Shown here one piece after another: positions 1 to 64,000 of a DNA stretch of 64,000 nt. Source of the DNA: an uncultured Candidatus Peribacteria bacterium. Its GTDB lineage: Bacteria > Patescibacteriota > Gracilibacteria > BD1-5 > UBA2023. The DNA lies in assembly GCA_964596675.1 (NCBI GenBank), contig CAZQUZ010000005.1, positions 16,875 through 80,874 on the forward strand. Direction: 5' to 3'. The notes under the pieces are model-generated. The model was not told where the DNA came from and made no database searches. It saw only the letters and a program-made list of their open reading frames with translations. The position numbers and the translations under genes are program-made. Within the stretch, counting starts at the first letter, position 1. Each line of letters starts with the position of its first letter.

Positions 1-36
1 AAAAGAAGGGAGATTACATTGTATATGGGATATCTT

Positions 37-309
37 TTACTGTGGCAATACTCCGTGAGCGAGATAGGATTCATACTGTAATATTGAGTGCACAGATTCG
101 AGCTGATGAGTAGCTCATTCTTTATCGAGCAAAATATCGAGTTCATTTTCTGTTGTTCAAAAAAATACAGTTATATCTTTATGTCCAATCAAAAGCTGAG
201 CAGTCCTCATGGCTATAATTTGAGATCTTCTCTGATATTCCCATAAGAGTCATTCTTGATAACTTTTTATATTTTCCAATTTTCAGAATACTGAATCAAG
301 TCATGACAT
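37..309 (-). CDS. hypothetical protein (about 90 aa)
   Basis: With TGA read as Gly (about 5 in-frame TGA) this frame has no TAA or TAG from ATG (309) to TAA (37-39) in an AT-rich stretch. No family recognised. Confidence 0.3.
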
Positions 310-388
310 AAGCCGAGTTGATAAGATAATAAGTATGGGTATAATAATGAAATTTTTTACATATCAAATCTTTTATTTAAATATAAAA

Positions 389-415
389 TTAGCACGTAAA
401 CAAAAAAAGTGCTAA
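389..415. promoter_or_regulatory. CIRCE-like inverted repeat upstream of dnaK
   Basis: TTAGCAC-N13-GTGCTAA has the same arm spacing as CIRCE (TTAGCACTC-N9-GAGTGCTAA). It lies 78 nt upstream of the dnaK ATG, next to a TTGACA box. Confidence 0.5.
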
Positions 416-421
416 AAACTT

Positions 422-449
422 TTGACAGGATGAAAAAATCTGATAAAAT
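422..449 (+). promoter_or_regulatory. candidate dnaK promoter
   Basis: TTGACA (422-427), 16-nt spacer, TGaTAAAAT extended -10 (441-449). Confidence 0.4.
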
Positions 450-492
450 TACCACAATCCAATACGGAGAATATTTATTAATCTTTATAACT

Positions 493-2385
493 ATGTGAAA
501 AATTATCGGTATAGACCTCGGTACCACGAACTCATGTGTCGCCTTCATGGAAGGTGGACAGCCTAAAGTCATCCCAAATACTGAGGGTGGCAACACGACT
601 CCATCAGTCGTCGCTCTAAAAAAAGACGGTGAGACCATCGTCGGTATGCCAGCACGTCGTCAGTCTGTGACGAATCCTGGGAAGACGATTTTTTCTGCGA
701 AACGCTTCATCGGTCGCAAGTTCTCTGAGGTGACAGAAGAGCTAAAGGCTGTACCATTCAAAGTCACGAAAGGTGACGATGGTGGATGTATGATCGAGTG
801 GGATGGCAAGCCAGTCCGTCCAGAAGAAATAAGCGCGAAAGTCCTCGAAAAACTCAAACACGATGCTGAGAAATACCTCGGACAAAAGGTTACAGAGGCA
901 GTCATCACGGTACCTGCATACTTCAATGACTCTGAGCGTCAGGCAACTATCAACGCTGGTAAAATCGCCGGTCTCGATGTAAAGCGTATCGTCAATGAGC
1001 CGACAGCGGCTGCGCTCGCCTATGGTGCAGATAAATCAAAAGACCAAAAAATCGCAGTCTATGACTTCGGTGGTGGTACATTCGACATCTCTATCCTCGA
1101 GATAGGAAGTGAGGGGACATTCGAAGTACTCGCGACGAACGGAGACACACACCTCGGTGGTGATGACTTCGATCAGGCGATATTCGAGTATGTGATGGCA
1201 GAGTTCCAGAAAGAGTCTGGTATCGACCTACGAAAGGATGCGATGGCAGTCCAGCGTGTCCGCTCTGCATCTGAAAAAGCGAAAATCGAGCTCTCATCTG
1301 CGACATCTACGGAGATCAATGAGCCATTTATCGCGATGAATGACGGAGTCCCGAGCAATCTGAATATGACTATCACGCGTGCGAAGTTCGAAGAGCTCAT
1401 CGCTGACCTCGTAGAGCGCTCTATGGAGCCATGCCGCAAGGTGATGAAAGACTCAGGCCTCCAGGCAAATCAAATCCACGAAGTCATCCTCGTCGGAGGC
1501 TCGACTCGTGTCCCGATGATAAAGGCAAAGGTAGAGCAGTTCTTCGGTAAAAAACCAAATGAATCCGTCCATCCAGATGAGGCAGTCGCACTCGGTGCTG
1601 CTATCCAGGCTGGTATCATCCAGGGTGATGTGAAGGATGTCCTCCTCCTCGATGTCACTCCACTCTCACTCGGTATCGAGACACTCGGTGGTGTGATGAC
1701 TCGTATGATCGAGCGAAACACGACTATCCCGACATCGAAGTCTCAGGTCTACTCGACCGCTGCAGATAACCAGGACTCTGTAGAGATACATATCCTCCAG
1801 GGTGAGCGCGAGATGGCTGGGGACAATAAGTCTCTCGGACGATTCGTCCTCTCAGGTATCGCCTCGGCTCCACGTGGTATCCCGCAGATCGAGGTCACTC
1901 TCGACATCGATGCGTCTGGAGTGCTCCATGTCACGGCGAAAGATAAGGGAACTGGTAAGGAGCAAAAAATCACGGTGCAGGGCTCTACTGGTATGAGCGA
2001 TGATGAGGTCGAGAAGCTCGTGAAAGAGGCTGAGGCCAACCGCGAAGCCGATAAGAAAAAGAAAGAATCTATCGAAGCTCGTAACCACGCTGACTCTCTC
2101 GTATACCAGTCTGAGAAGACCCTCGAAGAAAGCAAAGATAAGTACGAGGCAGCAGATGGCGAGACTGCGAAATCCGCTCTCGAACGTCTGAAGCAGGTCC
2201 TCGCTGACACGAACTCTACGAAAGATGATATCGAGTGAGCGACGAAGACCCTCTCTGATGTCATGATGAAGATCGGCCAAGCCATCTACTCGCATGCTGG
2301 TGATCCAGAAAAGGGTCCTGAAACAAGTTCAGGATGACAGAAAAATGAAGATGGAAGTGTCGAGGCGGAGGTAGAGGAGAAGTAA
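493..2385 (+). CDS. dnaK: molecular chaperone DnaK (Hsp70)
   Basis: Track ORF 547..2238 extends 5' to ATG 493, giving [22 protein letters not shown] with codon 2 = TGA. It extends 3' through TGA at 2236 and 2335 to TAA 2383-2385. Confidence 0.97.
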
Positions 2386-2390
2386 TAGTT

Positions 2391-2420
2391 ATCCCCACTT
2401 ATTTGAGTGGGGATTTTTTA
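2391..2420 (+). terminator. rho-independent terminator after dnaK
   Basis: atccccact / agtggggat hairpin followed by a T-run. Confidence 0.7.
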
Positions 2421-2433
2421 AAATTTTAAAAAT

Positions 2434-3663
2434 ATGGCTTGATTTTTGAAGCATCCGCATCTTTTTGAAGATACTTATAAGGTAGAAGATTTATTTAATC
2501 TATCTAGTTATAATGAACGAGTATGGTGAAAAATTCAAGCAATGGATAATAAGTGAATATTTTGATTTGTTTGACCTTATGGATGTTGAAAATCAACCAT
2601 TATTCATAATATAAAATCTGCTCATTCTTGAGAAAATGATCCACTATGGATACATTTTGATGCTTGGAAGTATCATGATAAGAAGGATTTATGGGAAGGA
2701 TTTATAATAGATATTGGTATACAAATTTGATGTGTTTCGAGGGGCGATATTATAAAAGAGATAGATGGGGATAATATTTCATTTGCAGATTGACTCTTAA
2801 CATCCCTTTCTAGCATTCCTTGATTATGATGACTTGATTGACTTAAAAAAATATTTGAAAGTCGTTGAATCAGTCGTGTTTTTGAATTTCAAGAGTTATT
2901 AAGAAAATTCCTGCTTTCCACAAATAAAGAAATTATTATTACTATCGAAGATATTGACAGGGCATGAGAACAGGGATTAACTTTCCTAGAAACCCTCAAT
3001 TTCTTTCTTAAACAAGAACTCGAAGAAAAAGCGATTAAAGTTGTAGTGCTAATCGGAGATAAATCCTATAAAAATCAGGGCTCTGATAGTTATCTTAAGT
3101 CTTTAGATATTACTGAATTCTTTTCTCCTTGAATTTTAGATTTTGAATGATTTATAAATGAACATTTTGATTTTAGAATTTTTTCAAGCATACCTCAGCA
3201 AAATTTAGCTAAACAACAATTAGTATCACTATGTCTAGAGTTAATAAAAAGTAATTTAACCTCTCAAACATTTTCATTAAGGCAAATTAAGCACATCTTT
3301 CGTGCAGCCAATAATAGTTATAAAGTACAGATCTCTAAATGATTTCCATCCGATTTTCGGATTACCATAATTTTGGAATTTGCAAAATATATACATTCAT
3401 CAAATTCACAGTTAGAATTTGAAAAGATACAGCAAGAGATTGTATGGGATAGTATAGTCTTTAGGTTTATTAAAATGGTAAATTATAGTATAGAAAGTTT
3501 TACAAAATTTAATTCATATCTCACCTCATGAAGAGCGCAAGAGTTACAGGCGAATATATGATGGATTGATTCAGAATTATTTCATCCAGATCCTTTAAAA
3601 GTTTATTGTTATAGTGGATTAGATGACACTCAAAGATTGCCAAGATTTTATATTGATTTCTAG
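2434..3663 (+). CDS. KAP-family-like P-loop NTPase (409 aa)
   Basis: No TAA or TAG for 409 codons, with roughly 20 in-frame TGA. Walker A GPYGCGKST at 2572-2598 has two of its glycines encoded by TGA. An FDAWKY motif typical of KAP NTPases follows. The gene is absent from the track because of the TGAs. Confidence 0.7.
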
Positions 3664-3667
3664 TTAG

Positions 3668-3697
3668 AAAAATCCCTCCATTTCGGAGGGATTTTTG
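3668..3697. terminator. bidirectional hairpin terminator
   Basis: aatccctcc-atttc-ggagggatt hairpin flanked by an A-run and a T-run. Confidence 0.65.
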
Positions 3698-3753
3698 CAT
3701 TTTCTCCGAAAACATGCTACTATGAAAATACCTTTATCCTTATCTTTTTTTAT

Positions 3754-4485
3754 ATGGCAGATGTTCCACAGATTCCAGATAGCCTCGTACCACCTCCAGC
3801 ATCCATGCCTGCAGCATCCAATCCTGCAGGAGAGATGCAGCGATTTATGCAGCATGTATATGGCTGGATGGCATTCGCACTCGTCGTTTCAGGTGGCATA
3901 GCATACTATGTCGTCCATGACATCGTGCTTCTCACATGGATATTCGAAAAAGGACTTTTCATGCCACTTCTCCTCGTTGAGCTTGGTCTCGTATTTGGTC
4001 TGTCATGGTTCCTCCAGAAAATGAGTGCACTCACAGCCACGATTATGTTTATCCTCTATTCATTCGTCACAGGACTGACACTTTCTGTGATATTTCTCGT
4101 GTACCAACTTGGGTCTATCGTATCGATATTCGGCGTGACAGCAGTCATATTCACGGCTATGAGTGTCTATGGATATTATACGAAGCGTGATCTCACTGGC
4201 ATAGGTACGCTCGCATTTTTCGGGCTTATCGGTATCATCATCGCCGGTCTCGTGAATCTTTTCGTCCAAAATACGATGGCAGACTTTATCATCTCTGCAG
4301 TGGGTGTCATCGTATTTATTGCCCTCACAGCATACGATACTCAGAAGATAAAGGCACTCAATATCATCGGAAATGAGGGAACGGAAGAAGACAAAAAAGA
4401 GGTCATCATGGGTGCACTCACGCTCTACCTCGACTTTATCAACCTCTTCCTAAAGCTCCTACGCCTCTTCGGAAAAAGACGCTAA
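3754..4485 (+). CDS. Bax inhibitor-1/YccA family membrane protein
   Basis: Intact track ORF of 243 aa with multiple TM segments. Motifs YGYYTKRDLTGIG and TAYDTQKIK are typical of the BI-1/YccA family. Confidence 0.85.
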   Translation: MADVPQIPDSLVPPPASMPAASNPAGEMQRFMQHVYGWMAFALVVSGGIAYYVVHDIVLLTWIFEKGLFMPLLLVELGLVFGLSWFLQKMSALTATIMFILYSFVTGLTLSVIFLVYQLGSIVSIFGVTAVIFTAMSVYGYYTKRDLTGIGTLAFFGLIGIIIAGLVNLFVQNTMADFIISAVGVIVFIALTAYDTQKIKALNIIGNEGTEEDKKEVIMGALTLYLDFINLFLKLLRLFGKRR

Positions 4486-4616
4486 TATCTATCTTATATC
4501 AATCCCTCCGAAGTAGTGGGATTTTCTGTGAGTTTTTTATGAAAATCTCGTGAAGAAGCTTGTGATTTTGGCACTATGTGATAGACTAGTGCCACTTTAT
4601 TTCTTATCTTATCCCT

Positions 4617-5288
4617 ATGAAAGAACTCCGTATATTCCTCGCAGTGATATCACTCCTCCTCTTAGCTGGATTTGCTTCCTCAGCACTCGCTCGTGAGTCT
4701 GAGTCTGATGATGATCATAAATCTACTGGTACTTATGTGAGTCATGACGACGACGATAACGATGACGACGATGATCGCCGTGATAATCTGAAAGAACGAC
4801 TCAAAAAACTTCGCGAGATAAACGCTGAGCGTATAAAAAAACTTCGCGAAAAAAGAAAAAATCATCATACGACTCAGACGGGATCTACCCAAACAGGTGC
4901 TGTCATACATACTGGTGCTACCCAGACAGGATCTACGAAACCACTAGTAACGCCAGTAAAGCCACCAGTCACACCAGCACCTACTACTCCTACTCCGCCA
5001 GCAGCCCCAGTAGCAGTAACCCGATCTGCTACAGTGACATATCGTACTCCTGCGACCAGTGCGGATCCAGTATGATTCTCAGTTACAGTAAAATCCGGAC
5101 TCATCACGGCTGCGAGTGCGACCGTAAAATCCGGGAATAATACAAGCATCGGATATCAAAAAAGTTTTGCAAATAGCATTTCTGCACAAGCGGTAGGAAA
5201 AAAAGTAGCTGGACTCAATCTCTCAGCAGTCGGAGGTGCGAGTCTTACGACTACAGCCTTTGAGCAATTTGTATCAGTAAATTTCTAG
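4617..5288 (+). CDS. secreted low-complexity protein with FMN_bind-like C-terminus
   Basis: Track ORF 4617..5075 continues through TGA 5073 to TAG 5286-5288. It has a signal peptide, an Asp-rich run, TQTG repeats and a Pro/Thr linker. The C-terminus LSAVGGASLTTTAF resembles the FMN-binding domain signature. Confidence 0.55.
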
Positions 5289-5307
5289 TCTTCCCTCGAT
5301 AAGAAAT

Positions 5308-5335
5308 AATCCCTCCGAAATGGAGGGATTATTTC
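5308..5335 (+). terminator. hairpin terminator (reverse-complement copy of 3671-3693)
   Basis: aatccctcc-gaaat-ggagggatt hairpin. Confidence 0.6.
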
Positions 5336-5472
5336 TATCCCATAGAGCTTTCTAATTATATACACCTTTTTAGGTGGTAAGAATAATTGCTAGTTTCAGG
5401 CTCGATAGAATTTATTTTTGCAAATAGGATAATTATTCTTATAATTCTAATACTTAGAAAGTCAATATTTGT

Positions 5473-5922
5473 ATGATCGAATACATAGAACGTATACATC
5501 CCGTGAATGCAGAATACCTCATACATTCAGAATTATATCGCGTATATGCTGATCCATATGGGAATATGTATGAGCTCGCGATAGAAAAAATCACCGGACA
5601 AGTAAATGCACTCCTCGCATATTACTATCATGATGGAGCAAGTATGTGAGCTCATAATCAGGCGAATGTTGCCTTACTGAGTCCCGAAGGAGGCTTCTTT
5701 TGGGTAGATACTCCTCAGATACGAGCTGAGCTTGATATCAATATACTCTATATGTTCCTCAATCCACTTGCTCATATAAATGGTTGGCAGTATCAGAAAA
5801 AATTATCGCAAAATACAATACCAGAAGATGTACTCAGGAATACCTATCCGAAAGCTTCTGGACCAAGAGGTGTGTATAATCTCCTCTTCGAAATACGAAG
5901 CAAATATCTTCCCCATATTTAG
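5473..5922 (+). CDS. hypothetical protein (149 aa)
   Basis: ATG 5473 to TAG 5920-5922 with one in-frame TGA. Open for 149 codons in AT-rich DNA. Not in the track. Confidence 0.5.
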
Positions 5923-5982
5923 AATCTATAATTGCTTTTTCAGCTATATACCATAGTATAGTCCCATACTAAGCCATATATC

Positions 5983-6282
5983 ATGTCTCAAATGTCTCGT
6001 GCCGACTTTACTGATAAAGTCCAAGAATACATCAAACGTATCAATCAAATCGCAGAAGAGCAGGGCTACTCTGTGATGATGGCTTACTATATCGGCGGGT
6101 CCGATGAGGATGCATCAGATGATGACTTTATCATCGACTGGCGCAATATGAGTCTCAATGATAATCTCTATGCACTCAATCGCTGGAGTCAGGATATCAT
6201 GAATAACTTCGATGAAAATGCTGAGCAGGATGGAGAGGATATGTGGTGAAAGGGGATGCCAGACTTTGGTGCGAAGTTCTAG
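5983..6282 (+). CDS. acidic hypothetical protein (99 aa)
   Basis: Track ORF 5983..6249 reads through TGA 6247 to TAG 6280-6282. Confidence 0.55.
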
Positions 6283-6977
6283 AACTGCTCCCAGTGGATA
6301 TCGGATTTTGGTATGCCGAGGGACTCCAGGATCTCTCGAGAGCTCTTTACCATGGCGGGCGAGCCACAGATATAGTACTCTTCATAGGCCGAGATGAGCT
6401 CTGGAGTGAGTGCATCGGTGACGTAACCAGAGCACTGATGATGTGGTGCGTCGTCTCAGAAATCAGACTCGCGAGAGAAATACGCTCGATACTCGAAATC
6501 CTGAAACCGCGCTCCTATATCGAGGATCTCTGATGTATAAAAACTATCTATAAAATTTCTGACGCCGAAGATAAATGCGACTTTTGCTGGTTTTATAGGA
6601 TTCTCTGATGCCTGCCGCATCTGGCAGTATACTGGTGCGAATCCTGTCCCAGTACCGATAAAGCACTTACTCCTCGGGGTATCCATGAGTGTAAAGTGCC
6701 CGAGTGGTATCATGCCAGCTAGAGTCGTGCCGATATCTGCATCACAGATGAGTGGTGAACCACGACCATCGGGGATGCGTTTTATTATGAGGGTGAATGT
6801 CGTATCACTAAAACTCGCGAGTGAGTATGCACGATTGAGTCCTGGGGCAAGCTGGAACATAACGTACTGTCATGGTTTTGGGATTTCTTTCGATAATTCG
6901 TCGCAGGAGTATGTGAGCTCATAGACATCATGTGTGAGCTGTTTCTTTGTAGCGAGTATAAAAGAAGTTTTGAGCAT
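6279..6977 (-). CDS. ferredoxin-NADP reductase-like FAD/NAD(P)-binding oxidoreductase
   Basis: Track ORF 6456..6860 extends both ways through TGA. Motifs seen are PGQYV, RAYSLAS (RxYS FAD motif), GTGFAP (NAD motif) and a C-terminal EYYICGSPAMV...EQF. Confidence 0.85.
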
Positions 6978-7036
6978 AGAGATAATCAGAAAAAAGAATA
7001 TATTGCTTTTGCAAGCCTTTTAGTATAACAAGATGA

Positions 7037-7077
7037 CAAAAAATCTCTCCCGAGTATGGAGAGATTTAGGTTTTTTG
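7037..7077. terminator. bidirectional hairpin terminator
   Basis: aaatctctcc-cgagtat-ggagagattt hairpin with an A-run and a T-run. Confidence 0.6.
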
Positions 7078-7086
7078 CAAGAGGAG

Positions 7087-7332
7087 TTAGGCGACTTTTT
7101 TCTCTTCGATGATGGAGTCATTCGCAGCTTTAGGGAGAGGAGGTGTAGAGTCTAGGATACCTACAGTACCTGCTTTTGTATTTTGGAGGGCTTCTATGAG
7201 ATGCTTATCAGTGATATTCGTCCCGAGCCAAGAAGCGACTACCTCAGCAACTGCCCGAGCAATCGGTGTCTTATGGATACCAGCGTCTCTGAGTTTCTGT
7301 GCGAGAGATGAAAATTCGGTGTTTTCAGACAT
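7087..7332 (-). CDS. small hypothetical protein downstream of recA (81 aa)
   Basis: Track ORF 7087..7350. The second ATG (MSENTEF) is preferred because the first lies 2 nt after a TATAAT box. Confidence 0.5.
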   Translation of the reverse strand: MSENTEFSSLAQKLRDAGIHKTPIARAVAEVVASWLGTNITDKHLIEALQNTKAGTVGILDSTPPLPKAANDSIIEEKKVA

Positions 7333-7380
7333 AATGAAAATATATGTCATAATTATAGCACAGATTTCATTTCATGCAAA

Positions 7381-8424
7381 TTATTCATCGATTTCTTCTA
7401 CTATCTTTTCTTTTTTACTACCAGCAGTATCTCATTTTTTACTTTTACGTACCTCAGCTTCGATTTTTGCGAGGAGCTTCTTATCCTCTCTGAGGAATGT
7501 ACGGGCATTATCTCGTCATTGTCCGAGCTTTATATCACCATATGAGTAGAATGCTCATGCTTTTTTGATGATACCACGATCTGATCCGATATCGAGCACT
7601 TCACCCGCGCGAGAGATTCACTCATTAAATAGCACATCTATCTCCACTTCGCGGAATGGAGGAGCGACTTTATTCTTCACGATTTTTACTTTGACTTTAT
7701 TTCCGAATGCTTCTTTATCATCACCAGTACCTGATTCGAGCTTTTCTTTTTTACGGATTTCGAGACGCTGCGATGCATAGAACTTCAGAGCATTACCACC
7801 TGTAGTAGTCTCTGGATTACCGAACATGACACCTATCTTCATACGAATCTGATTAATAAAGATGACAGTCGTATTCGACTTACCGATGACACCAGTCACC
7901 TTACGAAGTGCCTGAGACATGAGGCGAGCCTGCAGTCCCATAAATGAGTCTCCCATGTTTCACTCGATCTCAGCCTTTGGTGTGAGGGCAGCGACCGAGT
8001 CTACGACTATGAGGTCGACTGCTCCAGAACGTACGAGCGCATCGACTATCTCGAGGGCTTGTTCACCATAGTCTGGCTGTGAGACGATAAGGTTATCGAT
8101 ATCGACACCGATATTACGAGCGTAGGCAGGGTCGAGTGCATGCTCTGCATCCACAAACGCTGCAGTACCACCAGCTTTTTGACACTCGGCGATAGCATGG
8201 AGTGTGAGTGTCGTCTTACCAGATGACTCTGGTCCATATATCTCGATGATGCGTCACTTTGCATATCCGCCGCCGAGTGCTTCATCGAGTGCGATAGAGC
8301 CAGAAGAGGTCATCTCGACATTCATATGTGTACGCTCTCCGAGTTTCATCACAGAGCCAGCGCCGAACTGTTTTTCTATCATGGCGAGAGCGGAAGCGAG
8401 TGCGTCTTTTTTATTATCAGTCAT
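7381..8424 (-). CDS. recA: recombinase RecA
   Basis: Track ORFs 7618..7956 and 7960..8154 join in one frame through TGA codons. The gene extends to ATG 8424 and TAA 7381-7383. Motifs: [17 protein letters not shown] (Walker A), [20 protein letters not shown]. Confidence 0.97.
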
Positions 8425-8663
8425 ATGAGAGTAAATGTAAGTGTGTAAAGTGTAAGTGTAGTGGTTTCAGAAATATGGGGTTTTTTTGAGAGATCTGGAG
8501 TATAGGATATTTATAGTCCGAAATACTGAGCCACCATCTGGAGTGGTGTTTTTCTGCGGTTCGTGCGGATACGCTCTTGTCCGATAAAGAGGAAGTGTGA
8601 ATTTTTCTGTCGAGAATGTCAGATAATGGAAATCATAGGGAAGAAAGAGTAAAAAAGTAAGAT

Positions 8664-9290
8664 TTATGTAAAGAGGTCTCCCGGAAATGCTCGGACGAAT
8701 GTACCTTGTATCATGATGTTACCATCGGATTCATCGAGGATTATAGGTTTATGTTTCGGGTTATCGGAGTGGGGAATGAGGTATACAGCACCATCACGTT
8801 CACGGTATTCTTTGAGTGTAGCTTCATCATTGATGAGTGCGACGACGATTTTGCCATTTTCTGGAAGATTGGACTTCTTGATGAGGACAAGGTCGCCACT
8901 TTCTATTCCTTTTTGGTTCATGGAGTCTCACTCTGCTCTGAGGAAGAAGTATTCATCACTTGATGAGAGGAGCTTCGTGGAGATGGGTATCTTGGTCTCG
9001 ATGTTCTCCTCGGCGAAGATAGGCATCCCGCAGGCGATAGCACCGATGAGAGGGATAGGTCGTACCTCGTAGCTGTCGGTCGTATACTGAGGAGATATAC
9101 GTATCTGGTCCTGACTATCTCGGTAAAGCCATCACTTCTCCATGATCTGATCCAGGAGGACAGATATCGAGCGAGGTGAGGCGTATCCGAGATCTGCCTG
9201 GAGGGCTCGTATCGTCATCTTCTGTCCAGTAGAGAGATACTCTTTTACTTTGAGAAAGACGGATTGTTCTTTGGTGGTGAGTTTTTCCAT
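8664..9290 (-). CDS. lexA: LexA repressor (S24 peptidase)
   Basis: Track ORF 8664..8921 extends 5' to ATG 9290. It has an N-terminal wHTH, a cleavage-site region GAIACG, and the catalytic motif G-D-S-M whose Gly is TGA (8928-8930). Confidence 0.92.
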
Positions 9291-9383
9291 AGTTCAAATG
9301 AAGTGAGAAAATAGAGTTTACTCGAATTTTCGAGCGGAATGCAGAACTAAGAGACGAAGTCTCATAAACGAGCAATTCCATAC

Positions 9384-9415
9384 AATGTATACAAATGAGT
9401 ATATATGTATACATT
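9384..9415. promoter_or_regulatory. candidate operator: AATGTATACA-N12-TGTATACATT
   Basis: Two copies of the palindrome TGTATACA bracket a TATACT -10-like hexamer, 95-125 nt upstream of lexA. Confidence 0.35.
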
Positions 9416-9434
9416 TTGAATGCAAATGTATTTT

Positions 9435-9464
9435 AAAAAATCCCATTGTATAAATGGGATTTTA
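9435..9464 (-). terminator. hairpin terminator
   Basis: aatcccatt-gtataa-atgggatt hairpin with a T-run on the minus strand, after the 9492..10061 gene. Confidence 0.6.
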
Positions 9465-9491
9465 TGTGGAAAATATTTCTTTATGTAGGAT

Positions 9492-10061
9492 TTAGAATCC
9501 AAATTTTTCCATACTAGTCTTGAGTTTACTTATTATTCATTGCACCTTATTCCCATGATTTAATGGTATGTTGTTTCGAATTCATTTCATGGGTATTTTA
9601 TTTCACATTACATCACTTGTATTCTGATAATTTCTGATTTTTTGCCCTACAAAATTATTTCTAAAAGTCTTTTTTAAAACCTCTTTTAACTCTATTCGCT
9701 CATGTCAATCTGAGAGTTGCTCTATTTCTGTTTGTATCTGAAATAAGCTATCAAAATTAAAACCACTTTCTGTATCATATTCTTTGTTGGGGAGTGCCTC
9801 AGATGGATTATGTAAAGGGAATTGTACTCACAAAAGCATATCGAGTCTTCCATACAGATAAGAAAGGCCATGTTCTTCTTCGCCTTGCACTTCATTTTGT
9901 AAAAAATTTTGGAATATCTTTCGAAACTGTTCAGCTCTCCAGTGATCTAGTTGCATGTGAAAAACACTATTACTAGAAAGTTGAATAATCAATTTCTGGA
10001 TATTCTTAGCTTCTTCTGAGGTCTCTTGTGCATGGGAGGGAAGTGATGATGAGTGTAACAT
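9492..10061 (-). CDS. hypothetical protein (189 aa)
   Basis: Track ORF 9828..10061 continues through about 6 TGA to TAA 9492-9494. Open for 189 codons in AT-rich DNA. Confidence 0.6.
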
Positions 10062-10077
10062 ATATAAAAATTAAAAA

Positions 10078-10335
10078 TTATTTCTTCCTATCGTAGTGTT
10101 CCTTGAGCCCTTCGGCTGTGCCGATAGCGACTCTCTTGCCATGACAGACGGGACACTCATAGAGATATTCACGCATTTTTTTGCCGATTTTCTGTGGTTC
10201 GAGGCGTATCGGCTCGACAGCTTTCCAGCAATCACGACAAAAAAATCCTATCTCTCATCGCTCAGGATTAAAGTTATTTTCTCTTTTTTTTCCGAAAGAG
10301 GGGACATTTACGAGGTCTGTGTATGACGTAGACAT
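10078..10335 (-). CDS. small zinc-ribbon-like protein (85 aa)
   Basis: ATG 10335 to TAA 10078-10080 with one TGA. Two CxxC pairs are present (CRDC ... CPVC). Confidence 0.5.
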
Positions 10336-10442
10336 ACCGTTATGATAGAGAAATACGGGAGAAATGCAATATAATTTCTGATACAGACTCATAACACAGA
10401 CTCAGAGTACTGATACTTTTGTAACCAAAAGTAACCAAAAGT

Positions 10443-10512
10443 TTCGGGGTGGCAACAGAGCCTTCACTTTCTTCTCCTCGATGATGGATTTTCACACCAT
10501 TGCCACCCCGAA
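10443..10512. repeat. 13-bp perfect inverted repeat with 44-nt spacer
   Basis: ttcggggtggcaa (10443-10455) pairs with ttgccaccccgaa (10500-10512). It sits in the 219-nt gap between dnaJ and the zinc-ribbon gene and is preceded by a tandem gtaaccaaaa x2. Confidence 0.45.
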
Positions 10513-10554
10513 CCCCTATGATTCGTCGATGAGACAGATTGCATTTATACCTTT

Positions 10555-11661
10555 TTACTCGAAAATAGCTTCGAAAAATCACTTTCCTGCTTTTTTGCCA
10601 CCCTGGAGCTCGAGGAGTGCGATGTAGAGTTTTTTCTCATCGCTCGAGAGTCGTGTCGGTACATCGATGATATAGTGTATGATGAGGCTTCACTTTGCTC
10701 ACTTGCGGTCAAGTCGTGGGACTCACTCATCCCTGAACTCGAGTGTATCGCCACCCTGCGTGCCATGTTTTATATCGAGGACCTTTTTGCCGATAATAGG
10801 TATCTCGAGCGTTTTTTCACAGCCGAGAGCCGCCTCTGCAGGAGATATCTTCACACTATAGTGGAGTGTATGTCCATCTCGCTCGAGACCTCACTCGCGC
10901 TCAGGCACCTCGAAGCTCACATAGAGATCTCAGGCTCCATCGCGTCCGCCGTGTCATTCACCGCGCATTTTTATACTCATACCATCTTCGATCCCACCAG
11001 GGATTTCGATATCTTTTTTTATGAGAATATCAGTATATTTTTTGCCATGACAGGTGCCACACTTTTCGACTATCTTCTGACCTGTACCTCCACAGTGACT
11101 ACACGCACGCTCTTGTTCCATAGTACCAAATACTGTCTGTACTCGTTCACGTACACGACCACTCCCACGACACTGTTCACAGGTCGTTGTCGTGCCTCAC
11201 TTGCCACCGCATGACTCACATGGAGTACGACGCTTAAACTCGACTTTACGATTATTGCCACGTATCGCATCCTCGAGCGATATACTCATACGAATCTCGA
11301 TATCGTCTCCGATATCTGCCCGCGCGCGTGTACGACCGCCTCATCCAAATCCTCCACCGAAAAACTGAGAAAAAATATCACCCAGATCACCCGCATCGAA
11401 TCCTCACTGAAATCCTCATCCAAATCCTCCCATCCCGCCCATACCCTCGGTCGTCCCGAATCGGTCATAGTGAGCCTTTTTTTGCTCGTCAGAGAGTGTC
11501 GCATAGGCTTCGTTTATCTTCTTAAACTCGGCTTCTTTGCCCTTATCTCCACCGTGTCTATCAGGATGGACTTCCATCGCCTTTTTCTTATAGGCGCGCT
11601 TTATCTCATCGGCACTGGCAGTGCGTTCTATTTCGAGGAGGGAGTAGTATTCGTATTGCAT
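10555..11661 (-). CDS. dnaJ: co-chaperone DnaJ
   Basis: J domain with HPD (track ORF 11416..11661), a G/F-rich region with several TGA-encoded Gly, four CxxCxGxG zinc-finger repeats, and a C-terminal domain. TAA at 10555-10557. Confidence 0.95.
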
Positions 11662-11680
11662 AAATTATAGAAAAAGACAT

Positions 11681-11728
11681 AGACATAGTGCATAGAATAA
11701 AATTTTTCTATGTCTATGCACTATGTCT
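11681..11728. terminator. 16-bp perfect palindromic hairpin between trxA and dnaJ
   Basis: agacatagtgcataga / tctatgcactatgtct arms with a 16-nt spacer. It may be the trxA terminator, a dnaJ operator, or both. Confidence 0.45.
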
Positions 11729-11740
11729 AGTGATTTGTGA

Positions 11741-12058
11741 TTAAACGTGTTTTGCGATAGCAGATTCGAGGGTCGCTACATCCTGTACACCGACGAATTT
11801 CTCGACGGGCTGTCCATCCTTAAATACGATAATCGTCGGGATAGACATGATGCGGAACTGGCTCGGCGTCGTGGCAAAATCATCTACATTATGCTTCATG
11901 ACTTTTGCCTTGCCATCGACCTTGCTCGCGAGCTCTTCGAGGCGAGGGAGCATCATCTGACATGGGCCACACCACTCAGCCCAGAAATCCACGAGTGTCA
12001 CGCCAGAGGCAATATTCGCAGAGAAGTCAGCATCGGTAGAAATAGCTATAGAAGACAT
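11741..12058 (-). CDS. trxA: thioredoxin
   Basis: Intact track ORF of 105 aa with the WCGPC active site. Confidence 0.95.
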   Translation of the reverse strand: MSSIAISTDADFSANIASGVTLVDFWAEWCGPCQMMLPRLEELASKVDGKAKVMKHNVDDFATTPSQFRIMSIPTIIVFKDGQPVEKFVGVQDVATLESAIAKHV

Positions 12059-12171
12059 AAAAAATAGTATAAAGTATAAAATGAAAAAGTATAAAGTAGA
12101 TTACTTTAATTTTCGACAGTATATAAAATTCTCTACGAATTGCAAGATAAATAGTGAGAATAGTTCTCATA

Positions 12172-12208
12172 ATAAAAAAATCCTCCCATACTGTAATTAT
12201 GAGAGGAT
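12172..12208 (-). terminator. hairpin terminator
   Basis: atcctcccat...atgagaggat hairpin with a minus-strand T-run, after the DUF378 gene. Confidence 0.55.
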
Positions 12209-12221
12209 AATGCGAGATGTA

Positions 12222-12419
12222 TTATTTTTTCTTACCACAACACCAGTTATATGCCTCATAGAGAGCAGCGAGACCCACGAGGATATAAACGACATTTTCG
12301 ACCATAGGCCATGCACCGACGAGAGTATTTACCAGATTAAACTGAAATGCTCCCACGAGTCCCCAGTTCAAACCTCCGACGATTACGAGTAGCCGAGCGA
12401 GCAAGTTCACAGTAGCCAT
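12222..12419 (-). CDS. DUF378 family small membrane protein
   Basis: Track ORF of 65 aa. GGLNWGLVGAF..NLV is the characteristic DUF378 core. Confidence 0.8.
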   Translation of the reverse strand: MATVNLLARLLVIVGGLNWGLVGAFQFNLVNTLVGAWPMVENVVYILVGLAALYEAYNWCCGKKK

Positions 12420-12479
12420 ATGAGAAAAGAAAAGGATAAAATGTGCTATGCACTGAGTGATTTTATTCTTTTTGCAAAA

Positions 12480-13052
12480 TTATGCAAGAGCACCTATGAT
12501 ATGGTTTTTTTCGAGTATCATGATACTGTCATCAGTATCTGTTTTTTCGAGTGTATATGGAATACATTTCTCATCGAGGAATGTATAGAGATTCTCCATC
12601 TTATCACGAAATTTCTCGACATCATCGATGACTATGAGAGCATCCTCTGTCATCTTCGGGAGTGAGAGGAGCAGGTAGTCTAAGTACTCTCGCTTCATCG
12701 CATCGATAAATACAAAGTCGAAATATCCATCACAGAGTGTCGGTATCACGGACTTCGCATCTCACCACAGAGCATGTATATTTTTACACTTACAGCGCGA
12801 AAAATGCTCGACAGCTTCGATATGCGCATTCCATGCGTATTCGATAGTAGTGATGGTCGTATCTGGAGCGACACTCGCGAACTGGAGAGTCGAGTATCCA
12901 TTCGCAGTACCGATCTCGAGGATATTATTCGGCCTTTTCTCTTTTATGAGATGCTTGAGAAATAGAGCATTTTGCTCGGAGATATTTGGTATCTTTCGTT
13001 CGAGAGAGGAGATTTTGAGCTGGCGGAGGTAGGGGAGGATGGGATTTTGCAT
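12480..13052 (-). CDS. class I SAM-dependent O-methyltransferase (family 3 like)
   Basis: Track ORFs 12762..13052 and 12480..12749 join through TGA 12762. Contains the ILEIGTANGYST SAM-binding motif and DFVFIDA. Confidence 0.85.
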
Positions 13053-13181
13053 AGTGCTCTATATTTTGGATGGGATAAAGTCATATCGAGAGCATCTTTA
13101 TAGTGCATACTCAAACTCCCCGATAGATAAATTAACCTATAGAGATAGTGTATATGTTTTTTTGTAAAGTAAAGAAGACTA

Positions 13182-16100
13182 CTATTTCTGCATAGTATTG
13201 TATGACTGCCAGAGACTATTTTTATCGACTAGTTTTGCTGATTCGGAGAGTTTGATGATGAGGTCGGATAATTTCTTTATGATTGTATTTACTTCGGTAA
13301 CATCTTTCAAATTCATCAGGTTCGAATATATCGCAGATCAATTGCTGTAGTTTCATACCTCATCCATCATATCTCTATGATGCTCCAGTATTTTATAGTC
13401 TCATTCTGTCATCGTGAGAAATCTTCCGATATGCACTGAGGTAAACGCATCTTTTAGTATGTCTTCCAGTTTTTTTGGATTTCATATTGACTCGCGTATA
13501 ACCATTCTCATGATGTCGTATAGTTTTATCTGCAGGACGCTATTCATATATTTCTCTGTAAATAGTAGACTACTTATAATATGTACGTCTTCCAAAATTT
13601 GGATTGCATTACTATATGGTGCTATTATGTCATCATTCTGAATATCGGTGAGAGATTTTTTGACGACCCCTATCTGACTCGTTAATAGCGTCTGATATTT
13701 TTGTAGATTTTTCACTCATCGAGCTTTCTTGCGTTTATCATGTGATTGTATTTGTTCCATAATTTTCTGGAATTTTTCAGAATCTTCATGGTTCAATTCT
13801 CAGAAATACTTATCTTTTTCAGCATTTTGCAGTACTTTTGGTGTGATATGCATAGAATTCCCAGTAGTGATTCTATGTAACAATGACTGCATGTGCTCAA
13901 GTCGCACTTTATACTCTTTCTTTTTATTCCCTATAGATTTTAGTGCTCTCGTCATGGTTTTTTGATCTTCAGGAGCCATGCTTTGTATCTTTTTGATATT
14001 TTCTCATATACCCACATATGCACTTAATAATTTTGGAGACTTAGAATCCGAAAGTGCATCAATATCTCGTGTAAGTCCATATACCCCAATTTCTTCGAGT
14101 GATATGGGTCGATTGTAGTGCTTAATCATTCATAAGAGGCGTGCAAATTCTTGTTTTTTAAGAGATAACTCCATATCTTCTTTTGCGTCTACTACGAGAG
14201 TTTCTGTCATATTTGGTATGGATTGCACGGATTTTTTCATGACTCCATGTATGCGGAAGTCCCGAATATGTGGCTCTGAAGCATCTTGGAATCGGCTTAA
14301 TAAATCAGAATCATGAGAAAAACGAGCTTCGGTCTTAATAAGAGCATCAGGATCTATCCTGTATAAATCATATTTTTCTATGAATTGTTTTAATAATTCA
14401 GCAAAATGTGCTCGCCATGTATCATCCTTATCTTTGATATAATCAGCAATGCTTTTATTCCTTTCAAATAGAAACGGTATCAAGCAATATTGAAGATAAT
14501 ACTGTTGAGCTGCCTCATAGGAAGCATGTTCTACTTTATGAAATTCCTCACTCAGAGAATTATAGGGTTGCATAATTTCACGCGCTGACACTTGTTTTAC
14601 ATCCCAGGCTGGATTTTTAGTTTGGATTTTACTGTATAGTTTCGTATCTCATGATTTTTGGTGTGTATTTGAGTTTTGTGCAGCAGATGATTTGGGATGT
14701 AATATAAATTCTTCTGTTCCATACGCGGCGTTCATTATAGATACTTCTCGAATGAGATCCTCGTTAATTTCTATAAAGTTTGTTCCGATATGAAAATTAT
14801 CACGTTCATCATTTGATATGATAATAAACGGACTCATGATATAGAGTTTTTTATCTATGGGCTGTATGACCGATACATTCCCTTGTATAAATCATTCTAT
14901 ATTTTTTATTCATGTGTGCATATAAAATTTACGAGAATGCTTGTCATAGGCGTAAACTTGATTGAGTGAACCAGAGGTGAGGGCTAATTTTTTCTTATAC
15001 GTATCATTTGAGCTATTAAGCGAGAATCATGATGCACTCAATTTTTCGCGTAACTTAAAAATCATGTCGTCAATCTCTTTGATTTTTTTATTTTTTAACC
15101 CAATTTTAGTGAGATCGATAATCTCATATACTTTTGCAGTGCCTTTTCTGTCCATGAAATCCTTGATTTCATCTGGATTAATGCCATTTTCAGTAAAAAA
15201 TGAAATCATTTTCGATGAGAGCGTAGTGCTGGTAACTATATCGAGTAAGGTCACGTATGCTCAGAGATCTGAGTTATATACACCAGTTTCGAGTAATCCC
15301 TTCCATCGATCTTCTTTCGAGGTAAATCCCTTTTTCGATAAAATAGCTACAAATGGAATGATATCAGTAAGACAGTCTTGCTCAATTGCTTCATACAGCA
15401 TTCTGGCATGTTCTATATTTACTGGGAATTTAATGAGCTCATTTCAAAGGGTTGTTAATTTATTGTCTTGAGTGAGTGCCCCGAGTGTCCGTAATTTTTC
15501 CAGCGCAAATTCAAAGAGAGTTATGTCAACAGAATGAAAGAATGGGGCACGATTTTCATCATCACCTTCATATATTAATCGAATAATATCTACTCATTGA
15601 GAGAGAAAAATAAGAATCTCTCTCTCAATCATTTCTCGTTCTAGTGGTGCTTCCGGAAAGGCTTTTAAATCTTTTGATGGAGTATTATTGAAGCGTTTAA
15701 AGATTCCAGGTTTGGTCCTACCACTTCTCCCGGCGCGCTGTTTTTCATTCGCGAGAGATGTCTCCTCTACGCCGAGCATCGGTATACCATATTCATTATA
15801 TCGTAAGACTTTTTGTTCCCCAGTACTGATCACAAAATCGATGTAATCTATCGTAATGCTTTCTTCTGCTACGTTTGTCGATACGATAATACGCGGTTTT
15901 TTCGAAGTATTTTTGAGTATCGCATCTTGTTCAGCACGTGTGAGCTCTGAGTGTAGCGGAAATGTTTCGACAAGATTCCCGAATTTGCGCTGTATTTCCT
16001 GAATATGAGACTCGATTTCTTTTTTCCCAGATACAAAGAAAAGAGTATTATGTTTCGCTTTTATCGCACTATCGAGTGCATCGAGATAATCTCCACTTGC

Positions 16101-16793
16101 ATCATAGTCACTCTTAACTCCAAATGTTCTGCCAGGAATTTTAATAATAGGGATATCTTTGCTAACGTCCTTAAAATATTCTTGCACTAACTCAATATTG
16201 AGAGTTGCCGATGAAATAACGAGCTTCATCGCTTTGTGTCTATATTTTTTTTGCAGTAAAAATGAGCGAGCTTCATATGCAAGTGTTTCGGTCGGAATTT
16301 GATAATTATGAAACTCATCCAATATCAGCACATCTGGATGGATATGAGCCATCGATTGGCGCAAATATTCAGTACCATCCGTATTAAATAATAATTTTGA
16401 CCGATGTGAACTGAGTTGCTCTTGTCATGTTCTATATCATACGATTTCACCTATAGAATAATCTGGATCTCCTGTTTCAATAAGTAATTCTTGTGAGACT
16501 CGGTGTGCATTTGATTTTGCCGCCAGTACTCGTGGTTGGGTGACGACGATATTTTTATTGGGATACTTTTGGTGTATAGATTTGGGAAGTTGTGTTGTTT
16601 TTCCGCTCCCAGTTTCTCATTCTACGATGACGATAGGGTTTTCATCTAGGGTTTTTAGAAATTTTTCTATATGTTCTCGTGCAGGGAGGCTGTATACTAC
16701 TTCCAGCGTTCTCATCGCTTCTTTCGATGAAATAATATTCCCGTATATATCTATAATCGATCCATCTTCCTGTCTACCAGATTTATGTAACAT
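13182..16793 (-). CDS. DEAH-box helicase (HrpA/HrpB-like core) with long unrecognised C-terminal region, 1203 aa
   Basis: Five track ORFs (13482..13715, 14130..14591, 14649..14837, 15027..15254, 15594..16364) share one frame. Joined through about 14 TGA they run from ATG 16793 to TAG 13182-13184. Motifs: GETGSGKTTQLP, DEFH, SAT, TNVAEESITI, QRAGRSGR, then an HA2-like segment. Confidence 0.85.
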
Positions 16794-16861
16794 ATAATAT
16801 ATATTTGAAAATAGTATATATTAATGTATAAGAATATTTTTAATTATTACAATACTTTTTT

Positions 16862-18823
16862 TTATTTCATCCACTCTTCTATATCTTCTCGTATCTCAGA
16901 AATGAGTCCCACGTCACGCAGATCTGCGAAGTGAAAGTCTGGTACTCATGACTGCCGGACGCCATATACCTCACCAGGTCATCTGAGTTCGAGGTCTATC
17001 TCTGCGAGTTCGAAGCCATCCGTTGTTTTTTCCATAGCCTTCAGTCTATCTGATTTATACTCCTTGGTCGTGAAGAGATAGCAGTACGACTGGTCATCAC
17101 CACGGCCGACACGTCCACGGAACTGATGAAGCTGCGACAGCCCAAATCTTTCTGCCGCCTCGATACACATCACCGTAGCATTCGGATTATTCACACCGAC
17201 TTCGACGACAGAGGTGGAGGAGAGGATATGTATCTTATTCTCATAAAATTCCTGCATGATGCGGTCTTTTTCCTTTCCGCTCATTTTTCCATGGATGAGT
17301 CCGATCGTGAGCCGTGGAAATACGCTCGAGAGCGTTATCTGCATCTCGACGGCACTCGATACCTCGAGCGTCTCAGACTCCTCGACGAGAGGGGATATCC
17401 AGTATACCTGCCGTCATTGACGGACTTCCTCCTCGATAAATCGATACACCTCCACGCGCTGATCTTCTCGTATCACTCGTGTGTGGATAGGCTTGCGCCC
17501 GACAGGATACTCATCGAGCACACTGACATCCTGGTCGCCGTATATCGTGAGAGCAAGGGTACGCGGGATAGGGGTCGCAGACATATTCAGTCTATGGGGC
17601 ACTATCTTCGACCGACTACAGTACTCTTCCAGGATTTTTCGCTGTTCCACACCGAATCTATGCTGCTCATCCACGACCACGAATCCGAGATTCGCGAATG
17701 CGACAGAGTCCTGGATGAGGGCATGCGTACCGAATACGATATCTGTCTGGCCACTTTTCAGTCTCTCGCGAGCATCTTCTTTCATGCGAGGGGTGAGTGA
17801 GCCGACGAGGAGGTCTGAGCGGATTCACCATTCCATGAGCCAGGTTTCATTGCCTGCGAAATGCTGTCGCGCGAGTATCTCCGTCGGCGCCATGATAGCG
17901 ACCTGGATGCCCTTACCGCGTATCGCATGTATGGCAGTGATGAGTGCGACAATCGTCTTCCCAGTGCCGACATCTCCCTGGAGGAGGCGTGCCATCGCAT
18001 GTGGTGCTTCCATATCTTTGAGGATTTGGAAGAGGACGATTTTTTGCTTATTCGTGAGGGGAAATGGGAGAGTAGCGATAATCTCCTTTATGAGCTCGGT
18101 ATCGAGGGATATCTGTGGTGCGAGTCCTGCGCTCGCGGTCTGGAGGGCGTGTTTGCGCTCGACTCCCACCATCTGGAATCGGAATAATTCTCCATACCCG
18201 AGCTCATGCTTCGCACGCTCGAAAGCCTCTACCGACGCAGGAAAGTGTATATCGCGAATATTCGCATTTTTCTCTCTGAGTCATTTTTTCTTTCGGATTT
18301 CGAGAGGGATATCATCTTCTATCGTCTCGAGAAATGATTTTAGATAACTCATCTTCTCACGTATCCAGCTACCGGGGATATAGTTCACATCACTGTATAC
18401 GGGCATGATCTCCTGGCGTTTTTCTCTATAGTGCTCGATCTCAGCACTCGGAAAAGAGAGTCGTCCATATTCGTACTTCGCCTTACCGAATATAAGTACC
18501 GTATCTCCACTCGCGAACTTCGAGAGTATCATACGCTGATTAAACCATACTGCCTCAGCATGTATACCATCCGAGTCGGTGAGGACAGCCTTTATGAGGA
18601 GTTTTTTATTTCGAGTCATCTCGTTCGTGAGGAGCTCTATCTTACACTTTATGGCTCGTTTCTCAGTGATATCGACGAGTGAGAACTGCGTCATGACATC
18701 ACTCTTATCCTCGTACTCACGCGGAAAGAGCGAGAGAAAGTCGAGCGCTGTCTCTATGCCCGCTTCCTTTAGCTTCTTTATGTATGTGTCCGTCGTATGG
18801 AGGAGTGACTTCGTGAGCTGCAT
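16862..18823 (-). CDS. recG: ATP-dependent DNA helicase RecG
   Basis: Track ORFs 16979..17344, 17414..17785, 17825..18172 and 18281..18823 are in one frame. It has a wedge/OB N-terminus plus GDVGTGKT, DEQHRFG, a TATPIPRT-like motif and QLHQFRGRVGRG. Confidence 0.93.
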
Positions 18824-18871
18824 ACCACGATGATAGAAAAATTCGGCGAAAAAGCAAAAAATCAGGCAAAA

Positions 18872-18895
18872 TGAAAACCCAGCATGAGCTGGGTT
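18872..18895 (-). terminator. hairpin terminator (copy 1 of a repeated terminator)
   Basis: aacccagc-atga-gctgggtt hairpin. A near-identical hairpin is at 19296-19317. Confidence 0.55.
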
Positions 18896-18914
18896 ATAAA
18901 AAGAAAAAACTATG

Positions 18915-19178
18915 CTAGACTATGTATTTATGAGATAATCCACCTAAGGTTTGATATTTGGATTTCAAGTACTGAGATAGCTCTTGATTGATGTATTTTT
19001 GGTTTTTTGCTATCCAAAATGCAAATCGTTTGATATTGAAGTGTGCGATTTGCTCCACACTTTCGATGGTTAATCTTGTAAACATTCGAATGCCATGAAA
19101 TTTTTTTCGCATTTCTTCATCGAATCCTTTTCGTTCTTGAAGTTGTATTTTGGTTGGTTTTTGTTTTACTTGCGCCAT
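18915..19178 (-). CDS. small basic hypothetical protein (87 aa)
   Basis: Track ORF 18915..19199. The ATG at 19178 (MAQVKQK) is preferred because GGGAGAAG lies 5 nt upstream and the extra 7 codons fall inside the conserved leader. Confidence 0.5.
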   Translation of the reverse strand: MAQVKQKPTKIQLQERKGFDEEMRKKFHGIRMFTRLTIESVEQIAHFNIKRFAFWIAKNQKYINQELSQYLKSKYQTLGGLSHKYIV

Positions 19179-19250
19179 ATTTGCTTCTCCCGAAATCATA
19201 TCCGATACTTCAGCACAGAGCGGGATGCTCTGACTTGCAGGATATGATTT
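19179..19250 (-). promoter_or_regulatory. conserved structured 5' leader, copy 1
   Basis: About 70 nt that is nearly identical to 19674..19746. The outer stem is CATATCC/GGATATG and the inner hairpin is CAGAGC-ATCCC-GCTCTG. TTGACA-N16-TATATT lies just upstream (19255-19282). Confidence 0.5.
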
Positions 19251-19290
19251 GAGTAATATAGATTTTCTTATGTTTTTGTCAATTTTTTTT

Positions 19291-19317
19291 AAAATAAACC
19301 CAGCGTGAGCTGGGTTT
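19291..19317 (-). terminator. hairpin terminator (copy 2)
   Basis: aaacccagc-gtga-gctgggttt hairpin. Confidence 0.55.
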
Positions 19318-19364
19318 CGTTGGTGAGAGGAATTCGCCTTTCTATGAAAAACGAATTCCAGTAT

Positions 19365-19673
19365 TTATGCTGCGAGTAATTCCATACTTCGGAAATGAAT
19401 CGGTCTTTCTTTTCCAGGAGCTTTTCCATGAGCAAGGACTGTTCCACTACGCTCAACTACTCGTATATTCGCGACGGGAATTTGTGTAGGCTTGGGCAGT
19501 GCTGGCGTGAGATTAGTGTGACCTGCGCGTTTTTTATTTGGTACATCCACCTTTTTTGTATCGACTGCTTTTGGCTTTTTGTTTCTCCTATCTTGGGCTA
19601 GCTTGGCTGAGCGCTCGATACGAGATTTTTTTTGGATTGGCTCTTCTGTTATTTGTTGGCCTATAGTTGTCAT
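19365..19673 (-). CDS. small basic hypothetical protein (102 aa)
   Basis: Track ORF 19365..19694. The ATG at 19673 (MTTIGQQ) is preferred, with GGAGAAAA upstream. The protein is Lys-rich and not similar to the 18915 product. Confidence 0.5.
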   Translation of the reverse strand: MTTIGQQITEEPIQKKSRIERSAKLAQDRRNKKPKAVDTKKVDVPNKKRAGHTNLTPALPKPTQIPVANIRVVERSGTVLAHGKAPGKERPIHFRSMELLAA

Positions 19674-19746
19674 ATTTGTTTTCTCCGAAATCATATCCGA
19701 ATGTCTTCGACACAGAGCGGGATGCTCTGATCTGCAGGATGTGACC
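19674..19746 (-). promoter_or_regulatory. conserved structured 5' leader, copy 2
   Basis: Same motif as 19179..19250. A TTGACA box is at 19774-19779 (minus strand). Confidence 0.5.
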
Positions 19747-19804
19747 TACTAAAATTAATCAATTTTAGTAATTTGTCAATAATTTCTCTATAGAATCATG
19801 ATAA

Positions 19805-20959
19805 TTATGAATGACTCTTATATTCTCACCTTAATTTTGCCTGCATATTTTGTAATTCCTCTATATAGGAATCTATTATATCAATCTTTTCATGATTCGA
19901 TATACCAGAGAAGTTCTGTATCTTGCTGATAAGTGTATTATGAATATGTCATACTGATGTAATATGTTTTATGCTTTTTATGGACTCATCGAATCGAATC
20001 AATTTTCACTCATCAGATTTATAGAATTTTGCTTCATTTTCAGCTTTCTTGAGTACATGTTCATAACTTTCTCCAGCTTCTCGTATGGCTGTTCCCCAGC
20101 TCAGTCTAAAAGTATAATCCATGCTTTCGAGAAGCAGGGCCTTGTCTTTATATTTAGGGGCTAATCATTTATTGGTACTTTCGACTATTTGGATTAGCCT
20201 TTTTGCCATATTATCGAGACTGTCTTTTGTCATTTTTTCTTTACTCATCTCATCATAGCGTATAAGTACGATAAACTCATCTCCACCTATACGAATTATT
20301 TCATCTCATTCTCTATGAAAAACCTCTCAGAGGAGATTGGCCATGAGTTGTATCATCTGATCTCAGATAATTTGTCAAAAACGATTATTTACACTTTTTA
20401 GATTATCTGCATCGGCGAATAGTATCGCATAGTGTGCATTCGGATCATTATCAAGATTTGTTATTATTTTTTTATAACGAAGATCATTGGATACGTTCGT
20501 GAGAGCGTCTTTATGCATCTCTATGATATTTGAGATAGTATCTATGATATTCTTACTTTTTCATCTGAGTATATTTTTTAGTATATCATAGTGTAAAAAC
20601 TCTTTTACCCCGGTTATGAGAAGTATATGCTTTTTATCCTGTATGTAGATGCCACCATCTCCTAGAAAAAATGTATCATCGGTATGTAAAAGCTTATTTT
20701 TATCACTCTGAGGGAGAGTGACGACAGTACGATGATGATAATATGTACCATCTACATTCTTGAGTAAGTATATGGAGCTATTTTTGATACTTTTCCTTAA
20801 AAGTGATTCAGCATTTTGTATAAAAGAGTGTATATCAGGATGATCTGACACAATTAGGGCTGCATCTATTCTTTTATGCATCACATGAACGAGTGTAGAT
20901 GAAGAATCTTCATTCAGTTCCCGAATTCCCATAGGATGTTGCACATTTAGTCCTTTCAT
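19805..20959 (-). CDS. GGDEF-domain diguanylate cyclase with unknown N-terminal domain (384 aa)
   Basis: Track ORF 20561..20959 continues through about 9 TGA to TAA 19805-19807. Motifs: ILFADADNLKSVNNRFG, RIGGDEFIVLI, SWGTA. Confidence 0.85.
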
Positions 20960-21056
20960 TTTTTATATTTTACATTCTTTTTATTATATTGCAAATCAAT
21001 TTTTGATTGTTTTTTTGAAGTAAAAAAATATACTTCCTTATATTATAATATATACT

Positions 21057-21638
21057 ATGCAATTTACACTTCCCACTCTTCCATACGCTCTCGATGCACT
21101 CGAACCATATATCTCTCGCGAAACTCTCGAATATCATTATGGAAAACATCATCAAACGTATGTAGATAATTTAAATAAACTTGTACCGAGTACTGAGTAT
21201 GAGTGATTCACTCTTGAAAAAATTATACAAAAAGCTCCAGCAGGTGGCATTTTTAATAATGCTGCCCAAATCTGGAATCATACATTTTACTTCGAATCAC
21301 TGGCACCATCAGCGCATCATATACCATCAAAATCTCTGTATGATGCTATCGATACTCGGTGGGGAAGTATGGATACCTTTATGGCAGAGTTCTCTCGTAT
21401 GGCGCTCGCGAACTTCGGCTCTGGATGGACATGGCTCGTGAAGAAATCTGATGGTACACTCGATATCATCTCGACAACTGGTGCTGGCACTCCACTCACG
21501 ACCGATGATATCGCCCTCCTTACGTGCGATGTTTGGGAGCATGCCTACTATATCGACTATAGAAATGCTCGTGCGAAGTATCTCGAGAACTTCTGGAAAG
21601 TAGTAGACTGGAATACTGTCAGTGGACGCTATGAATAA
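21057..21638 (+). CDS. sodB: Fe-type superoxide dismutase
   Basis: ATG 21057, joined in frame to track ORF 21369..21638 through one TGA. Motifs: [39 protein letters not shown]. Confidence 0.93.
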
Positions 21639-21646
21639 GGGAAAGA

Positions 21647-22768
21647 TTATTTCTTTCTTACGACTGTTAAAATCTCAGTCAAAAATATCGTGATAATCCC
21701 GATAAAAACGAAGAGTGCTATCTTTCATTTCGTATCGAGAAATATCGCAGTAATACCAAAAAATGCAGTCAATGCATAGACGGTACGACGTATCGCTCAT
21801 GCGCTAAATCCGAGCTCCATGAGTCGGTAGTGGAGGTGATGACTTTGGTCTCAGCGGAGTGGATTTTGTCCGCGGAGTATGCGTATCGTCACTACATAAA
21901 TGAGATCGATGAGGTATATCCCGAGGACAGACATCGCTGTGGCGATCTTTCATCCCGCGATGATAGCGAGTGTCGCGATGAGGAATCCGAGCATGATCGT
22001 CCCAGAGTCACCCATGATGCCCTGACGCGTCACATCCAGTCGCGTGAGTGCGAATGTCGCAGGGATGACGATAGCGAGGATGATGATGAGAAATCGGCTA
22101 TTTTCCTGGCTCGCGAGAGAGGTATCTGTGAGGATGAGTTTCAGTGCGAGAGCACCCAGTATGATAAATGATATCAGCGCAAATCCACCGGTGAGTCCTG
22201 GTACACCATCAGAGAAATTCACAGCATTAAAGACGAGCACATACCAAAAAATCGTCACACAGAGTGGTATCCAGTAGATGGTAAAGTCAGCTCCACCTAT
22301 ATGGAACATGCTATACCACTCATCGAGCGGGATAATCCCACCGAAGACATTACTCATGTATGAGATTTTTATACTCGTGAGTCCGATGATCGCACCCACT
22401 CCTATCTGCATCATGAGACGAAAGAGTGGGGGTACGCGGATAGGTGACTTCCCGATAGTATCCATATCGTCGATAAAGCTCACGAGCGTGATACATCCAC
22501 CGATGATGAGCATGATGAGGAGTCGCTTCTCGAGGACGGGTGAAAATCCGAAAAATCACAGTATAACCGGGATAAATATCGCGAGCACGAGAAAGAGACT
22601 CACACCGATACCATATGGCGCTGGAGGTCTTCATTTCTCGGTTTTATATTTTTCTGGATGATCCAGGTATCCGTATTTCCTGAGTAAAAATGTGACCCCA
22701 TGTACGATCAGAGGTGAGAGGATGATCGAGGCGAAAAAACAGGCTATAATGCCACTAAGAAATGTCAT
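21647..22768 (-). CDS. glycosyltransferase family 4 (WecA/MraY-like polyprenyl-phosphate sugar-1-phosphate transferase)
   Basis: Track ORF 21950..22513 extends both ways through TGA. It is a polytopic membrane protein with NAVNFSDGVPGL and IMGDSGT motifs. Confidence 0.82.
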
Positions 22769-22771
22769 ATA

Positions 22772-23608
22772 TTAGTGAGATGAGTGAGAGGATGTTTTCA
22801 TCTGTTTGTCTCGGATTTCTGCCTCTTTGGCTCGCATGTAGTCCATCCAACTCTGTCTCTGGAAAAAGTAGATATAGAGTCCAAATGCTATCACGAGACC
22901 CATCGCTATCTTTCCGAAGTTATCGAGTATGACCTCATAGTTATCGATAAAGTAGATTCAGAGCAGATTGATGCTCGTCGCCCAGATGAGTGAGCCGATG
23001 ATATTATACGTCCAGAAGTTACGTTCGCGCATCCCGCTCGCTCCCGCGATAAATGGGACAAATGCACGAGTAAAATTATGAAACTTGCCGAGTACGATAT
23101 ACCAAAATCCATTTTTCTCTATCTGTCGATGGAGTATCGCAGCCTCAGTACGACCTACTCCGAACCAGTCTCCGTATTTTTCGATGAGCTCGGTACCGTA
23201 CCATTTCCCGATCCAGTAGCCCAGATAGTTCCCGAGCATCGCACCGATACCAGCACAGATGACCGTGAGGACGATGTGATACTTCCCCCAGAATCCTCCG
23301 ACGAGTATCATGATATTCATGCCTGGTACAGCTGTCCCGATGATAGGGAGTGACTCGATACATGCCGAGAGAAATGCTATGAGATAGTTCCACGCTCCGA
23401 GCGTCTCGATGAGCGCGCCTATCCACTCGATACCTTGCTTTATCCACTCAGGTCGGACGAATGATATGATGATGAGAGCGAATGTCAGGACAGTAAAAAA
23501 TATCGCGAGGATTTTCGCGAGCATTTTGATGAGTTTTTTCAGTGTGGCTTTCACGTATATGAGGATATGGAAAATAAGGTCTTTTGCAATGGAAAATATA
23601 TTTGACAA
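22772..23608 (-). CDS. DedA family membrane protein
   Basis: Track ORF 22958..23608 continues through TGA to TAA 22772-22774, 3 nt before the next start codon. Shows the SLPIIGTAVPG ... FVPFIAGASGM pattern. The true start may be an internal Met. Confidence 0.8.
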
Positions 23609-23652
23609 GTAGTATTTAAATTATATAATAGAAATACATAATTTTTATATAT

Positions 23653-24267
23653 ATGGGAAGCATACATCAACCTCGTCTGGATAGACAAAAAAACCATGTA
23701 TCTGTGTCACTGACTCGTGCTCTCGCTGCGAACAAAAGAGTCGTGGCTTTACTAGAGGAGGATTTTATAAAAAAGCCTGACATAACATTAGAGAAACAAA
23801 TAGATTTAGAGTATGCCGTCATAGAGACTCTTTCTACTGAACAGATTGGAGTATATGATGCTCTGTATGAAGAATGGAAGATCGTAAAGTCAAAACTACC
23901 AGAATCCGACATAAAGAATTATATACCACGAGCACTCGGTATTTTTTTATCGAAGAAACATGTAGATATAGAGGGCATAAAAACATATTTTCGTCATATA
24001 GAAGATACAGAGCGTGCTGAAAAGATACATCTCTGAGTATTAGAGATGCAGGAAAAAGCTCAAAAAATCTCACAACAATGAGTATGAACGGTTAATCCTA
24101 TTATGTCTATAGATAGAAGTATGCCCCCGACAACAGTAAAGGTGGGTGATGCTAATCCTCTGCGCTATAATATGAAGGCTGCCGTAAAACCAACCTTTCC
24201 TGATATGATACGAGCTGGTCGGCAGTTATGAGATACTCTCCCGACAACACAGGTTGTTAGAATATAG
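23653..24267 (+). CDS. hypothetical protein (204 aa)
   Basis: Track ORF 23653..24036 reads through 4 TGA to TAG 24265-24267. A good terminator follows directly at 24282-24307. Confidence 0.5.
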
Positions 24268-24281
24268 TATGTATAGAGCAT

Positions 24282-24307
24282 GTCCCATCTTCGGATGGGC
24301 TTTTTTA
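24282..24307 (+). terminator. rho-independent terminator
   Basis: gtcccatc-ttcg-gatgggc hairpin followed by TTTTTT. Confidence 0.7.
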
Positions 24308-24341
24308 TTGCTTTTTCGCCGTTTTTCTGTAAATAATACCT

Positions 24342-25934
24342 ATGATTATCACACCACTCTGACATACTGAGTTCCTCATCGATATCGCGAATCCGAGTGG
24401 CGAGACCGTGCGTATCCTCGTGGACAGCTGGCTCAGTGACTATGCGGTCGGGGATATGATGGAGCGTACAGTACGTGTCGAGCTCGATACTACCACTCTC
24501 ACGAGCATCGATGCTATCTATATCTCTCATGCCCACTGTGATCACTTCGATCCATACATACTCATGCAGATATATGGAGAGACTCTTTCTGCAGATTGAG
24601 CTCCAGGGCAAAATCCTCAGTCTTCCGCTTCGCTGCAGACAGCTCCTTTACAAAGGAGCCCACAGAGACCTATACTTATCCTCCCATTTACCCTCAGATA
24701 CCTCGAGTCACTGATACGTGAGTATCTCCCATCTGCAGAGATACATTTTCTCTCGAACCATCATACCCTTCACCATAAAGGCATAGAAATCACGGGACAT
24801 ATGTACCCGAATCCCGAGATCACGAATGAAGATGACGTCATGATGCTCGAGGTCGCGAATGAGCGAGAGATGGTATTCGCGGAGATAGATACCGTGCCAG
24901 ATATGGAGGATGAGACGGTCGCACGCGCACTCTATCGGGTATTCACGAGGAAGTCATATGAGACGGCGTGCTATATCGCGAGTCGCAATGTCCTCGAGTG
25001 ACAGATACCACTCTATGATACTCCTCCTGCGAAGCGAAAGGCCTATCGAGATACCTACATCGCTGAGCAAAAAGAATCTATGAAGATGCAGTATGAGAAA
25101 TATGACTATGAGGAGTTCGCTCACTTTCCGAATCTCTATACGCTGCCAGGATTTGTACAGGGATATATCGGACAGGGGATAGCGTATCCGCGCAGTATAT
25201 CGGCTGAGCTCGCAGATATGGCGATATGGCCACTCGAAGAGATGGTCTCTGTCGAGCAGGACTATGCGCGAGAGGCTTCTTACGAATTTTCGCAAAAAGC
25301 TCTCCTCCCAGGTAGGCAGTACCGTATCGAGGGTGGTACGATCGAGACCGGTCGGAAAGAGTGCCCTATCGCTCGTCTCATAAAACCAGATACTCACTCA
25401 CCAAAGTCTCTCTCTGATACTCCTCCACGTATCTATGCACATGGTCCGCTCTTCCCACGAGTACTATCCGATGCAGATATCAGTGCTGCACGAGAGCGTA
25501 TCCTCGATATTTTGGATCATCGCTTTCTCACATACTGGTCAGCCTCTCCTATCGCGAGCCTCAGAGATGCTCTCATACGAAATAATGGGATCTATCGTAT
25601 AGGATGCACCCTCGATGATACGAAATATATCTTCGAGTACTCGACTGGGGTTTCTGGATTTCGTGAGGTCGCATATGAGTCTCTGATGTATCTCGACGAA
25701 GAGTACTATGTCACGGATATCATCGACTTCCTCGAGTGACGTCAGGAGATGTATTCATCGTTCTGGCATGCGCTCGACCCGAAAAAAGTCTATCGTCTCT
25801 GGACCTGTCTCGGTGCGAACTATATGAACCATGATATCACCCTCGCGAAGTATCGTCTCCACTTCGAGCGTGCGAGAGCGTGACTCACAGCTGCAGACTA
25901 CGTAACACCCGTACTCGATACCCTCACCCCATAA
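24342..25934 (+). CDS. metallo-beta-lactamase-fold protein with large C-terminal extension (530 aa)
   Basis: Track ORFs 24408.., 24801.. and 25080..25739 share one frame. Joined through TGA they run from ATG 24342 to TAA 25932-25934. Contains the ISHAHCDHFD (HxHxDH) motif. The next gene starts 5 nt later. Confidence 0.72.
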
Positions 25935-25938
25935 CACT

Positions 25939-26610
25939 ATGTCTCATATCCGCGCCTATCAGGTACTCTGCCTCTTCGGATGAGTACTCGGACTCCTCCA
26001 TATCTATCTCACTGGATCGACTATCCTCGGTGGACTCATCTGGAATCTCATCCTCGCCGTCGTACCATACCTCTTCGCGAGCCTCGCTATCCGCTACACC
26101 GGATGGCGACACTATGGACTCGCTCTCCTGTGGCTCCTCTTCTTCCCGAACTCGCTCTATATATTCACCGACTTTATCCACCTCGGTAAGGTAGAGGAGC
26201 TCATACACTTCGAGATCATCTATATCTCCACGATGGCTATAGCTGGGATGGTCGCAGGATTTGCTTCACTCGACCTCCTCCACACCTACTGGAACCAGCA
26301 TATCCATAAGGCTCGTGCATGGCTACGAGTACACATCCTCATGCTCCTCGGAGTATTCGGGGTATTTCTCGGGAGATTCCAGCGGTTTAATAGCTGGGAT
26401 ATCCTCCATGAGCCACTCACATTCGCTCGAGAAGTCATGATGGTCCTCATCTACCCGAATAGCCTCACACGAGCTGGTGCGCTCGACCGCGTCTCTGAGC
26501 AGGCGCTCTATGGCGCGAATGTCATGAATCCATATCTCTTCATCGGACTCTACTTCATATTTTTTATGATACTCTACGTGTTCCTCTATCATACGAGGAG
26601 AGTGAAATAA
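25939..26610 (+). CDS. DUF1361-like polytopic membrane protein
   Basis: ATG 25939 is in frame with track ORF 26233..26610 through one TGA. The FFPNSLYIFTDFIHL motif is present. Confidence 0.65.
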
Positions 26611-26612
26611 AT

Positions 26613-27062
26613 TTATTTTTCTCCTATCTCACGAATAAATTTTCACAAATAATTTGGATTTACTAGATAAAAGCCGCCACGATTTTGTATGCCATGGGGT
26701 ATATAGGTATTATGCATCACAGCAGCAAGATAGGGTCTTTTTATGTGCTCTGTTTTTTGTAAAAAATCAGATTCTAATTTAAGAGACTTCCATATTTTAT
26801 GCACATACTTCGTATAGTTTGTATGCCATTTTTTTGAATCTATAATAAGCATATTTCCATTCGAATATTTGATGATATGGTCTATGTTTGTATTTCACCA
26901 TCCATCTTTATTTGTACTAATATTTATTCCTTTTTGATAATCTGCTATCCTTTTTAATATTCTCAGAGTCTGTTGTTCTCCCAGAACTCATTTTTTAATA
27001 TTTTTTTCTGGATAATGTCCTAAAATCATTCTTTCCTTACTTTTTTTGATATCCTGGTCCAT
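26613..27062 (-). CDS. NERD (nuclease-related domain) protein (149 aa)
   Basis: Track ORF 26643..26852 extends both ways through TGA. The pattern GVLGEQQTLRIL ... IDHIIKYSNGNMLIIDSKKW matches the NERD core. Confidence 0.65.
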
Positions 27063-27154
27063 ATATACAAAATTATTGACTAATATATAAATTATATCAT
27101 AATAATTATTTGAGGTCAATTTTATTTTTTCCATTTTCTCGATATACTCTCCCT

Positions 27155-28624
27155 ATGTTATCTCCAAAAAAACATCTTCATGTCATCGGTATCGGCGGTA
27201 TCGGTGTCTCTGCGCTCGCTCGTTACTATCGCTCGATCGGGTATAGTGTATCAGGTTCTGATGGTGCGGATTCTCCATTTCTCGATACGCTCCGTGCAGA
27301 GGGCTTCGATATACATATCGGACATCGCGCGGAAAATCTAGGAGAAAATACAGATTTCGTCATCTACTCTGAGGCTATCATCACGAAGCCAGACCTCCCG
27401 CCGGAGGAGCAGATATATGCGAATGTCGAGCTCGCACGCGCGCGAGATCTCGGTATCGAGCATCTCTCCTATCCTGTGGCACTGGGGAGAGTATTCGATG
27501 CTGCAGAGGGTATCGCTATCACGGGCTCCCATGGGAAGAGTACGACGACCGCTATGACGACACTCATGCTCGCGAATGAATACTCGGATAATCCGACGGT
27601 CGAGATTCCTGTAGATGGAGCATTTGCCTATATGCCGACTGCGCCAGGATGTAGCGCTATCATCGGTACGCAGGTCCCCCAGCTCGGTCATACGAATTTC
27701 TATACTGAGATGGGTGCGTCGCACTTCGTCATCGAAGCGTGTGAGTATAAACGTTCGTTTCTCCAGTATCATCCATACATCACCGTCATCACGAATATCG
27801 ATCTCGACCACCTCGACTACTACCAGAACCTCGATGACTATATCAGTGCATTCCAGTCGCTCGTGGATCAGACGAGTGGATTCGTCATCATTTCGAGAGA
27901 CGATGAGAACTCAGCGAAGCTCGATATCCCGGTCGAGAAGCGCATCATCGTAGGAGGTGGTCAGATCCTCTACTATCCGCGCGTCGAGGAGGATGACCAC
28001 GGTCGTAAAAAAGTCTACTACGTCGAGAAATCCATGCCACTCCCAGAGATACATCTCCAGGTACCGGGCGCGCACCTTCTCCATGATGCGTATCTCGCCT
28101 ATACGGTCGGGCGACTCCTCGGGATGCAGGATGATATCATCGTACCAAAGCTCGAGTCCTATACGGGCTCATGGCGTCGCTCTGAGATCGTCGGGACGAC
28201 CACACACGGGAACCTCGTCATCTCTGACTATGGACATCACCCGAATGAGATACGCCCCACCCTCCGAGCTATCCGTGAGAAATACAGAGACAAGCGACTC
28301 TATGTCGTATTCCAGCCGCATCAGTACTCGCGGACTCGCGAGCTCCTCGGTGAGTTCGGCAGAGCATTCGGTGATGTGGATGAGCTCGTGATACCAGATA
28401 TCTACTTCTCCCGGGATAAGCAGGAAGATGTCGAGTATATGACGGTGGAGAGGCTCATCGACACGATCGCATGCGTCGAGCAAGGTCTCACCATCCATGA
28501 TGGAGGTGGTCTCGAGAAAACTGCAGAGCTCATACGTACCTATGATGCGTCACATCCGGAGAGCTCAGTGATAGTCCTCCTCGGTGCAGGGGATGTCGAT
28601 AGCCTCAGGTATAGTATCTTATAA
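27155..28624 (+). CDS. murC: UDP-N-acetylmuramate--L-alanine ligase
   Basis: Track ORF 27110..28624 has no TGA. The ATG at 27155 is preferred. Motifs: HVIGIGGIGVSALA and GSHGKSTTT. Confidence 0.93.
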   Translation: MLSPKKHLHVIGIGGIGVSALARYYRSIGYSVSGSDGADSPFLDTLRAEGFDIHIGHRAENLGENTDFVIYSEAIITKPDLPPEEQIYANVELARARDLGIEHLSYPVALGRVFDAAEGIAITGSHGKSTTTAMTTLMLANEYSDNPTVEIPVDGAFAYMPTAPGCSAIIGTQVPQLGHTNFYTEMGASHFVIEACEYKRSFLQYHPYITVITNIDLDHLDYYQNLDDYISAFQSLVDQTSGFVIISRDDENSAKLDIPVEKRIIVGGGQILYYPRVEEDDHGRKKVYYVEKSMPLPEIHLQVPGAHLLHDAYLAYTVGRLLGMQDDIIVPKLESYTGSWRRSEIVGTTTHGNLVISDYGHHPNEIRPTLRAIREKYRDKRLYVVFQPHQYSRTRELLGEFGRAFGDVDELVIPDIYFSRDKQEDVEYMTVERLIDTIACVEQGLTIHDGGGLEKTAELIRTYDASHPESSVIVLLGAGDVDSLRYSIL

Positions 28625-28627
28625 TAT

Positions 28628-29806
28628 ATGCATTTCTCTCGTAACATTACTATCCTTCTCGCACTCCGCGCGGTGAGATGGTTTTTGGTGATTATGCCTA
28701 TTATCACGATTTTTTATCGGGAACATGGACTTTCTATGTGAGAGGTATTTTTGATACAGGTAGCATTTTCTCTGTCCGTAGTACTTTTAGAGGTGCCTAC
28801 GGGATATTTTTCGGATGTCGTCTGACGCAAAAAATCCCTTATCGTCGGCATGACCTGTAGTATTTTTTGACTTGCACTGTACTGTCTTGGGCATGGATTT
28901 TATGGATTTTTCATCGCTGAGATGTTGCCCTGACTGGGTGCGAGCTTCATATCTGGTACAGATGTGGCTATGATGTACGACACACTTATCGATGAGTGAA
29001 AGGAGTGACTCCACAAAAAAATCCAATGATACGCCCAATCTCTCTCGAGTATCTCAGAGGCATCAGCGAGTTTATTGGGAGGATTTCTCGCTGTTATCAG
29101 TATTAGTCTGCCATTTTATGTGATGTTAGGTGTATTTATCCTGATGTATCCTCTCGTATTTTTTCTCCGTGAACCACATCGCCATCGGCATGAAAATCGT
29201 GAGGGGATGATACATGGCATATGGAAAATCATCCGACACTCACTCCATGATCATAAAGAGATAAAATGGCTCATATTTTTGTCTGGATCTTTCTGAGCAT
29301 CGACGCTCGTCATGACGTGGTTCTTGCAATCATACTTTACGCTGGTATCCGTTCCACTCCAATATTTCGGAGTATTATGGTGTATATTTATCCTTTCTAT
29401 CGTGCCATTTTCTCATTTTGCACATTCACTCGAGGCATATCTCGGGAGACGAAACTCTCTCATATGTATGACGCTGTTACCGATATGTGGGTACTTTTTA
29501 CTCGGTACGTTTGTATCTTTTTGGGCTTTATGTTTTGTATTTTTCTTTTATTTTGCTCGATGATTCGGGACAGTCGTACTCCAGGACTATATAAATAAAC
29601 TCGTCTCATCAGATATTCGTGCCACCGTCTTATCACTGCAGGCACTGATGTTTCGTCTCGTTTTCGTCATCGTCGGACCGCTGATGGGATGGGTAGCTGA
29701 TATCTATAGTCTTTCTGTAGCTTTACTACTCTCTGGTATCGTATTTGCTCTCTTTGGTCTCGTCTCTCTCCTCGGACTCGCTCATCATAGGGCACTCGAT
29801 ATATAA
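28628..29806 (+). CDS. MFS transporter (392 aa)
   Basis: ATG 28628 lies 4 nt after the murC stop. The frame includes track ORF 29312..29563 and has about 9 in-frame TGA, ending at TAA 29804-29806. About 12 hydrophobic segments. Confidence 0.78.
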
Positions 29807-29817
29807 CCATTTTTTCT

Positions 29818-30027
29818 ATGAATCCTGATATCACGAACATCGACACGGCTGCTCTCGATACGACCCTTATGGGTATAAACATGAGCCCCAGTCATCTCAT
29901 CTGGTCGACTATCATCGTCCTCGTCGTATCACATATCGGTGCCCGGTATCTCGCTGGATTCACCCCGAGGGGATACTGGTTCTGGTTTACACTCATAAAT
30001 ATCATCGTCGGACTGATACTTATATAA
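29818..30027 (+). CDS. small membrane protein (69 aa)
   Basis: Track ORF with two hydrophobic segments. No family recognised. Confidence 0.4.
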   Translation: MNPDITNIDTAALDTTLMGINMSPSHLIWSTIIVLVVSHIGARYLAGFTPRGYWFWFTLINIIVGLILI

Positions 30028-30119
30028 AATTAACTTGCAATTTTATAAAAATATGTATACTACATCGTAGTGATAGACTTATCTTAGATATAGTTTTTCA
30101 TGTAATTCTCCTCCCTTTT

Positions 30120-30146
30120 CCCACCGTAATTTGGTGGGCTTTTTTA
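30120..30146 (+). terminator. rho-independent terminator
   Basis: cccacc-gtaattt-ggtggg hairpin followed by cTTTTTT. Confidence 0.7.
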
Positions 30147-30181
30147 TTGTCTTTTTCTTATTTTTCTCCATAATCAAATCC

Positions 30182-30697
30182 ATGTTACAGATTATTCCCA
30201 CAGATACCTGTTATGGTCTCGCATGAGCACTTACCCCTGAGGATTACCTCGAAATATATCGTCTGAAAGGTCGGGACTTTTCGAAGCCGCTCGCACTCCT
30301 CGTCCGAGACTATGATGATATGAAGGGATATATCGAGATATCTGATGAGCAGATAGATGCACTCCGAGAGTATCCGCACCCGTGGAGCTTCCTCGGCATG
30401 CGAAAGACAGACTACATACTCCCACCCTATTTGGATAGCCTCCAGTATGAGCGACTCTCCCTACGAGTCGCGAGCGTATGTATGCTATGACTCGATGCAT
30501 CAGAGCTTGAGTTTCCGCTCTTTCTCACTTCTGCGAACCGCTCCGGTGAGACTGAGTCTACTACACTCAGAGAGGCACGTCGAATATTTCCATGAGTGGA
30601 TGGGATCGATGGGGGAGTGTGTGATCGTCCACCGTCAGATATATTCGCTCTCTGAAATGATGGGGAGCTCCAGTATTTGAGGAGGAATTATGAATAA
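30182..30697 (+). CDS. YrdC/TsaC-family (L-threonylcarbamoyladenylate synthase-like) protein
   Basis: ATG 30182 to TAA 30695-30697 with 4 TGA. Motifs: PTDTCYGLAG, KGRDFSKPLALLV, LTSANRSGE. Confidence 0.78.
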
Positions 30698-30715
30698 ATC
30701 GTAACACAATGAGTG

Positions 30716-31480
30716 CTAGATAGTTTTAGAAAGTGTAAATTTTTGGAGATCAGGATATACCATTTGGGTATTATCGACGGTAGATCAAAATATATTTCCT
30801 AAAATCTTAGGAGTTTCTGGACTGATATTATAGTTATCATTCATCGAAGTAATACCTATTACACGCTTTTCTATATCATTTGATATCTGCATATAGTTAT
30901 TATAGTATGTACTATACTCGCGTTCTATCCGATGAGAAAGTATACTGATATCGTTCGTACCCATAATAGGATCGATTTTTAGCTCATCAAAACTCGTAAA
31001 TCCTAGTGATAGCAGTTCACGGATGGCAAGTCCAAAGATATAATAATATACTGGTTTTACATTTTTTGATTTTTGAAATATTGATTTACATGCAAAAATT
31101 ATCTCTTTTATTCTCCATAACTGAAATAACTGTTTTTTACTTAACTTTTCTCATAATGACTTTAATATATCTTGCTGTATTCTACTCATACCTACAGACT
31201 CAGACCCTTGTGTATTTATTATAGATTTATAGTACTCACTTTGCATCATTTCAGATAGACCGATTAGTTTAGATGCTAGATTGGATGTATTGATAGTTTG
31301 CTCGAAATATACTCTACTCTGAAGAGATAGTGTGGGATTTTCCGAAAATTCGATTTGAATATCTTTATGATATTGATAAATCTCTTTAAGAGAAGCATCA
31401 TTCATAATATAGTCTTGATATATCTTTATAAGACCAGATGGTGTAGTATCTTTAGTTATCTGTGCTATTAATGAACGCAT
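30716..31480 (-). CDS. hypothetical protein (about 254 aa, start uncertain)
   Basis: The frame of track ORF 31151..31642 continues through 2 TGA to TAG 30716-30718. The first ~55 codons of the track ORF overlap the miaA 3' end, so an internal Met (31480 or 31405) is more likely. Confidence 0.5.
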
Positions 31481-32387
31481 ATTTTTTATTCCAGGTGATT
31501 TGCCGTTTGGCATAGTTACGAGAATGTTGGGCGACGAGGGCTTTCGCGACTTCGAGAGTAGACTCGCCACGGAGATATGAGCAGACTTCTTTGTACCCGA
31601 TAGTGCTGAGCCCAGGTGAAGTATCACTATATATAGTTTCATTATATATTACTTCTTCTAAAAGTCAATAATTAAACATACTCTCTACACGTTTATCGAT
31701 ATTTGCATAGAGTTGCTTGCGATTTTCTACTGAATCGGTATATGGCGTGATAAAATACGGAGAAAATCGGAGTTTCTTCGTATTTTCGGCATCTTTTTTC
31801 GACCGACCAGTCGCACGCATCACCTCGAGACCGCGCATCACATAGCGATAGTTCTCGACCTCGAGCTCACTCGCATAGGTGGGGTCCACCTGATAGAGCA
31901 TATCCCAGAGTCTTTGGTCTCAGTATTTTGTTCTGATGGCTTCGAGCTCGGCACGATACTCCCAGTCAGGAGGCGTATCGGGATAGTCCATATCATAGAG
32001 GACGGCATCGATATAGAGTCCAGTTCATCCACAGAGGATAGGGATGATATGTGTATCCTGCCAGAGCTCGAGCGTATCGACTCACTTTCGATAGTCTACC
32101 ATCGAATAGGTGATATCTGGAGATATGACATCGAGCATATGATGTGGGATTCACTGCATCTCATCGGTGGTGACTTTTCCTGTACCGATATCGAGTCAGC
32201 TGTATATCTGTCTACTATCTGCAGATATGATCTCACTCCCATATCCTCTCGTTCTGAGCGATAGTGCGATATTGACGGCTAAACTACTTTTTCCACAGGC
32301 AGTCGGTCCGTATACGACCACTATCTTCGGGAGTGGAGTCTCGCTCTCGAGATAGGATAGGATGTCATGAAGCTCGTTATTCGACAT
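31452..32387 (-). CDS. miaA: tRNA dimethylallyltransferase
   Basis: Track ORFs 32196..32387 and 31665..31901 are in one frame. Motifs: GPTACGKSSLA, GGTGLY. The C-terminus, read past TGA 31665, gives IGYKE ... YAKRQITW and ends at TAA 31452-31454. Confidence 0.92.
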
Positions 32388-33564
32388 GAGGAAGTGTATC
32401 TGTGGATGGAAGTGTGTGGATTTTTTTTTCTACGGTATCGACATATTTATCGAGGTCCTGTATGAGTCCGAGGACGATAGAGAACAGTGGTACTCCCATA
32501 AGGAGTCCGATGAGTCCGAAGAGGTGTTCAGAGATGAGGAGTATCACGAATGTGATAAATACGGGAAAGTGGACGTAGGATGAGACGATTTTTGGATTCA
32601 GATAGTATGCTTCGACAGCATGGACGACTCATATCATGAGTATACATGAGAGTACTATCGCGAGCTCATCACCACCAGTACCATATCCATAGCCGATGAT
32701 GAGGATAGGGACTCCTGAGAGAAATGTCCCGAATACTGGTATAAATCCAGCGATAAAGACGATGAGTGAGAGTGTAAAAATAAATGGAAATGCTTCGCCA
32801 CCATGAATAAAGCTTATGATGATGAGTCCTATCGTCGTGAGTATCGCATTCACGAGGGCTATGATAGACTGGGCTTTAAAGATGATCCCAAAGCCTGCCC
32901 CCATTTTTTTCGCGATAATCGACCACTCGATATAGAGAAATCGGAAATTTCCATTTTTTATCTGTCAGAGGAATTTTTCTATCCGCTTGCGATCGATGAT
33001 AAAGAGGTAGGAGAGGATGAGTGCGATGAGGAACTTCGTGAGGATGATACCAGCATTCGTGATATAGGTGATTGCCTTTTGTCCGATAGACTCGAGATTC
33101 GCAGAGCTTACCATATCACCGATAAAACTCGAGAGTCCAAGATCGAGATTACTCGTCTTTTCTATCGTGAGGAGAAAGTCCTGACCCTGACTCGCGATGC
33201 GCGGAGCCTCTCTGAGAAATCGATTTATCTCCCCACCAATTTGTGGGATAATATTCACAAAGATAAAAATCACGATACTGATAAATACTACATACAGGAT
33301 AGATATGACAATATTGGTAGTCGCGTACTTCCGAGCGATGATATGCATGCGGTCAGCCTTACCATGGAGTCACCACTCATGGACTTTACGTGCGACATAG
33401 GTCCCGAGTTCGAGAAATATATAAGCAAAGAGAAATGTCACGAAGAAGAGGATGAGAAAATCACTCAGACTATAGCCGAGGAGAAGGAGGAGGCTGTAGG
33501 CGATGAGCTTCTTCCAGAATACTTCACCGAATATGAGAGGGAGTATGGTTTTTAGTGTGTACAT
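32377..33564 (-). CDS. AI-2E family transporter (PerM/UPF0118)
   Basis: Track ORFs 33370..33564, 32965..33348 and 32629..32904 are in one frame. It is a polytopic membrane protein. The stop TAA at 32377-32379 overlaps the miaA start by 11 nt. Confidence 0.85.
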
Positions 33565-33582
33565 AGAGGAAAACTGAAGAGA

Positions 33583-35076
33583 TTAGAATACTTCATGGAT
33601 ATCAGATACGACGTTCGGATGTGCTTCACTGAGGCGACAGGTAAGCTCCCAACTCGTACCATAGAGAGTCCCCAGAGAGTCTACTATGATGGACTTCATG
33701 GCAGGCTTATTCACTCGGTCATAGTTCCACTTTTTCGAGAAGATGAGTGTGAGGTGTGTGCCATCGATCTCGAAGCGCGCGAGCTTTAGATCCGTCGTGA
33801 GAGCTGGCTGGAGTTCTTTTACTTTCATGATGAGTGCCGGATAGGAAAATGTTCCACCAGATGAAGATTTCGGAGCCGGAGACTCTTTCATGACAGGCAT
33901 AGTCTCAGCTGGAAAAGGAGGTGCTATTATCGTTTCTGGGGATGGTTTCATGGGAGCTGGATGAGTTGGTGGCGGAGTCGAGGATTTCGGAGTGGGAGGA
34001 GGCGGAGCTTTTATGGGAGATGCTGTAGGTACTATCGTAGAGGCTACACTACGTTTCGTGATGCGGAGGAGTGTCAGTTCGATGAGCATCATGCCATCAG
34101 GTATAGAGCGTATATGTGCATAGGCTCATTCGAGTATAGTCATCATCTCACTATATGTGCCGAAGAGTCCATCATCTAGATGTTCCACCATGAGGTCTCT
34201 CATACGATACATGAGTTGTTCGAAGAATCCTCTTGCCTCGATATGCTTATCACGAATATTTGCGATAAATCAACTTATACTTGCTGTATCAGCATCTCGC
34301 ATAGCGATAATACATCACTCTATGAGTGAATCTTCGAGAAGCGATAGAGTATTGCGTACATGCTCTATCGGGAGCGTATCGTCGATAATGTTTTGTTCGA
34401 GGAGGGTGAGGGCATCACGAAATCCTCATCGTGCAGCCTTTGCGATAATACGTAGCGTCTCTTCTTCGAAGCGTATATGTTCTTCTTTGCATACATATGA
34501 CATTCGTCCTATGAGATCATCGATACTGATTTTACGAAAATCAAATCGCAGCGTTCGTGATCGGATAGTTTCAGGGATTTTGTCTATCTCGGTTGTCGCG
34601 AGGATAAATATGACGTGTGCTGGTGGCTGCTCGAGGGTCTTTAGGAGCGCATTAAATGCTCCACTCGAGAGCATATGTACCTCATCGATGATGTAGACCT
34701 TATACTTTCCTTGATTCGGCTCGAAGCGAGCTTTTTCTATGAGTTCGCGGACATTCTCGACACCATTATTCGAGGCTCCGTCGATCTCGATGATATCGAG
34801 CATGGTTTCAGCATCGGTCGCGAGACAGTTTGTACATACATGACATGGGTTTCCATCTTTTTGGTTCGTGCAGTTTAGGGCTTTTGCGAGGATACGAGCA
34901 CTCGTCGTCTTTCCAGTCCCGCGCGATCCATGAAAGAGGTACGCATGGTGGATGCGTCCTGTGGTAAGGCTATTTCGGAGGATGGTCGTGATATACTCTT
35001 GTCCGATGACAGAGTCCCAGTCACGGGGTCGGTACTTATTATAGAGAGACACGTTCTCGGGGGTAAATGCTAACAC
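33583..35076 (-). CDS. dnaX: DNA polymerase III subunit gamma/tau
   Basis: Track ORFs 34426..35076 and 33583..34092 are in one frame. Motifs: GSRGTGKTT, a Zn module CHVCTNC, DEVHML, SRTL. A Pro-rich linker is present. Confidence 0.93.
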
Positions 35077-35145
35077 CGAAAGTATAGAGAAAAATCCTAG
35101 AAATACAAAAAAATCCCCGATATAGGGATATTTCTCGATAGAAGA

Positions 35146-35844
35146 CTATTCCTTCCCTCTCCAGTTGGTTCCCACGACGCGCTCGATCCAACTAAACACA
35201 TGTATCAGTCTCCAGCGTGGTTTTTTACGAAAACAGAGGAGCCATATAGCGATATTCGAGATAAATAGATATGTCGGATATACGATATCCTCAAAACTCC
35301 ATGCATGTACTGCGAGTATGGCAAAGAGTCCAGAAATCCATCCCAGCATCCATGCATACTTATCTTCCGTTTCTGGATGTTTATAGAGTTTCGTAAAAAT
35401 CGCTGTTGCTCACATCGCATCGATAAGCGTATTGGTCGTGAGGAGAAATACTGCGAGTCATCGTTCACTCATGCCGAGCATTTCTGTGACTTCAGGACTA
35501 TGTTTCGCGATAATCCAAAATAACAGTGATATCATGGATATGCCGAAATAGATAGCTTCTACTCTATCCATTTTGGCATATCCATACCGAAATGCTAGAA
35601 CTATGACGATAAGCTGGGTGATGGCGAATGCGAGTGAGAGCATGATAGTCGGGAGGCTCCCGAGCTCATAGCTCGATATAAGGATACAGATGGTAGCTAT
35701 CTCATAGAGGAGCCATCAGACGATATTCGGCTTCGTATGACCAGCGATGATCGAATAAATATATCGAAACATCGATGCATAGACGAGTATCGTGGAAAGA
35801 ATCAGTGCGAGTGATGTGATACTGATGGATGTGAGATAGTTCAT
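35146..35844 (-). CDS. polytopic membrane protein (232 aa)
   Basis: ATG 35844, in frame with track ORFs 35458..35643 and 35146..35349 through 3 TGA. About 6-7 hydrophobic segments. Confidence 0.6.
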
Positions 35845-35926
35845 ACTCCCAGTCTAGCATATGTCGGATTTTTTTGCAAAAAATCGAGATTTCTCTATAG
35901 TAATCCTATCATCACCAATCCCACTT

Positions 35927-37228
35927 ATGATAGATATAAAAATCCTCCGCAATAATCCAGACCTCGTGCGCAAAGCCCTCCATGATAAAGTGACGAAATG
36001 AGTCAATCTCGATACGGTGATCGACCTCGATGTCCGACGAGTCGCCCTCGGACAAGACCTCGATGTACTCCGCGCTCGTCGTAATGAGATTTCTGCGAGC
36101 ATGGGAAACGGTAAACCAGAGCCTGCAGTCCTCGAAGAGGCGAAAAGTATAAAGGAAAAAATCCAAACTCTCGAGCCAGAGTACGAACGCGTCGAAGCAG
36201 AGTTCCTCGCGCTCTATAAAAAAATCCCGAATATCCCGACCGCAGATACACCTATCGGACTCACTGAGGATGATAATGTCGTCGTGAAGCAGTGGGGGAA
36301 GATTCGCGAGTTCGACTTCGCAGTCCGCAATCACGCAGAAATCGCAGATATCCGCGGCTGGATAGATAAGGAGCGTGCTGCGAATGTCGCGGGTTCTCGA
36401 TTCGCCTATCTGAAGTGAGACCTCGTGAAGCTCCAGTTCGCCCTCATACAGTGGGTCATGGACTCGCTCTCTGACTCGAGTGTGCTCGCGAGCATTATCG
36501 CCGAGCATGGGCTCTCTGTCTCAGATAAGCCATTCACTCCAGTGCTCCCACCATACATGATAAAGACCGCTCCATACGATGCGATGGATCGCCTCGAGCC
36601 GAGTGAGGACAGATACAAGATAGAGGGCCAAGACCTCTGGCTCCAGTGAAGTGCTGAGCATGTCCTCGGGTCTATGCACGCAGGAGAAATCTTCGCAGAA
36701 GCAGAAATGCCAGTACGATATCTCGGATATGCGACGTCATTTCGTGGGGAAGCTGGTACCTATGGGAAAGACATGGAGGGTATCATCCGCATGCACCAGT
36801 TCGATAAGCTCGAGATGGAGTCATTCTCGACGGCAGAGACATCTCACGATGAGCATCTCCTCTTCGCTGGTATCCAGGAGTACCTCATGCAGCAGCTTGA
36901 GATACCATATCAGAAACTGCAGAAGTGTACATTCGACATCGGAAAGCCAAATGCTAAGGGCTCTGATATCGAGGCATGGCTCCCAGGACAGAGCAAGTAT
37001 CGTGAGACACACACCGCTGACTATATGACTGACTATCAGTCTCGTCGCCTCCAGACGCGTGTCCGCAGAGCTTCAGGCGAGGTAGAGCTCATCCATACGA
37101 ATGATGCGACCGCATTCGCATGTGGACGCGCTCTCGTAGCTATCATGGAGAACTATCAGAATGCTGATGCGACTGTGACGGTACCGAAAGTGCTCAGGAA
37201 TTATATGGGAGGGAAAGAGAGGATTTAA
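35927..37228 (+). CDS. serS: seryl-tRNA synthetase
   Basis: ATG 35927, in frame with track ORFs 36017.., 36425.. and 36674..37228. It has a coiled-coil N-terminus and class II motifs (FRGEAG, RMHQFDKLEME, GRALVAIMENYQ). Confidence 0.95.
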
Positions 37229-37232
37229 AAAT

Positions 37233-38099
37233 ATGAAAAAAGAACAAAAAATTACATTTATTGATTTATTTGCTGGTATATGATGATTTCATATGGCATT
37301 TCACAATGTTTGATGAAAGTGTGTTTTTGCTTCTGAATGGGATGAAAGTGCCAGAAAGACCTATGAAGTTAATTTTTCCAAGACTGAAAAGGACTTATTT
37401 GATAGTTGAAATTTTATTGGAGACATAACAAAAATTAACCCCTCTGATATACCTAATTTCAACATTCTATGTGCTGGCTTTCCTTGTCAGCCATTTTCGC
37501 AGGCATGATTTAAAAAATGATTTAATGAAACGAGAGGTACTTTGTTTTTTGATATTGTTCAGATTATTAAAGAAAAGCAACCAGAGGCTTTCTTTCTTGA
37601 AAATGTACGTCATTTATTAAAACATGATAATGGAAAAACCTTTGAAGTAATTCAAAGGACAATCGAAGAAGAATTAGGATATTCCTTCTTTTATAAGATA
37701 GTAAGGGCTTCTGATTTTTGACTTCCACAAAATCGTCCAAGATTATTTATGGTTTGATTTCGAGATAAAAGTATTAAGTTTGAATTTCCTAATCCACTTC
37801 CTTTACAAATGACTATGTCTGATATTTGGTGATGAAAATGTCATAAGGATATATGATTTACGCTTAGAGTCTGAGGAAGATGATCAAAAATTGATGATAG
37901 AAGAAATTGGGATTCTTATTTTGTAAATGATGAAATTCGAAGATTAACACCAAGAGAATGAAAGAAAATGCAATGATTTCCCGATAGTTTTATTTTTCCT
38001 TGAAGTGATACTGAATCCATGAAACAACTCTGAAATTCTGTTGCTATTCCTGCAATCCAAGCAGTTGCTGAAAAAATTATTACCTATCTAAAGAAATAA
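37233..38099 (+). CDS. DNA (cytosine-5)-methyltransferase
   Basis: Entirely absent from the track, with roughly 18 in-frame TGA. Motifs: I FAGIGG (TGA TGA at 37281-37286), [18 protein letters not shown], and C-terminal GNSVAIP. Confidence 0.92.
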
Positions 38100-38102
38100 A
38101 AT

Positions 38103-38705
38103 ATGTCCTCAAAACTCCAAACATTGTGATTCGTTCAGTGAGATACAACTAAAATGGCTGAGGTCTTTGATTCTCTTCTTGGTGACTTTGAGGCAGTAAA
38201 ATATTCTACCCCAAGCGAATATGTGCAAAGATATTGGAATGTCTATAAATCAAGAGATATATCTAATAATAATTTAAATTGAAAGGTATTTGAATTAATA
38301 TTATGAACATTGTTATATAGGGAATGAATTATTCCCTTGTATATTTGAGCAAAGGTCGCATTTGTTCCGAATGTCGTGTATGATCTAATGTACTATTCAC
38401 AAGAATGTGGACCGATTTGTCTCAGCGCTAAAACCACCTTACGTGAGAGATATAAGCAGGCCGATTTGGAGGCAATCGCATTGAAATATGTCCATAGAAA
38501 GGCAAAAGCTTATCTTATTACGCTTGATGAATGAGAAGCACTTGCAAATAAGCGAAAAATTGAAAAATGAGATATTATTTGACTGGATGATGTCATTGTT
38601 GCTAGTTCTGATGAATTCGATGCCTTAATAAAGTTTTTAAAGGAACTTAAGCTATCCGTAGCTCCAGAAATACAGGTAATACAAGCACAAAGTATTATAT
38701 CATAG
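38103..38705 (+). CDS. putative type II restriction endonuclease partner (200 aa)
   Basis: Starts 3 nt after the methyltransferase stop. No TAA or TAG for 200 codons, with about 10 TGA. GKVFELIL and SAKTTLRERYKQ segments resemble PD-(D/E)xK-type restriction enzymes. The call rests mainly on position. Confidence 0.45.
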
Positions 38706-38867
38706 TATGCACCTCCTCCTCAATCCGCATCTCGACCTCTCCACATTCCGCATCACCATATTATAAATTTATCGTATATATTTGCATTAAGATTGTATTT
38801 TCTCATTCTTTTTTGACTTTCACAGAGTCAGCATATACTCGTGCCATTATTTTTCACTTTTTAGTGT

Positions 38868-39977
38868 ATGAGCATGAGTTATGATGCATTCTGGGAGGAG
38901 CTCTCATGAGCATATCCCATCTCGAAGGGAGAACTCCGACTGCCGATAGCGACTCATTGCCTCGAGGTATCAGGATTCGATATCGATGTATATCGCCCAC
39001 AGTTCGAGGCTATCATAGAGGAGCTCATATCCTCGGTCGAGAGCATCGGAAGAGATACTATCGCCACGAAAAATGCACAGGCAGAGATTATCCCATTTCT
39101 CTCGTGAAACTATACTGGAGTCGTGCGATTCGACTGTATGATAGATACGCGCTGAGCTCTGAAGATCATCGAGATAAACGCGGACTATCCAGATGGGCTC
39201 CTCCTCCATGACTATACATATGGTCTCCTGACAGGGGATACGGCATATCGAGGTAATCATCGAGCATATGAGCAATTTTTCCGAAAGGATGAGACGACAT
39301 TTATCGCTATTCCGAAAGATGCATTTTTTCTCGATGCATATTATGGAGAGTATTTTTTCCTGAAAAATATGGGATATCCCGTGTATATCGGGTCATATGA
39401 TGTGCTCACGCGTGATGGCGAGAGTCTCATGTGTGAGTGACATACTATCCACCATATCCGTCGATGTGTCGAAGTCGGGAAGATGACGAGTGATGATGCT
39501 GAGCGTCTACGATGAGCTCGTGTACGATATACGAACTCATTCGATCTGCGTATCCTCTGACTGAAAGATAATCTCGCTCTCATCGACCATCCACTCATCC
39601 CGAAGACGATAGAGATCACGGATGAGAACTGGTGAGATTTTATCACAGAAAAAGATATGTGGGTCATAAAGCCGACGAATATGTTCGAGGGGCATGGTGT
39701 ATATATCTGACGAGATCATAGTGACGATGACTGGAGAGGATTCCTTATGAAGCATAAAAACGAGACCTACATCGCCCAGGAGTTCGTCGAGGTATCTCGA
39801 GTATCGATGGAGTTCTACGATGAGTGAGGTATAAAAGGTCGAGATGTATACTTCGATGTGTGTCCACATTTTTTCGTCGTAGATGGAAAAATAGTAGAGC
39901 AGTGAGTCACACTCGTACGCTACTCTGAGAATAAGATACTGAATGTCGCCCAAGGTGGGTGAATCGGATATATCTAG
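38868..39977 (+). CDS. ATP-grasp superfamily protein (glutathionylspermidine-synthase-like), 369 aa
   Basis: This plus-strand frame has about 11 TGA and no TAA or TAG. Motifs: IEINADYPDG, VIKPTNMFEGHGVYIG, YIAQEFVEV, NVAQGGGIGY. The long minus-strand track ORFs here are antisense artefacts. Confidence 0.6.
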
Positions 39978-39993
39978 CACTGGGTGTATATAT

Positions 39994-40024
39994 AAAAAAT
40001 CCTCTCATATGAGAGGATTTTTTA
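39994..40024. terminator. bidirectional hairpin terminator
   Basis: aatcctctc-atat-gagaggatt hairpin with A- and T-runs, between convergent genes. Confidence 0.7.
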
Positions 40025-40246
40025 GTCTACTTTTTTTACGAACTCTGTCCTGAGGACGAGTCACTTGATCTCAGGGATATTCGCAGTGATTTCTTCTATG
40101 TCGTCGGTGAGGCGGATATTCTTCACTTTGGTTCATTTTTTTAGAGTCACTTTCGTTCCCTTTACAGAGAGTTCTTTCGTGAGCTGGACAGAGTCCCCAG
40201 AGGAGAGTATATTACCAAATGCATCTTTTGTTTCGAGGGTTTCCAT
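40022..40246 (-). CDS. PhnA/YjdM-domain small protein (74 aa)
   Basis: Internal Met of track ORF 40133..40381 (METLETKDAFGN), extended through 2 TGA to TAA 40022-40024. The GDSVQLTKELSVKG...LKKGTKVKNIRL pattern is present. Confidence 0.7.
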
Positions 40247-40345
40247 AGGGAGAGAGATATGATATAGATGTGAGTATAGAGTATTTCGAGCGAAAATCAA
40301 AAAGAAGAGAGTTTGATTTCCTAAAAAAGTCTCTATAATCCCTCC

Positions 40346-41047
40346 ATGTCTAAACGTACTCTTTTTATCGGCGATGTACATGGATGCTATGATGAGCTCA
40401 TGGAGCTCATAGAAAAAGTATGACTTCGCGATGAAGATGATCTCTATTTTGTCTGAGACCTTATCAATAAATGACCCAAGTCACTCGAAGTCGTAGAGTG
40501 GATACGGAGCCGTCCAAATACATGGAGTGTCATCGGAAATCATGAATATTTCCTGATGATGACTGATGTGGAATGGGAACATATGCTCGAGACACATCCA
40601 GATATGAGTGAATGAAGAAAGGCATGGATAACCTCAGGACGAGCGCGCACTGGTATGATTGCTGAGATATTTGTTCGTGAAGATCTACGAGCGTGGCTGA
40701 TGAGTCTACCATTTTTCATAGAAAAAGAATCATTTATAGTGTTGCATGCAGGTATACATCCTGATTTTTGACTCCAGAGTTCACCTGAGATTATGACCAT
40801 GATACGTGAGTACCATGAAAAACCATGGTATGAATACTATACAGGAACAAAGCCTATTATCTATGGGCACTGGGCGGTAGATGGTCTTCGCATTCGAAAA
40901 AATACTATCGGACTCGATACGGGTTGCTGTTTCGGGGGGCACCTTACGTGTTATTGTTTGGAGACGGGAGAGATTTGGCAGGTAAAAGCGCATAACGTCT
41001 ATAAGTTTATCCCGATATGGAAAGATAAGCTCATGCATATACGATAA
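40346..41047 (+). CDS. metallophosphoesterase (ApaH/PrpE-like Ser/Thr phosphatase family)
   Basis: ATG 40346, in frame with track ORF 40793..41047 through about 6 TGA. Motifs: GDVHG, GDLINKGP, GNHE, HAG, GH. Confidence 0.85.
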
Positions 41048-41159
41048 AAAAATCTTGACGAGAGGTGTATTTTCAGCATAATCTCACTTAATTCCTGGAC
41101 ATATCTGCAAAATAGAGATATGGAGATCAGGAAAATCATACAAATAAGGAGGTATATCT

Positions 41160-41309
41160 ATGGAAATTGTGCAAGGCTTAGGATTTATCCTAATGCTAAT
41201 CGTCGCGATACTATTCCCTGATAAGATATTACATTTATTAGGATTTATCGTCGCTACGGTAGTCGTCAGTGTAGTCTTGGCTCATAGATTTCTCAGAAAG
41301 CTATGGTGA
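41160..41309 (+). CDS. small membrane ORF A (49 codons to TGA; would read through into ORF B under table 25)
   Basis: AAGGAGG lies 8 nt upstream of ATG 41160. The peptide is hydrophobic. The TGA at 41307-41309 is in frame with the ATG at 41340. Confidence 0.4.
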   Translation: MEIVQGLGFILMLIVAILFPDKILHLLGFIVATVVVSVVLAHRFLRKLW

Positions 41310-41339
41310 CTAAAATCTAAATACAAAAGGAGTGGTACA

Positions 41340-41678
41340 ATGAATACAAATTTTAATATGATAATGCAAATTATCATAATCGGTTCCGTCGGTCTTCTTT
41401 GTTTTGGTCCTGTCTGGAGCTTTTCCAAAAAGATTCTACGATTTTTCCTCGTGAAACATCAGTATGCTACAGAATTTATAGTTCTGTTCGGTGGCTGCAT
41501 AGTATGTTTCGGAATTATATATGAACTTTCCTGGCAAAAGATACCAATGGCATTTCCAAATATGAGAACTCCACTCATCTTCGGCGTAATATTCTTTGCT
41601 TATATGTTTCTGCGATGGATACTATATCATCTCAGAGATATGGATAGAGTACTACCTGTTTATGATAAGGAGCCTTAA
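41340..41678 (+). CDS. small membrane protein B (112 aa)
   Basis: Track ORF. AAGGAG lies 8 nt upstream. Three hydrophobic segments. Confidence 0.6.
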   Translation: MNTNFNMIMQIIIIGSVGLLCFGPVWSFSKKILRFFLVKHQYATEFIVLFGGCIVCFGIIYELSWQKIPMAFPNMRTPLIFGVIFFAYMFLRWILYHLRDMDRVLPVYDKEP

Positions 41679-41704
41679 CTTTTTATATTATTAGGAGAAA
41701 TAGT

Positions 41705-41839
41705 ATGGCAAAAACTAAATCAGTACTGGGCTATATCATCCTCGGTGTAGTTATGATCATCGCGAGTCTCACACTCCAGATGCATACACCTCACCAAAAA
41801 AATAATCCCTATCATGGATTCGTAGAATCCTGTGGATAG
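41705..41839 (+). CDS. small membrane ORF C (44 aa)
   Basis: TAGGAG lies 8 nt upstream of the ATG. One TM segment. Ends with TAG. Confidence 0.35.
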   Translation: MAKTKSVLGYIILGVVMIIASLTLQMHTPHQKNNPYHGFVESCG

Positions 41840-41865
41840 GCATCAAACAAAAGGAGTTATACGTT

Positions 41866-42102
41866 ATGAGTCAGTCTCTGCAAGTAATACATGCAGCAGA
41901 TATACCAAAAACACAGAAAATACTACAAATAATCCAGGCAATTTCTGGAAAAAAGCTAGTAGAGTGTGATGGTAATACTGCTATATTTTATATCAATGAT
42001 GGTGATATCACCATCACAGTTACAGAGGATCATCCTATCTCAGGTATGAGTATCAAAAAAATCGAGGATTATATAGCCGGAATACAAAAACGGGTGATAT
42101 AA
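41866..42102 (+). CDS. small hypothetical protein D (78 aa)
   Basis: Track ORF. AAGGAG lies 10 nt upstream. A terminator follows. Confidence 0.5.
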   Translation: MSQSLQVIHAADIPKTQKILQIIQAISGKKLVECDGNTAIFYINDGDITITVTEDHPISGMSIKKIEDYIAGIQKRVI

Positions 42103-42112
42103 TTTTCATAAT

Positions 42113-42138
42113 AAAAACTCCGCATATGCGGAGTTTTT
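42113..42138. terminator. bidirectional hairpin terminator
   Basis: aaaaactccgca-ta-tgcggagttttt palindrome between convergent genes. Confidence 0.7.
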
Positions 42139-42143
42139 CCTTT

Positions 42144-44036
42144 TTATAGTGCTTTCGTCGATATCTCTTCTCAGATACGAGTGATGAAGTCTGCTCGTGA
42201 CTCTGTGGTTTTTGCCTGTGTCTTATAGTTCCTGACGGCGAGTGTACCAGAGCTCATCTCTTGCTCACCGACGACGAGAATATAGTTCACATGGGTCATC
42301 TCAGCATTTCGCATCTTCTTCCCGAGGCTATCAGACGAGTCATCGACACTCGCGCGGATATTCGCGAGAGAGAGTGATCACTTCACTTCATAGGCATAGT
42401 CTACGAACGCCTCACCCACAGGGATGACGCGCACCTGCTCTGGAGCGAGCCAGAGAGGGAATACTCCCGCGAAGTGCTCTATCATGATACCCATAAATCG
42501 CTCGAGTGAGCCAGATATAGCGCGGTGGATGACGACTGGTTGCTCATCTTCTCACTTTTCATTTTTAAAACTGAGGCCAAATCGATGCGGCTGGTTAAAG
42601 TCACACTGTATCGTCGCGAGCTGCCACTCACGACCGATCGCATCACGGAACATAAAGTCCAGCTTCGGTCCATAAAATGCTGCTTCACCAGGCATCGGAC
42701 GATAGTTGAGCCCATTTGCTTTCGCGGCATCTTCGAGGGCTTTCTCCGCTATCTGCCACACATCATCTCCGCCGAGATACTTCTCTGGTGTCTCGGGGTC
42801 ACGGATGGAGAGTGAGACCCAGTAGCCGTCCATGAGTCCGAATGTCGTATAGAACGTTTTGATAATATCGACTATCGTGCCGACCTCTGCCTCTATCTGA
42901 CTCACACGACAGAAGAGGTGTCCATCATCCTGCGTGATAGAGCGTACACGGGTGAGACCAGAGAGCTGTCCAGTCTTCTCATCGCGGTATACAGTCGCCG
43001 GCTCGAAGTATCTCACGGGCATATCTCTATAGGAGAACTGGTTATCCGCAAAGAGCTGCATATGGTGAGGACAGTTCATCGGCTTTAGGAAAAAGTTTTC
43101 TTTCGAAGTTCCTCCATACACAGAGAACATATCTTCGAGGTACTTCCCGGCGTGACCAGAGGTCTGGTAGAGCTCCTCTTTCGCGAGGTGAGGTGTACAG
43201 ACACGGAGGTAGTCCTTACCCGAGTGGAGCTCCCAGAGGTAGTCCTTTATCGCTTCGCGGATGATCATACCGTTCGGCTGGATGAGTGGGAGACCAGAGC
43301 CGACCATATCCGATACAGTGAAGAGCTTTAGCTTTTTTCCGAGGATACGGTGGTCGCGTTTTTTTGCTTCTTCCATCATGGTCTGGTAGGCATCGAGCTC
43401 GGCTTTTGACTCGAATGCGAGACCATAGATACGCGTGAGTTGCTTATTTTTCGCGTCACCTCGCCAGTAGGCACCCGCCAGCTTATCGAGGGTAAATGAA
43501 TCCTCTGGGATATCATTCGTGTGGAGGACATGAGGACCCTGACACATATCGATAAATGTGGAAGTGCGGAAGTCGAAATCTGAAACTCCCTGTTCTTCGC
43601 TCGTCACGATGGTTTCATCACCCGCGGTTTGTGCATATGTCATCGGATTCTCGAGAAATGCAAATGGGGCATATGCGGGATTCTGGAACTTGCCGATATT
43701 CGCGAAAAATGATATCGTCGTCTCGCCACGAGCCTCGAGATCTACTATCATCTCGTATTTATAGTCTTCACCGAGCGCTGTCGTGAATGCTTTCGCATCA
43801 GCGACAGAGAGTGAGAACTGTCGGAACTCCTGTCCCTCGCGGACGATGGAGCGCATCTTTTTCTCGATGTCTTTGAGCTTCGCCTCTTCGAGGGTAGCAT
43901 CACCGAAGTCGATATCATAGTACCATCCATTATCGACATCAGGTCAGATAGCGAGCTTCGCATGTGGTCACATGACCATCCGAGTGGCCTGGGCCATGAT
44001 GTGGGAGAGGGAGTGGCGGTGAGTCGAGAGAGACAT
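42144..44036 (-). CDS. thrS: threonyl-tRNA synthetase (no TGS-type N-terminus visible)
   Basis: Track ORF 42552..43856 extends to ATG 44036 and TAA 42144-42146 through TGA codons. The protein begins at the editing-domain motif [12 protein letters not shown]. Class II catalytic and anticodon-binding regions are present. Confidence 0.95.
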
Positions 44037-44146
44037 AGAAGTGGAGTTATTAAGGGTAGTAAATAGTATTTAATTTGGTTTATTTTTTCATAGTTCTTCA
44101 TTTTTTAAAATCTCACATAGAAGACAAGAGAGAGTTCGAGAATGAG

Positions 44147-44461
44147 CTACTCTATGGATGTAGCAGGCTCGCACCATACTAGACTGCCTGGCGATCGGAA
44201 TACCCTCACTCTCATACCATCTGGACAGGTGGATTCTTCACCATTTTGGAGAGCTTCCTTATATCCATTTGTTTCCATGGTTTCTACTGAAGTCTTGCAT
44301 CCAGTGATAGTCGCCTCATCATTCATACTGTCACACCGTCATCGGAGAGTGTCATAGTAGGATGCTGGGGTTTCTATAGTGGTCTCTGGAGTGACCTCGG
44401 GAGATGATGACACACATGAGCTCAGTGAGAGTATCGCTGTGATGAGGAATATATATTTCAT
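44147..44461 (-). CDS. Cys-rich lipoprotein (104 aa)
   Basis: MKYIFLITAILSLSSC lipobox, one TGA, five further Cys. Frame position was checked against track ORF 44352..44534. Confidence 0.6.
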
Positions 44462-44487
44462 AAAAAAATAAGTTATAAATGAGAGTA

Positions 44488-44886
44488 TTAACGTATGGTG
44501 CTACAGAGGAGTTCATCTTGGGTTTTCTTTTCATCGAGAGCCCGGATGACGGATTCAGGTATCTTACACTTTCCGTTTTTTATATCTTCGTCAGTGTTGC
44601 CCGCCTGCTGACACTGTTTATTACCAGCTTCGAAAAATGCATCACGAGCTTTTTTTAGACACGCTTCATCGGGAGCCTCTTCTGTCGTCATGCCGTCGAT
44701 TATAGATACGGGTTCAGTATCAGTTTTTGGTTTTTGTTGGGGATTTGATTTGAGTGAGGCGACCTCGTGGTCGAGTCTTTTTATCTCAGCTTCGAGTGTA
44801 GCTATGCGAGTATCTGTCGTGGAGTCCAGATAGTTTCATACGCAAGATGAGAGGAAGATGAGTGGGATGAGGATGAGAGATTTCAT
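44488..44886 (-). CDS. Cys-containing lipoprotein (132 aa)
   Basis: MKSLILIPLIFLSSC lipobox. Track ORF 44488..44691 extends 5' through one TGA. Confidence 0.62.
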
Positions 44887-44901
44887 AAAAAATAGGAAAG
44901 A

Positions 44902-45354
44902 TTATTTTTGTTTCCATATACACACCGACAGCACACATATCGTCACGATGATGACGGTGCACATCGCACAGAGCGGACAGAAGACTCCGACGATAATCTC
45001 CTGTGAGATGACATACGAGTTAAAGAGTATACCACCAGCAGAGAGTCCAGTGAGGACTCGTGCCGGGAGGAGTGTCTTCGACCACCATCCCCAGAGCGCG
45101 ATGATGAAGAGGATAGGGTAGACGACTGCAGCTATCATGGGAAATGCGACCTTCATATCGCCGAGGGAGAAGATGATGGCACGTGGAGACTGGAGTATCC
45201 CAGAGCACGAGAGTGACTCCGAGAGATCACATGGCATCATCTGGAGTGCAGCGCTATCTGCACCGTTCCAGTACTGATATGCAGGGATAGAGAGATAAAA
45301 CGCATTAAAAATACCGATAGCAGCGAGAGCGGCGATGATGAGATATTTTTTCAT
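44902..45354 (-). CDS. vitamin K epoxide reductase (VKOR) family protein
   Basis: Intact track ORF of 150 aa with four TM segments, loop cysteines (CDL...CSG) and a CPLC motif. Confidence 0.78.
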   Translation of the reverse strand: MKKYLIIAALAAIGIFNAFYLSIPAYQYWNGADSAALQMMPCDLSESLSCSGILQSPRAIIFSLGDMKVAFPMIAAVVYPILFIIALWGWWSKTLLPARVLTGLSAGGILFNSYVISQEIIVGVFCPLCAMCTVIIVTICVLSVCIWKQK

Positions 45355-45428
45355 AAGTAAGGGGGATTAAGAGATGATGGTGCTTATTATTCCGGACGCA
45401 TTCAGAAATCTTCATTATGACATTGTTT

Positions 45429-45547
45429 TAAAAAACTCCCCGCGTCTTGCAGGGAGTCCACATGGAAAAACCGCTTACAAGAACGTCGAGAGTGAGCGTG
45501 ATGTCTGCGTACCAAGTCATGTGACCATAGGAGCGGTTGGTGAAGAT
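45429..45547 (-). ncRNA. candidate small RNA (identity unknown)
   Basis: A 259-nt gap with no convincing ORF. On the minus strand there is TTGCAA (45575-45580), a 15-nt spacer and TATACT (45554-45559). Then come about 118 nt with AACCGCT/AGCGGTT pairing, ending in an ACTCCC/GGGAGT hairpin plus T-run (45429-45457). Confidence 0.25.
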
Positions 45548-45613
45548 ACTCCTAGTATAGTGAAAAATGGATTTTTGCAATATTTCGTAAAAAAATCACC
45601 CGAGTGGGTGAGA

Positions 45614-46384
45614 TTATTTTTTCTGACGAGCTTTGTATATTTGATTTATAAATGTAGTAAGTTTCTGTGTATATGTTTCGATATCTTTCTGAGAAGATTT
45701 CGGCATGAGCTCAGAGAGTCTCTCTGTGCTGAGGGCTGTCGTATCAGCGAAGTCTGTGATGCGATTATCTATTTTGATAGTTGTTTTATCATTTCGATAT
45801 GGGAGTTCACTTCGTAGATTTCAGAGCGATGCCTCTGTCTCAGCATGGGTTATGAGGCTCCCGATATAATTTTTGAGCTCATATGCTGCCTGACTACTGA
45901 TTTTGTTGAGCGGGATATCGAGACTGATATCTCATTCACTATATTTGAGTCAGAGGCTATTATTGATAACCTTATAAGAGAGTCGATTGGTGATAAAGTC
46001 GATATCATTTCTATTTTTTGATGTTTCGAGATTGCTTGATGTTATATCACCTTTTTTGCTTGCTGGTCTTTCGAGTTTGGTGGCGATATACTTACCATCT
46101 CGTTTTCTCACTAATATAGGTGCATCTCAGATTTGTTTGAGAGCATACCCATCATTTGGTCGATTTATACCCCATTCATAGTATGTAGGCTGCCATGTCT
46201 TCTCTTTTGTATTATACTCATATGATACCGCATTATCTCCGTATTGATTTATCAGCTCCATAATTTGATTTGTGTAGCGAGAATCGAGAATATTGGGCTT
46301 TTCGAAATACTCTATCTTTTCTGGATTTATAGGGAGTGATGGTGTGGATTCGAGAGATTTCTGTTTTTCGATATTTTCTGCCAT
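45614..46384 (-). CDS. hypothetical protein (256 aa)
   Basis: The frame of track ORF 46127..46465 continues through 4 TGA to TAA 45614-45616. The ATG at 46384 lies 4 nt after the upstream gene's stop. Confidence 0.55.
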
Positions 46385-46388
46385 ATAT

Positions 46389-46709
46389 TTATGCGATAAG
46401 TTGTACAGGGAAGCTGGTAGGATACTTTTGTCATTCGCGGTGGATCTGGAGATGCCCATTTGCATAGAGGGTGAGCGTCGTACCCTGGAGTGAGCCGAAA
46501 AAGTTATGATGGAACGGATGGATACCGAGCTCCGTGCAGATAGACTCCATCGTATGCTCAGTCGTGACGACGAGTTCTTTTATGCCGTATATGGCATCAT
46601 TCGCTGCTTGGGCGATATTATTCGATAGATTTTGGCTCATGAGATGGAGAGGTTTTTCCTCATGCCATTCAGTCAGTTCGGGAGACGCGGAGCTCGCAAA
46701 GTATGCCAT
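46389..46709 (-). CDS. hypothetical protein (106 aa)
   Basis: Track ORF 46431..46769 reads through TGA to TAA 46389-46391. The start is set at MAYFASS (46709), downstream of TTGCAA-N17-TAATAT. Confidence 0.5.
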
Positions 46710-46822
46710 ATGTGGATATAAGTGATAAATGTACCATATTATTCTGCCACATATGATTTTTTTTTGCAAATATTATTGCATTTTTTCGCGACTTTTTTAT
46801 ACTCTATTTAGTTTTATTTTTC

Positions 46823-46977
46823 CGATGAGCCTCGGGTGGCGCCAGGGGAGGAAAAATATCATTATAAAGTGTCTCTTTCAGGATTTGTCGAGAGAGAAAC
46901 TTGGGTGGAACCGTCCATATAATTCACGAAATTATCGGACCCCAAGAAAGTATTATCTTTTTTGTGGGTCTTTTTTT
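46823..46977 (+). promoter_or_regulatory. T-box leader (glycine-type) with terminator/antiterminator, upstream of glyQS
   Basis: T-box core AAACTTGGGTGGAACCGTCC at 46897-46916 (consensus GGGTGGNACCG). The terminator pairs GGACCCCAAGAAAG with CTTTTTTGTGGGTC and ends in T7 (46937-46977). CTTGGG of the T-box can pair with CCCAAG of the terminator 5' arm. A short GATGAG...hairpin (46826-46862) could be a reduced Stem I. Confidence 0.6.
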
Positions 46978-47010
46978 GTCCGTTCCTATATATCCTCACT
47001 CTTTCATTCT

Positions 47011-48405
47011 ATGTCACTCGAAATGTCTACCCTCGTCTCATTCGCGAAAACCAAAGGATTCGTCTATCAGGGCTCTGAGATCTATGGCGGTCTCGCGAAC
47101 TCATGGGACTATGGTCCACTCGGTATACTCCTGAAAGAAAATATAAAAAACCTCTGGATACGAGAATTCGTCCAGAAGCGTCGTGATATGGTCCTCCTCG
47201 ATGCTGCCATCATGATGAATCCATCTGTATGGATCGCTTCTGGGCATGTCGGGTCATTCTCAGATCCACTCATGGAGTGCAAGGACTGTCATACTCGTCA
47301 TCGCGCGGATAAACTCATCGAAGAGAAGCTCGAGAAAGATAGCGCATTTCCAGTACCTCAGAACTGGGCAGGAGATAAGACATCACTCGAAGATCTCAAT
47401 AACTATATCGCCGCGGGTCATATCGAGTGTCCGAACTGCGGTGCGAAACACTGGTGAGATGTAAAAAGATTTAACCTCATGCTCTCGACGCATCAGGGTA
47501 CGACCGAGGATGCTGCAGCGCTCGTGTATCTGCGTCCCGAAACTGCCCAGGGTATATTTGTAAACTTCCCGAACATCGCTCGTTCCTCTCGAAAAAAACT
47601 CCCATTCGGAGTCGCGCAGGCGGGTAAGGCATTTCGAAATGAGATCACGCCAAAAAACTTTATCTTCCGTACACGCGAGTTCGAGCAGATAGAGATAGAG
47701 TACTTCTGTAAGCCTGGGACAGATGCCGAGAATTTCGAGACATGGCTCGGAGAAGAGGAGAGATTTTTCGTAGAGGTGCTCGGATTCGCGAGAGAAAAAG
47801 TCCGATTCGTCGAGATATCTGCCGAGGGGCTCCCACACTACTCGAAGCGAGCGGGTGATTTCGAGTATGAGTTCCCATTCGGCTGGGGAGAGATATCTAC
47901 CCTCGCGAATCGTACGGACTACGACCTAAAGGCGCATATGAGTGAGTCTGGACAGGATCTCTCATACTTCGACCCATTCGATAATACGAAGTATGTCCCA
48001 TACGTCATCGAGCCGTCTATCGGACTCTCGCGTCTCACGCTCGCAGCGATGTGTGACGCCTACGATGAGGTGACGACCGAGGAGGGGAGTCGTGTGGTGA
48101 TGCGATTTGCTCCGGCCGTCGCACCGATGAAAGTCGGAGTCTATCCACTGGTAAAAAAATTCATCCCACAGGCTGAGGAGCTCTACTCTCTCCTCTCGAC
48201 GCACTTCATGTGTGACTACGATGAGGCAGGGACCATCGGGAAGCGATATGCCCGTGCCGATGAGATGGGCGTGCCATATGCTATCTGTGTCGAGCCAGAG
48301 AACTATGATGCCTGACAGGTGACTGTCCGAGACCGAGATACTGGTGAGCAAGAAACAGTAAAAATCACCGACCTCGTCGCATGGCTCCAGTCGAAGGGGT
48401 GTTAA
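47011..48405 (+). CDS. glyQS: glycyl-tRNA synthetase (dimeric class II, GlyQS type)
   Basis: ATG 47011 lies inside track ORF 46729..47457 and joins 47479..48315 through TGA, then reaches TAA 48403-48405. Motifs: FVYQGSEIYGGLANSWDYGPLG and YLRPETAQGIF. Confidence 0.95.
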
Positions 48406-48422
48406 TCTTTAATTGTTCTGTT

Positions 48423-48698
48423 ATGTCATATTTTCCACAAGAAGTTTTTAGGCAAGGATTTGATTTTAGTCGAGATACTCCACTCGAACGGCACTTTAGC
48501 GTACGAAATGCTACACTTTCCACGATGTTAGGAGTGCTGGTATGAGGTGCAGTCGGTACTATATTAGAGGCTCCGGGGGCATGAGCTCTGAGTGGTGGTG
48601 CCATCCTATGATGAGTTGAATTTGTGGCAAGAAGAATGGTGTATGGATTCCATCGAGTATGGAAGGACGATGGGATGATAGTTCAGTCTGAAAGATAA
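48423..48698 (+). CDS. small glycine-zipper membrane protein (91 aa)
   Basis: ATG 48423 to TAA 48696-48698. The segment GVLVGGAVGTILEAPGAGALSGGAILGGV has four of its glycines encoded by TGA. Confidence 0.45.
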
Positions 48699-48712
48699 TA
48701 TAACTACTACAT

Positions 48713-49306
48713 ATGCTTCATCAATTTATCGATACTATTTTTGCATTTTTTTCGGATATGGGATACCTTGATATCTTTGTCCTTATGGCTATGGAGTCAT
48801 CGATCATACCAGTACCATCCGAACTCGTCATGCTACCTGCAGGAATCCTCGCGAGCCAGGGGCAACTCGACCCCATTTTTGCTATTTTGGTCGGTGGCGT
48901 CGGGTCTGTGGTATGAGCACTTGCGAATTATTGGATTCTCGGATACTGGCTTGGTCGTCCATTTCTCGAAAAATATGGGAAATATATCCTGATCACAAAA
49001 GAGAAGTATAAAAAAACAGAAGACTTATTTCTAAAAAATGATGTACTCTATACGTTTCTCGGGCGCCTCATTCCAGTCGTGCGTCATTTGATATCGATTC
49101 CTGCAGGGATATTTCGTATGAAGATGCGTTCATTTATCTTGATTACATTTGCCTGAGCGACACTCTGGTGTGCTGTATTGGTAATTTTTGGTTATGTGTT
49201 TGGAGAGTCGATTATAGATATTGTAGTCGAGTATATGCATATTATAAAGTATATGGTTATCCCGATTTTGGCTCTATTTTTTTGGTGGAAGATTTTTAAG
49301 AAATAA
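48713..49306 (+). CDS. DedA family membrane protein
   Basis: Track ORF 48713..48916 continues through 2 TGA to TAA 49304-49306. Shows the SSIIPVPSE ... RLIPVVRHLISIPAG pattern. Confidence 0.83.
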
Positions 49307-49307
49307 T

Positions 49308-49339
49308 AAAAAAATACCTTTCCTAAAGGTATTTTTTTA
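49308..49339. terminator. bidirectional hairpin terminator
   Basis: aaaaaaatacctt-tccta-aaggtattttttt hairpin between convergent genes. Confidence 0.7.
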
Positions 49340-50203
49340 TTTTACTCGTTCTACTATATAGCTTACTATATCAGAGAATTTCGAGGTCTGGTAGGTGTTC
49401 GCAGTTTCGAGGAGTGTATATTCGAGATCCTGTAGGAGCTTCCTTGATTTTTCTATCCCCATAAATGATACGATTCATTTCCCATTATCTTTTTGTGTAT
49501 CTCACCCCATGACATCAGCACTTCACTCGTAGTCGAGTATATCGTCTCGTACCTGGAATGCACGCCCGAGGAGGAGTCCAAACCATTTTAATTGCTCTAT
49601 CGTCTGAGTATCCTCGACCCCAGCCATAGCAGCACCTATAAGGAAAGAGGCAGTAAAAAGCCTTCCTGTTTTTTCATCATGGAGTCGTATCATCTCTTTT
49701 TGATCAAGTGTGGATAGGGATTGCTTGATATCTCTGATTTGTCCACGTACCATTCCCATATCGCCGATTGCTTTCGTGATTTCGAGGATAACTTGTGGAT
49801 TTTTTGCTTCAGCGAGGCACTCTATCCCCATAGTTTGGAGAGCGTCGCCTACGAGTATCGCAGTTGCTTCATCATATTTTTTCCATACTGTCGGTTGTCC
49901 TCGCCTGAGTTCATCATTATCGAGCGAAGGGAGATCATCATGCACGAGTGAATATGCATGGATAAATTCTATGCCTATCAGGTATTCGAGAATGACATCA
50001 GAGGGGAGTCCCATGAGTTCTTCATAGATAATCATCGATAGGATGACTCGTATGCGCTTACCTTGACCATCTACAGCATATTGGATAGCATCTTGGAACT
50101 CTGTTTCTACAGGAGTTGCGAGCGTGTTATATCGTTTGCTGAAATAGTCTGTAATAGCAGAATCTACCTTGATCCGATATGTATCGTACCAGTCTTGTAT
50201 CAT
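49337..50203 (-). CDS. polyprenyl diphosphate synthase (FPP/GGPP synthase family)
   Basis: Track ORF 49523..50203 extends through 3 TGA to TAA 49337-49339. The first DDxxD motif is in LVHDDLPSLDND and the second in QVRDDILD. Confidence 0.9.
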
Positions 50204-50265
50204 AAGAACATGTTATTAGTGGTATCATATCATGTTTTAGGGAAAAATGCAATTTTTCACACTTT

Positions 50266-50943
50266 CTATTTTCCATATTTTCTTTCTCGTACCTGAAATC
50301 ATTCTATCGCTTCTTTGATATCTGCTTCAGAAAAATCAGGCCAATTTTTTTCTATAAAAGCGTACTCAGTATATGGAGACTGAAAAAGAAAAAATCCCGA
50401 ATGCCGCATGTGTCCACCAGTACGGATGATGAGGTCTATCGGTGGGAATCTCCCTGTTTCTAAGTATCATAAGATATCATCTGTGGTGATGGTATCTACT
50501 TTTCATATATCTGCCATAAGTGCTGTCACAGCCCGAGCGATTTCCTCTTGTCCTCCATATCCTATGGCGATGATAGCAGTCATAGCTGAGTTATTTTCAG
50601 TCATGAGCTCGGCTTTCTTCATATTTTTGACACATCTATCAGGGAGGAGTGATCTATCTCCGATACAGATGATGCGTATATTTTCTTTTGTGGCAGCTTT
50701 GGCGATGTCGAGGATTCATCGTGTCAGGAGGCTGAAGAGATAGTCTACTTCTTCTGGCGACCGCTTTTTGATATTATCATCTGAGAGTGCCCAGAAGCTC
50801 GCATAGGGGATGCTCATATGTTTCGTGGCGATGATGATTTTTTTAGCTGTTTCATAGCCTTTTCGGTGTCATTCGAGGGAGGGAAGATTATGTGTCTTTG
50901 CCCATGTACGATTTCCGTCCATGATATATCCGATATGTTGCAT
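50266..50943 (-). CDS. uppS: undecaprenyl diphosphate synthase
   Basis: ATG 50943 to TAG 50266-50268 with about 5 TGA. Motifs: IMDGNRTWA, FWALSDDN, IIRTGGHMRHSGFFLFQSPYTEYAF, WPDF. The track shows only antisense or out-of-frame ORFs here. Confidence 0.92.
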
Positions 50944-50994
50944 AGGATTTTTTTACGTAACTCCCGAGAGTATAGGAAAATTTTTATAAACATC

Positions 50995-51026
50995 AAAAAA
51001 ATCCCCTATTGCTAGAGGATTTTTTC
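50995..51026 (-). terminator. hairpin terminator
   Basis: aaaaaaatcccct-attgc-tagaggatttttt hairpin with one mismatch, after the RRM gene. Confidence 0.55.
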
Positions 51027-51039
51027 TGAAAGTATGCGA

Positions 51040-51306
51040 TTATCGCTCTTCACGAGGGCGAGCTTCGTTTACCACGAGCTGGCGACCCATTACTTCGCGA
51101 CCATTCATTGCTTCGATGATCTTCTCGATATCAGCCTCATCAGCATCTACGAAAAGAAAACCTTTTTTACGACCAGTTTCACGATCGATAGGCCAGAAAA
51201 AATCAACGAGTGGTGCAACTTCTTCGAAGATTGCGCGAAGCTCTTCAGCTTCGATACGGAATGGGACATTACCTACGAAGAGGCGTTTTGTAGAACCGGT
51301 ACTCAT
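51040..51306 (-). CDS. RRM-type RNA-binding protein (88 aa)
   Basis: Internal Met of track ORF 51040..51384. RNP2 is LFVGNV and RNP1 is KGFLFVD. Confidence 0.85.
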   Translation of the reverse strand: MSTGSTKRLFVGNVPFRIEAEELRAIFEEVAPLVDFFWPIDRETGRKKGFLFVDADEADIEKIIEAMNGREVMGRQLVVNEARPREER

Positions 51307-51431
51307 ACGAGAAAAAGAGTAGAAAATAAATTGCCGAGACCGCTCTTTGACTTTTATGAGCACAAAAAGGATACAATTCGACACTCACATTATACGACTA
51401 TTTTATCGAAAGCAAATTAATTTTTATTCGC

Positions 51432-52547
51432 TTAGTCTACGTAGATATACCCATCGATGCTTGCATCATTTTTTGCTATTTTACGTATAGTCACTTCATT
51501 TATACGTCTATAGTTCATATCTTTCACGATAATGTGATCCTCTGTGACGTCAGCGACGATACCGACATGCCCGTAGTATCGATTATACCCTCGTCCTGTG
51601 AATTGTACGATAGCTCCTGGGATGGCTTTTTGTCCAGTCTTTGCACCTGCTGCTTTTGCATTTCGCATCCATGCATTTGCATTTCATCTCCATGTGACAG
51701 TCTTATTCTGGGCGACATACCAGGTACAGTTGCCCCATGCGAATCCGCGAGAAAGACCAGTATATTTTATTGTATAGCGAGATTTAAGCCCAGTAGTACT
51801 ATCTACGACTGTGGGTTTAGTGTTTGGCGTTGGGGTCGGTATAGGGGTGATTTTCGTAGCTGGTTTTTCTCCGGGTTTTGGTGTAGTGGTATTTTTTGCT
51901 ATTTTCGGAGCTGCTCATGGTATCATGAGTTCCATACCTTTTCGGATAGAGGCAGCATTTTTGAGTCCATTGACTCGTACGATATCATCAGCATCGACAG
52001 AGTAGAGTCGAGAGATCTCGGAAATCGTATCACCACTAGCGACTTTATGTACTACTCCAGATACTGGAGGTATGCGAAGAGTCGTACCGACACTGAGGGT
52101 ATCATCTGCTGATAAGTCATTGGCCCATAGTATCGTGTCTGTACTCACTCCATATTTTTTCGCGATACTACTGAGAGTATCACCAGCAGCGATCGTATAT
52201 GCCTTTGCTCGTTCACTCGAATTCTTCTCTTCGGATGGTGGGATTTTCTTCGTCACAGAAGATACCGTATCGAAGTCGGTACTGACGAGTCCAGATTTAT
52301 TGATATAGCTTCCTTCAGTTCCCCCATCTCACTCATACGCTGTGATGATCGTCGTCTCATCATAATCGCCAGCTCGAGCCTCATAGTCAGAGCCTATGAC
52401 AGAAAGAGATGGATATATCGGAAGTATGATGATTACTGCGAGAGTAAACCATCTAAAATTCCGAAACGATTCCCATGCAGAATATACCTTTTGGTTATTT
52501 CTGATAGCACGCTTTATACGCGCTTGGGTATTGAGGTTTGGAGTCAT
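51432..52547 (-). CDS. LysM x2 + CHAP-domain peptidoglycan hydrolase (371 aa)
   Basis: Track ORFs 52329..52547, 51915..52256 and 51432..51668 are in one frame. It has an N-terminal TM anchor, two LysM repeats (GDTLSSIAKKYGV, GDTISEISRLYSV), and a CHAP region with GNCTWYV ... YGHVGIV. Confidence 0.85.
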
Positions 52548-52604
52548 TCATTGGTTTTAGGAATAAACGTCGTATACCAATTCTCATAGAGAGAACATGA
52601 TATA

Positions 52605-52916
52605 CTATGCTATCGCCGATACCTGAAGAGTTGTGCGGTGTGCGCGGAAACCATATGTTCTCATATGACGTTTTTTCGCTATCATCTTAAATACACGGAT
52701 TTTATCAGCCTTGAACTGATCGACAACAGTGAGTGTAACTTTTGATCCCTCGACTGTAGGAGTACCGATCTTTACAGATTTTCCCTCTGCATCTGAGATG
52801 AGAAGTGCTGCGAGTTCGAGCTTTGCTCCGATTTCGAGATTCTGATGATCGACCTCGATAACTTGGTCTTTTTCTACTGTATACTGCTTGCCGCCGATTT
52901 CTATAACTGCTATCAT
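52605..52916 (-). CDS. rplU: 50S ribosomal protein L21
   Basis: Intact track ORF of 103 aa, starting MIAVIEIGGKQYTVEKDQ. Confidence 0.95.
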   Translation of the reverse strand: MIAVIEIGGKQYTVEKDQVIEVDHQNLEIGAKLELAALLISDAEGKSVKIGTPTVEGSKVTLTVVDQFKADKIRVFKMIAKKRHMRTYGFRAHRTTLQVSAIA

Positions 52917-53099
52917 ATGAAAAAAATGTTATGCTCATATGAGGGTCTACATGGGTAGAACTTAGTGGACCTCATAACGAAGCGAGATAAATATGGATTC
53001 GGATCCAAGAAGAAAAAACAATATATGTATTCTCTTCTCGAACACGAAATAGTATAATCAGGGAAGAAAAACTGTCGAGAAAAACAGCTTGACACTGCA

Positions 53100-53123
53100 T
53101 GGCTGGGGTACTAGGATTCGAAC
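53100..53123 (-). other. tRNA 3'-end-like fragment (T-loop, T-stem 3' strand, acceptor 3' strand, CCA)
   Basis: The minus strand reads GTTCGAATCCTAGTACCCCAGCCA. No complementary T-stem 5' strand or acceptor 5' strand lies upstream, so this is not an intact tRNA. Confidence 0.35.
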
Positions 53124-53408
53124 GCTCTCCGGCGCGTTCGCCTCTCCTCGCTTTCGAAATGCCTTTGAGCATTTCTCATGAATCGCTCGGATTCGAATCC
53201 TCGGAGTTTTATAAAAAACATTATGGCTGAACTACGGGGTCGGTGTTAGAACTTTTTGTGCGAGCACTAAAAACTGATACTGTGTCAGAACTCCGCAGAA
53301 TATATGAAAACTCTTAAAAAAGTCAAACTTAATTTTCGTCAAGGAGACACATTATCCCATATAAGAAACAGTATTCTTATATCATTAAGTTCCATTTTAG
53401 TGATGATG

Positions 53409-54380
53409 TTACATGACTTCATGTGCTATAAGATACGCGATATACGCCGTATAGCACAATACGAGTAATACTCCCTCTTTTCTTCAAATGGTATTTCTTG
53501 TCCAGATAAATGAGAGAAGGAGCAAAAGAATAGGTGCGAATATAGCAACCATTAGGTCAGTATATGAGGCATTCAAAAATGGTAGCGGGGCAATAATTGC
53601 GGAAGTCCCAAGAATTACTAAAATATTCATAATATTTGAACCAACTACATTTCAAATAGCAATATCTGGATTTCACCTTCTTGCCGCGATTATTGAGGTC
53701 GCAAGTTCTGGCATACTTGTTCCAATAGCAACAACAGTAAGTCCAATAATTGCCTGCGACAATCAGAAGAACTTTGCTATATTTACAGCACCATCTACGA
53801 GGATTTTTCATCCTATAAACAATACAAGTATTCCTCCAGCTATCCATAAAGTTGCTTTCCATGGTGATATGATCTTTTCAACCTTTTCGCTTTCATCAGG
53901 AATAAAGTTATTGTGTTTTACTGAATAGACTATATAAGCAATAGCGGCACTCAATAATATAATACCGTCTACTCGACCAATCGTATTATTCGAAGCACCG
54001 TCAAGAAATGTATCACTTACAAGAATAAGAAAGAGGAAACTGGTAAGTATGACTATGGGGAGGTCAAAAAATCTTGTCGTCCGCGATAGAATAATAGGCG
54101 ATATGCAGGCACTTACTCCAAGAATAAGGAGAACGTTAGCAATATTTGAGCCTAATACGTTTCAGATAGCAATTTCAGTATTTCAAGAAATACTTGCCAG
54201 TATGGATACAATCAATTCTGGCATACTTGTTCCAACTGCCACGATAGTGAGCCCAATAATTGCTTGTGATATTCAAAACTTCTTTGCAATGGATACAGAA
54301 CCATCTACGAGAACATTCCCTCAGAAAGTTAAAAGTATGAGACCAAAAATGACGGCGATACATGAGAGTAAGATTTCCAT
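53409..54380 (-). CDS. CaCA-family Na+/Ca2+ antiporter (YrbG-like), 323 aa
   Basis: About 9 in-frame TGA. Two alpha-repeats are present: GLTIVAVGTSMPEL...AIGNVLGSNIAN and GLTVVAIGTSMPEL...AIGNVVGSNIMN. Coordinates are anchored to out-of-frame track ORFs 54175..54363 and 53557..53862. Confidence 0.88.
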
Positions 54381-54395
54381 GATAGTAATCTGGAC

Positions 54396-55376
54396 TTAAA
54401 GTTTAAAAAGTTTTTTGAGGATTTCCCTTCCGCTATTTATAGAGGTAAGTTCCCTATCTCAACCAATTCAAGGAGTTCAATTTACTTCGAGAATAACTCC
54501 ACCGACTTCTTCGAGTGGTTTTGTGAAGTCAGTCGTGAGAATATCTACTCAACAAATAGAAAGGTTTAATTTATTCGCAACATCAATACAAAGCTTTTTG
54601 ATATCCTCATGAAGAATATGTGTCATATCTTTCGCTGTTCCTCACGTTCCCATATTAGAGTTTCAACGGAGCTGCAGTTCCATCCCAGCTGGAAGAATGC
54701 TATTTAGAGTGTATCATTTTTTCTGTATATAATCAACTAATTCATTATCTGAACGAATAAAAGAAAGCGGGGCATAATAATCCTCTTTTCTGAGGGGATT
54801 ATTGGCATTTTCATAATCTATAAGCTGTCCAATTGTCGAATATCCATTTCATATTACCGATGGAGGAACTCGATTATAGGCAACAATAACCTCTCCTAGT
54901 ACCACTAATACACGACATTCATCTCACGCAACTTGTTCTTGAATAATCATTTTCGGATATGTTGAAAATGAGGCATCAAGTTTTTTTTGAAGTTCTGGAA
55001 CGTTTATAATATTCATACATACTCCATTTCCATGAGCCTCATCAATTGGCTTAATGATAACAGGGAAATGAAAATCAGAAAGTTTTGACCAATCAAAGTT
55101 CGCAAACTCATGGTCATAGATATAGAGAGTTTTAGGAATAGGTATTCCATATTTATTTAAGAGCGAATACGTGAGCTCTTTATCATCCGATATTTTCTCA
55201 CCGAGAGAAGTATTTCCTCAAAAGTCAGTACTCTTAAAAAGTACTTCTTTGTTTTGAGATTTTACTAAAAACAAGTTCTTTTCTGGAATAAGGACATCAA
55301 CTTTTAGTCATAGTTTTTCTGCCTCTTCTTTGAGGACTTGTGATGATATAGACCAGTAGGTCATCGGTTTAGACAT
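54396..55376 (-). CDS. ATP-grasp ligase (cyanophycin-synthetase/RimK-like), 326 aa
   Basis: About 11 TGA. Motifs: FPVIIKPIDEAHGNGV, IIQEQVAGDECRVLVV, GNGYSTIGQLI, LRGNSNMGTGGTAKDMT, ICGVDI, ILEVNGTPGIGG. Confidence 0.8.
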
Positions 55377-55403
55377 AATTATAGCTTAGCAATTAAATAA
55401 CAT

Positions 55404-56915
55404 CTATTCTTCCTCTTCATTGAGTTTCCGAAGGAGTGGAGAAAATCGGAAATATTCAAAAAGCTGGAGTCACATATAACGACCTACAAGTATATTGAGA
55501 AATACAACAAGAATAATAATATCTGGATAAGAAATAAGAAAGTATTGAAGTGTTTTATACTCTACCATTTGATAAATAATAAATGTAATAATCGCATATT
55601 GAAAGACATCAAGCAATCCACTTGGTGAAAAAAGCTTTATATCTTCCTGAAAAATCTTATCTGCAAGAATAATGGTAATGAAGAGTGGAAATATAATGAG
55701 AACATTATCAAATATAGAGTACCGTATAATAGATAGTTCGAAAAAATTATCTACTCAAAGAATAAAAAGGAAGAGAGCGATATAGAGACTAATAAGAAGT
55801 GATCTTTTTGCGTGGAGTAAAAGATGAACTCTCTTACTGAAGATATTGACGAGAGTGATAGCAATAAATCCAATACCTATAAATAAAAGAGCAGATAATC
55901 AAAGTGATGAAATCGTTATTGCAAAAAGTATAGGATAATAGATGCCGAAAACATTAAATCATACTACTTGTTTCAGAAAGTTCAGAACAAGTACTACGAG
56001 AGTAAGTGAGAGCAGAAAGGCGATAAGTTGATATGAGAACCCTGAATATGCAAGAAACTCAAGAAAGCCACTTAAGCTATATATCTTCTTTGACTTCTCA
56101 TATGAGAGGACTTGTCAGATATCATATTCACTCTCTTTCGTTGTTGCAGCACGAGTGAGGAGTACATACAGTTGGTCTTCGGATATAAGAACCACTTTTT
56201 TCGCTCATAACTGGGAAAGAGGAAAAGCAATCACTTTTGAGAGAAATGAACGTGAATACTCTGAGATAATATATATTTGTTTCTTTGAGAAATTAAGTTC
56301 TTTGGTTTTTTGGAGCTTCACTATATCTGAGAAAAATCAGAGAACATCAGTACCTCAAACAACGAGGATATCACTTTGGTCAATATCGTTCCATATATCT
56401 ATGGCATTCTCAGCTTGAGATAAGCTGTTCTTTTGAGTGTAATTTTTATAAAGAATGTTATTCTTTTCAAAAATATCACGTATTCCAGTATCTACTCCTT
56501 TTCGTTCAGTTCAAATATAAGTAAATATTGAAGCATACACTCGTATTTCTTTTTCTATATTTCATTCACAACCCTGAAAACTTCATCAAATATTTGCCTC
56601 CAAACTTACTATTCAAGGAGTAGTAAAATATCGAAGATATTTTTCCCTATCCCGTATTGTTTCAACAACCTTTTTATCTCTTCGGAGAGTATAGACCACT
56701 CCTGAACTAAAATCCACATTCCCACTCCCCGTAGATACAATTTGGTACTCATGTGTTGAGTCAACCTTTACTTCACTTGGTCATTCAAGAAGAAAAATAG
56801 TGGAACACATCGTAGGTTCTCTTTGAATGATTTCACCACTTTCCGCATGCATTATCTCTATGGGAAGTAGGAGTGAAAGCAAGGAAATTGCAAGTTTTTC
56901 TATAATTTTTTTCAT
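55404..56915 (-). CDS. signal peptide + ~290-aa extracytoplasmic domain + 7 TM helices (503 aa); candidate 7TM/inactive-transglutaminase-type partner
   Basis: 504 codons with no TAA or TAG and about 13 TGA. The N-terminal signal is MKKIIEKLAISLLSLLLP. The last ~210 aa contain seven hydrophobic segments. Domain identity is inferred from context, not from recognised motifs. Confidence 0.6.
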
Positions 56916-56934
56916 AAGTGAAGGTTCTTAGGAA

Positions 56935-59259
56935 CTAAAGTATGTCGATTATTTTTAGATCATTAATTTTTATTTTTCCATAAAAAAGTTTTTCGTAGTC
57001 TCAGCCTTCGTCAATCCATTTCTTTACACGCATGTATCCATCGAGATATATTTTATCTTTTTGATATGTTGTTCCATGTACTCACTTTGTCTCGGAGTGA
57101 GATATTCCTCGCTTTAATCGCACAGCATCAGAAAAAATTGACTCATTTGATTTTTCTGGATACAGACTTCGGATAAGGTCTATCGTTTCAGAAAAAGAGA
57201 GCGTGTCAGCCACTGATAAGAGATAATATTTGAGATACATTGCATTTTTTTCATATCATTCAGGGAGGTGTTTAAATGAACGATAAATTGCAAACCCCTC
57301 TTCATCAGAAAGATAGTATCCAGTACCAAACTGGAATAGTTTTAATTCTGTTTCTTTTCCATTCAAATACCTACGAAAATGTGTTCCGATTTCATGCGAG
57401 AGTATTGCTCCAATTTCATTTTCCCGAATAATCGCATTTTTCGATATATGGATTTTTACTGTCTTACCATACGAGACTGACATTCTGGAGAGATTTCCAC
57501 TTTCTACAGTAATAGGTATTTTGGGAATATTATGATTTTCAAAATACCTATATATATAACTCATAACCTCATCGAGCGCTAACACTCGTCCAAGAGTAAA
57601 GGCATCAGTTTTTGGATTGTTTTGCACCTGCAATACTTTTTCCTTTGCTACAAGTGAGAGACTTGAGTTTGTTTTTCAAAACAAAAACTCATTATATCTG
57701 ACTATCTTTTCATGATTTTCATTTTTATAGGCTTCAACCAAAAATATCTTATTTTCTATTTCTGTAAGCTTTTCGATATAGAGTTCGGCAATTGGAGAAC
57801 CTTTTTGCTTGAGATTATACCCACGCTCAAAAAGATATTTTAGGTCTTCTTTGAAGGATAATACTTTCTCATTAGATGGAAAGTGATATTCAAATACAGG
57901 ATTATATCCTCATGGATTTTTGATAAACTCATCGAGTATGACGAAGTAATTGCTGGGCTTGAGGAGAGAAGAAAGATTAACTTTCTTTGAAGCCCTATAT
58001 ACAGCATCATCATAATCAAGGAGATCCTTCGTCCATTTTTCATTTGTCATGAGAGATTTCTGGGATATATGCGACATGGGACTAATCAGATACTCTTTCA
58101 GAATATCTTTTCACAAAATAATGCTGTTAGTTTGTGTATCTAACACGGTAAAGTTTTTTATATGAATTGATACTTGCGTATCAGTAATAAGGTGAATATC
58201 TGAATCAAAGGCTTGGGCGATATCTTTAGATATTGTGGTACTTTCTTTACTTATATCACAAATAATCTGGACTTCTCGGTCTCATTCGATATATGCCTTT
58301 TGCTCTAGATAAATAATCTTTTTTCCTGTATTTTCTGCAAGTATTTCTGTGTGAAAAAGTGTCTTCGCGATTTCAACTCCCTTTTCTGGGGATAATACTT
58401 TCAGATTTTCCACTTGTTTAAGTCTGGCTGCAAGTGGGACAAGATTGACGTTTTGGATTTCCAAGCCAGCGCGAGCATTGATTTCAAGAAGTTTTGGTCA
58501 ATTTTTCGTAATCACCCAATCAAGTGCGAGATATCCAAGTTTGGTATACATTTGAACCTGTGAAGAGTAGAGCAAGATATCTTCCCAGAATGGGATATGC
58601 TGATTATGCAATTCACTATACTCAGCAGGAAATGAAGTGGTAAAAATCTTTTTTGACTGAAAGAGACTTATTACTTCTCCATTAGCAATATTGAGCCCTA
58701 TTCCAATTCATCACTGTGCCAGATTTGCTTTCCCACCTGAATGGAGTGTAGGCATGCGCACCATAGCAGTAATTGGGACAAGGTTATAGACAATGACACG
58801 AATATCCGCAAGCCCATGTTTAGAGTAGAGAGAGAAGTCTTTTCATGGAGAGAGCATTTCTTCTATGACAACTGTATCTGTTGAGCCATGAAGAGAAAAA
58901 GATCCATGAAGTATATCTATCATATGGAGCTTAATTTCTTCTTCCGACCATATTTCAGAGTCAATGATATACATCTCATCTTCACGTCTTACGATAAGGA
59001 TACCACGTCATCAGCTTCATTTATTTGGTTTGATAACAAATGTATTTGATTTTATATTCTTGAGGGAGAACTTATGGAGCTCTTGCTGGTTGTTTATGGT
59101 ACAATATGTTTCTGCAAAAGGAATACCCCGACTAGAGAGGAAGTGTTTTGTTTTGAGTTTGCTATCTGCAAGAGAAATTGACTCATCCGAGTTTTTTGTT
59201 CGGATATATCGTAGATTTCTTGCATTCATTCAGAGGATGCCATGTGAAAAGAACTTCAT
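56935..59259 (-). CDS. fusion protein: alpha-L-glutamate-ligase-like ATP-grasp (N) + DUF1704/QEGLA-like putative metallopeptidase (C), 774 aa
   Basis: Track ORFs 59017..59229, 58282..58464 and 57256..57633 share one frame. Joined through about 14 TGA, the gene runs from ATG 59259 (MKFFSHGILGMNARNLRYI) to TAG 56935-56937. N-terminal motifs: VIKPNKGSGGRGI, GKANLAQGGIG, LEINARAGLEIQ. C-terminal motifs: SHEIGTH and SDEEGFAIY. Confidence 0.75.
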
Positions 59260-59440
59260 ACTTCCAATCTATAAAATAAGGAGGGTTTGTCAATGTTTAT
59301 TCAGCATCATGTAATCTAGATTTCATATATAGCAAGCCATCTCCCGACTTTTTTCAAAAAAGATTTGAGAAAAAGTGAAAAATAATTTATCGGTAATTGT
59401 GAGATATCACACCCTATAACTTTTTAACCACTTTTTCCCT

Positions 59441-59836
59441 ATGTTAAACCACATTTCCCCATCTATATATCTCGCGATTAGCAACTACATAGAACAAAAT
59501 GCTATTGTTGAGGCTTTTTATAGTCGAGATATCATCAGTCAGGCTGATATGTATCTCCCATATTATGACGACGAGGACGCTTCTGATAATCAGTATGCTG
59601 ATTTTGATATTTGGATCACATTCTCTCAAATAGAAAAAGTTGTTGATTTTGATGTATTGACCGAAAAATGAGTTCCGCATATCAACAGCGAATATGGTCT
59701 CTGGATTGGTGTCAATGATACAACCTCTATGGATGACTTCGTGAAGCGTGTGATAGAAATAGTCTATGATTATGAGATAAGTGATGCCGAGTTAGAGAAC
59801 TTAAAGAATAACTTCGATGTGAAAATCGAGAGATAA
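59441..59836 (+). CDS. acidic hypothetical protein (131 aa)
   Basis: Track ORF 59441..59671 reads through TGA to TAA 59834-59836. A terminator follows. Confidence 0.55.
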
Positions 59837-59842
59837 AATAAA

Positions 59843-59865
59843 ACAGGTCATTTGACCTGTTTTTC
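59843..59865. terminator. bidirectional hairpin terminator
   Basis: acaggtc-attt-gacctgt hairpin plus a T-run, between convergent genes. Confidence 0.65.
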
Positions 59866-59867
59866 GA

Positions 59868-60449
59868 TTAGTTTCCTGTTCCATTTATCATCTCATAGAA
59901 CTCTTTGAGAGTATCTTGATGAGAGAACTTGAACTTCATATCTTTGGTAGATCCATCGGCGAACTTGACCCCGACCGACTTGTATCGAGCAGAGAGTATG
60001 TTGAATTGTATCTTTGCTTTTCTATCACACATCTTTTGTTTTGCGAGTGTGTCATACATCTTACAGTTTGTATCGGTCATGAATATCACTTCATTGAACT
60101 GTACAGCAACACGCAGAGATGGAGTTATAGAATAGACATTGCTATATGTTCCATTTTCTTGGCTTCTGAAAGTGTTGATATATTTTTTCTTTCACTTTGC
60201 GTCCATGAGATAGACATCTTTTGTTTTGAGTTGGAGATAATCAGTATTGGTAGGAGATTTGAATTGTATGGCTCACATTCGCGTCATATCGTCTCCCCCT
60301 GCTTCATTCCAGTATCCTGTTTTTATAACAGCACCCGTTGTGAAGTCATGGAGTGAAGCATCAGCGTCTGACCATCCGCCAGCACCAGCAGAGACAAGAG
60401 CAATCGAGGCAGTAAGCACCATCAGTACGATAATAATAAGTTTTTTCAT
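59868..60449 (-). CDS. secreted hypothetical protein (193 aa)
   Basis: Track ORF 59868..60089 extends 5' through 2 TGA to ATG 60449. Signal peptide MKKLIIIVLMVLTASIALVSA. Confidence 0.6.
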
Positions 60450-60476
60450 AAAAAAATAGTAAGAAAATAAGATTGG

Positions 60477-60827
60477 TTATTTGTTTTTGTGGAATGTGTC
60501 CATCATCGCATCACAGATAGTGCGTGTCTTATCTGATGGCTCACTGTATTCCGAGAGAAGTTTCATTTTTATTTGTGTATATTGATTGAGTTCTTCTATA
60601 GTGAGTGGTCGTGTTTTTTGGATTTCACTTGCCCATGTGGCAAGTTGGCTCGATAGTTCATGATAGTAGAGGTCTCCGATAACCAGAAGGATATCGGCAT
60701 CAGTCTGACATTCTGAATATCTGGAAGTAGAAGTATTTGGTGATATGATAGAGCCACTGGACTGAGCCGAAACACTAGATACAAAAGTAAAAAATAAGCA
60801 TAAGAATAAGAATAGTAATTTCTTCAT
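60477..60827 (-). CDS. secreted hypothetical protein (116 aa)
   Basis: Internal Met of track ORF 60477..60908 (MKKLLFLFLCLFFTFVSSVSA). The upstream part overlaps the preceding gene. Confidence 0.55.
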   Translation of the reverse strand: MKKLLFLFLCLFFTFVSSVSAQSSGSIISPNTSTSRYSECQTDADILLVIGDLYYHELSSQLATWASEIQKTRPLTIEELNQYTQIKMKLLSEYSEPSDKTRTICDAMMDTFHKNK

Positions 60828-60840
60828 AGTACTAATAGAG

Positions 60841-61473
60841 TTATAAAATGGATCATGTCGTAAAAGAACGATACATATAGAAGAAAAATCGGAAGATTGG
60901 GTATCCAAACACCCAGAGAAGAGTAGTCATCCAGATATCTCACTGAATAATCTCATACTGCATTATTTGAGTAGAAATTATGAGAATAAGTAGATATCAT
61001 CCGAGACACCCAGTTATAGCAATCCATATCCAAAATACGAGAAGAATAATTTGCCCTATTGGATTGTATATTCACTCAACATATCATAACAGTATGACCA
61101 AGGTCATAGCAACATATAGTCCGTGTGCCATTCAGAGAGGATGGACTATTTTTTGTGCGATTTTCGGAGCAATCATATCAATAATCTCATCACTTTTCTT
61201 CATGTCTTCAATTGGTGCGTTCTCGTTTGTTTCCAGTGGTTTTTTATACTTGGTGATAGAGTTTCCCATGAAGGCACTTTCTTGATGAGCATATTGATTT
61301 TGTTCTGAACTATGAGAGTTTAGTTCATTGAGGATGGCATCACGCTCTTCAGTCATAGCAACAAAGTCCTCTTGCTTTCCACCACCGTCTGGATGATGTT
61401 TTTTCGCGAGATTTTTGAACTCTTTTTTGAGTGTATCTTCGGTATATGATGTTTTTTTGAAGTATTTTTTCAT
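60841..61473 (-). CDS. J-domain protein with C-terminal membrane region (210 aa)
   Basis: Track ORF 61132..61473 (KKEFKNLAKKHHPDGGG, containing HPD) continues through 6 TGA into 3 hydrophobic segments and ends at TAA 60841-60843. Confidence 0.62.
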
Positions 61474-61859
61474 TATTTTTGGAGATATTGGTCGTAAGTT
61501 GGGAGTGCCGTGTCATAGACCTCGATGCTTCCCCAACCGATAAAGATTTTCTCTTCATATTGATTTTTCTGGTAGATGGTATATGGGACACTGTAATTTT
61601 CTCGAACTCTTTCTTCATCGACTTGGACGATAAGATTGAGATTACATTTTTCATAGAACTTATCGAAGTACCTCTCTATCAACTTCACACAAGAAGAATA
61701 TGCGATATGTGTAGGATTATCCGTTTGAATTAGGACAGCATCGAGCATTTCAGGAGACTTAAATCCGTATTGTTCATGGTTCATGATATCCATGCGGAAC
61801 TGATTTGAGATGATATATTTAGACATATGAGGAAAATGATAAAAAAATAAAGACTTCAC
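61473..61859 (-). CDS. hypothetical protein (117-128 aa)
   Basis: Track ORF. Its stop overlaps the next start (TAATG). An alternative start is at 61826. Confidence 0.55.
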   Translation of the reverse strand: MKSLFFYHFPHMSKYIISNQFRMDIMNHEQYGFKSPEMLDAVLIQTDNPTHIAYSSCVKLIERYFDKFYEKCNLNLIVQVDEERVRENYSVPYTIYQKNQYEEKIFIGWGSIEVYDTALPTYDQYLQK

Positions 61860-61930
61860 ACATATGATGTAAAGCCTTTAAGAATGAGTTTTTAGTTAAA
61901 TAAAGGAGGCTTTATATCCTTATGTGTTTC

Positions 61931-62043
61931 GCTAAAAACTTACATTTTCCTGTCGATAAAACTTATCAAAGGAGAGGTATATAAAACCTCCTTACTTACT
62001 ATAAGTTTTTTCGACAGATTTTTCAGGAATGTAAGTTTTTAGC
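61931..62043. repeat. 113-nt imperfect palindrome with 16-bp perfect outer arms
   Basis: Outer arms are gctaaaaacttacatt (61931-61946) and aatgtaagtttttagc (62028-62043). Partial inner arms contain tgtcga/tcgaca. A central AAGGAG..CTCCTT hairpin is present. Confidence 0.5.
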
Positions 62044-62124
62044 CCAGATATGATATCACTCTTTTGGGAAAAAGCAACCAAAAAAGATGAGTTTTGCTCA
62101 TCTGAATCATCACGCACGCACACA

Positions 62125-62149
62125 CAAAAACACCCATGACACAGGGTGT
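62125..62149 (-). terminator. hairpin terminator
   Basis: acaccc-atgacaca-gggtgt hairpin with a minus-strand T-run, 30 nt after the 62179 stop. Confidence 0.6.
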
Positions 62150-62178
62150 TTTGCTGTTATGTTTCGGGTGGATCTCTT

Positions 62179-62892
62179 TTAATTTTCAATATTTTCTTCC
62201 TTCATTATCTCGTCAATATGTTGTTGTGTAAGTTTTGGATTATTAAAAGAATAGTAAAACTTTTTATTCTTATTCACATAACTGACCTTGAACATTTCGA
62301 GTTCTTCGAGTTTCTTGTAGATTGCCCTCGCTTGTGCTTGTTTCACTCATATATCGAATATCTTTCTCACGGAGATATCTCTATTTACGAGCATAGCATA
62401 AACTCGTTGGAATATGCGCTTATTTTCTCGCGTATAGCGTGGCTCATGTGGATTGACTGGTGTTGTATCATTTTCATCGCTATCCTCGTTGTATGGTCAT
62501 TTTTCATTGATTTGGAGGTGGATATTTGTTATCTTCTGATATCCGACTGGTGGAGGGATGCTAGTTCAAGATTGTTTGCCTTGGAATATAATGATACATG
62601 AGGGGAACTTGTGTCCGTTGACAACTAGTGGCGTGAGGCTTATATTCGGATAGAGCCTCTCTGCGAGATGTCCATAGAGGAACAAAAGGCTTTCTATAAC
62701 TTCTTTGAATGTCGCATGTTCTTGCTTGGTTCGAAGTATCTCTTCATGTGTGAGATTGAGACGGATTATAGTATAGTTTTTGAGTTCTATGATTTCCTCT
62801 GCGAGTGATTTTCTTTTGTCTGTTTTGCGAAAACCGAAAAAGGAGTTCATCTTGCTCGTGATAAAAAGTTCATTGACTGTTGGTAGATCCAT
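62179..62892 (-). CDS. hypothetical protein with C-terminal winged-helix-like region (237 aa)
   Basis: Track ORF 62566..62892 continues through 3 TGA to TAA 62179-62181. The C-terminus RIFQRVYAMLVNRDISVRKIFDIGVKQAQARAIYKKLEELEMF looks like a wHTH. Confidence 0.55.
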
Positions 62893-62910
62893 ATTCTTTT
62901 TTGAGTTATA

Positions 62911-63432
62911 TTATAAATAGTTTTCATTTTGATACTGTGTGAGTTTTTCTTTTGCTTCTTGGAGTTCATCATTTTTCTTTTCTTCCACGACCTCTATCTC
63001 TTCTATTTTCATGCGAAGTTTGTCTATTTTAAGTTCATTTTCATAGGATGCCTCAATGTCCACATTGGTCATGCTGTTCATCTCTATTTTTCGGATTTCT
63101 CATTCTGCTTCCCGTTTTTTAAGGGCGAGATTTTTGAGACCCATTTCGAGCGAGCGCACTTGTTCAAAAAGTCGTTTTTCATTGCCGTCTAATTTTATTC
63201 ATTTTTTTGTCTGCTTTTCTGGTGTTCATGTACTTACTGAACCTCATGACCCGCGACCATCGTGAAGCATATAGATAAAAAAGAGGAGGAATAGGAATGC
63301 TCATATCATTCAAGTTGTTCATAATCCATCACTATCAGCATCTTTCATAGTAGCATCGGCATTTATATCTTCCAGAGTTATGGATTGGAGGTTTTGTTCT
63401 TGTTTCATATTGGGAAAGTTAAGAGATAACAT
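62911..63432 (-). CDS. TM + coiled-coil hypothetical protein (about 173 aa, start uncertain)
   Basis: The frame of track ORF 63319..63528 continues through about 7 TGA to TAA 62911-62913. It has one hydrophobic segment and then heptad-like K/E-rich sequence. Confidence 0.5.
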
Positions 63433-63611
63433 TTCCTCATACGATGTTTTAATAATTTTTTCAAATGTTTTTTTCTTTTTATTTTGTGTGATGACACGAA
63501 ACCGCACAGGCAAGGGAAAAACTGGCAAAAGGAAAAAAGAAAAATAAAAAAAGATCTACTTTTTTGATATTTTCATTTGAAAAAAAGTTCTAAATCTCCT
63601 ATTCACACAAT

Positions 63612-63895
63612 ATGGCTGGTCGAGTACAAACGACCGTCCCTGCGTGGTGAGCCCGTTAGGATATAAAACCACAATCACAGGGTCGCAATGTGCCAATTAA
63701 ATGCGGGGTATTCCTAACCCACATGAAATCTCAATAAGATGGATTTGGTTAATTTTCGACGTTTTGGGGAAAGACAAACGAGCGATAGGATGTTCATACT
63801 TCCGAGTGGTAGTGGCTAACGTGGATATGGCATGCCCAGATATGATTTTAGGGGGGTTTGTCATATCCGGGTATGACCCACCCTCTGAAATCAGT
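63612..63895. ncRNA. GC-rich structured-looking non-coding island (identity and strand unknown)
   Basis: The stretch is markedly more GC-rich than its AT-rich flanks. Nested complementary segments include GGTCG/CGACC, CCCTG..GTGGT..ACCAC..CAGGG, AAATC/GATTT, GGATATG/CATATCC and GGGT/ACCC. The only track ORF here (63701..63907) is unconvincing. Confidence 0.3.
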
Positions 63896-64000
63896 GATGG
63901 ATTATAAGATTTAACTTTTGAAAAGATGAAAACTTGTAATTTCTAACTTATTGATATAATATACCTATATATTCATTAATGTTAGAACTTATGTGATACC

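Follow-up and report, generated by a model that had tools for sequence, protein, structure and literature searches.

A 64-kb bacterial chromosome segment of probable Gracilibacteria origin in which TGA is read as glycine

In Gracilibacteria, UGA has been known since 2013 to stand for glycine, with validation by proteomics in 2014. The code is reportedly owed to Campbell 2013, Rinke 2013 and Hanke 2014. UGA = Gly has been described in both Gracilibacteria and Absconditabacteria, whose recoded members possess a tRNA-Gly(UCA) and lack release factor 2 (RF2), and of the peptides identified by proteomics, 97 matched the UGA-as-Gly translation alone and 3 the UGA-as-Trp translation alone (PMC8629427, PMC4032931). 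Further reassignments have also been reported: an extended Absconditabacteria code combines UGA = Gly with CGA/CGG = Trp, and CGG is Trp in some Gracilibacteria (Shulgina & Eddy 2021, PMC8629427).

We analysed a stretch of 64,000 nucleotides (hereafter the window), for which the original prediction was that TGA is decoded as glycine (translation table 25) and that the ORF track supplied with the sequence was systematically wrong. When TGA was taken out of the stop set, the coverage by ORFs of 100 aa or more rose from 0.65 to 0.97 and the number of ORFs of at least 300 aa rose from 3 to 37, whereas freeing TAG or TAA instead gave only 7 and 4 ORFs of that length, respectively. As had been predicted, fragmented ORFs fuse once TGA is read as glycine. 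In the table-11 ORF list, the 288-aa cytosine methyltransferase (MTase) appears as fragments no longer than 59 aa and RecA as fragments no longer than 112 aa, and 53 of 66 genes are affected, in agreement with the verdict on the supplied track.

These 66 genes are a curated set in which gene calls were corrected by homology; longest-ORF and codon-usage callers misplaced the strand of several genes (e.g., at 32.4-33.6 kb and 40.0-41.6 kb) and also lost TGA-rich genes. All 66 genes end in TAA (50) or TAG (16). None has an in-frame TAA or TAG, and 53 contain in-frame TGA, among them recA, dnaK, dnaJ and the ThrRS and SerRS genes. The 276 in-frame TGA codons make up 21.6% of all Gly codons in the window (about 15 per 1000 codons), and TGA is most frequent in AT-rich genes. 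Stop codons had also been said to lie a few nucleotides from the next start codon; this is true of about a third of the junctions between genes, 22 of 65 being separated by 30 nt or less, and not of the rest; the median gap is 82 nt.

One possible interpretation is that TGA is mostly glycine and still serves as a context-dependent terminator of some genes, and low-level alternative decoding of UGA has indeed been reported in BD1-5 proteomics (PMC4032931). In the window, however, the position of TGA along genes resembles that of GGN (KS p = 0.34), with no pile-up at 3' ends, each of the curated genes has its own TAA or TAG stop, and the alignments of DnaK and RecA with E. coli extend beyond their C-terminal TGA codons. 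The dual meaning, which we consider very unlikely, was rejected on these three grounds.

Sixteen window proteins were aligned with those of E. coli K-12, with a best-frame filter on the BLAST hits, out-of-frame and antisense hits having inflated the non-Gly tally. The residue opposite each TGA, whose tabulation the original prediction had proposed as part of its check, was Gly at 43 of 73 codons and Trp at 1 (binomial p = 2.5e-29 for Gly against a 7.6% background). Gly was found at 59% of TGA and 67% of GGN codons, which is no difference (Fisher p = 0.23). The 30 of 73 TGA codons on a non-Gly residue are expected at 30-57% identity, because GGN codons miss Gly in 33% of cases. Homology runs on across every TGA, none of the 73 falls on Cys or Sec, and the remaining codons are all standard. 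CGA was on Arg in 25/61 and on Trp in 1/61 cases, and CGG, with a small sample, on Arg in 7/17 and on Trp in 0/17, so the arginine codons are not reassigned.

Profile scores led to the same residue. When TGA was translated as G, W, A, S, C or X, the bit scores were 288, 237, 261, 262, 253 and 251 for Pfam DNA_methylase, 216, 182, 203, 206, 190 and 199 for Na_Ca_ex, and 106, 77, 89, 88, 83 and 84 for DnaJ_C. Gly was best in all three families, by about 114 bits over Trp when summed across them. In addition, two standard-code proteobacterial orthologues of the MTase have Gly at 15 of its 18 TGA columns, and in the alignment with M.HhaI, TGA in motifs I and X falls on glycines of the catalytic fold.

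The same data bear on translation table 4, in which TGA is tryptophan as in Mycoplasmatales, Entomoplasmatales and some insect endosymbionts. TGA is plainly a sense codon here, as table 4 would have it, and a public gene caller translated a near-identical copy of the MTase (P0001) with W at every TGA. In the E. coli alignments, however, Trp is opposite 1 of 73 TGA codons versus 19 of 40 TGG codons, W in place of G costs 51, 35 and 28 Pfam bits, and TGG is not among the 20 commonest codons paired with TGA in orthologues. The lineage, moreover, appears to be Gracilibacteria, not Mollicutes. Table 4 was ruled out by the E. coli alignments, the orthologue codon pairs and the Pfam scores, and we consider it exceedingly unlikely.

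TGA codons were also found at the glycines of well-known motifs (Table 1). Each position cited in the original prediction was read directly from the sequence, and all were correct. Codon 2 of dnaK (496-498) is TGA, giving MxKIIGI versus MGKIIGI, opposite Gly2 of E. coli DnaK. The Walker A motif of the KAP-like NTPase (2572-2598) reads TGA CCT TAT GGA TGT TGA AAA TCA ACC (xPYGCxKST), with the two TGA codons that had been claimed. In lexA, positions 8928-8930 are TCA on the forward strand and TGA on the reverse strand, followed by GAC TCC ATG (x-D-S-M); as predicted, this TGA supplies the Gly in the G-x-S-M motif of the catalytic serine, opposite G in 'RVSGMSM' of E. coli LexA. The expected TGA codons of the DnaJ G/F region are three, at 11418, 11406 and 11343. 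That of the DEAH helicase lies in motif I, xETGSGKT (16617-16619, reverse strand; 'IVIVExETGSG' versus 'VVIVAGETGSG' in HrpA). MTase motif I has the anticipated TGA TGA at 37281-37286, within GCT GGT ATA TGA TGA (F-A-G-I-x-x), opposite LFAGIGG of E. coli Dcm and FAGLGG of M.HhaI. For the metallophosphoesterase, GDLINKGP was recovered as 'FVgDLINKgP' (40454-40477, forward strand) with both Gly codons TGA. Five of the recA TGA codons lie within the stretch aligned with E. coli RecA, all five on Gly, and 6 of those in dnaJ are on E. coli Gly. In the Na+/Ca2+ exchanger, the 'IAIGN' motif occurs as a repeat, and both copies have TGA as their Gly codon.

Table 1 Features of the window and their in-frame TGA codons
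Feature	Coordinates	Strand	In-frame TGA	Basis or remark
Whole window	1..64000			Bacterial chromosome segment; TGA = sense (Gly), terminators TAA/TAG only
dnaK	493..2385	+	3 of 58 Gly codons	HSP70 822 bits; 57% identity to E. coli DnaK
KAP-like P-loop NTPase	2434..3663	+	20 of 29 Gly codons	KAP_NTPase 26.9 bits, weak match, N-terminal part only; gene GC 0.29
recA	7381..8424	-	6	E = 3.5e-122, 56% identity to E. coli RecA
lexA	8664..9290	-		Homology to E. coli LexA
dnaJ	10555..11661	-	11	Alignment to E. coli; DnaJ_C profile
HrpA/HrpB-like DEAH helicase, 1203 aa	13182..16793	-	18	Aligned to E. coli HrpA
Gene block in Candidatus Gracilibacteria MAG order	24342..37228			Includes murC, miaA, AI-2E family transporter, dnaX, serS
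murC	27155-28624		none	Up to 78% identity to Candidatus Gracilibacteria MAGs
C5 cytosine DNA methyltransferase, 288 aa	37233..38099	+	18 (GGN, 7)	DNA_methylase profile; Dcm and M.HhaI alignments; gene GC 0.30
Putative restriction endonuclease partner	38103..38705	+	9 (GGN, 2)	Weak BsaWI-like match
Metallophosphoesterase	40346..41047	+		Pfam Metallophos, E = 6e-13
Na+/Ca2+ exchanger family protein (YrbG-like)	53409..54380	-	9	Na_Ca_ex profile; E. coli alignment

Judged from its homologues and gene order, the organism probably belongs to Candidatus Gracilibacteria (BD1-5/GN02, Patescibacteria/CPR), a placement drawn from MurC homology and shared gene order. MurC is 52-78% identical to that of about 35 Gracilibacteria MAGs and at most 40% identical to that of other phyla, and 12 window ORFs have orthologues in Gracilibacteria loci, with the gene order common to both. 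The code had been attributed to Gracilibacteria and SR1 in the original prediction, consistent with the MurC relatives being Gracilibacteria MAGs, a group for which the literature reports UGA = Gly. No GTDB species representative exceeds 78% identity in MurC, so the organism is a different species, not one with a different code. An exact-protein look-up of MurC returned no record, the start codon choice probably being different, and that of the Bax1-I protein returned short Logan contigs only, none reaching beyond the window.

Among the Gracilibacteria orthologues, TGA of the window was opposite TGA 164 times and opposite GGN 186 times, and TGA of the relatives was opposite GGN of the window 415 times. 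TGA and GGN are fully interchangeable; TGA acts as a fifth codon for glycine. All 34 Gracilibacteria loci of at least 5 kb gained ORF coverage with TGA as sense and 32 of them passed a stricter recoding cut-off; no gain was seen in 40 loci belonging to other phyla.

The conservation of these sites also bears on the standard code, under which the in-frame TGA codons would be pseudogenes, sequencing errors, selenocysteine or programmed read-through. What speaks for this is the bare presence of in-frame TGA and nothing more. Against it, TGA is spread over so many genes, recA, dnaK, dnaJ and the two tRNA-synthetase genes included, with no in-frame TAA or TAG and with unbroken homology; the sites are kept as TGA or GGN in relatives and are never on Cys or Sec in E. 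coli; and an Rfam scan of the window matched neither SECIS nor any other RNA family. These explanations were ruled out because the sites are numerous, conserved and specific for Gly, and we give such explanations practically no credence. The reading of TGA as glycine is supported by five independent tests that all indicate it, with the lineage placement concordant.

The organism almost certainly uses genetic code 25, in which UGA is glycine and only UAA and UAG terminate. According to the literature, a dedicated tRNA-Gly(UCA) would decode UGA and would carry the glycine identity set G1:C72, C2:G71, G3:C70 and U73. RF2 would be lost, and because of this loss RF1 alone would terminate, at UAA and UAG. 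A tRNA scan found no tRNA gene in the 64-kb window, and among 37 Gracilibacteria loci it found 4 tRNAs, none with anticodon UCA. No release factor domain was among the Pfam matches of the window, 64 kb being too little to judge the whole genome. A metagenome scan did detect class-I tRNAs that combine a UCA anticodon with an acceptor stem of the Gly type on contigs reading TGA as Gly, the Gly acceptor elements being present in the matches by construction since the search pattern required them. For L152 and L133, Methyltransf_23 scored 43 bits with G at TGA and was not reported with W, related methyltransferase families fell to 22 bits or less with W, and GT2 scored 45 bits with G versus 29 with W. 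None of the UCA-tRNA contigs was from this organism or had genes in common with the window, and these tRNAs back the tRNA-Gly(UCA) mechanism only in general.

In AT-rich accessory genes, namely the restriction-modification pair (37.2-38.7 kb) and the KAP-like NTPase, TGA has almost completely replaced the other glycine codons. For the MTase, an orthologue free of TGA is present on a gammaproteobacterial contig with the standard code; the two are 74% identical, and both have a gene GC of about 0.30. It is possible, though we hold it rather doubtful, that code 25 works like a one-way valve on mobile defence genes: they would enter code-25 hosts from standard-code donors, and the drift of GGN to TGA would then lock them in. 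In that case, the share of TGA in a gene would reflect its residence time in code-25 genomes.

The importance of the finding is practical, not conceptual: since the organism reads TGA as glycine, gene prediction is sensible only with code 25, and the window needs table-25 annotation. The table-11 ORF track is wrong for most genes, and all other findings on the window need to be re-evaluated with table 25. Public copies of this DNA are mistranslated as well; one Logan contig carries table-11 fragments and another stores the MTase with Trp at all 18 TGA codons.

Compared with known systems, the window shows no detectable difference from NCBI translation table 25 (Candidate Division SR1 and Gracilibacteria code), with which it shares UGA as glycine, TAA and TAG as the only stops and, probably, the Gracilibacteria lineage. 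The genome GC of 0.41 is within the reported range of 0.21-0.53 (PMC8629427). The Mycoplasma/Spiroplasma code (table 4) is alike in the change of UGA from stop to sense and in the presumed loss of RF2 but differs in the amino acid, which is Gly here, not Trp, and belongs to an unrelated lineage. Selenocysteine recoding likewise translates in-frame UGA; however, it is site-specific, SECIS-dependent and rare, unlike the 276 sites here, none of them on Cys/Sec and without a SECIS match. The sister clade Absconditabacteria shares UGA = Gly, whereas its reassignment of CGA/CGG to Trp is not seen here, CGA and CGG staying Arg in this apparently gracilibacterial lineage. The UGA = Gly code found here is already known, and there is nothing new about the code itself.

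With TAA, TAG and TGA all taken as stops (table 11), ORFs of at least 100 aa covered 65% of the window (64,000 bp, GC 0.41), only three ORFs reached 300 aa and the longest had 580 aa; when TGA was counted as sense, coverage rose to 97%, 37 ORFs reached 300 aa and the longest had 1213 aa. Control runs in which TAG or TAA was freed instead gave coverages of 78% and 84%, with seven and four ORFs of at least 300 aa, respectively, and a longest ORF of 580 aa in both, and the long-ORF gain from freeing TGA is far beyond chance. Fragmented ORFs fuse as the original prediction had claimed: the table-11 ORF list had left no piece longer than 59 aa of the 288-aa C5 cytosine methyltransferase (MTase) and none longer than 112 aa of RecA. 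In-frame TGA codons said to fall on conserved glycines of unrelated families were read in the sequence for four such families and found as cited (see table), and the protein carrying the GDLINKGP motif matches Pfam Metallophos (E = 6e-13).

Features of the window and of compared contigs
Feature	Position (strand)	Observation
Walker A motif, KAP-like NTPase	2572-2598	TGA CCT TAT GGA TGT TGA AAA TCA ACC, xPYGCxKST
recA	7381-8424 (-)	
lexA	8664-9290 (-)	~240 bp upstream of recA
LexA G-D-S-M glycine	8928-8930 (-)	TCA on + strand, TGA on - strand; next codons GAC TCC ATG (D-S-M)
Type II restriction-modification pair	37233-38705 (+)	MTase and putative endonuclease
MTase	37233-38099 (+)	M.HhaI/HpaII family
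MTase motif I	37281-37286	TGA TGA inside GCT GGT ATA TGA TGA
GDLINKGP motif	40454-40477 (+)	TGA for both glycines
Three-gene AT-rich cluster	54396-59259 (-)	cyanophycin-synthetase-like ATP-grasp protein; 7TM/transglutaminase-like membrane protein; RimK-related alpha-L-glutamate-ligase-like protein fused to QEGLA/MATCAP domain
AT-rich stretch	59400-64000	small ORFs, no Pfam or NCBIfam match
Membrane protein	60841-61473 (-)	J-domain-like 'HPD' motif
MTase orthologue, L156	10001-10864	
MTase orthologue, L159	10001-10891	
tRNA(UCA), phage-like L133	3351-3427	Gly-type acceptor stem

The amino acid at TGA was read against a standard-code reference, 16 E. coli K-12 regions to which the window ORFs were aligned with TGA masked as X; after out-of-frame and antisense alignments were discarded, 16 proteins remained aligned. 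The 73 aligned TGA codons faced Gly 43 times, Ala six, Ser five and Trp once, a rate on Gly of 59% against a background of 7.6% (binomial p = 2.5e-29) that does not differ statistically from the 67% of GGN codons (Fisher p = 0.23). TGG fell on E. coli Trp in 19 of 40 cases. For all other codons the residue matched most often was the standard one, with two sparse exceptions, TGC (n = 11) and TTG (n = 10), neither of which showed a consistent alternative.

Profile HMMs gave the same answer when G, W, A, S, C or X was placed at every TGA of three proteins: DNA_methylase scored 288, 237, 261, 262, 253 and 251 bits in that order, Na_Ca_ex (the Na/Ca exchanger) 216, 182, 203, 206, 190 and 199, and DnaJ_C (DnaJ) 106, 77, 89, 88, 83 and 84. 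Glycine was thus the best residue in all three families, and tryptophan lay ~114 bits below it in sum; together with the single Trp among the 73 aligned codons, this leads us to reject TGA as Trp (table 4). In the MTase, the TGA codons of motif I (FxGxG) and motif X (GNSV) align to glycines of M.HhaI in solved structures. Along the genes TGA is distributed like GGN (KS p = 0.34), and because there is no excess of TGA near 3' ends, residual use as a stop is disfavoured. Selenocysteine recoding was tested and rejected, as were pseudogenes or sequencing errors as the source of in-frame TGA.

Because MurC contains no TGA, it was chosen to search for related loci in GTDB species genomes. The top matches were Candidatus Gracilibacteria MAGs (52-78% identity), and identity in other phyla was at most 40%. 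Twelve window ORFs at 24.3-37.2 kb have orthologues in the Gracilibacteria loci, and codon pairing was tallied over 181 orthologous alignments. Window TGA faced TGA in 164 cases and a GGN codon in 186, most often GGA (95); relatives' TGA stood opposite window GGN 415 times, and TGG was missing from the 20 commonest partners of TGA. This is the pattern expected of synonymous codons one transversion apart. The ORF-coverage method was also run, as a control, on each related locus of at least 5 kb: all 34 affiliated with Gracilibacteria gained coverage with TGA as sense (from 0.08-0.68 to 0.82-1.0), 32 of them passing a stricter recoding cut-off, and the 40 loci from other phyla showed no gain. 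Four close relatives whose records are named 'Candidatus Peribacteria' or 'Patescibacteria group bacterium' (L021, L025, L038, L047) gained coverage, and a more distant 'Peribacteria' locus (L071) did not; GenBank titles are an unreliable guide to the genetic code.

Glycine decoding of UGA in these lineages has been put down to a tRNA-Gly with anticodon UCA and the loss of RF2, and two 'Gracilibacteria' species that retain RF2 also retain the UGA stop (PMC8629427); proteomics of a BD1-5 enrichment found 97 peptides unique to UGA as Gly and three unique to UGA as Trp (PMC4032931). UGA would likewise be read by tRNA-Gly(UCA), with RF2 lost, in the organism studied here, a step we infer from this literature because the window contains no tRNA gene or Rfam match and the relatives' 37 loci hold four tRNAs in all, none with anticodon UCA. 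Scanning metagenomes with a search pattern for Gly-acceptor tRNAs with this anticodon yielded 13 class-I tRNAs(UCA), whose acceptor elements were imposed by the pattern and so are not independent evidence. About two-thirds lie on contigs with the recoding signature, and for two of these contigs (L152 and L133, the latter phage-like) Gly at TGA gives higher Pfam scores than Trp, lending the mechanism general support. L133 (JACCDR010329440.1) has terminase, portal-like and capsid-like ORFs, is TGA-recoded (coverage 0.27 to 0.85; Terminase_6N 29 bits with G, 21 with W) and encodes its own tRNA(UCA); the contig probably belongs to a phage that infects a code-25 host and supplies its own decoder. 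Class-I tRNAs(UCA) with glycine-type acceptor stems also occur on four high-GC contigs (0.53-0.62; L102, L110, L149, L154) where TGA recoding is not apparent, and these tRNAs may be opal suppressors. One of the four contigs, L149, is phage-like in look, with a large PolA-type polymerase.

Read through TGA, the window yields full-length housekeeping proteins by Pfam: chaperones and repair proteins (DnaK, DnaJ, RecA, LexA, RecG and an HrpA-like DEAH helicase); proteins of the cell envelope and of lipid carriers (MurC, an MraY/WecA-type transferase, IspA and UppS); proteins of translation and replication (MiaA, DnaX, SerRS, ThrRS and GlyRS); and SodA, the Na/Ca exchanger and further families. The 66 curated genes end in TAA (50) or TAG (16) and nothing else, and 53 of them contain 276 in-frame TGA codons; beside 1003 GGN codons, TGA makes up 21.6% of glycine codons, and total Gly with TGA included is 6.9% of codons. 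An SOS-type repressor and recombinase, lexA and recA, are kept side by side on one strand in this small-genome CPR bacterium, and the AT-rich three-gene cluster looks like a peptide-ligase module.

The TGA share of Gly codons is lower in genes of higher GC, a strong inverse correlation (Spearman rho = -0.71, p = 9e-9); gene GC spans 0.27-0.53, the window end (52-64 kb) being AT-rich throughout. The TGA share is 0-16% in core genes of GC ~0.5 (murC, dnaK, thrS; MurC 0/41, DnaK 3/58) and 66-82% at GC ~0.3, as in the KAP-like NTPase (20/29), the MTase (18/25) and the adjoining putative endonuclease (9/11). Codon bias is extreme, as seen where gene GC is 0.44 or more (CTC 80% of Leu, TTA and TTG together 3%; ATC 62% of Ile; GTC 48% of Val), and may be due to strong selection on translation or to a reduced tRNA repertoire.

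In the restriction-modification pair (GC 0.30-0.34), where nearly all Gly is TGA, the MTase scores 294 Pfam bits and its 200-aa partner weakly matches BsaWI-like endonucleases. One MTase orthologue, free of TGA and 74% identical, lies on a gammaproteobacterial contig of standard code that has LptD, an HpaII-like REase and no recoding signature; another, from Gracilibacteria, shares 77% identity and contains 12 TGA codons. The gene has a GC of ~0.30 in all three hosts. These comparisons suggest that a mobile R-M module crossed the code boundary and then gained TGA.

Public databases mistranslate copies of this DNA. L097 (Logan SRR12762276) has fragmented genes called with table 11 and a DnaK truncated at a TGA; in L158 (Logan SRR32548948), 97.6% identical in DNA, the MTase was called with the TGA=Trp code, and a stored MTase protein (P0001) has W at 18 of 18 TGA codons, e.g. 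'FAGIWWFH'. Reading TGA as Gly is essential to annotating the window.

ORF coverage, E. coli alignments, Pfam scores and orthologue exchange all bear out the original prediction that TGA encodes Gly. TGA is a sense codon here, it aligns to Gly, and the lineage is Gracilibacteria; the code is NCBI translation table 25, in the table's known host lineage, where UGA as Gly is already known and not new. Absconditabacteria and some Gracilibacteria have an additional change of CGA/CGG to Trp (PMC8629427). This change is absent from the window because CGA (25/61) and CGG (7/17) align to Arg in E. coli; unlike the code of those lineages, that of the window keeps Arg at both codons.

Follow-up and report, generated by a model that had tools for sequence, protein, structure and literature searches.

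Two adjacent small-gene units in a Gracilibacteria genome share a covarying leader RNA and a terminator around unrelated coding sequences

Why should two neighbouring genes be nearly identical in their leader and terminator but unrelated in what they encode? The question is raised by a pair of small transcription units in a 1.16-Mb genome of the Gracilibacteria, which we analysed in a stretch of 64 kb (the window). Both units lie on the minus strand, and each consists of a TTGACA promoter, a leader of ~60 nt, a Shine-Dalgarno sequence, a small basic ORF and a terminator. They sit behind a GGDEF gene, and recG starts at 18823, 47 nt beyond the terminator of unit B; in this Gracilibacteria family the order of the locus is an MraY-like gene, a divergent superoxide dismutase gene (sod), the unit or units, and then folD or recG. 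The genome reads TGA as glycine (genetic code 25): recG is a single 653-aa frame under that code only, and in-frame TGA is absent from both ORF A and ORF B. The features, in the order in which they are transcribed, are:

19752 to 19779, minus strand: unit A promoter, read from the sequence (-35 TTGACA at 19779-19774, 16-nt spacer, -10 TAATTT at 19757-19752)
19688 to 19747, minus strand: unit A structured leader, from the covariance-model match, the fold and the pair counts
19671 to 19686, minus strand: unit A ribosome-binding region, from the sequence (GGAG at 19686-19683, ATG at 19673-19671)
19365 to 19673, minus strand: ORF A, 102 aa, from the ORF list
19291 to 19316, minus strand: unit A intrinsic terminator, from the sequence (AACCCAGCTCACGCTGGGTT at 19316-19297, then TATTTT)
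19255 to 19282, minus strand: unit B promoter, from a promoter scan, with 11 of 12 consensus positions (TTGACA at 19282-19277, 16 nt, TATATT at 19260-19255)
19193 to 19250, minus strand: unit B structured leader, from the covariance-model match and the minimum free energy (MFE) fold
19176 to 19191, minus strand: unit B ribosome-binding region, from the sequence (GGGAG at 19191-19187, ATG at 19178-19176)
18915 to 19178, minus strand: ORF B, 87 aa, from its homologs and fold prediction
18870 to 18895, minus strand: unit B intrinsic terminator, from a terminator scan (AACCCAGCTCATGCTGGGTT at 18895-18876, then a T-rich tail)

An earlier note had described this layout, and the promoter, leader, Shine-Dalgarno sequence and terminator of both units all lie where it placed them. 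The unit B promoter has an A8 tract upstream. The -10 hexamer of unit A agrees with the consensus at 3 of 6 positions and was not flagged by the consensus scan; its promoter-to-leader geometry is the same as in unit B and in eight further copies from a second genus (g3, described below), the -10 ending 4-5 nt upstream of the leader model. The ATG of unit A is the start of the N-terminal alignment with a homolog in genome G086, and that of unit B is the point from which its homologs align. The Shine-Dalgarno sequence of unit A is surrounded by a weak UUUC/GAAA mini-hairpin. The terminators, which the note had called near-identical, agree at 19 of 20 positions, and the 16-mer CCCAGCTCACGCTGGG of the unit A terminator also closes the unit in G084, a member of another genus. 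As a separate observation, many genes of the source genome look leaderless.

Both leaders fold into the outer stem and inner hairpin that had been proposed for them, with a single C-A mismatch in the outer stem of unit A. Specifically, the outer helix P1 of unit A pairs AGGTCACATCC (19747-19737) with GGATATGATTT (19698-19688), the junctions are UGCA (J1) and GAAGACAUUC (J2), a short helix P2ext pairs GAU with GUC next to a bulged U, and the hairpin P2 (19729-19713) consists of CAGAGC, the loop AUCCC and GCUCUG. In unit B, P1 pairs AAATCATATCC (19250-19240) with GGATATGATTT (19203-19193), J1 and J2 are UGCA and GAAGUAUC, P2ext pairs AGU with GCU, again with a bulged U, and P2 lies at 19232-19216. 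The unit B leader has an MFE of -23.6 kcal/mol (z = -3.57); that of unit A folds less well (-16.4 kcal/mol, z = -1.0). The two leaders, likewise described as near-identical in the note, share 82-89% identity, whereas neither the promoter spacers nor the coding sequences of the two units give any alignment. The differences within P2ext (AG in unit B, GA in unit A) are compensated on the 3' side (CU to UC). The window contains the 17-nt inner hairpin CAGAGCATCCCGCTCTG exactly two times, against 0.15 occurrences expected by chance, and in the whole genome the leader is present in these two adjacent copies only.

The leader is a real RNA structure kept by selection. The alignment that carries this conclusion is a small sample of 10 well-aligned copies, two from the window and eight from genus g3, representing eight genomes and two genera. 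In this alignment 97.2% of cells are paired, against 33-45% in controls with the partners slid, 12 of 18 pairs are changed on both sides and 25 further pair types are seen; these counts are biased towards the structure since the seed alignment was hand-guided and the larger one fitted by the model. The observed covariation score was reached by 0 of 500 shuffles. The consensus consists of a P1 of 9-11 bp, an asymmetric internal loop, and a 3-bp helix with a bulged U stacked on a CAG...CUG hairpin. Both helices covary, while the unpaired junctions, UGCAAG on the 5' side and (C/G)AAG on the 3' side, and the CAG/CUG base of P2 are fixed in all 10 copies. The restriction of G-U pairs to the sense strand argues for an RNA rather than a DNA palindrome. 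The double-sided changes and the pairing of 97% of cells support the view, put forward in the note on the ground that the non-coding parts are conserved and the coding parts are not, that the RNA is functional; what that function may be we infer further below.

The model itself was reached in stages. R1, a covariance model with only the two window copies as input, proved too narrow to recover the g3 leaders, and a plain MAFFT alignment put neither the 3' arm of P1 nor the P2 hairpin in register. The seed was therefore guided by hand, with a few N as padding, and the model was then rebuilt from real sequences aligned by itself. The unit A leader scores 68.6 bits (E = 6e-12) and, with model R3, 56.9 bits; the corresponding scores for unit B are 67.1 and 60.7 bits. 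Within the order, 8 of 204 genomes have a match. Every match is at the sod-adjacent locus; the distance to the sod start codon is 110-170 nt, but 670 nt for the second tandem unit of genome G075, and the window copies lie behind the GGDEF gene. The model found further members neither in the 204 genomes nor in metagenome contigs, and R3 with filters off gave no further significant member at 22 sod- or recG-adjacent loci. In the metagenomes, a scan for the window-type pattern gave 0 matches and one for the g3-type pattern gave 14, all chance matches lacking a promoter or P1. BLAST of the leader against 60 relatives likewise returned only chance matches of 14-28 nt inside coding sequences.

Beyond the eight g3 copies, diverged leader variants are found in a third genus and within the same genus, and more distant genomes keep a 5' hairpin and a Shine-Dalgarno hairpin at the slot with other sequences. 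The variants of G084/G086/G074, G017 and G001 were recognised by eye and by folding only. Junction sequences differ in the distant variants (G005, G004, G001 and the G084 type), and the core sequence of the leader is not kept beyond two genera.

The leader matches no Rfam family and is undescribed, in line with the earlier failure to recognise the motif. Rfam 15 gave no gathering-level match in the 64-kb window, only terminator-driven sub-threshold noise at E <= 10 over 18800-19900, and nothing on the leader at E <= 1 in six related loci. A 25-bit sub-threshold match to rsmX on the 3'UTR of one g3 unit is at noise level.

What, then, does the leader precede? ORF A and ORF B are unrelated on sensitive sequence and structure comparison, as had been claimed from inspection: a profile comparison gives an hhalign probability of 0.1%, so the homology between the ORFs that could have overturned the argument is not found. 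Neither has a match in Pfam, and in word-based protein searches ORF A had no match and ORF B matched only itself. ORF A has a Lys-rich, disordered N-terminal part of ~65 aa followed by a C-terminal beta-hairpin, with an AlphaFold2 pLDDT of 80-88 for residues 70-101 only; its one homolog, encoded at the corresponding locus of G086, is 35% identical to it along the full length (E = 7e-5). ORF B is predicted by AlphaFold2 to adopt a four-helix fold (mean pLDDT 84), for which a fold search against the PDB gave no match (best E = 1.8). It has six homologs in genomes of the family (E from 1e-13 to 8e-6), its homologs including some whose frame ends in TGA, carries the C-terminal motifs FN[VI]RRLA[YH]W and GGL..RHF[AV], and belongs to a family of 20 clusters among 1.84 billion representative proteins, all from Gracilibacteria. 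Across the relatives, at least five types of small protein (A to E) follow the leader, all basic and without a Pfam match. They mostly look unrelated; the sole related pair, types B and C, shows a weak relation at most (hhalign probability 41%).

The exchange of coding sequences within a shared frame is seen in three species of a single genus. In these genomes (G084 with type B, G086 with type A and G074 with type C) common 5' and 3' UTRs of ~90% identity enclose swapped coding sequences, with the limits of the replacement exactly at the ATG and the stop codon. Conservation across the swap extends to the Shine-Dalgarno region that follows the hairpin and to the entire 3'UTR. One UTR frame thus carries three types of coding sequence, which bears out the cassette-type arrangement that had been suggested for the window. 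Tandem arrangements recur as well: in G017, from the third genus, the ORFs of two tandem units differ while their compact leaders are near-identical, and in G075 both tandem units carry the leader.

The explanation that we favour, at about even confidence, is that the leader is a cis-acting 5'-terminal element for stabilisation and translation control, probably with a protein-recognition loop, that frames exchangeable coding cassettes. The first pair of P1 lies 6-7 nt after the -10 hexamer in 10 of 10 copies, and from this promoter geometry, from which the transcription start is predicted, P1 should stand at the first transcribed nucleotides. The source genome has a Bacillus-type decay machinery, with RNase J (TIGR00649, 404 bits) and RNase Y (TIGR03319, 525 bits) both above the curated cut-off. 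It is this combination, P1 at the predicted 5' end in a host with RNase J and RNase Y, that leads us to read the leader as a 5'-terminal stabiliser. Units A and B would then be paralogous copies of a lineage-specific expression frame at one syntenic locus, made up of a consensus sigma-70 promoter, the 5'-terminal structured leader, the Shine-Dalgarno sequence, a coding slot, and the 3'UTR with its terminator. The leader would most likely act in cis as a protective stem-loop at the 5' end and, together with a strong Shine-Dalgarno sequence within a small hairpin, set the stability and translation of the small-gene mRNAs. The invariant internal loop would probably be where a trans-acting factor specific to the lineage, most likely a protein, docks to regulate both units jointly, and the common UTRs could supply the homology for recombination that duplicates, loses or replaces whole coding cassettes.

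Several points count against this explanation. Stabilising alone does not need invariant loop nucleotides, and tblastn gave no homolog of CsrA, Hfq or CspA as a candidate for the factor that would dock there. The leader of unit A has a mismatch in its outer helix and a weak z-score of -1.0, and the sample of copies is small, with no further members found among the genomes of the order or the metagenome contigs. For the window's units we also claim no long-range pairing, since RNAduplex gave inconsistent z-scores for the 5' leader against the 3'UTR.

Alternatively, the leader may be above all an RNA operator for a dedicated trans-acting repressor or activator, which we regard as possible though distinctly less probable. 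The UGCAAG/(C/G)AAG loop would be a protein site, possibly for a small basic protein encoded in the slot itself, through which translation of all units would be controlled together, with 5'-end protection secondary. The invariance of the junctions and of the base of P2 amid covarying helices fits this, as do the presence of the same leader on two adjacent units in the window, in G075 and in G017, the position of the Shine-Dalgarno sequence within a small hairpin in nearly all units, and the basic character and disordered Lys-rich tails of the encoded proteins, which are typical of nucleic-acid binders. However, the search turned up no binding protein (tblastn for homologs of CsrA, Hfq and CspA as candidate factors found none), the occurrence of different proteins behind the same leader in different species is a misfit with simple autoregulation by the product, and the junctions are not the same in the G005, G004, G001 and G084-type variants. 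This alternative overlaps with the stabiliser explanation and the two are not mutually exclusive.

More tentatively still, the sod-adjacent locus of these Gracilibacteria may be a cassette system framed by UTRs. The regulatory frame would then be the selected, heritable unit, and small effector-like coding sequences of independent origin would be swapped precisely from ATG to stop by recombination in the UTRs, for example after natural transformation; the invariant loop would be the operator of an RNA-binding regulator or, less likely, a ligand sensor. If this is true, an ultra-small episymbiont would gain a hypervariable, co-regulated set of small proteins.

The suggestion of a riboswitch-like element fares worse, and we consider it unlikely that the leader is an aptamer that binds a small molecule and thereby governs whether the Shine-Dalgarno sequence is exposed. 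Covarying helices around invariant unpaired nucleotides are an aptamer-like pattern, and a hairpin containing the Shine-Dalgarno sequence lies directly 3' of the leader. Nothing points to a ligand, however: in none of the genomes searched does the element occur away from this one locus, the small proteins downstream have no metabolic or transport theme and are mostly unrelated to each other, and the junction is conserved in close genera only, the core sequence not being kept beyond two of them. At ~60 nt and with essentially one irregular hairpin the leader is also small for an aptamer, no alternative pairing of P1 to the Shine-Dalgarno hairpin is seen in the folds, and there is no Rfam match.

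Two further alternatives are both very improbable. According to the first, the inverted repeats act as DNA, either as a protein operator or as a recombination site of the integron attC type for cassette exchange. Coding sequences are indeed exchanged at the locus and a structured imperfect palindrome adjoins each cassette, but the boundaries of the swaps fall at the ATG and the stop codon instead of at the hairpin, the units differ from integron cassettes in having a promoter and a terminator each, and no integrase is seen among the neighbouring genes. Read on the opposite DNA strand, the sense-strand G-U pairs would become C-A mismatches, and the half-sites are ~40 nt apart. According to the second, the transcripts are dual-function or mainly non-coding and the units act as small regulatory RNAs, for instance via a C/U-rich, CCUCC-like stretch after the stop codon, the ORFs being secondary. 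In most g3 units the 3'UTR does open with a CCUCC-like run complementary to the unit's own Shine-Dalgarno sequence, but the 3'UTRs in the window have no clear run of this kind. ORF B moreover is one of a conserved family of proteins and its fold is predicted with confidence, ORF A is matched by a homolog along its full length, a strong Shine-Dalgarno sequence and an ATG are present in every unit, and no unit without an ORF was seen at the slot among the family genomes read.

Finally, that the repeated non-coding parts are the functionless, neutral leftover of a recent segmental duplication or gene conversion is hardly credible: the genome does hold only two copies, adjacent and closer to each other (82-89%) than to copies elsewhere, but they differ by compensated pairs, homologous leaders with compensatory changes exist in another genus (eight copies, with strong covariation, where the note had allowed that a mere duplication might leave no other copies and no covariation), the coding sequences lack the residual similarity that a recent duplication would leave, and ORF A and ORF B both have homologs elsewhere.

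Several other candidates were tried and rejected. A repeat of the MITE or REP type would be dispersed in many copies and both orientations, whereas the genome has two copies only, side by side and alike in orientation and context, and an integron cassette with attC does not agree with own promoters and terminators, a hairpin 5' of the ORF, swaps at ATG and stop, and the lack of a neighbouring integrase. Sibling sRNA genes were set aside because both units encode proteins with homologs and have Shine-Dalgarno-led start codons. For a CsrA/Rsm leader, the conserved GGA is absent from the P2 loops, and tblastn with E. coli and B. subtilis CsrA gave nothing better than E = 0.09. An upstream ORF is rejected on the ground that J1, which has an AUG in genus g3, has CUG instead in the window; a K-turn and an antisense-coding reading were rejected as well. 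An origin of the units by inversion or frameshift is ruled out, there being no DNA similarity on either strand outside the leader and terminator.

In the Patescibacteria (the Candidate Phyla Radiation) regulators are very few, and to our knowledge almost nothing is known of post-transcriptional control. A leader RNA with covariation support and outside Rfam is a concrete, testable regulatory element for this group. Conserved UTRs combined with exact start-to-stop replacement of the coding sequence, both across species and in tandem copies, form an unusual pattern, and make the locus a clean natural case in which regulatory frames persist while the cargo turns over. The locus also bears on what fast-changing small basic proteins do for an episymbiont or a predator. 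Should the leader be no more than a stabiliser hairpin, the addition is modest: one new lineage-specific 5'UTR motif.

Parts of the arrangement have counterparts in known systems. Like tandem sibling sRNA genes, the units are adjacent, run from promoter to terminator and have near-identical structured 5' parts; unlike them, each has a conserved protein-coding frame with a Shine-Dalgarno sequence. Phage morons are autonomous promoter-to-terminator gene units, and the Gracilibacteria units resemble them in being self-contained, with a promoter and an intrinsic terminator, placed between housekeeping genes and variable between relatives, but there is no prophage context, and the units occupy one conserved chromosomal slot with homologous UTRs. 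The likeness to integron cassettes lies in small, diverse, exchangeable tandem ORFs beside imperfect palindromes whose structure is conserved more than their sequence; unlike attC, the hairpin here is 5' of the ORF, between promoter and Shine-Dalgarno sequence.

Protective stem-loops at the 5' end are familiar from the aprE leader, ermC and the E. coli ompA 5'UTR. In the B. subtilis hbs mRNA, a highly structured 5'UTR, a strong Shine-Dalgarno sequence and a 5'/3'-UTR interaction control the access of RNase Y and RNase J1 (PMC5737220). In the Gracilibacteria units, too, the encoded protein is small, basic and probably abundant, its gene follows a strong promoter, a structured 5'UTR and a strong Shine-Dalgarno sequence, and the host has RNase J and RNase Y; many g3 units have a 3'UTR stretch complementary to the Shine-Dalgarno region, reminiscent of the 5'/3'-UTR pairing of hbs. 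There is no sequence or Rfam relationship to hbs or to the stabiliser stem-loops and, unlike plain stabilisers, the leader is common to unrelated genes and carries an invariant internal loop, its effect on half-life being putative.

A parallel for the exchange of coding sequences is the upstream homology box (UHB) gene family of Borrelia burgdorferi, in which a highly conserved 5' flanking regulatory region stands before unrelated coding families and recombination reshuffles the genes behind it. That region is a DNA-level promoter/operator region on multicopy prophage plasmids, and the products are surface lipoproteins. The family, with the ospE/ospF/elp genes of the erp loci, is that of Marconi et al. 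1996 and Sung et al. 1998/2000, as cited in PMC10016077. In both systems a conserved 5' region precedes largely unrelated coding sequences that are exchanged. In the Gracilibacteria, however, the products are small, basic and cytoplasmic-looking, and the conserved part is a covarying RNA structure together with the 3'UTR, at a single chromosomal locus.

Units A and B, the two minus-strand promoter-to-terminator units between the GGDEF gene and recG, are present exactly as the earlier note claimed: reading the sequence recovers two autonomous units, with the following features and neighbours.

19805-20959: GGDEF gene (Pfam GGDEF, E = 3e-16)
19779-19774 and 19757-19752, minus strand: unit A promoter, TTGACA and TAATTT
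19747-19688, minus strand: unit A leader
19686-19683, minus strand: unit A Shine-Dalgarno, GGAG
19673 (ATG) to 19365 (end), minus strand: ORF A, 102 aa
19316-19297, minus strand: unit A terminator
19282-19255, minus strand: unit B promoter, TTGACA-16 nt-TATATT, 11/12 consensus positions
19250-19193, minus strand: unit B leader
19191-19187, minus strand: unit B Shine-Dalgarno, GGGAG
19178 (ATG) to 18915 (end), minus strand: ORF B, 87 aa
18895-18876, minus strand: unit B terminator
16862-18823, minus strand: recG, a single 653-aa frame with code 25, in which a TGA encodes the Gly of the conserved RGPGE motif

The source genome (1.16 Mb, 96% complete) requires genetic code 25 (TGA = glycine) for the window genes to be open. 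We note that recG contains 5 in-frame TGA codons and the next gene, a 1203-aa DEAH-type helicase (13182-16793), contains 18; both are readable solely with TGA as glycine, and standard-code gene calling fragments them.

The leaders, the structured 5'UTR elements common to both units, are 82-89% identical and the terminators match at 19/20 positions, whereas neither the promoter spacers nor the coding sequences of the two units can be aligned on either strand. Two copies of the leader's 17-nt inner hairpin are present in the window, where 0.15 would be expected, and the whole genome holds two leader copies.

ORF B has homologs in a second genus (g3), and these are preceded by TTGACA promoters and by leaders of the same architecture with different helix sequences. 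A four-leader seed alignment, guided by hand and padded with a few N inside helix P2, had 98.6% of its cells paired and 8 pairs changed on both sides. This seed yielded a covariance model (R2) that recovered six further g3 copies absent from the seed, and on 89 family genomes it found no copy beyond g3 and the window's own genome. In the final alignment, made by the covariance model from 10 copies in 8 genomes of 2 genera, 97.2% of cells are paired, 12 of the 18 pairs show double-sided changes and there are 25 extra pair types, counts which lean towards the structure because the seed was hand-guided and the final alignment model-fitted. The covariation score of the 10 copies was reached by none of 500 shuffles, and when the 3' partners were slid by 1-3 columns as a control, pairing was only 33-45%.

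From 5' to 3' the leader consists of helix P1 (9-11 bp), junction J1 (UGCA(A)), a 3-bp helix, the CAG...CUG hairpin P2 (5-6 bp), a bulged U, the partner of the 3-bp helix, junction J2 ((C)CCAAG in g3, (C/U)(U/C)GAAG in the window, then 0-14 variable nt) and P1', the 3' arm of P1. The window copies differ from each other in the 3-bp helix, where a change from AG to GA on one side is matched by a compensating CU-to-UC change opposite, and several G-U pairs form in the sense strand only, both of which argue for RNA and not a DNA palindrome. We conclude that the leader is an RNA structure under selection. Rfam 15 gave no match on the leader, either in the window or in six related loci. A further model built from the 10 copies (R3) returned, under strict filters, the same 10 places alone in 204 genomes of the order; with filters off it found nothing significant at 22 syntenic loci, and two metagenome pattern scans brought no additions. 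Both window units carry a second in-frame ATG, 7 codons 5' of the Shine-Dalgarno-led start (MISGEAN-M and MISEKTN-M; 19194-19199 and 19689-19694), which lies within P1' and lacks a Shine-Dalgarno site; as the g3 leaders do not have this ATG, its use is improbable. Outside the window, on contig C7 of the same genome (minus strand, ~33763), a 90-aa gene (MSSEKGKVVDLALAAV..., HU-like as guessed by eye) lies behind a TTGACA promoter and a leader of 81 nt that contains a 5' hairpin; the CUGUGACUGAAAG in this leader resembles CUGUGCUGAAG of the unit B leader.

All leader matches lie at one syntenic place, the slot, which runs from an MraY-like gene through a divergent sod and the unit(s) to folD or another gene; the window keeps this order, except that the GGDEF gene is an insertion behind sod and that recG comes after the units. 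The relatives with homologs of these genes are deposited Candidatus Gracilibacteria MAGs (G numbers), and the small proteins encoded behind the leader fall into at least five types.

Type A: window, G086
Type B: window, G013, G073, G084; with other leaders, G094, G005, G031
Type C: G085, G078, G075
Type D: G036
Type E: G072, G075

The clearest comparison is between G084 (type B) and G086 (type A), which are ~90% identical across promoter, leader, Shine-Dalgarno region, 3'UTR and terminator while their coding sequences are unalignable: homology stops at the ATG and returns at the last codon before TAA. G074 has a type C coding sequence behind the leader type of G084 and G086, and G075 carries types C and E in tandem, 500 bp apart, as in the window. 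G017, from a third genus, also carries a tandem pair of units; their compact leaders (GUCACUUCAGAAAUGGUUCUGUG.GUGAC) are nearly identical, and one ORF is B-like, the other unrelated. Within the genus of the window, different small ORFs are found ahead of recG, among them types C and D, novel types and, in G006, a RelE/Phd-like pair; all are preceded by a TTGACA promoter and a 5' hairpin, and usually by a UAUUCCCUGAGGAGGGG Shine-Dalgarno hairpin as well. The window's genome has types A and B alone, and at the slot alone. Coding sequences have thus been exchanged at this place. Moreover, ORF B is 36-41% identical to its homologs, same genus or not, whereas the recG N-terminus is 86% identical between the window and G005, so that slot content turns over far faster than its neighbours. 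In G006 (locus L066, window's genus) the 500 nt before recG are occupied by RelE/ParE-like toxin and Phd/YefM-like antitoxin genes, not by leader-bearing small genes.

The ORF B family has 20 clusters among 1.84 billion representatives, with conserved motifs and a confidently predicted four-helix structure (pLDDT 84), and no PDB fold or Pfam match. ORF A has one full-length homolog (35% identity); its predicted structure is disordered and Lys-rich over the N-terminal two-thirds and then forms a beta-hairpin. By profile comparison ORFs A and B show no relation (probability 0.1%), and the earlier statement that they are unrelated stands; types B and C (probability 41%, E = 2.7e-4) are possibly distantly linked. 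Many otherwise unrelated slot proteins (types B, D and E, G011, and ORF A at 19365-19400) have a P-x-x-(R)-H-F-like motif close to the C-terminus (PSRHFV, PSLHRNF, PSQRHYF, TPHFIS, RPIHFRS), which may reflect a common signal for interaction or sorting, or be coincidence.

That the leader is a riboswitch is unlikely given its single locus, incoherent cargo and small size, and the loss of its core at distance. A DNA element of the attC or operator kind is at odds with the swap boundaries and the G-U pairs, and no integrase lies among the neighbouring genes. The units encode conserved proteins, which contradicts a mainly non-coding (sRNA) role, and a neutral recent duplication is contradicted by covariation and by copies in other genera.

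Most likely, by analogy, the leader would act in cis as a module for 5' stabilisation and translation. All 10 copies have the first P1 pair 6-7 nt past the end of the -10 hexamer, so that the helix is expected right at the start of the mRNA. Genes for RNase J and RNase Y are present in the window's genome, with scores over curated cut-offs, and in Bacillus-type decay these enzymes are blocked by 5'-terminal structure and by a ribosome on a strong Shine-Dalgarno, hbs being the best-studied case. It is this combination of predicted position, nucleases and the hbs precedent that points to a stabiliser. The reading also fits the tie to one locus instead of a regulon, the genes without a common theme, and the slot at longer evolutionary range, where hairpin architecture is kept and sequence is not. 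The invariant junction nucleotides exceed the needs of a stabiliser, which suggests that they are additionally a putative site of recognition by a lineage-specific factor; a tblastn search for CsrA, Hfq and CspA gave no homolog. Because the UTRs are shared, recombination in the conserved leaders and 3'UTRs that different units or donors have in common would replace exactly the intervening part, giving precise coding-sequence swaps.

The 3'UTRs of the g3 units (L033, L034, L036, L046, L056, L058) are themselves conserved and structured, with CCATTCTCT, CCTACATTTTGTAGG, AAGGGAATGG and the terminator in this order. In three genomes reading TGA as glycine (G094, G005 and G031, at loci L035, L037 and L038) TGA stands directly behind the ORF B homolog, in the place of the TAA or TAG of other homologs; with this TGA translated as glycine, the frame would cross the structured 3'UTR and terminator, in G005 on into recG. 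Either this TGA is still a stop, or the mRNAs have no stop codon, or the copies were acquired from a donor that used the standard code. A CCUCC-like run, which is complementary to the unit's own GGAGGGG Shine-Dalgarno, usually comes first in the g3 3'UTRs, immediately behind the stop codon; the window units have no clear equivalent (unit A 3'UTR, 19320-19335). The g3 run recalls the 5'/3'-UTR pairing of the Bacillus subtilis hbs mRNA, which encodes a small basic protein and in which a highly structured 5'UTR, a strong Shine-Dalgarno and that pairing govern access of RNase Y and RNase J1 (PMC5737220).

Follow-up and report, generated by a model that had tools for sequence, protein, structure and literature searches.

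A ligase–carboxypeptidase fusion and its glutamate-tailed 7TM partner in a Gracilibacteria operon: a candidate system for reversible tail modification

A four-gene operon in a bacterium of the Gracilibacteria lineage encodes a cytoplasmic fusion of a ligase-like ATP-grasp and a predicted zinc carboxypeptidase next to a seven-helix membrane protein that ends in a run of glutamates, and this oligo-Glu tail is confined to the 7TM partners of the three-domain fusion. Tentatively, and with somewhat less than even confidence, we read the locus as a Gracilibacteria-class variant of the Rim/Rlo-type systems (ligase-like ATP-grasp, peptidase and 7TM_transglut partner) in which the fusion would both extend and trim the tail of its neighbor. 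A membrane-coupled system of amino-acid ligation and trimming, as proposed in the first-pass annotation, is still the best general reading. The Rlo-type combination of ligase, peptidase and 7TM protein is already known; new here are the three-domain fusion and the invariant oligo-Glu tail of its partners.

Gene layout and genetic code

The operon lies in a window of 64,000 nucleotides, the whole stretch of DNA that was analysed. Read with translation table 11, the region is split into open reading frames of at most 146 aa; with TGA taken as sense, it holds four intact minus-strand genes (Table 1) separated by 19 (genes 1–2), 27 (genes 2–3) and 15 nt (genes 3–4), which confirms the arrangement first proposed once TGA is read as glycine. 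The TGA columns of gene 1 were compared with 11 standard-code Peregrinibacteria homologues: ten of the 15 sites are Gly in at least 10 of the 11, and of the 165 aligned cells 118 are Gly and none is Trp. In-frame TGA thus aligns with conserved glycines, and on this alignment the codon is Gly and not Trp, i.e., the host uses genetic code 25, as had been claimed. One complete genome from a relative in the lineage measures 1.18 Mb.

Table 1. Features of the operon, with positions counted from the first letter of the window
Feature	Position	Strand	Remarks
Promoter-like element TTGACA-16 nt-TAGATT	59266-59293	-	ends 6 nt before gene 1 ATG
Gene 1	56935-59259	-	774 aa, 15 in-frame TGA; no signal peptide; cytoplasmic three-domain enzyme
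RloC/RimK-like ATP-grasp	58390-59220	-	gene 1 residues 14-290; ATPgrasp_ST / TIGR02291-like
Retropepsin-like middle domain	58069-58317	-	gene 1 residues 315-397; beta-rich; probably degenerate RimB/RloA type
D335-I-S in place of DTG	58249-58257	-
MATCAP-like Zn carboxypeptidase	56938-58011	-	gene 1 residues 417-774; ex-DUF1704/QEGLA
HEIGTH motif	57379-57396	-	gene 1 residues 622-627
EEG motif	57295-57303	-	gene 1 residues 653-655
Gene 2	55404-56915	-	503 aa, 14 in-frame TGA; membrane protein
Signal peptide	56844-56915	-	gene 2
Ectodomain, beta-sandwich + alpha/beta domain	56046-56843	-	gene 2; AF2 model
7TM_transglut module	55473-56033	-	gene 2; PF14402
Cytoplasmic tail	55407-55472	-	gene 2
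EEEE codons (GAA GAG GAA GAA), then TAG	55407-55418	-	gene 2; candidate ligase/carboxypeptidase substrate
Gene 3	54396-55376	-	326 aa, 11 in-frame TGA; stand-alone ATP-grasp ligase
Gene 4	53409-54380	-	323 aa, 9 in-frame TGA; CaCA antiporter

The promoter-like element (10 of 12 consensus positions) is the top minus-strand match in the region, and its distance from the ATG makes a leaderless start of gene 1 possible. Support for it is weak, since promoter-like matches are no more frequent in the region than in shuffled sequence (29 vs 29.8). Of the single upstream promoter described earlier it thus stands that the best match precedes gene 1, but with several weaker matches inside the operon and no excess over shuffles a single promoter is not demonstrated.

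The fusion enzyme and its membrane partner

Profile searches against Pfam and NCBIfam uphold the first-pass domain assignments of all four genes. Gene 1 probably comprises three domains, an RloC/RimK-like ATP-grasp, a degenerate retropepsin remnant and a MATCAP-like zinc carboxypeptidase. Its ligase domain matches ATPgrasp_ST (PF14397; 2.8e-54, 184.6 bits vs a cutoff of 31.4), and TIGR02291 is its best NCBIfam match (2e-63); because the score of 214 bits falls below the equivalog cutoff of 314, the ligase is classed by profile as a relative of that family and not as an equivalog. It shares 34% identity with Legionella RloC in a full-length alignment of 312 aa (E=1.4e-48), and its score against the RimK family TIGR00768 is 41.8 bits, below the cutoff of 143.4. 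Its residues K77, E133/E134, D247, E259, N261 and R263 are invariant, and its best ATP-grasp matches in Foldseek are RimK (including the RimK-RpsF complex), ArgX and LysX.

The C-terminal domain matches MATCAP (PF08014, formerly DUF1704; 8e-21, 74.8 bits vs a cutoff of 27) over residues 444–772. Against QEGLA TIGR02421 it scores 87.7 bits (9e-25), short of the equivalog cutoff of 338.65, and the motif at the QEGLA position reads EEGFA. The HExxxH and EEG motifs, including H622, E623, H627, E653 and E654, are invariant in sets of 21 and 36 homologues, and KDKIYLDGY follows at residue 734. Human MATCAP (7z6s) was retrieved by phmmer at E=1.8e-6 with the motifs aligned, at an identity of about 18–19%, and Foldseek, run with a model of a protein 79% identical to gene 1 (P0003), matched 7z5g/7z6s at E=1e-11 (TM 0.66–0.68 on target). 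The human enzymes TMCP1/2 (MATCAP/TMCP) remove the terminal Tyr and Glu of acidic C-terminal tails and also trim polyGlu (PMC10499314), a likeness by which the gene 1 domain is a putative carboxypeptidase of acidic tails.

The PF14397 and PF08014 matches bear out the earlier view of gene 1 as a fusion of a ligase-like ATP-grasp with a DUF1704/QEGLA-like HExxxH domain, but this two-domain picture was incomplete, as it missed the middle domain. Residues 1–389 align with a protein composed of ATPgrasp_ST and Zn_protease (PF05618; L087), the retropepsin DTG is replaced by D335-I-S, and an ‘IILGKDxL..YLIxP’ motif is retained. Direct profile support is weak; together with a census of the DTG column and an unfused intermediate (L091), the alignment identifies the domain as probably a degenerate RimB/RloA-type retropepsin.

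Gene 2 has the signal peptide, the large outside domain (about 270 aa) and the seven TM segments described in the first-pass annotation. It matches 7TM_transglut (PF14402; 3.5e-11, 43.5 bits vs a cutoff of 25) and aligns with Legionella RloB at 20% identity in the 7TM region only (E=6e-7). The family named in the first-pass annotation, in which the 7TM partner carries an inactive transglutaminase-like domain, is matched by the 7TM_transglut module but not by the ectodomain. Residues 1–293 have no Pfam match at E<=10. A homologue with 97% identity, modelled by AF2, combines a beta-sandwich with an alpha/beta domain in its ectodomain, for which a Foldseek search of the PDB gave no transglutaminase or papain-like match; the ectodomain is thus not an inactive transglutaminase.

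The protein is N-out, and its short cytoplasmic C-terminus, encoded as ...RKLNEEEE and overlooked in the first reading, is predicted to share its compartment with the signal-peptide-less fusion. Two to six Glu stand directly before the stop codon in 49 of 49 7TM proteins adjoining the fusion and in two split copies, as well as in 42 of 42 database homologues, spanning Gracilibacteria, Absconditabacteria and standard-code Peregrinibacteria. Both the residue preceding the run and its length vary, even between proteins more than 80% identical. As a control, EE or a longer Glu run ends only 2.2% of the 1026 other proteins encoded at these loci; EEE or longer occurs in two of them alone, both 7TM fragments. 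The run is absent from the two proteobacterial RloB proteins compared (Legionella and Aeromonas), Lys/Arg tails occur in four 7TM proteins paired with unfused ligase-retropepsin (DTG) proteins, and three 7TM paralogues without a nearby ligase have basic tails. The unfused intermediate has a separate MATCAP gene and yet a basic-tailed partner, so the tail tracks the fusion and not the mere presence of MATCAP, a covariation supported by few independent loci that lack the fusion (4 + 3 + 2).

Conserved core and accessory genes

Fusion and 7TM gene occur together, without exception on one strand, in 34 of 43 informative loci; in 58 of 58 cases the 7TM gene shares the strand of the fusion, and in Peregrinibacteria the two genes overlap by 1–4 nt. 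Gene 3 is present in 19 of the 43, the CaCA gene adjoins the cluster in 7 of 84 loci and in three arrangements, and all four genes are found together in the closest relatives only (L001, L007 and L010; 62–79% identity). The four-gene set suggested at first as a unit therefore holds for its core, genes 1 and 2, but not for gene 3, a frequent accessory, or for the CaCA gene, a rare neighbor. ATP-grasp ligases number up to five in related loci, where Mur-type ligases, GNATs and a pyroglutamyl peptidase also occur.

The G (ATP-grasp) domain of the cyanophycin synthetase CphA1 extends a peptide at its C-terminus, and gene 3, as its alignment suggests, is an accessory C-terminal-extending ligase resembling this domain. 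It matches TIGR02068 in region 160–448 only (2e-66, 224.5 bits vs a cutoff of 850), PDB CphA1 (7lgn) at E=7e-41, including the substrate-loop ‘N(I/M)(S/G)TGGTA’ motif, and the ATP-grasp regions of Ngg and GshAB in NCBIfam, in agreement with its first description as cyanophycin-synthetase/RimK-like. Unlike CphA1, with its N-G-M architecture, it stands alone, without the N and the Mur-ligase-like M domain; related loci carry up to three tandem copies.

Gene 4, rightly called a Na+/Ca2+ exchanger family transporter, exceeds the curated cutoff of TIGR00367 (YrbG type; 246.7 vs 179.65 bits) and, like YrbG and NCX_Mj, has two Na_Ca_ex alpha-repeats with GTSMPE, at residues 50 and 220. The protein is ordinary and loosely associated with the system; only its place beside the operon in some Gracilibacteria is of note.

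Tail modification and competing readings

RimK extends the ...EE end of ribosomal protein S6, TTL/TTLL enzymes extend tubulin tails, and RimK, LysX and ArgX all use a protein's C-terminal Glu as the site of ligation. In the reading favored here genes 1 and 2 would form the working unit: the ATP-grasp would activate the terminal carboxylate of the tail and add amino acids, most likely Glu, the fused carboxypeptidase would take them off again, and the two would jointly determine how long the tail is or which residues it has, and thereby the membrane protein's state. As for the middle domain, it would be a dead retropepsin inherited from an ancestor that joined ligase and retropepsin, gene 3 would attach an additional residue or a different one, and the antiporter would be at most a loosely coupled partner in ion homeostasis. 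Two activities in one cytoplasmic polypeptide, both with invariant catalytic residues, would be typical of enzymes that set a reversible state and wasteful for making a free polymer.

Each of several known systems shares part of this design. As in RimK-RimB-RpsF, an ATP-grasp that puts Glu on a protein C-terminus ending in EE would be paired with a removing peptidase, although here a membrane protein, the product of the adjacent gene, takes the place of S6 as candidate substrate, and ligase and peptidase, the latter a predicted metallocarboxypeptidase, form one polypeptide. The tubulin tail cycle (TTL/TTLL and MATCAP/TMCP, KIAA0895L) likewise pairs an ATP-grasp ligase with a MATCAP-fold HExxxH/EEG carboxypeptidase on an acidic, Glu-rich C-terminal tail, whereas the present system is bacterial, its two enzymes are fused, its ligase is not TTL, its target is not tubulin and its carboxypeptidase activity is predicted. 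In the LysW carrier system, whose ligases are among the top structural matches of gene 1, LysX/ArgX load an amino acid onto a dedicated partner and a metallohydrolase (LysK) releases it; unlike there, the operon in the window has no biosynthetic modifying enzymes, the partner is a 7TM protein and not a small soluble carrier, and the peptidase belongs to another family.

The closest parallel in gene content is P. aeruginosa rloABC (Lormand et al., mBio 2025), for which genetic phenotypes in hypo-osmotic tolerance, cell shape and biofilm have been described, in this species only, and whose RloA cleaves polyglutamate (PMC12239564), so that the earlier statement that the neighborhood has no experimentally defined function is outdated. 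Common to both are the RloC-type ATP-grasp, the RloB-type membrane module and a peptidase arm of RimB/RloA ancestry, here a remnant. The present system differs in its cytoplasmic, ligase-fused MATCAP-type peptidase, its retropepsin without DTG, the fold of the gene 2 ectodomain, the oligo-Glu end, the extra CphA-G-like ligase and CaCA antiporter, and the host code; a separate secreted RloA retropepsin with DTG was found neither in the operon nor in the 64-kb window. The co-occurrence with QEGLA proteins cited in the first-pass annotation was not seen at the two proteobacterial rloABC loci examined.

A possible generalization, slightly less probable than the reading of the locus itself, is a Gracilibacteria-class ‘tail code’, in which a bifunctional ligase/carboxypeptidase dedicated to the task would reversibly lengthen and shorten the encoded oligo-Glu end of a 7TM protein, a prokaryotic counterpart and possibly antecedent of the TTL/TTLL-MATCAP cycle. 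If true, it would also reveal the kind of substrate that has long been sought for the RloB/RloC family. Alternatively, the oligo-Glu run could serve for docking or as a pseudo-substrate. Against the tail as substrate, in nine of the 43 informative loci the fusion lacks a 7TM gene within 10 kb, and relatives rich in ligases, Mur enzymes, GNATs and pyroglutamyl peptidase look more like free-peptide assembly. Furthermore, the peptidase arm RloA is periplasmic in Pseudomonas and therefore implies an exported product there (PMC12239564).

A second model, which follows the usual reading of RloABC, has a sizeable though minority plausibility. In it genes 1 and 3 would make an acidic oligo- or polypeptide as a free cytoplasmic product, with a poly-alpha-Glu core that may be extended or capped; the MATCAP-like domain would trim it or make primers, the 7TM protein would export or sense it, perhaps in osmotic or envelope homeostasis, and the Glu tail would serve only for docking, primer mimicry or autoinhibition. 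In Pseudomonas, it is lethal to lose the polyGlu-cleaving RloA peptidases unless RloB or RloC is lost as well (PMC12239564), which fits RloB and RloC as makers of a toxic product. Gene 3 resembles polymer and dipeptide synthetases (CphA1, Ngg, GshAB), and a pyroglutamyl peptidase, as found among relatives, needs a free peptide N-terminus. RimK, too, makes free poly-Glu. However, with ligase and exopeptidase in a single cytoplasmic polypeptide a free product would go through a futile cycle, transport by 7TM_transglut modules is hypothetical, and the model by itself leaves the invariant tail of the fusion partners, absent elsewhere, unexplained.

It is unlikely that the ligases build or remodel a peptide on an envelope precursor (peptidoglycan-stem-like or glycan-linked) that the 7TM protein handles at the membrane. 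Related operons do contain or adjoin Mur-type ligases and glycosyltransferases, RloABC mutants have cell-shape and beta-lactam phenotypes (PMC12239564), and further downstream the window encodes a LysM-CHAP hydrolase, UppS and a polyprenyl synthase. Yet Mur-type ligase, glycosyltransferase and GNAT are all absent from the 64-kb window, the operon block is inverted in the close relative L001 relative to the flanking envelope genes, which are thus not syntenic with it, and a Mur-type ligase adjoins the gene 3 equivalent in few relatives only (RAAC1 SR1 and L093), the one in RAAC1 being a singleton family.

Less probable still is that the fusion modifies a different protein, e.g., ribosomal protein S6 as RimK and RimB do, with the 7TM protein as mere anchor or regulator. 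RimK proteins are the nearest structural relatives of the ATP-grasp and its ancestral partner domain is RimB-like, but the ligase is nearer to RloC/TIGR02291 than to the RimK family, the linkage and translational overlap with the 7TM gene are tight and ancient, and the matching oligo-Glu end sits on the 7TM partner itself. Mere adjacency of the four genes is very improbable and for genes 1–3 effectively refuted: despite the weak promoter evidence and the rarity of CaCA beside the cluster, the gaps are short, no strong terminator was found between the genes, a comparison of the window with L001 shows that the block has moved in one piece with respect to its flanks, and the fusion–7TM linkage spans lineages down to 33% identity and two genetic codes.

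Gene structure and genetic code

Under the standard bacterial code the interval holds short ORF fragments only, and with TGA read as a sense codon four minus-strand ORFs are intact (table below). At 10 of the 15 TGA sites in gene 1, at least 10 of 11 standard-code Peregrinibacteria homologues carry glycine, and tryptophan is found at none of the 15; judged from this comparison, TGA is glycine and not tryptophan in the operon. Public translations of these genes were often made with code 4 (TGA = Trp, 'gcode 4') or consist of code-11 fragments (e.g. the JGI calls for locus L001). Because of the translation with code 4, deposited homologues carry wrong tryptophans at conserved glycine positions, and the spurious residues are visible in the homologue consensus, including alignment A3 of database homologues of gene 2.

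Coordinates of the operon genes and of other features discussed in the text
Feature	Sequence	Coordinates	Strand	Length (aa)	In-frame TGA
Gene 1, ATP-grasp/MATCAP fusion	window	56935-59259	minus	774	15
Gene 2, 7TM_transglut protein	window	55404-56915	minus	503	14
Gene 3, CphA-G-like ATP-grasp	window	54396-55376	minus	326	11
Gene 4, CaCA antiporter	window	53409-54380	minus	323	9
Terminator-like hairpin	window	59840-59863			
Interval between gene 4 and the LysM-CHAP gene	window	52548-53408			
Longest ORF in that interval	window	52702-53172	minus		
Region compared with L001 for the inversion of the four-gene block	window	51432-59259			
Counterpart of that region	L001	6124-13709			
Gene-3-type remnant	L003	10343-10597		~85	
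Gene-3-type remnant	L053	12340-12594		~85	
Ligase-rich operon	L092	3744-9715			
ORF with ATPgrasp_ST domain	L090	4164-5918		584	

The measured intergenic gaps of 19, 27 and 15 nt match those of the first-pass annotation, and this 15-27 nt spacing is the one feature from which we infer co-transcription. As to the proposed single upstream promoter, a TTGACA-16-TAGATT element ending 6 nt 5' of the gene 1 ATG is the top minus-strand match in the region, but promoter-like matches there are not commoner than in shuffled sequence. No terminator was found 3' of gene 4, Rfam and tRNA searches for RNA genes downstream of it were empty, and the whole 64 kb window gave no tRNA, tmRNA or Rfam family match at gathering thresholds. 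Upstream of the operon, the end of a divergent 131-aa ORF is marked by a strong hairpin (AAAACAGGTC-AAAT-GACCTGTTTT) that resembles a bidirectional terminator. The stretch of ~860 nt that separates gene 4 from the LysM-CHAP gene (GC 0.43 vs 0.35) holds no convincing gene, the longest ORF encoding an implausible Arg/Ser-rich product, and gave no Rfam match, relaxed thresholds included.

A composite enzyme of Rlo/Rim type

Pfam and NCBIfam matches agree with the initial domain calls for all four genes. In the gene 1 protein, residues 14-290 form an ATPgrasp_ST / TIGR02291 'alpha-L-glutamate ligase-like' domain and residues ~417-774 a MATCAP domain (PF08014, formerly DUF1704; TIGR02421 QEGLA-like), and the NCBI annotation reads only 'DUF1704 / tyrosine-phenylalanine carboxypeptidase domain-containing protein'. 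In this one cytoplasmic polypeptide the ligase and peptidase centres are both intact, ligase residues K77, E133/E134, D247, E259, N261 and R263 and peptidase residues H622-E623-x3-H627 and E653-E654 being invariant across 21 and 36 homologues (to 40% identity). The structure was read from the AF2 model of a 79%-identical database homologue (P0003, pLDDT 82.6), in which the top structural neighbours of the ligase domain are RimK, the RimK-RpsF complex included, and ArgX/LysX. The C-terminal domain aligns with human MATCAP (7z6s) with HExxxH, EEG-A and KD-YLDG in register, and the model matches MATCAP at TM 0.66-0.68 (E=1e-11). RimK adds amino acids to the C-terminal glutamate of S6 (...EE), and LysX/ArgX to LysW. 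MATCAP/TMCP enzymes trim acidic tails, taking off C-terminal Tyr and Glu, and they also shorten chains of polyGlu (PMC10499314). An archaeal relative was also seen, a 584-aa unannotated ORF on the Halobacterium sp. DL1 plasmid CP007061 (L090), whose ATPgrasp_ST domain is 37% identical to the bacterial ligases and follows a ~280-aa N-terminal extension.

The statement in the first-pass annotation that such a neighbourhood has no experimentally defined function does not stand, since the rloABC operon was described in P. aeruginosa in 2025 (PMC12239564). RloA is a secreted, RimB-like, polyglutamate-cleaving retropepsin, RloB an inactive-transglutaminase 7TM protein and RloC an ATP-grasp; cells without the three RloA paralogues do not survive in low-osmolarity medium, and deleting rloB or rloC suppresses this lethality (PMC12239564). 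RloABC-type systems influence osmotic tolerance, antibiotic susceptibility, biofilm and cell shape in pathogens. The present system is a variant of this Rlo/Rim type: in a comparison with a textbook rloABC locus from a Legionella plasmid, the gene 1 ligase domain shares 34% identity with RloC over its whole length (E=1.4e-48), and gene 2 matches RloB in the 7TM module only (20% identity, E=6e-7). It is set apart by its predicted three-domain bifunctional enzyme, by another ectodomain and by an oligo-Glu tail encoded in the partner. In the searchable literature we found no description of the system, and no mention of these Pfam families or of bacterial MATCAP homologues with ATP-grasp ligases.

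An exhaustive profile search with the 7TM family returned 1215 relatives, and context look-ups brought up intermediate architectures at four loci (L087, L091-L093), all in standard code and all with PKD ectodomains. At L087, L092 and L093 the 7TM gene is followed by a two-domain ATPgrasp_ST + Zn_protease protein (PF05618, the RimB/RloA family) with the retropepsin active-site motif DTG intact, and further downstream by extra ATP-grasp ligases, Mur-type ligases or a pyroglutamyl peptidase; at L091 the 7TM protein and a two-domain ligase-retropepsin are followed by a separate MATCAP gene with an 8 nt overlap. Gene 1 can be aligned to the two-domain proteins as far as residue 389, which lies within its beta-rich, unannotated middle domain. 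The retropepsin C-terminal motif (psi-I-I-G-R/K-x-D-L..F-L-I/V-x-P) is kept there, and the DTG column reads D335-I-S in the window and D-L-N/D in most Absconditabacteria; DTG is kept in four of four two-domain proteins versus one of ~79 three-domain fusions. No significant profile evidence was obtained for the middle domain: aspartyl-protease Pfam families match 2 of 25 middle domains, one of them L087 itself, and a PDB profile search gave marginal DDI1 matches only (E~1). The continuity of the alignment, the retained motifs and the intermediate architectures nevertheless make a degenerate retropepsin remnant probable, and not proven because the direct profile evidence is weak. Laid out as a series, the loci imply a history that runs from a ligase with a separate retropepsin (Rim, Rlo) through a ligase-retropepsin fusion and the addition of a MATCAP gene, and that ends with decay of the retropepsin inside a three-domain fusion. 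As a separate observation, the L092 operon has, downstream of the ligase-retropepsin fusion, four further ATP-grasp ligases plus a pyroglutamyl peptidase (C15); this looks as if a short peptide with N-terminal Glu or Gln were put together by ligases only.

The 7TM partner and the gene neighbourhood

Behind its signal peptide, the gene 2 protein has an ectodomain of ~270 aa, then the Pfam 7TM_transglut module and lastly a short tail, which is placed in the cytoplasm because the ectodomain is N-out, seven TM segments follow and the even loops are K/R-rich. The ectodomain is not recognisably the inactive transglutaminase-like domain anticipated for the 7TM protein, and that reading was rejected: a Pfam search with the ectodomain returned nothing at E<=10, and the AF2 model of the 97%-identical homologue P0121 (pLDDT 75.6) shows a different fold, an Ig-like beta-sandwich plus an alpha/beta domain with weak, generic PDB matches. 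The protein ends in ...FRFSPLLRKLNEEEE, directly before the stop codon. Between two and six terminal glutamates are found in 49 of 49 clustered 7TM partners of the fusion and two split copies, and also in 42 of 42 database homologues, in both genetic codes; the residue preceding the run is variable, and even proteins that share over 80% identity can differ in run length, 3 versus 4. The 1026 other complete proteins of these loci served as background: 2.2% of them finish in EE or longer, and only two, both 7TM fragments, in EEE or longer.

Among the best 150 7TM representatives (50% clustering), 93 tails are EE or longer, 28 are Lys/Arg-rich, 10 are of other kinds and 19 are truncated. Basic tails with retrieved context are found either on 7TM proteins that accompany two-domain ligases with an intact DTG (L087, L091-L093) or on paralogues with no ligase nearby (L084-L086), and the RloB proteins of Legionella and Aeromonas are without an oligo-Glu tail. 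On these comparisons the tail tracks the three-domain fusion. A rule that EE marks the presence of MATCAP is ruled out by L091, with its separate MATCAP gene yet basic tail, and a rule that it marks loss of DTG is inexact, L079 keeping DTG yet having a partner that ends in EE. No basic-tail 7TM paralogue was found in the fusion-bearing contigs within the flanks examined. The L084-L086 paralogues, from code-25 bacteria, always have a divergent tRNA-guanine transglycosylase gene on one side and, on the other, the gene of a conserved ~145-aa protein with weak AMMECR1 similarity.

A word-indexed search with the fusion returned 1021 relatives, the best 120 of which are nearly all near full length with both domains present and come, where named, only from Gracilibacteria, Absconditabacteria/SR1 and Vampirococcus. 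It is encoded in 387 stretches (contigs, one genome per species), whose top 80 include standard-code Peregrinibacteria at 33-34% identity. The lineage carrying it is reduced-genome and often predatory or epibiotic, and occurrence in at least 387 species-level genomes makes the system probably important to its physiology. For 84 loci, genes were called with a per-locus code test, all proteins were clustered and HMMs were built for the partner families; 43 with at least 6 kb on both sides of the fusion were informative. The 7TM gene is present in 34 of these 43, on the same strand in all 58 matches, and Peregrinibacteria have it ahead of the fusion gene and overlapping with it; the gene 3 family occurs in 19/43 (one to three tandem copies) and the CaCA gene in 4/43 (7/84 of all loci). 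The four genes are thus not generally conserved together, the complete order being confined to the closest relatives. Compared with L001, a 79%-identical relative, the four-gene block is inverted relative to shared housekeeping flanks (LysM-CHAP, UppS, polyprenyl synthase), which argues that it moves as a unit.

Gene 3, a stand-alone ATP-grasp closest to the cyanophycin synthetase G domain (7lgn, E=7e-41), also resembles the ATP-grasp halves of GshAB and N-acetylglutaminylglutamine synthetase. At L003 and L053 (a Gracilibacteria contig) such a ligase is reduced to its first ~85 residues, directly 3' of the fusion; it has the look of an accessory gene in decay, as would fit a dispensable gene 3. 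Gene 4 is an ordinary YrbG-type CaCA antiporter (above the TIGR00367 cutoff, two GTSMPE repeats). Its family lies downstream on the same strand in the window, L001, L007 and L010, convergently in L017 and divergently upstream in L060 and L063, and this recurrence in three arrangements hints at a link to the system. Acidic tails or polymers bind Ca2+, and the phenotypes of Rlo systems are osmotic; the antiporter, though, is present in less than 10% of loci and is not counted as core. Absconditabacteria carry a variable cassette between fusion and 7TM genes, with more ATP-grasp ligases, GNAT acetyltransferases, an HExxH protein, once a Mur-type ligase, and a family (f4) of stand-alone, distant MATCAP-like peptidases (hhalign 98%); none of these cassette genes occurs in the 64 kb window. 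A split cyanophycin synthetase in the window was rejected: RAAC1 SR1 has an ATP-grasp that adjoins a Mur ligase, but that Mur ligase is a singleton family and the window is without one.

Proposed tail modification and rival readings

Our leading reading, put forward tentatively from sequence comparison, is that the fusion may extend and trim the oligo-Glu tail of its 7TM partner. It draws on relatives that ligate onto C-terminal glutamate, on trimming by MATCAP, on both centres lying in one polypeptide and on the oligo-Glu next door. The ATP-grasp domain would add to the tail and the MATCAP domain would trim it, making the modification reversible by analogy with RimK/RimB on S6 and TTL(L)/MATCAP on tubulin. 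Gene 3, as another C-terminal-extending ligase, might add a further or different residue, and, speculatively, an external cue could act through the ectodomain and 7TM bundle on the ligase/peptidase balance.

The main rival, somewhat less probable, has the ligases producing a free acidic peptide or polymer, which after trimming would be exported or sensed. Such a scheme agrees with the Pseudomonas rlo genetics and with the ligase-rich related operons, the pyroglutamyl peptidase of L092 included, but it leaves both the oligo-Glu tail and the fusion of opposing activities unexplained. Readings that invoke an envelope peptide, an S6-type role or chance adjacency are less likely.

With ligase and peptidase in one cytoplasmic protein and a RimK/MATCAP-type substrate motif on the adjacent partner, the variant turns the question of what the ligase makes into a concrete, specific and cheap assay on the 12-residue tail peptide (FSPLLRKLNEEEE). 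If true, tail modification would be only the second or third case of bacterial protein polyglutamylation and the first on a membrane protein, and would give bacterial MATCAP/DUF1704 homologues their first functional context.

Four flanking families in Absconditabacteria (f3, f5, f6, f9), which comprise CysRS, an AI-2E transporter, DUF192 and a MurF-like ligase on the opposite strand, are housekeeping neighbours and were not counted as parts of the system. The AI-2E family transporter (f5), two genes from the 7TM gene, ends in ...FEE at L027, L028, L045, L046, L049, L054 and L066, and this synteny with an EE end is probably coincidental.
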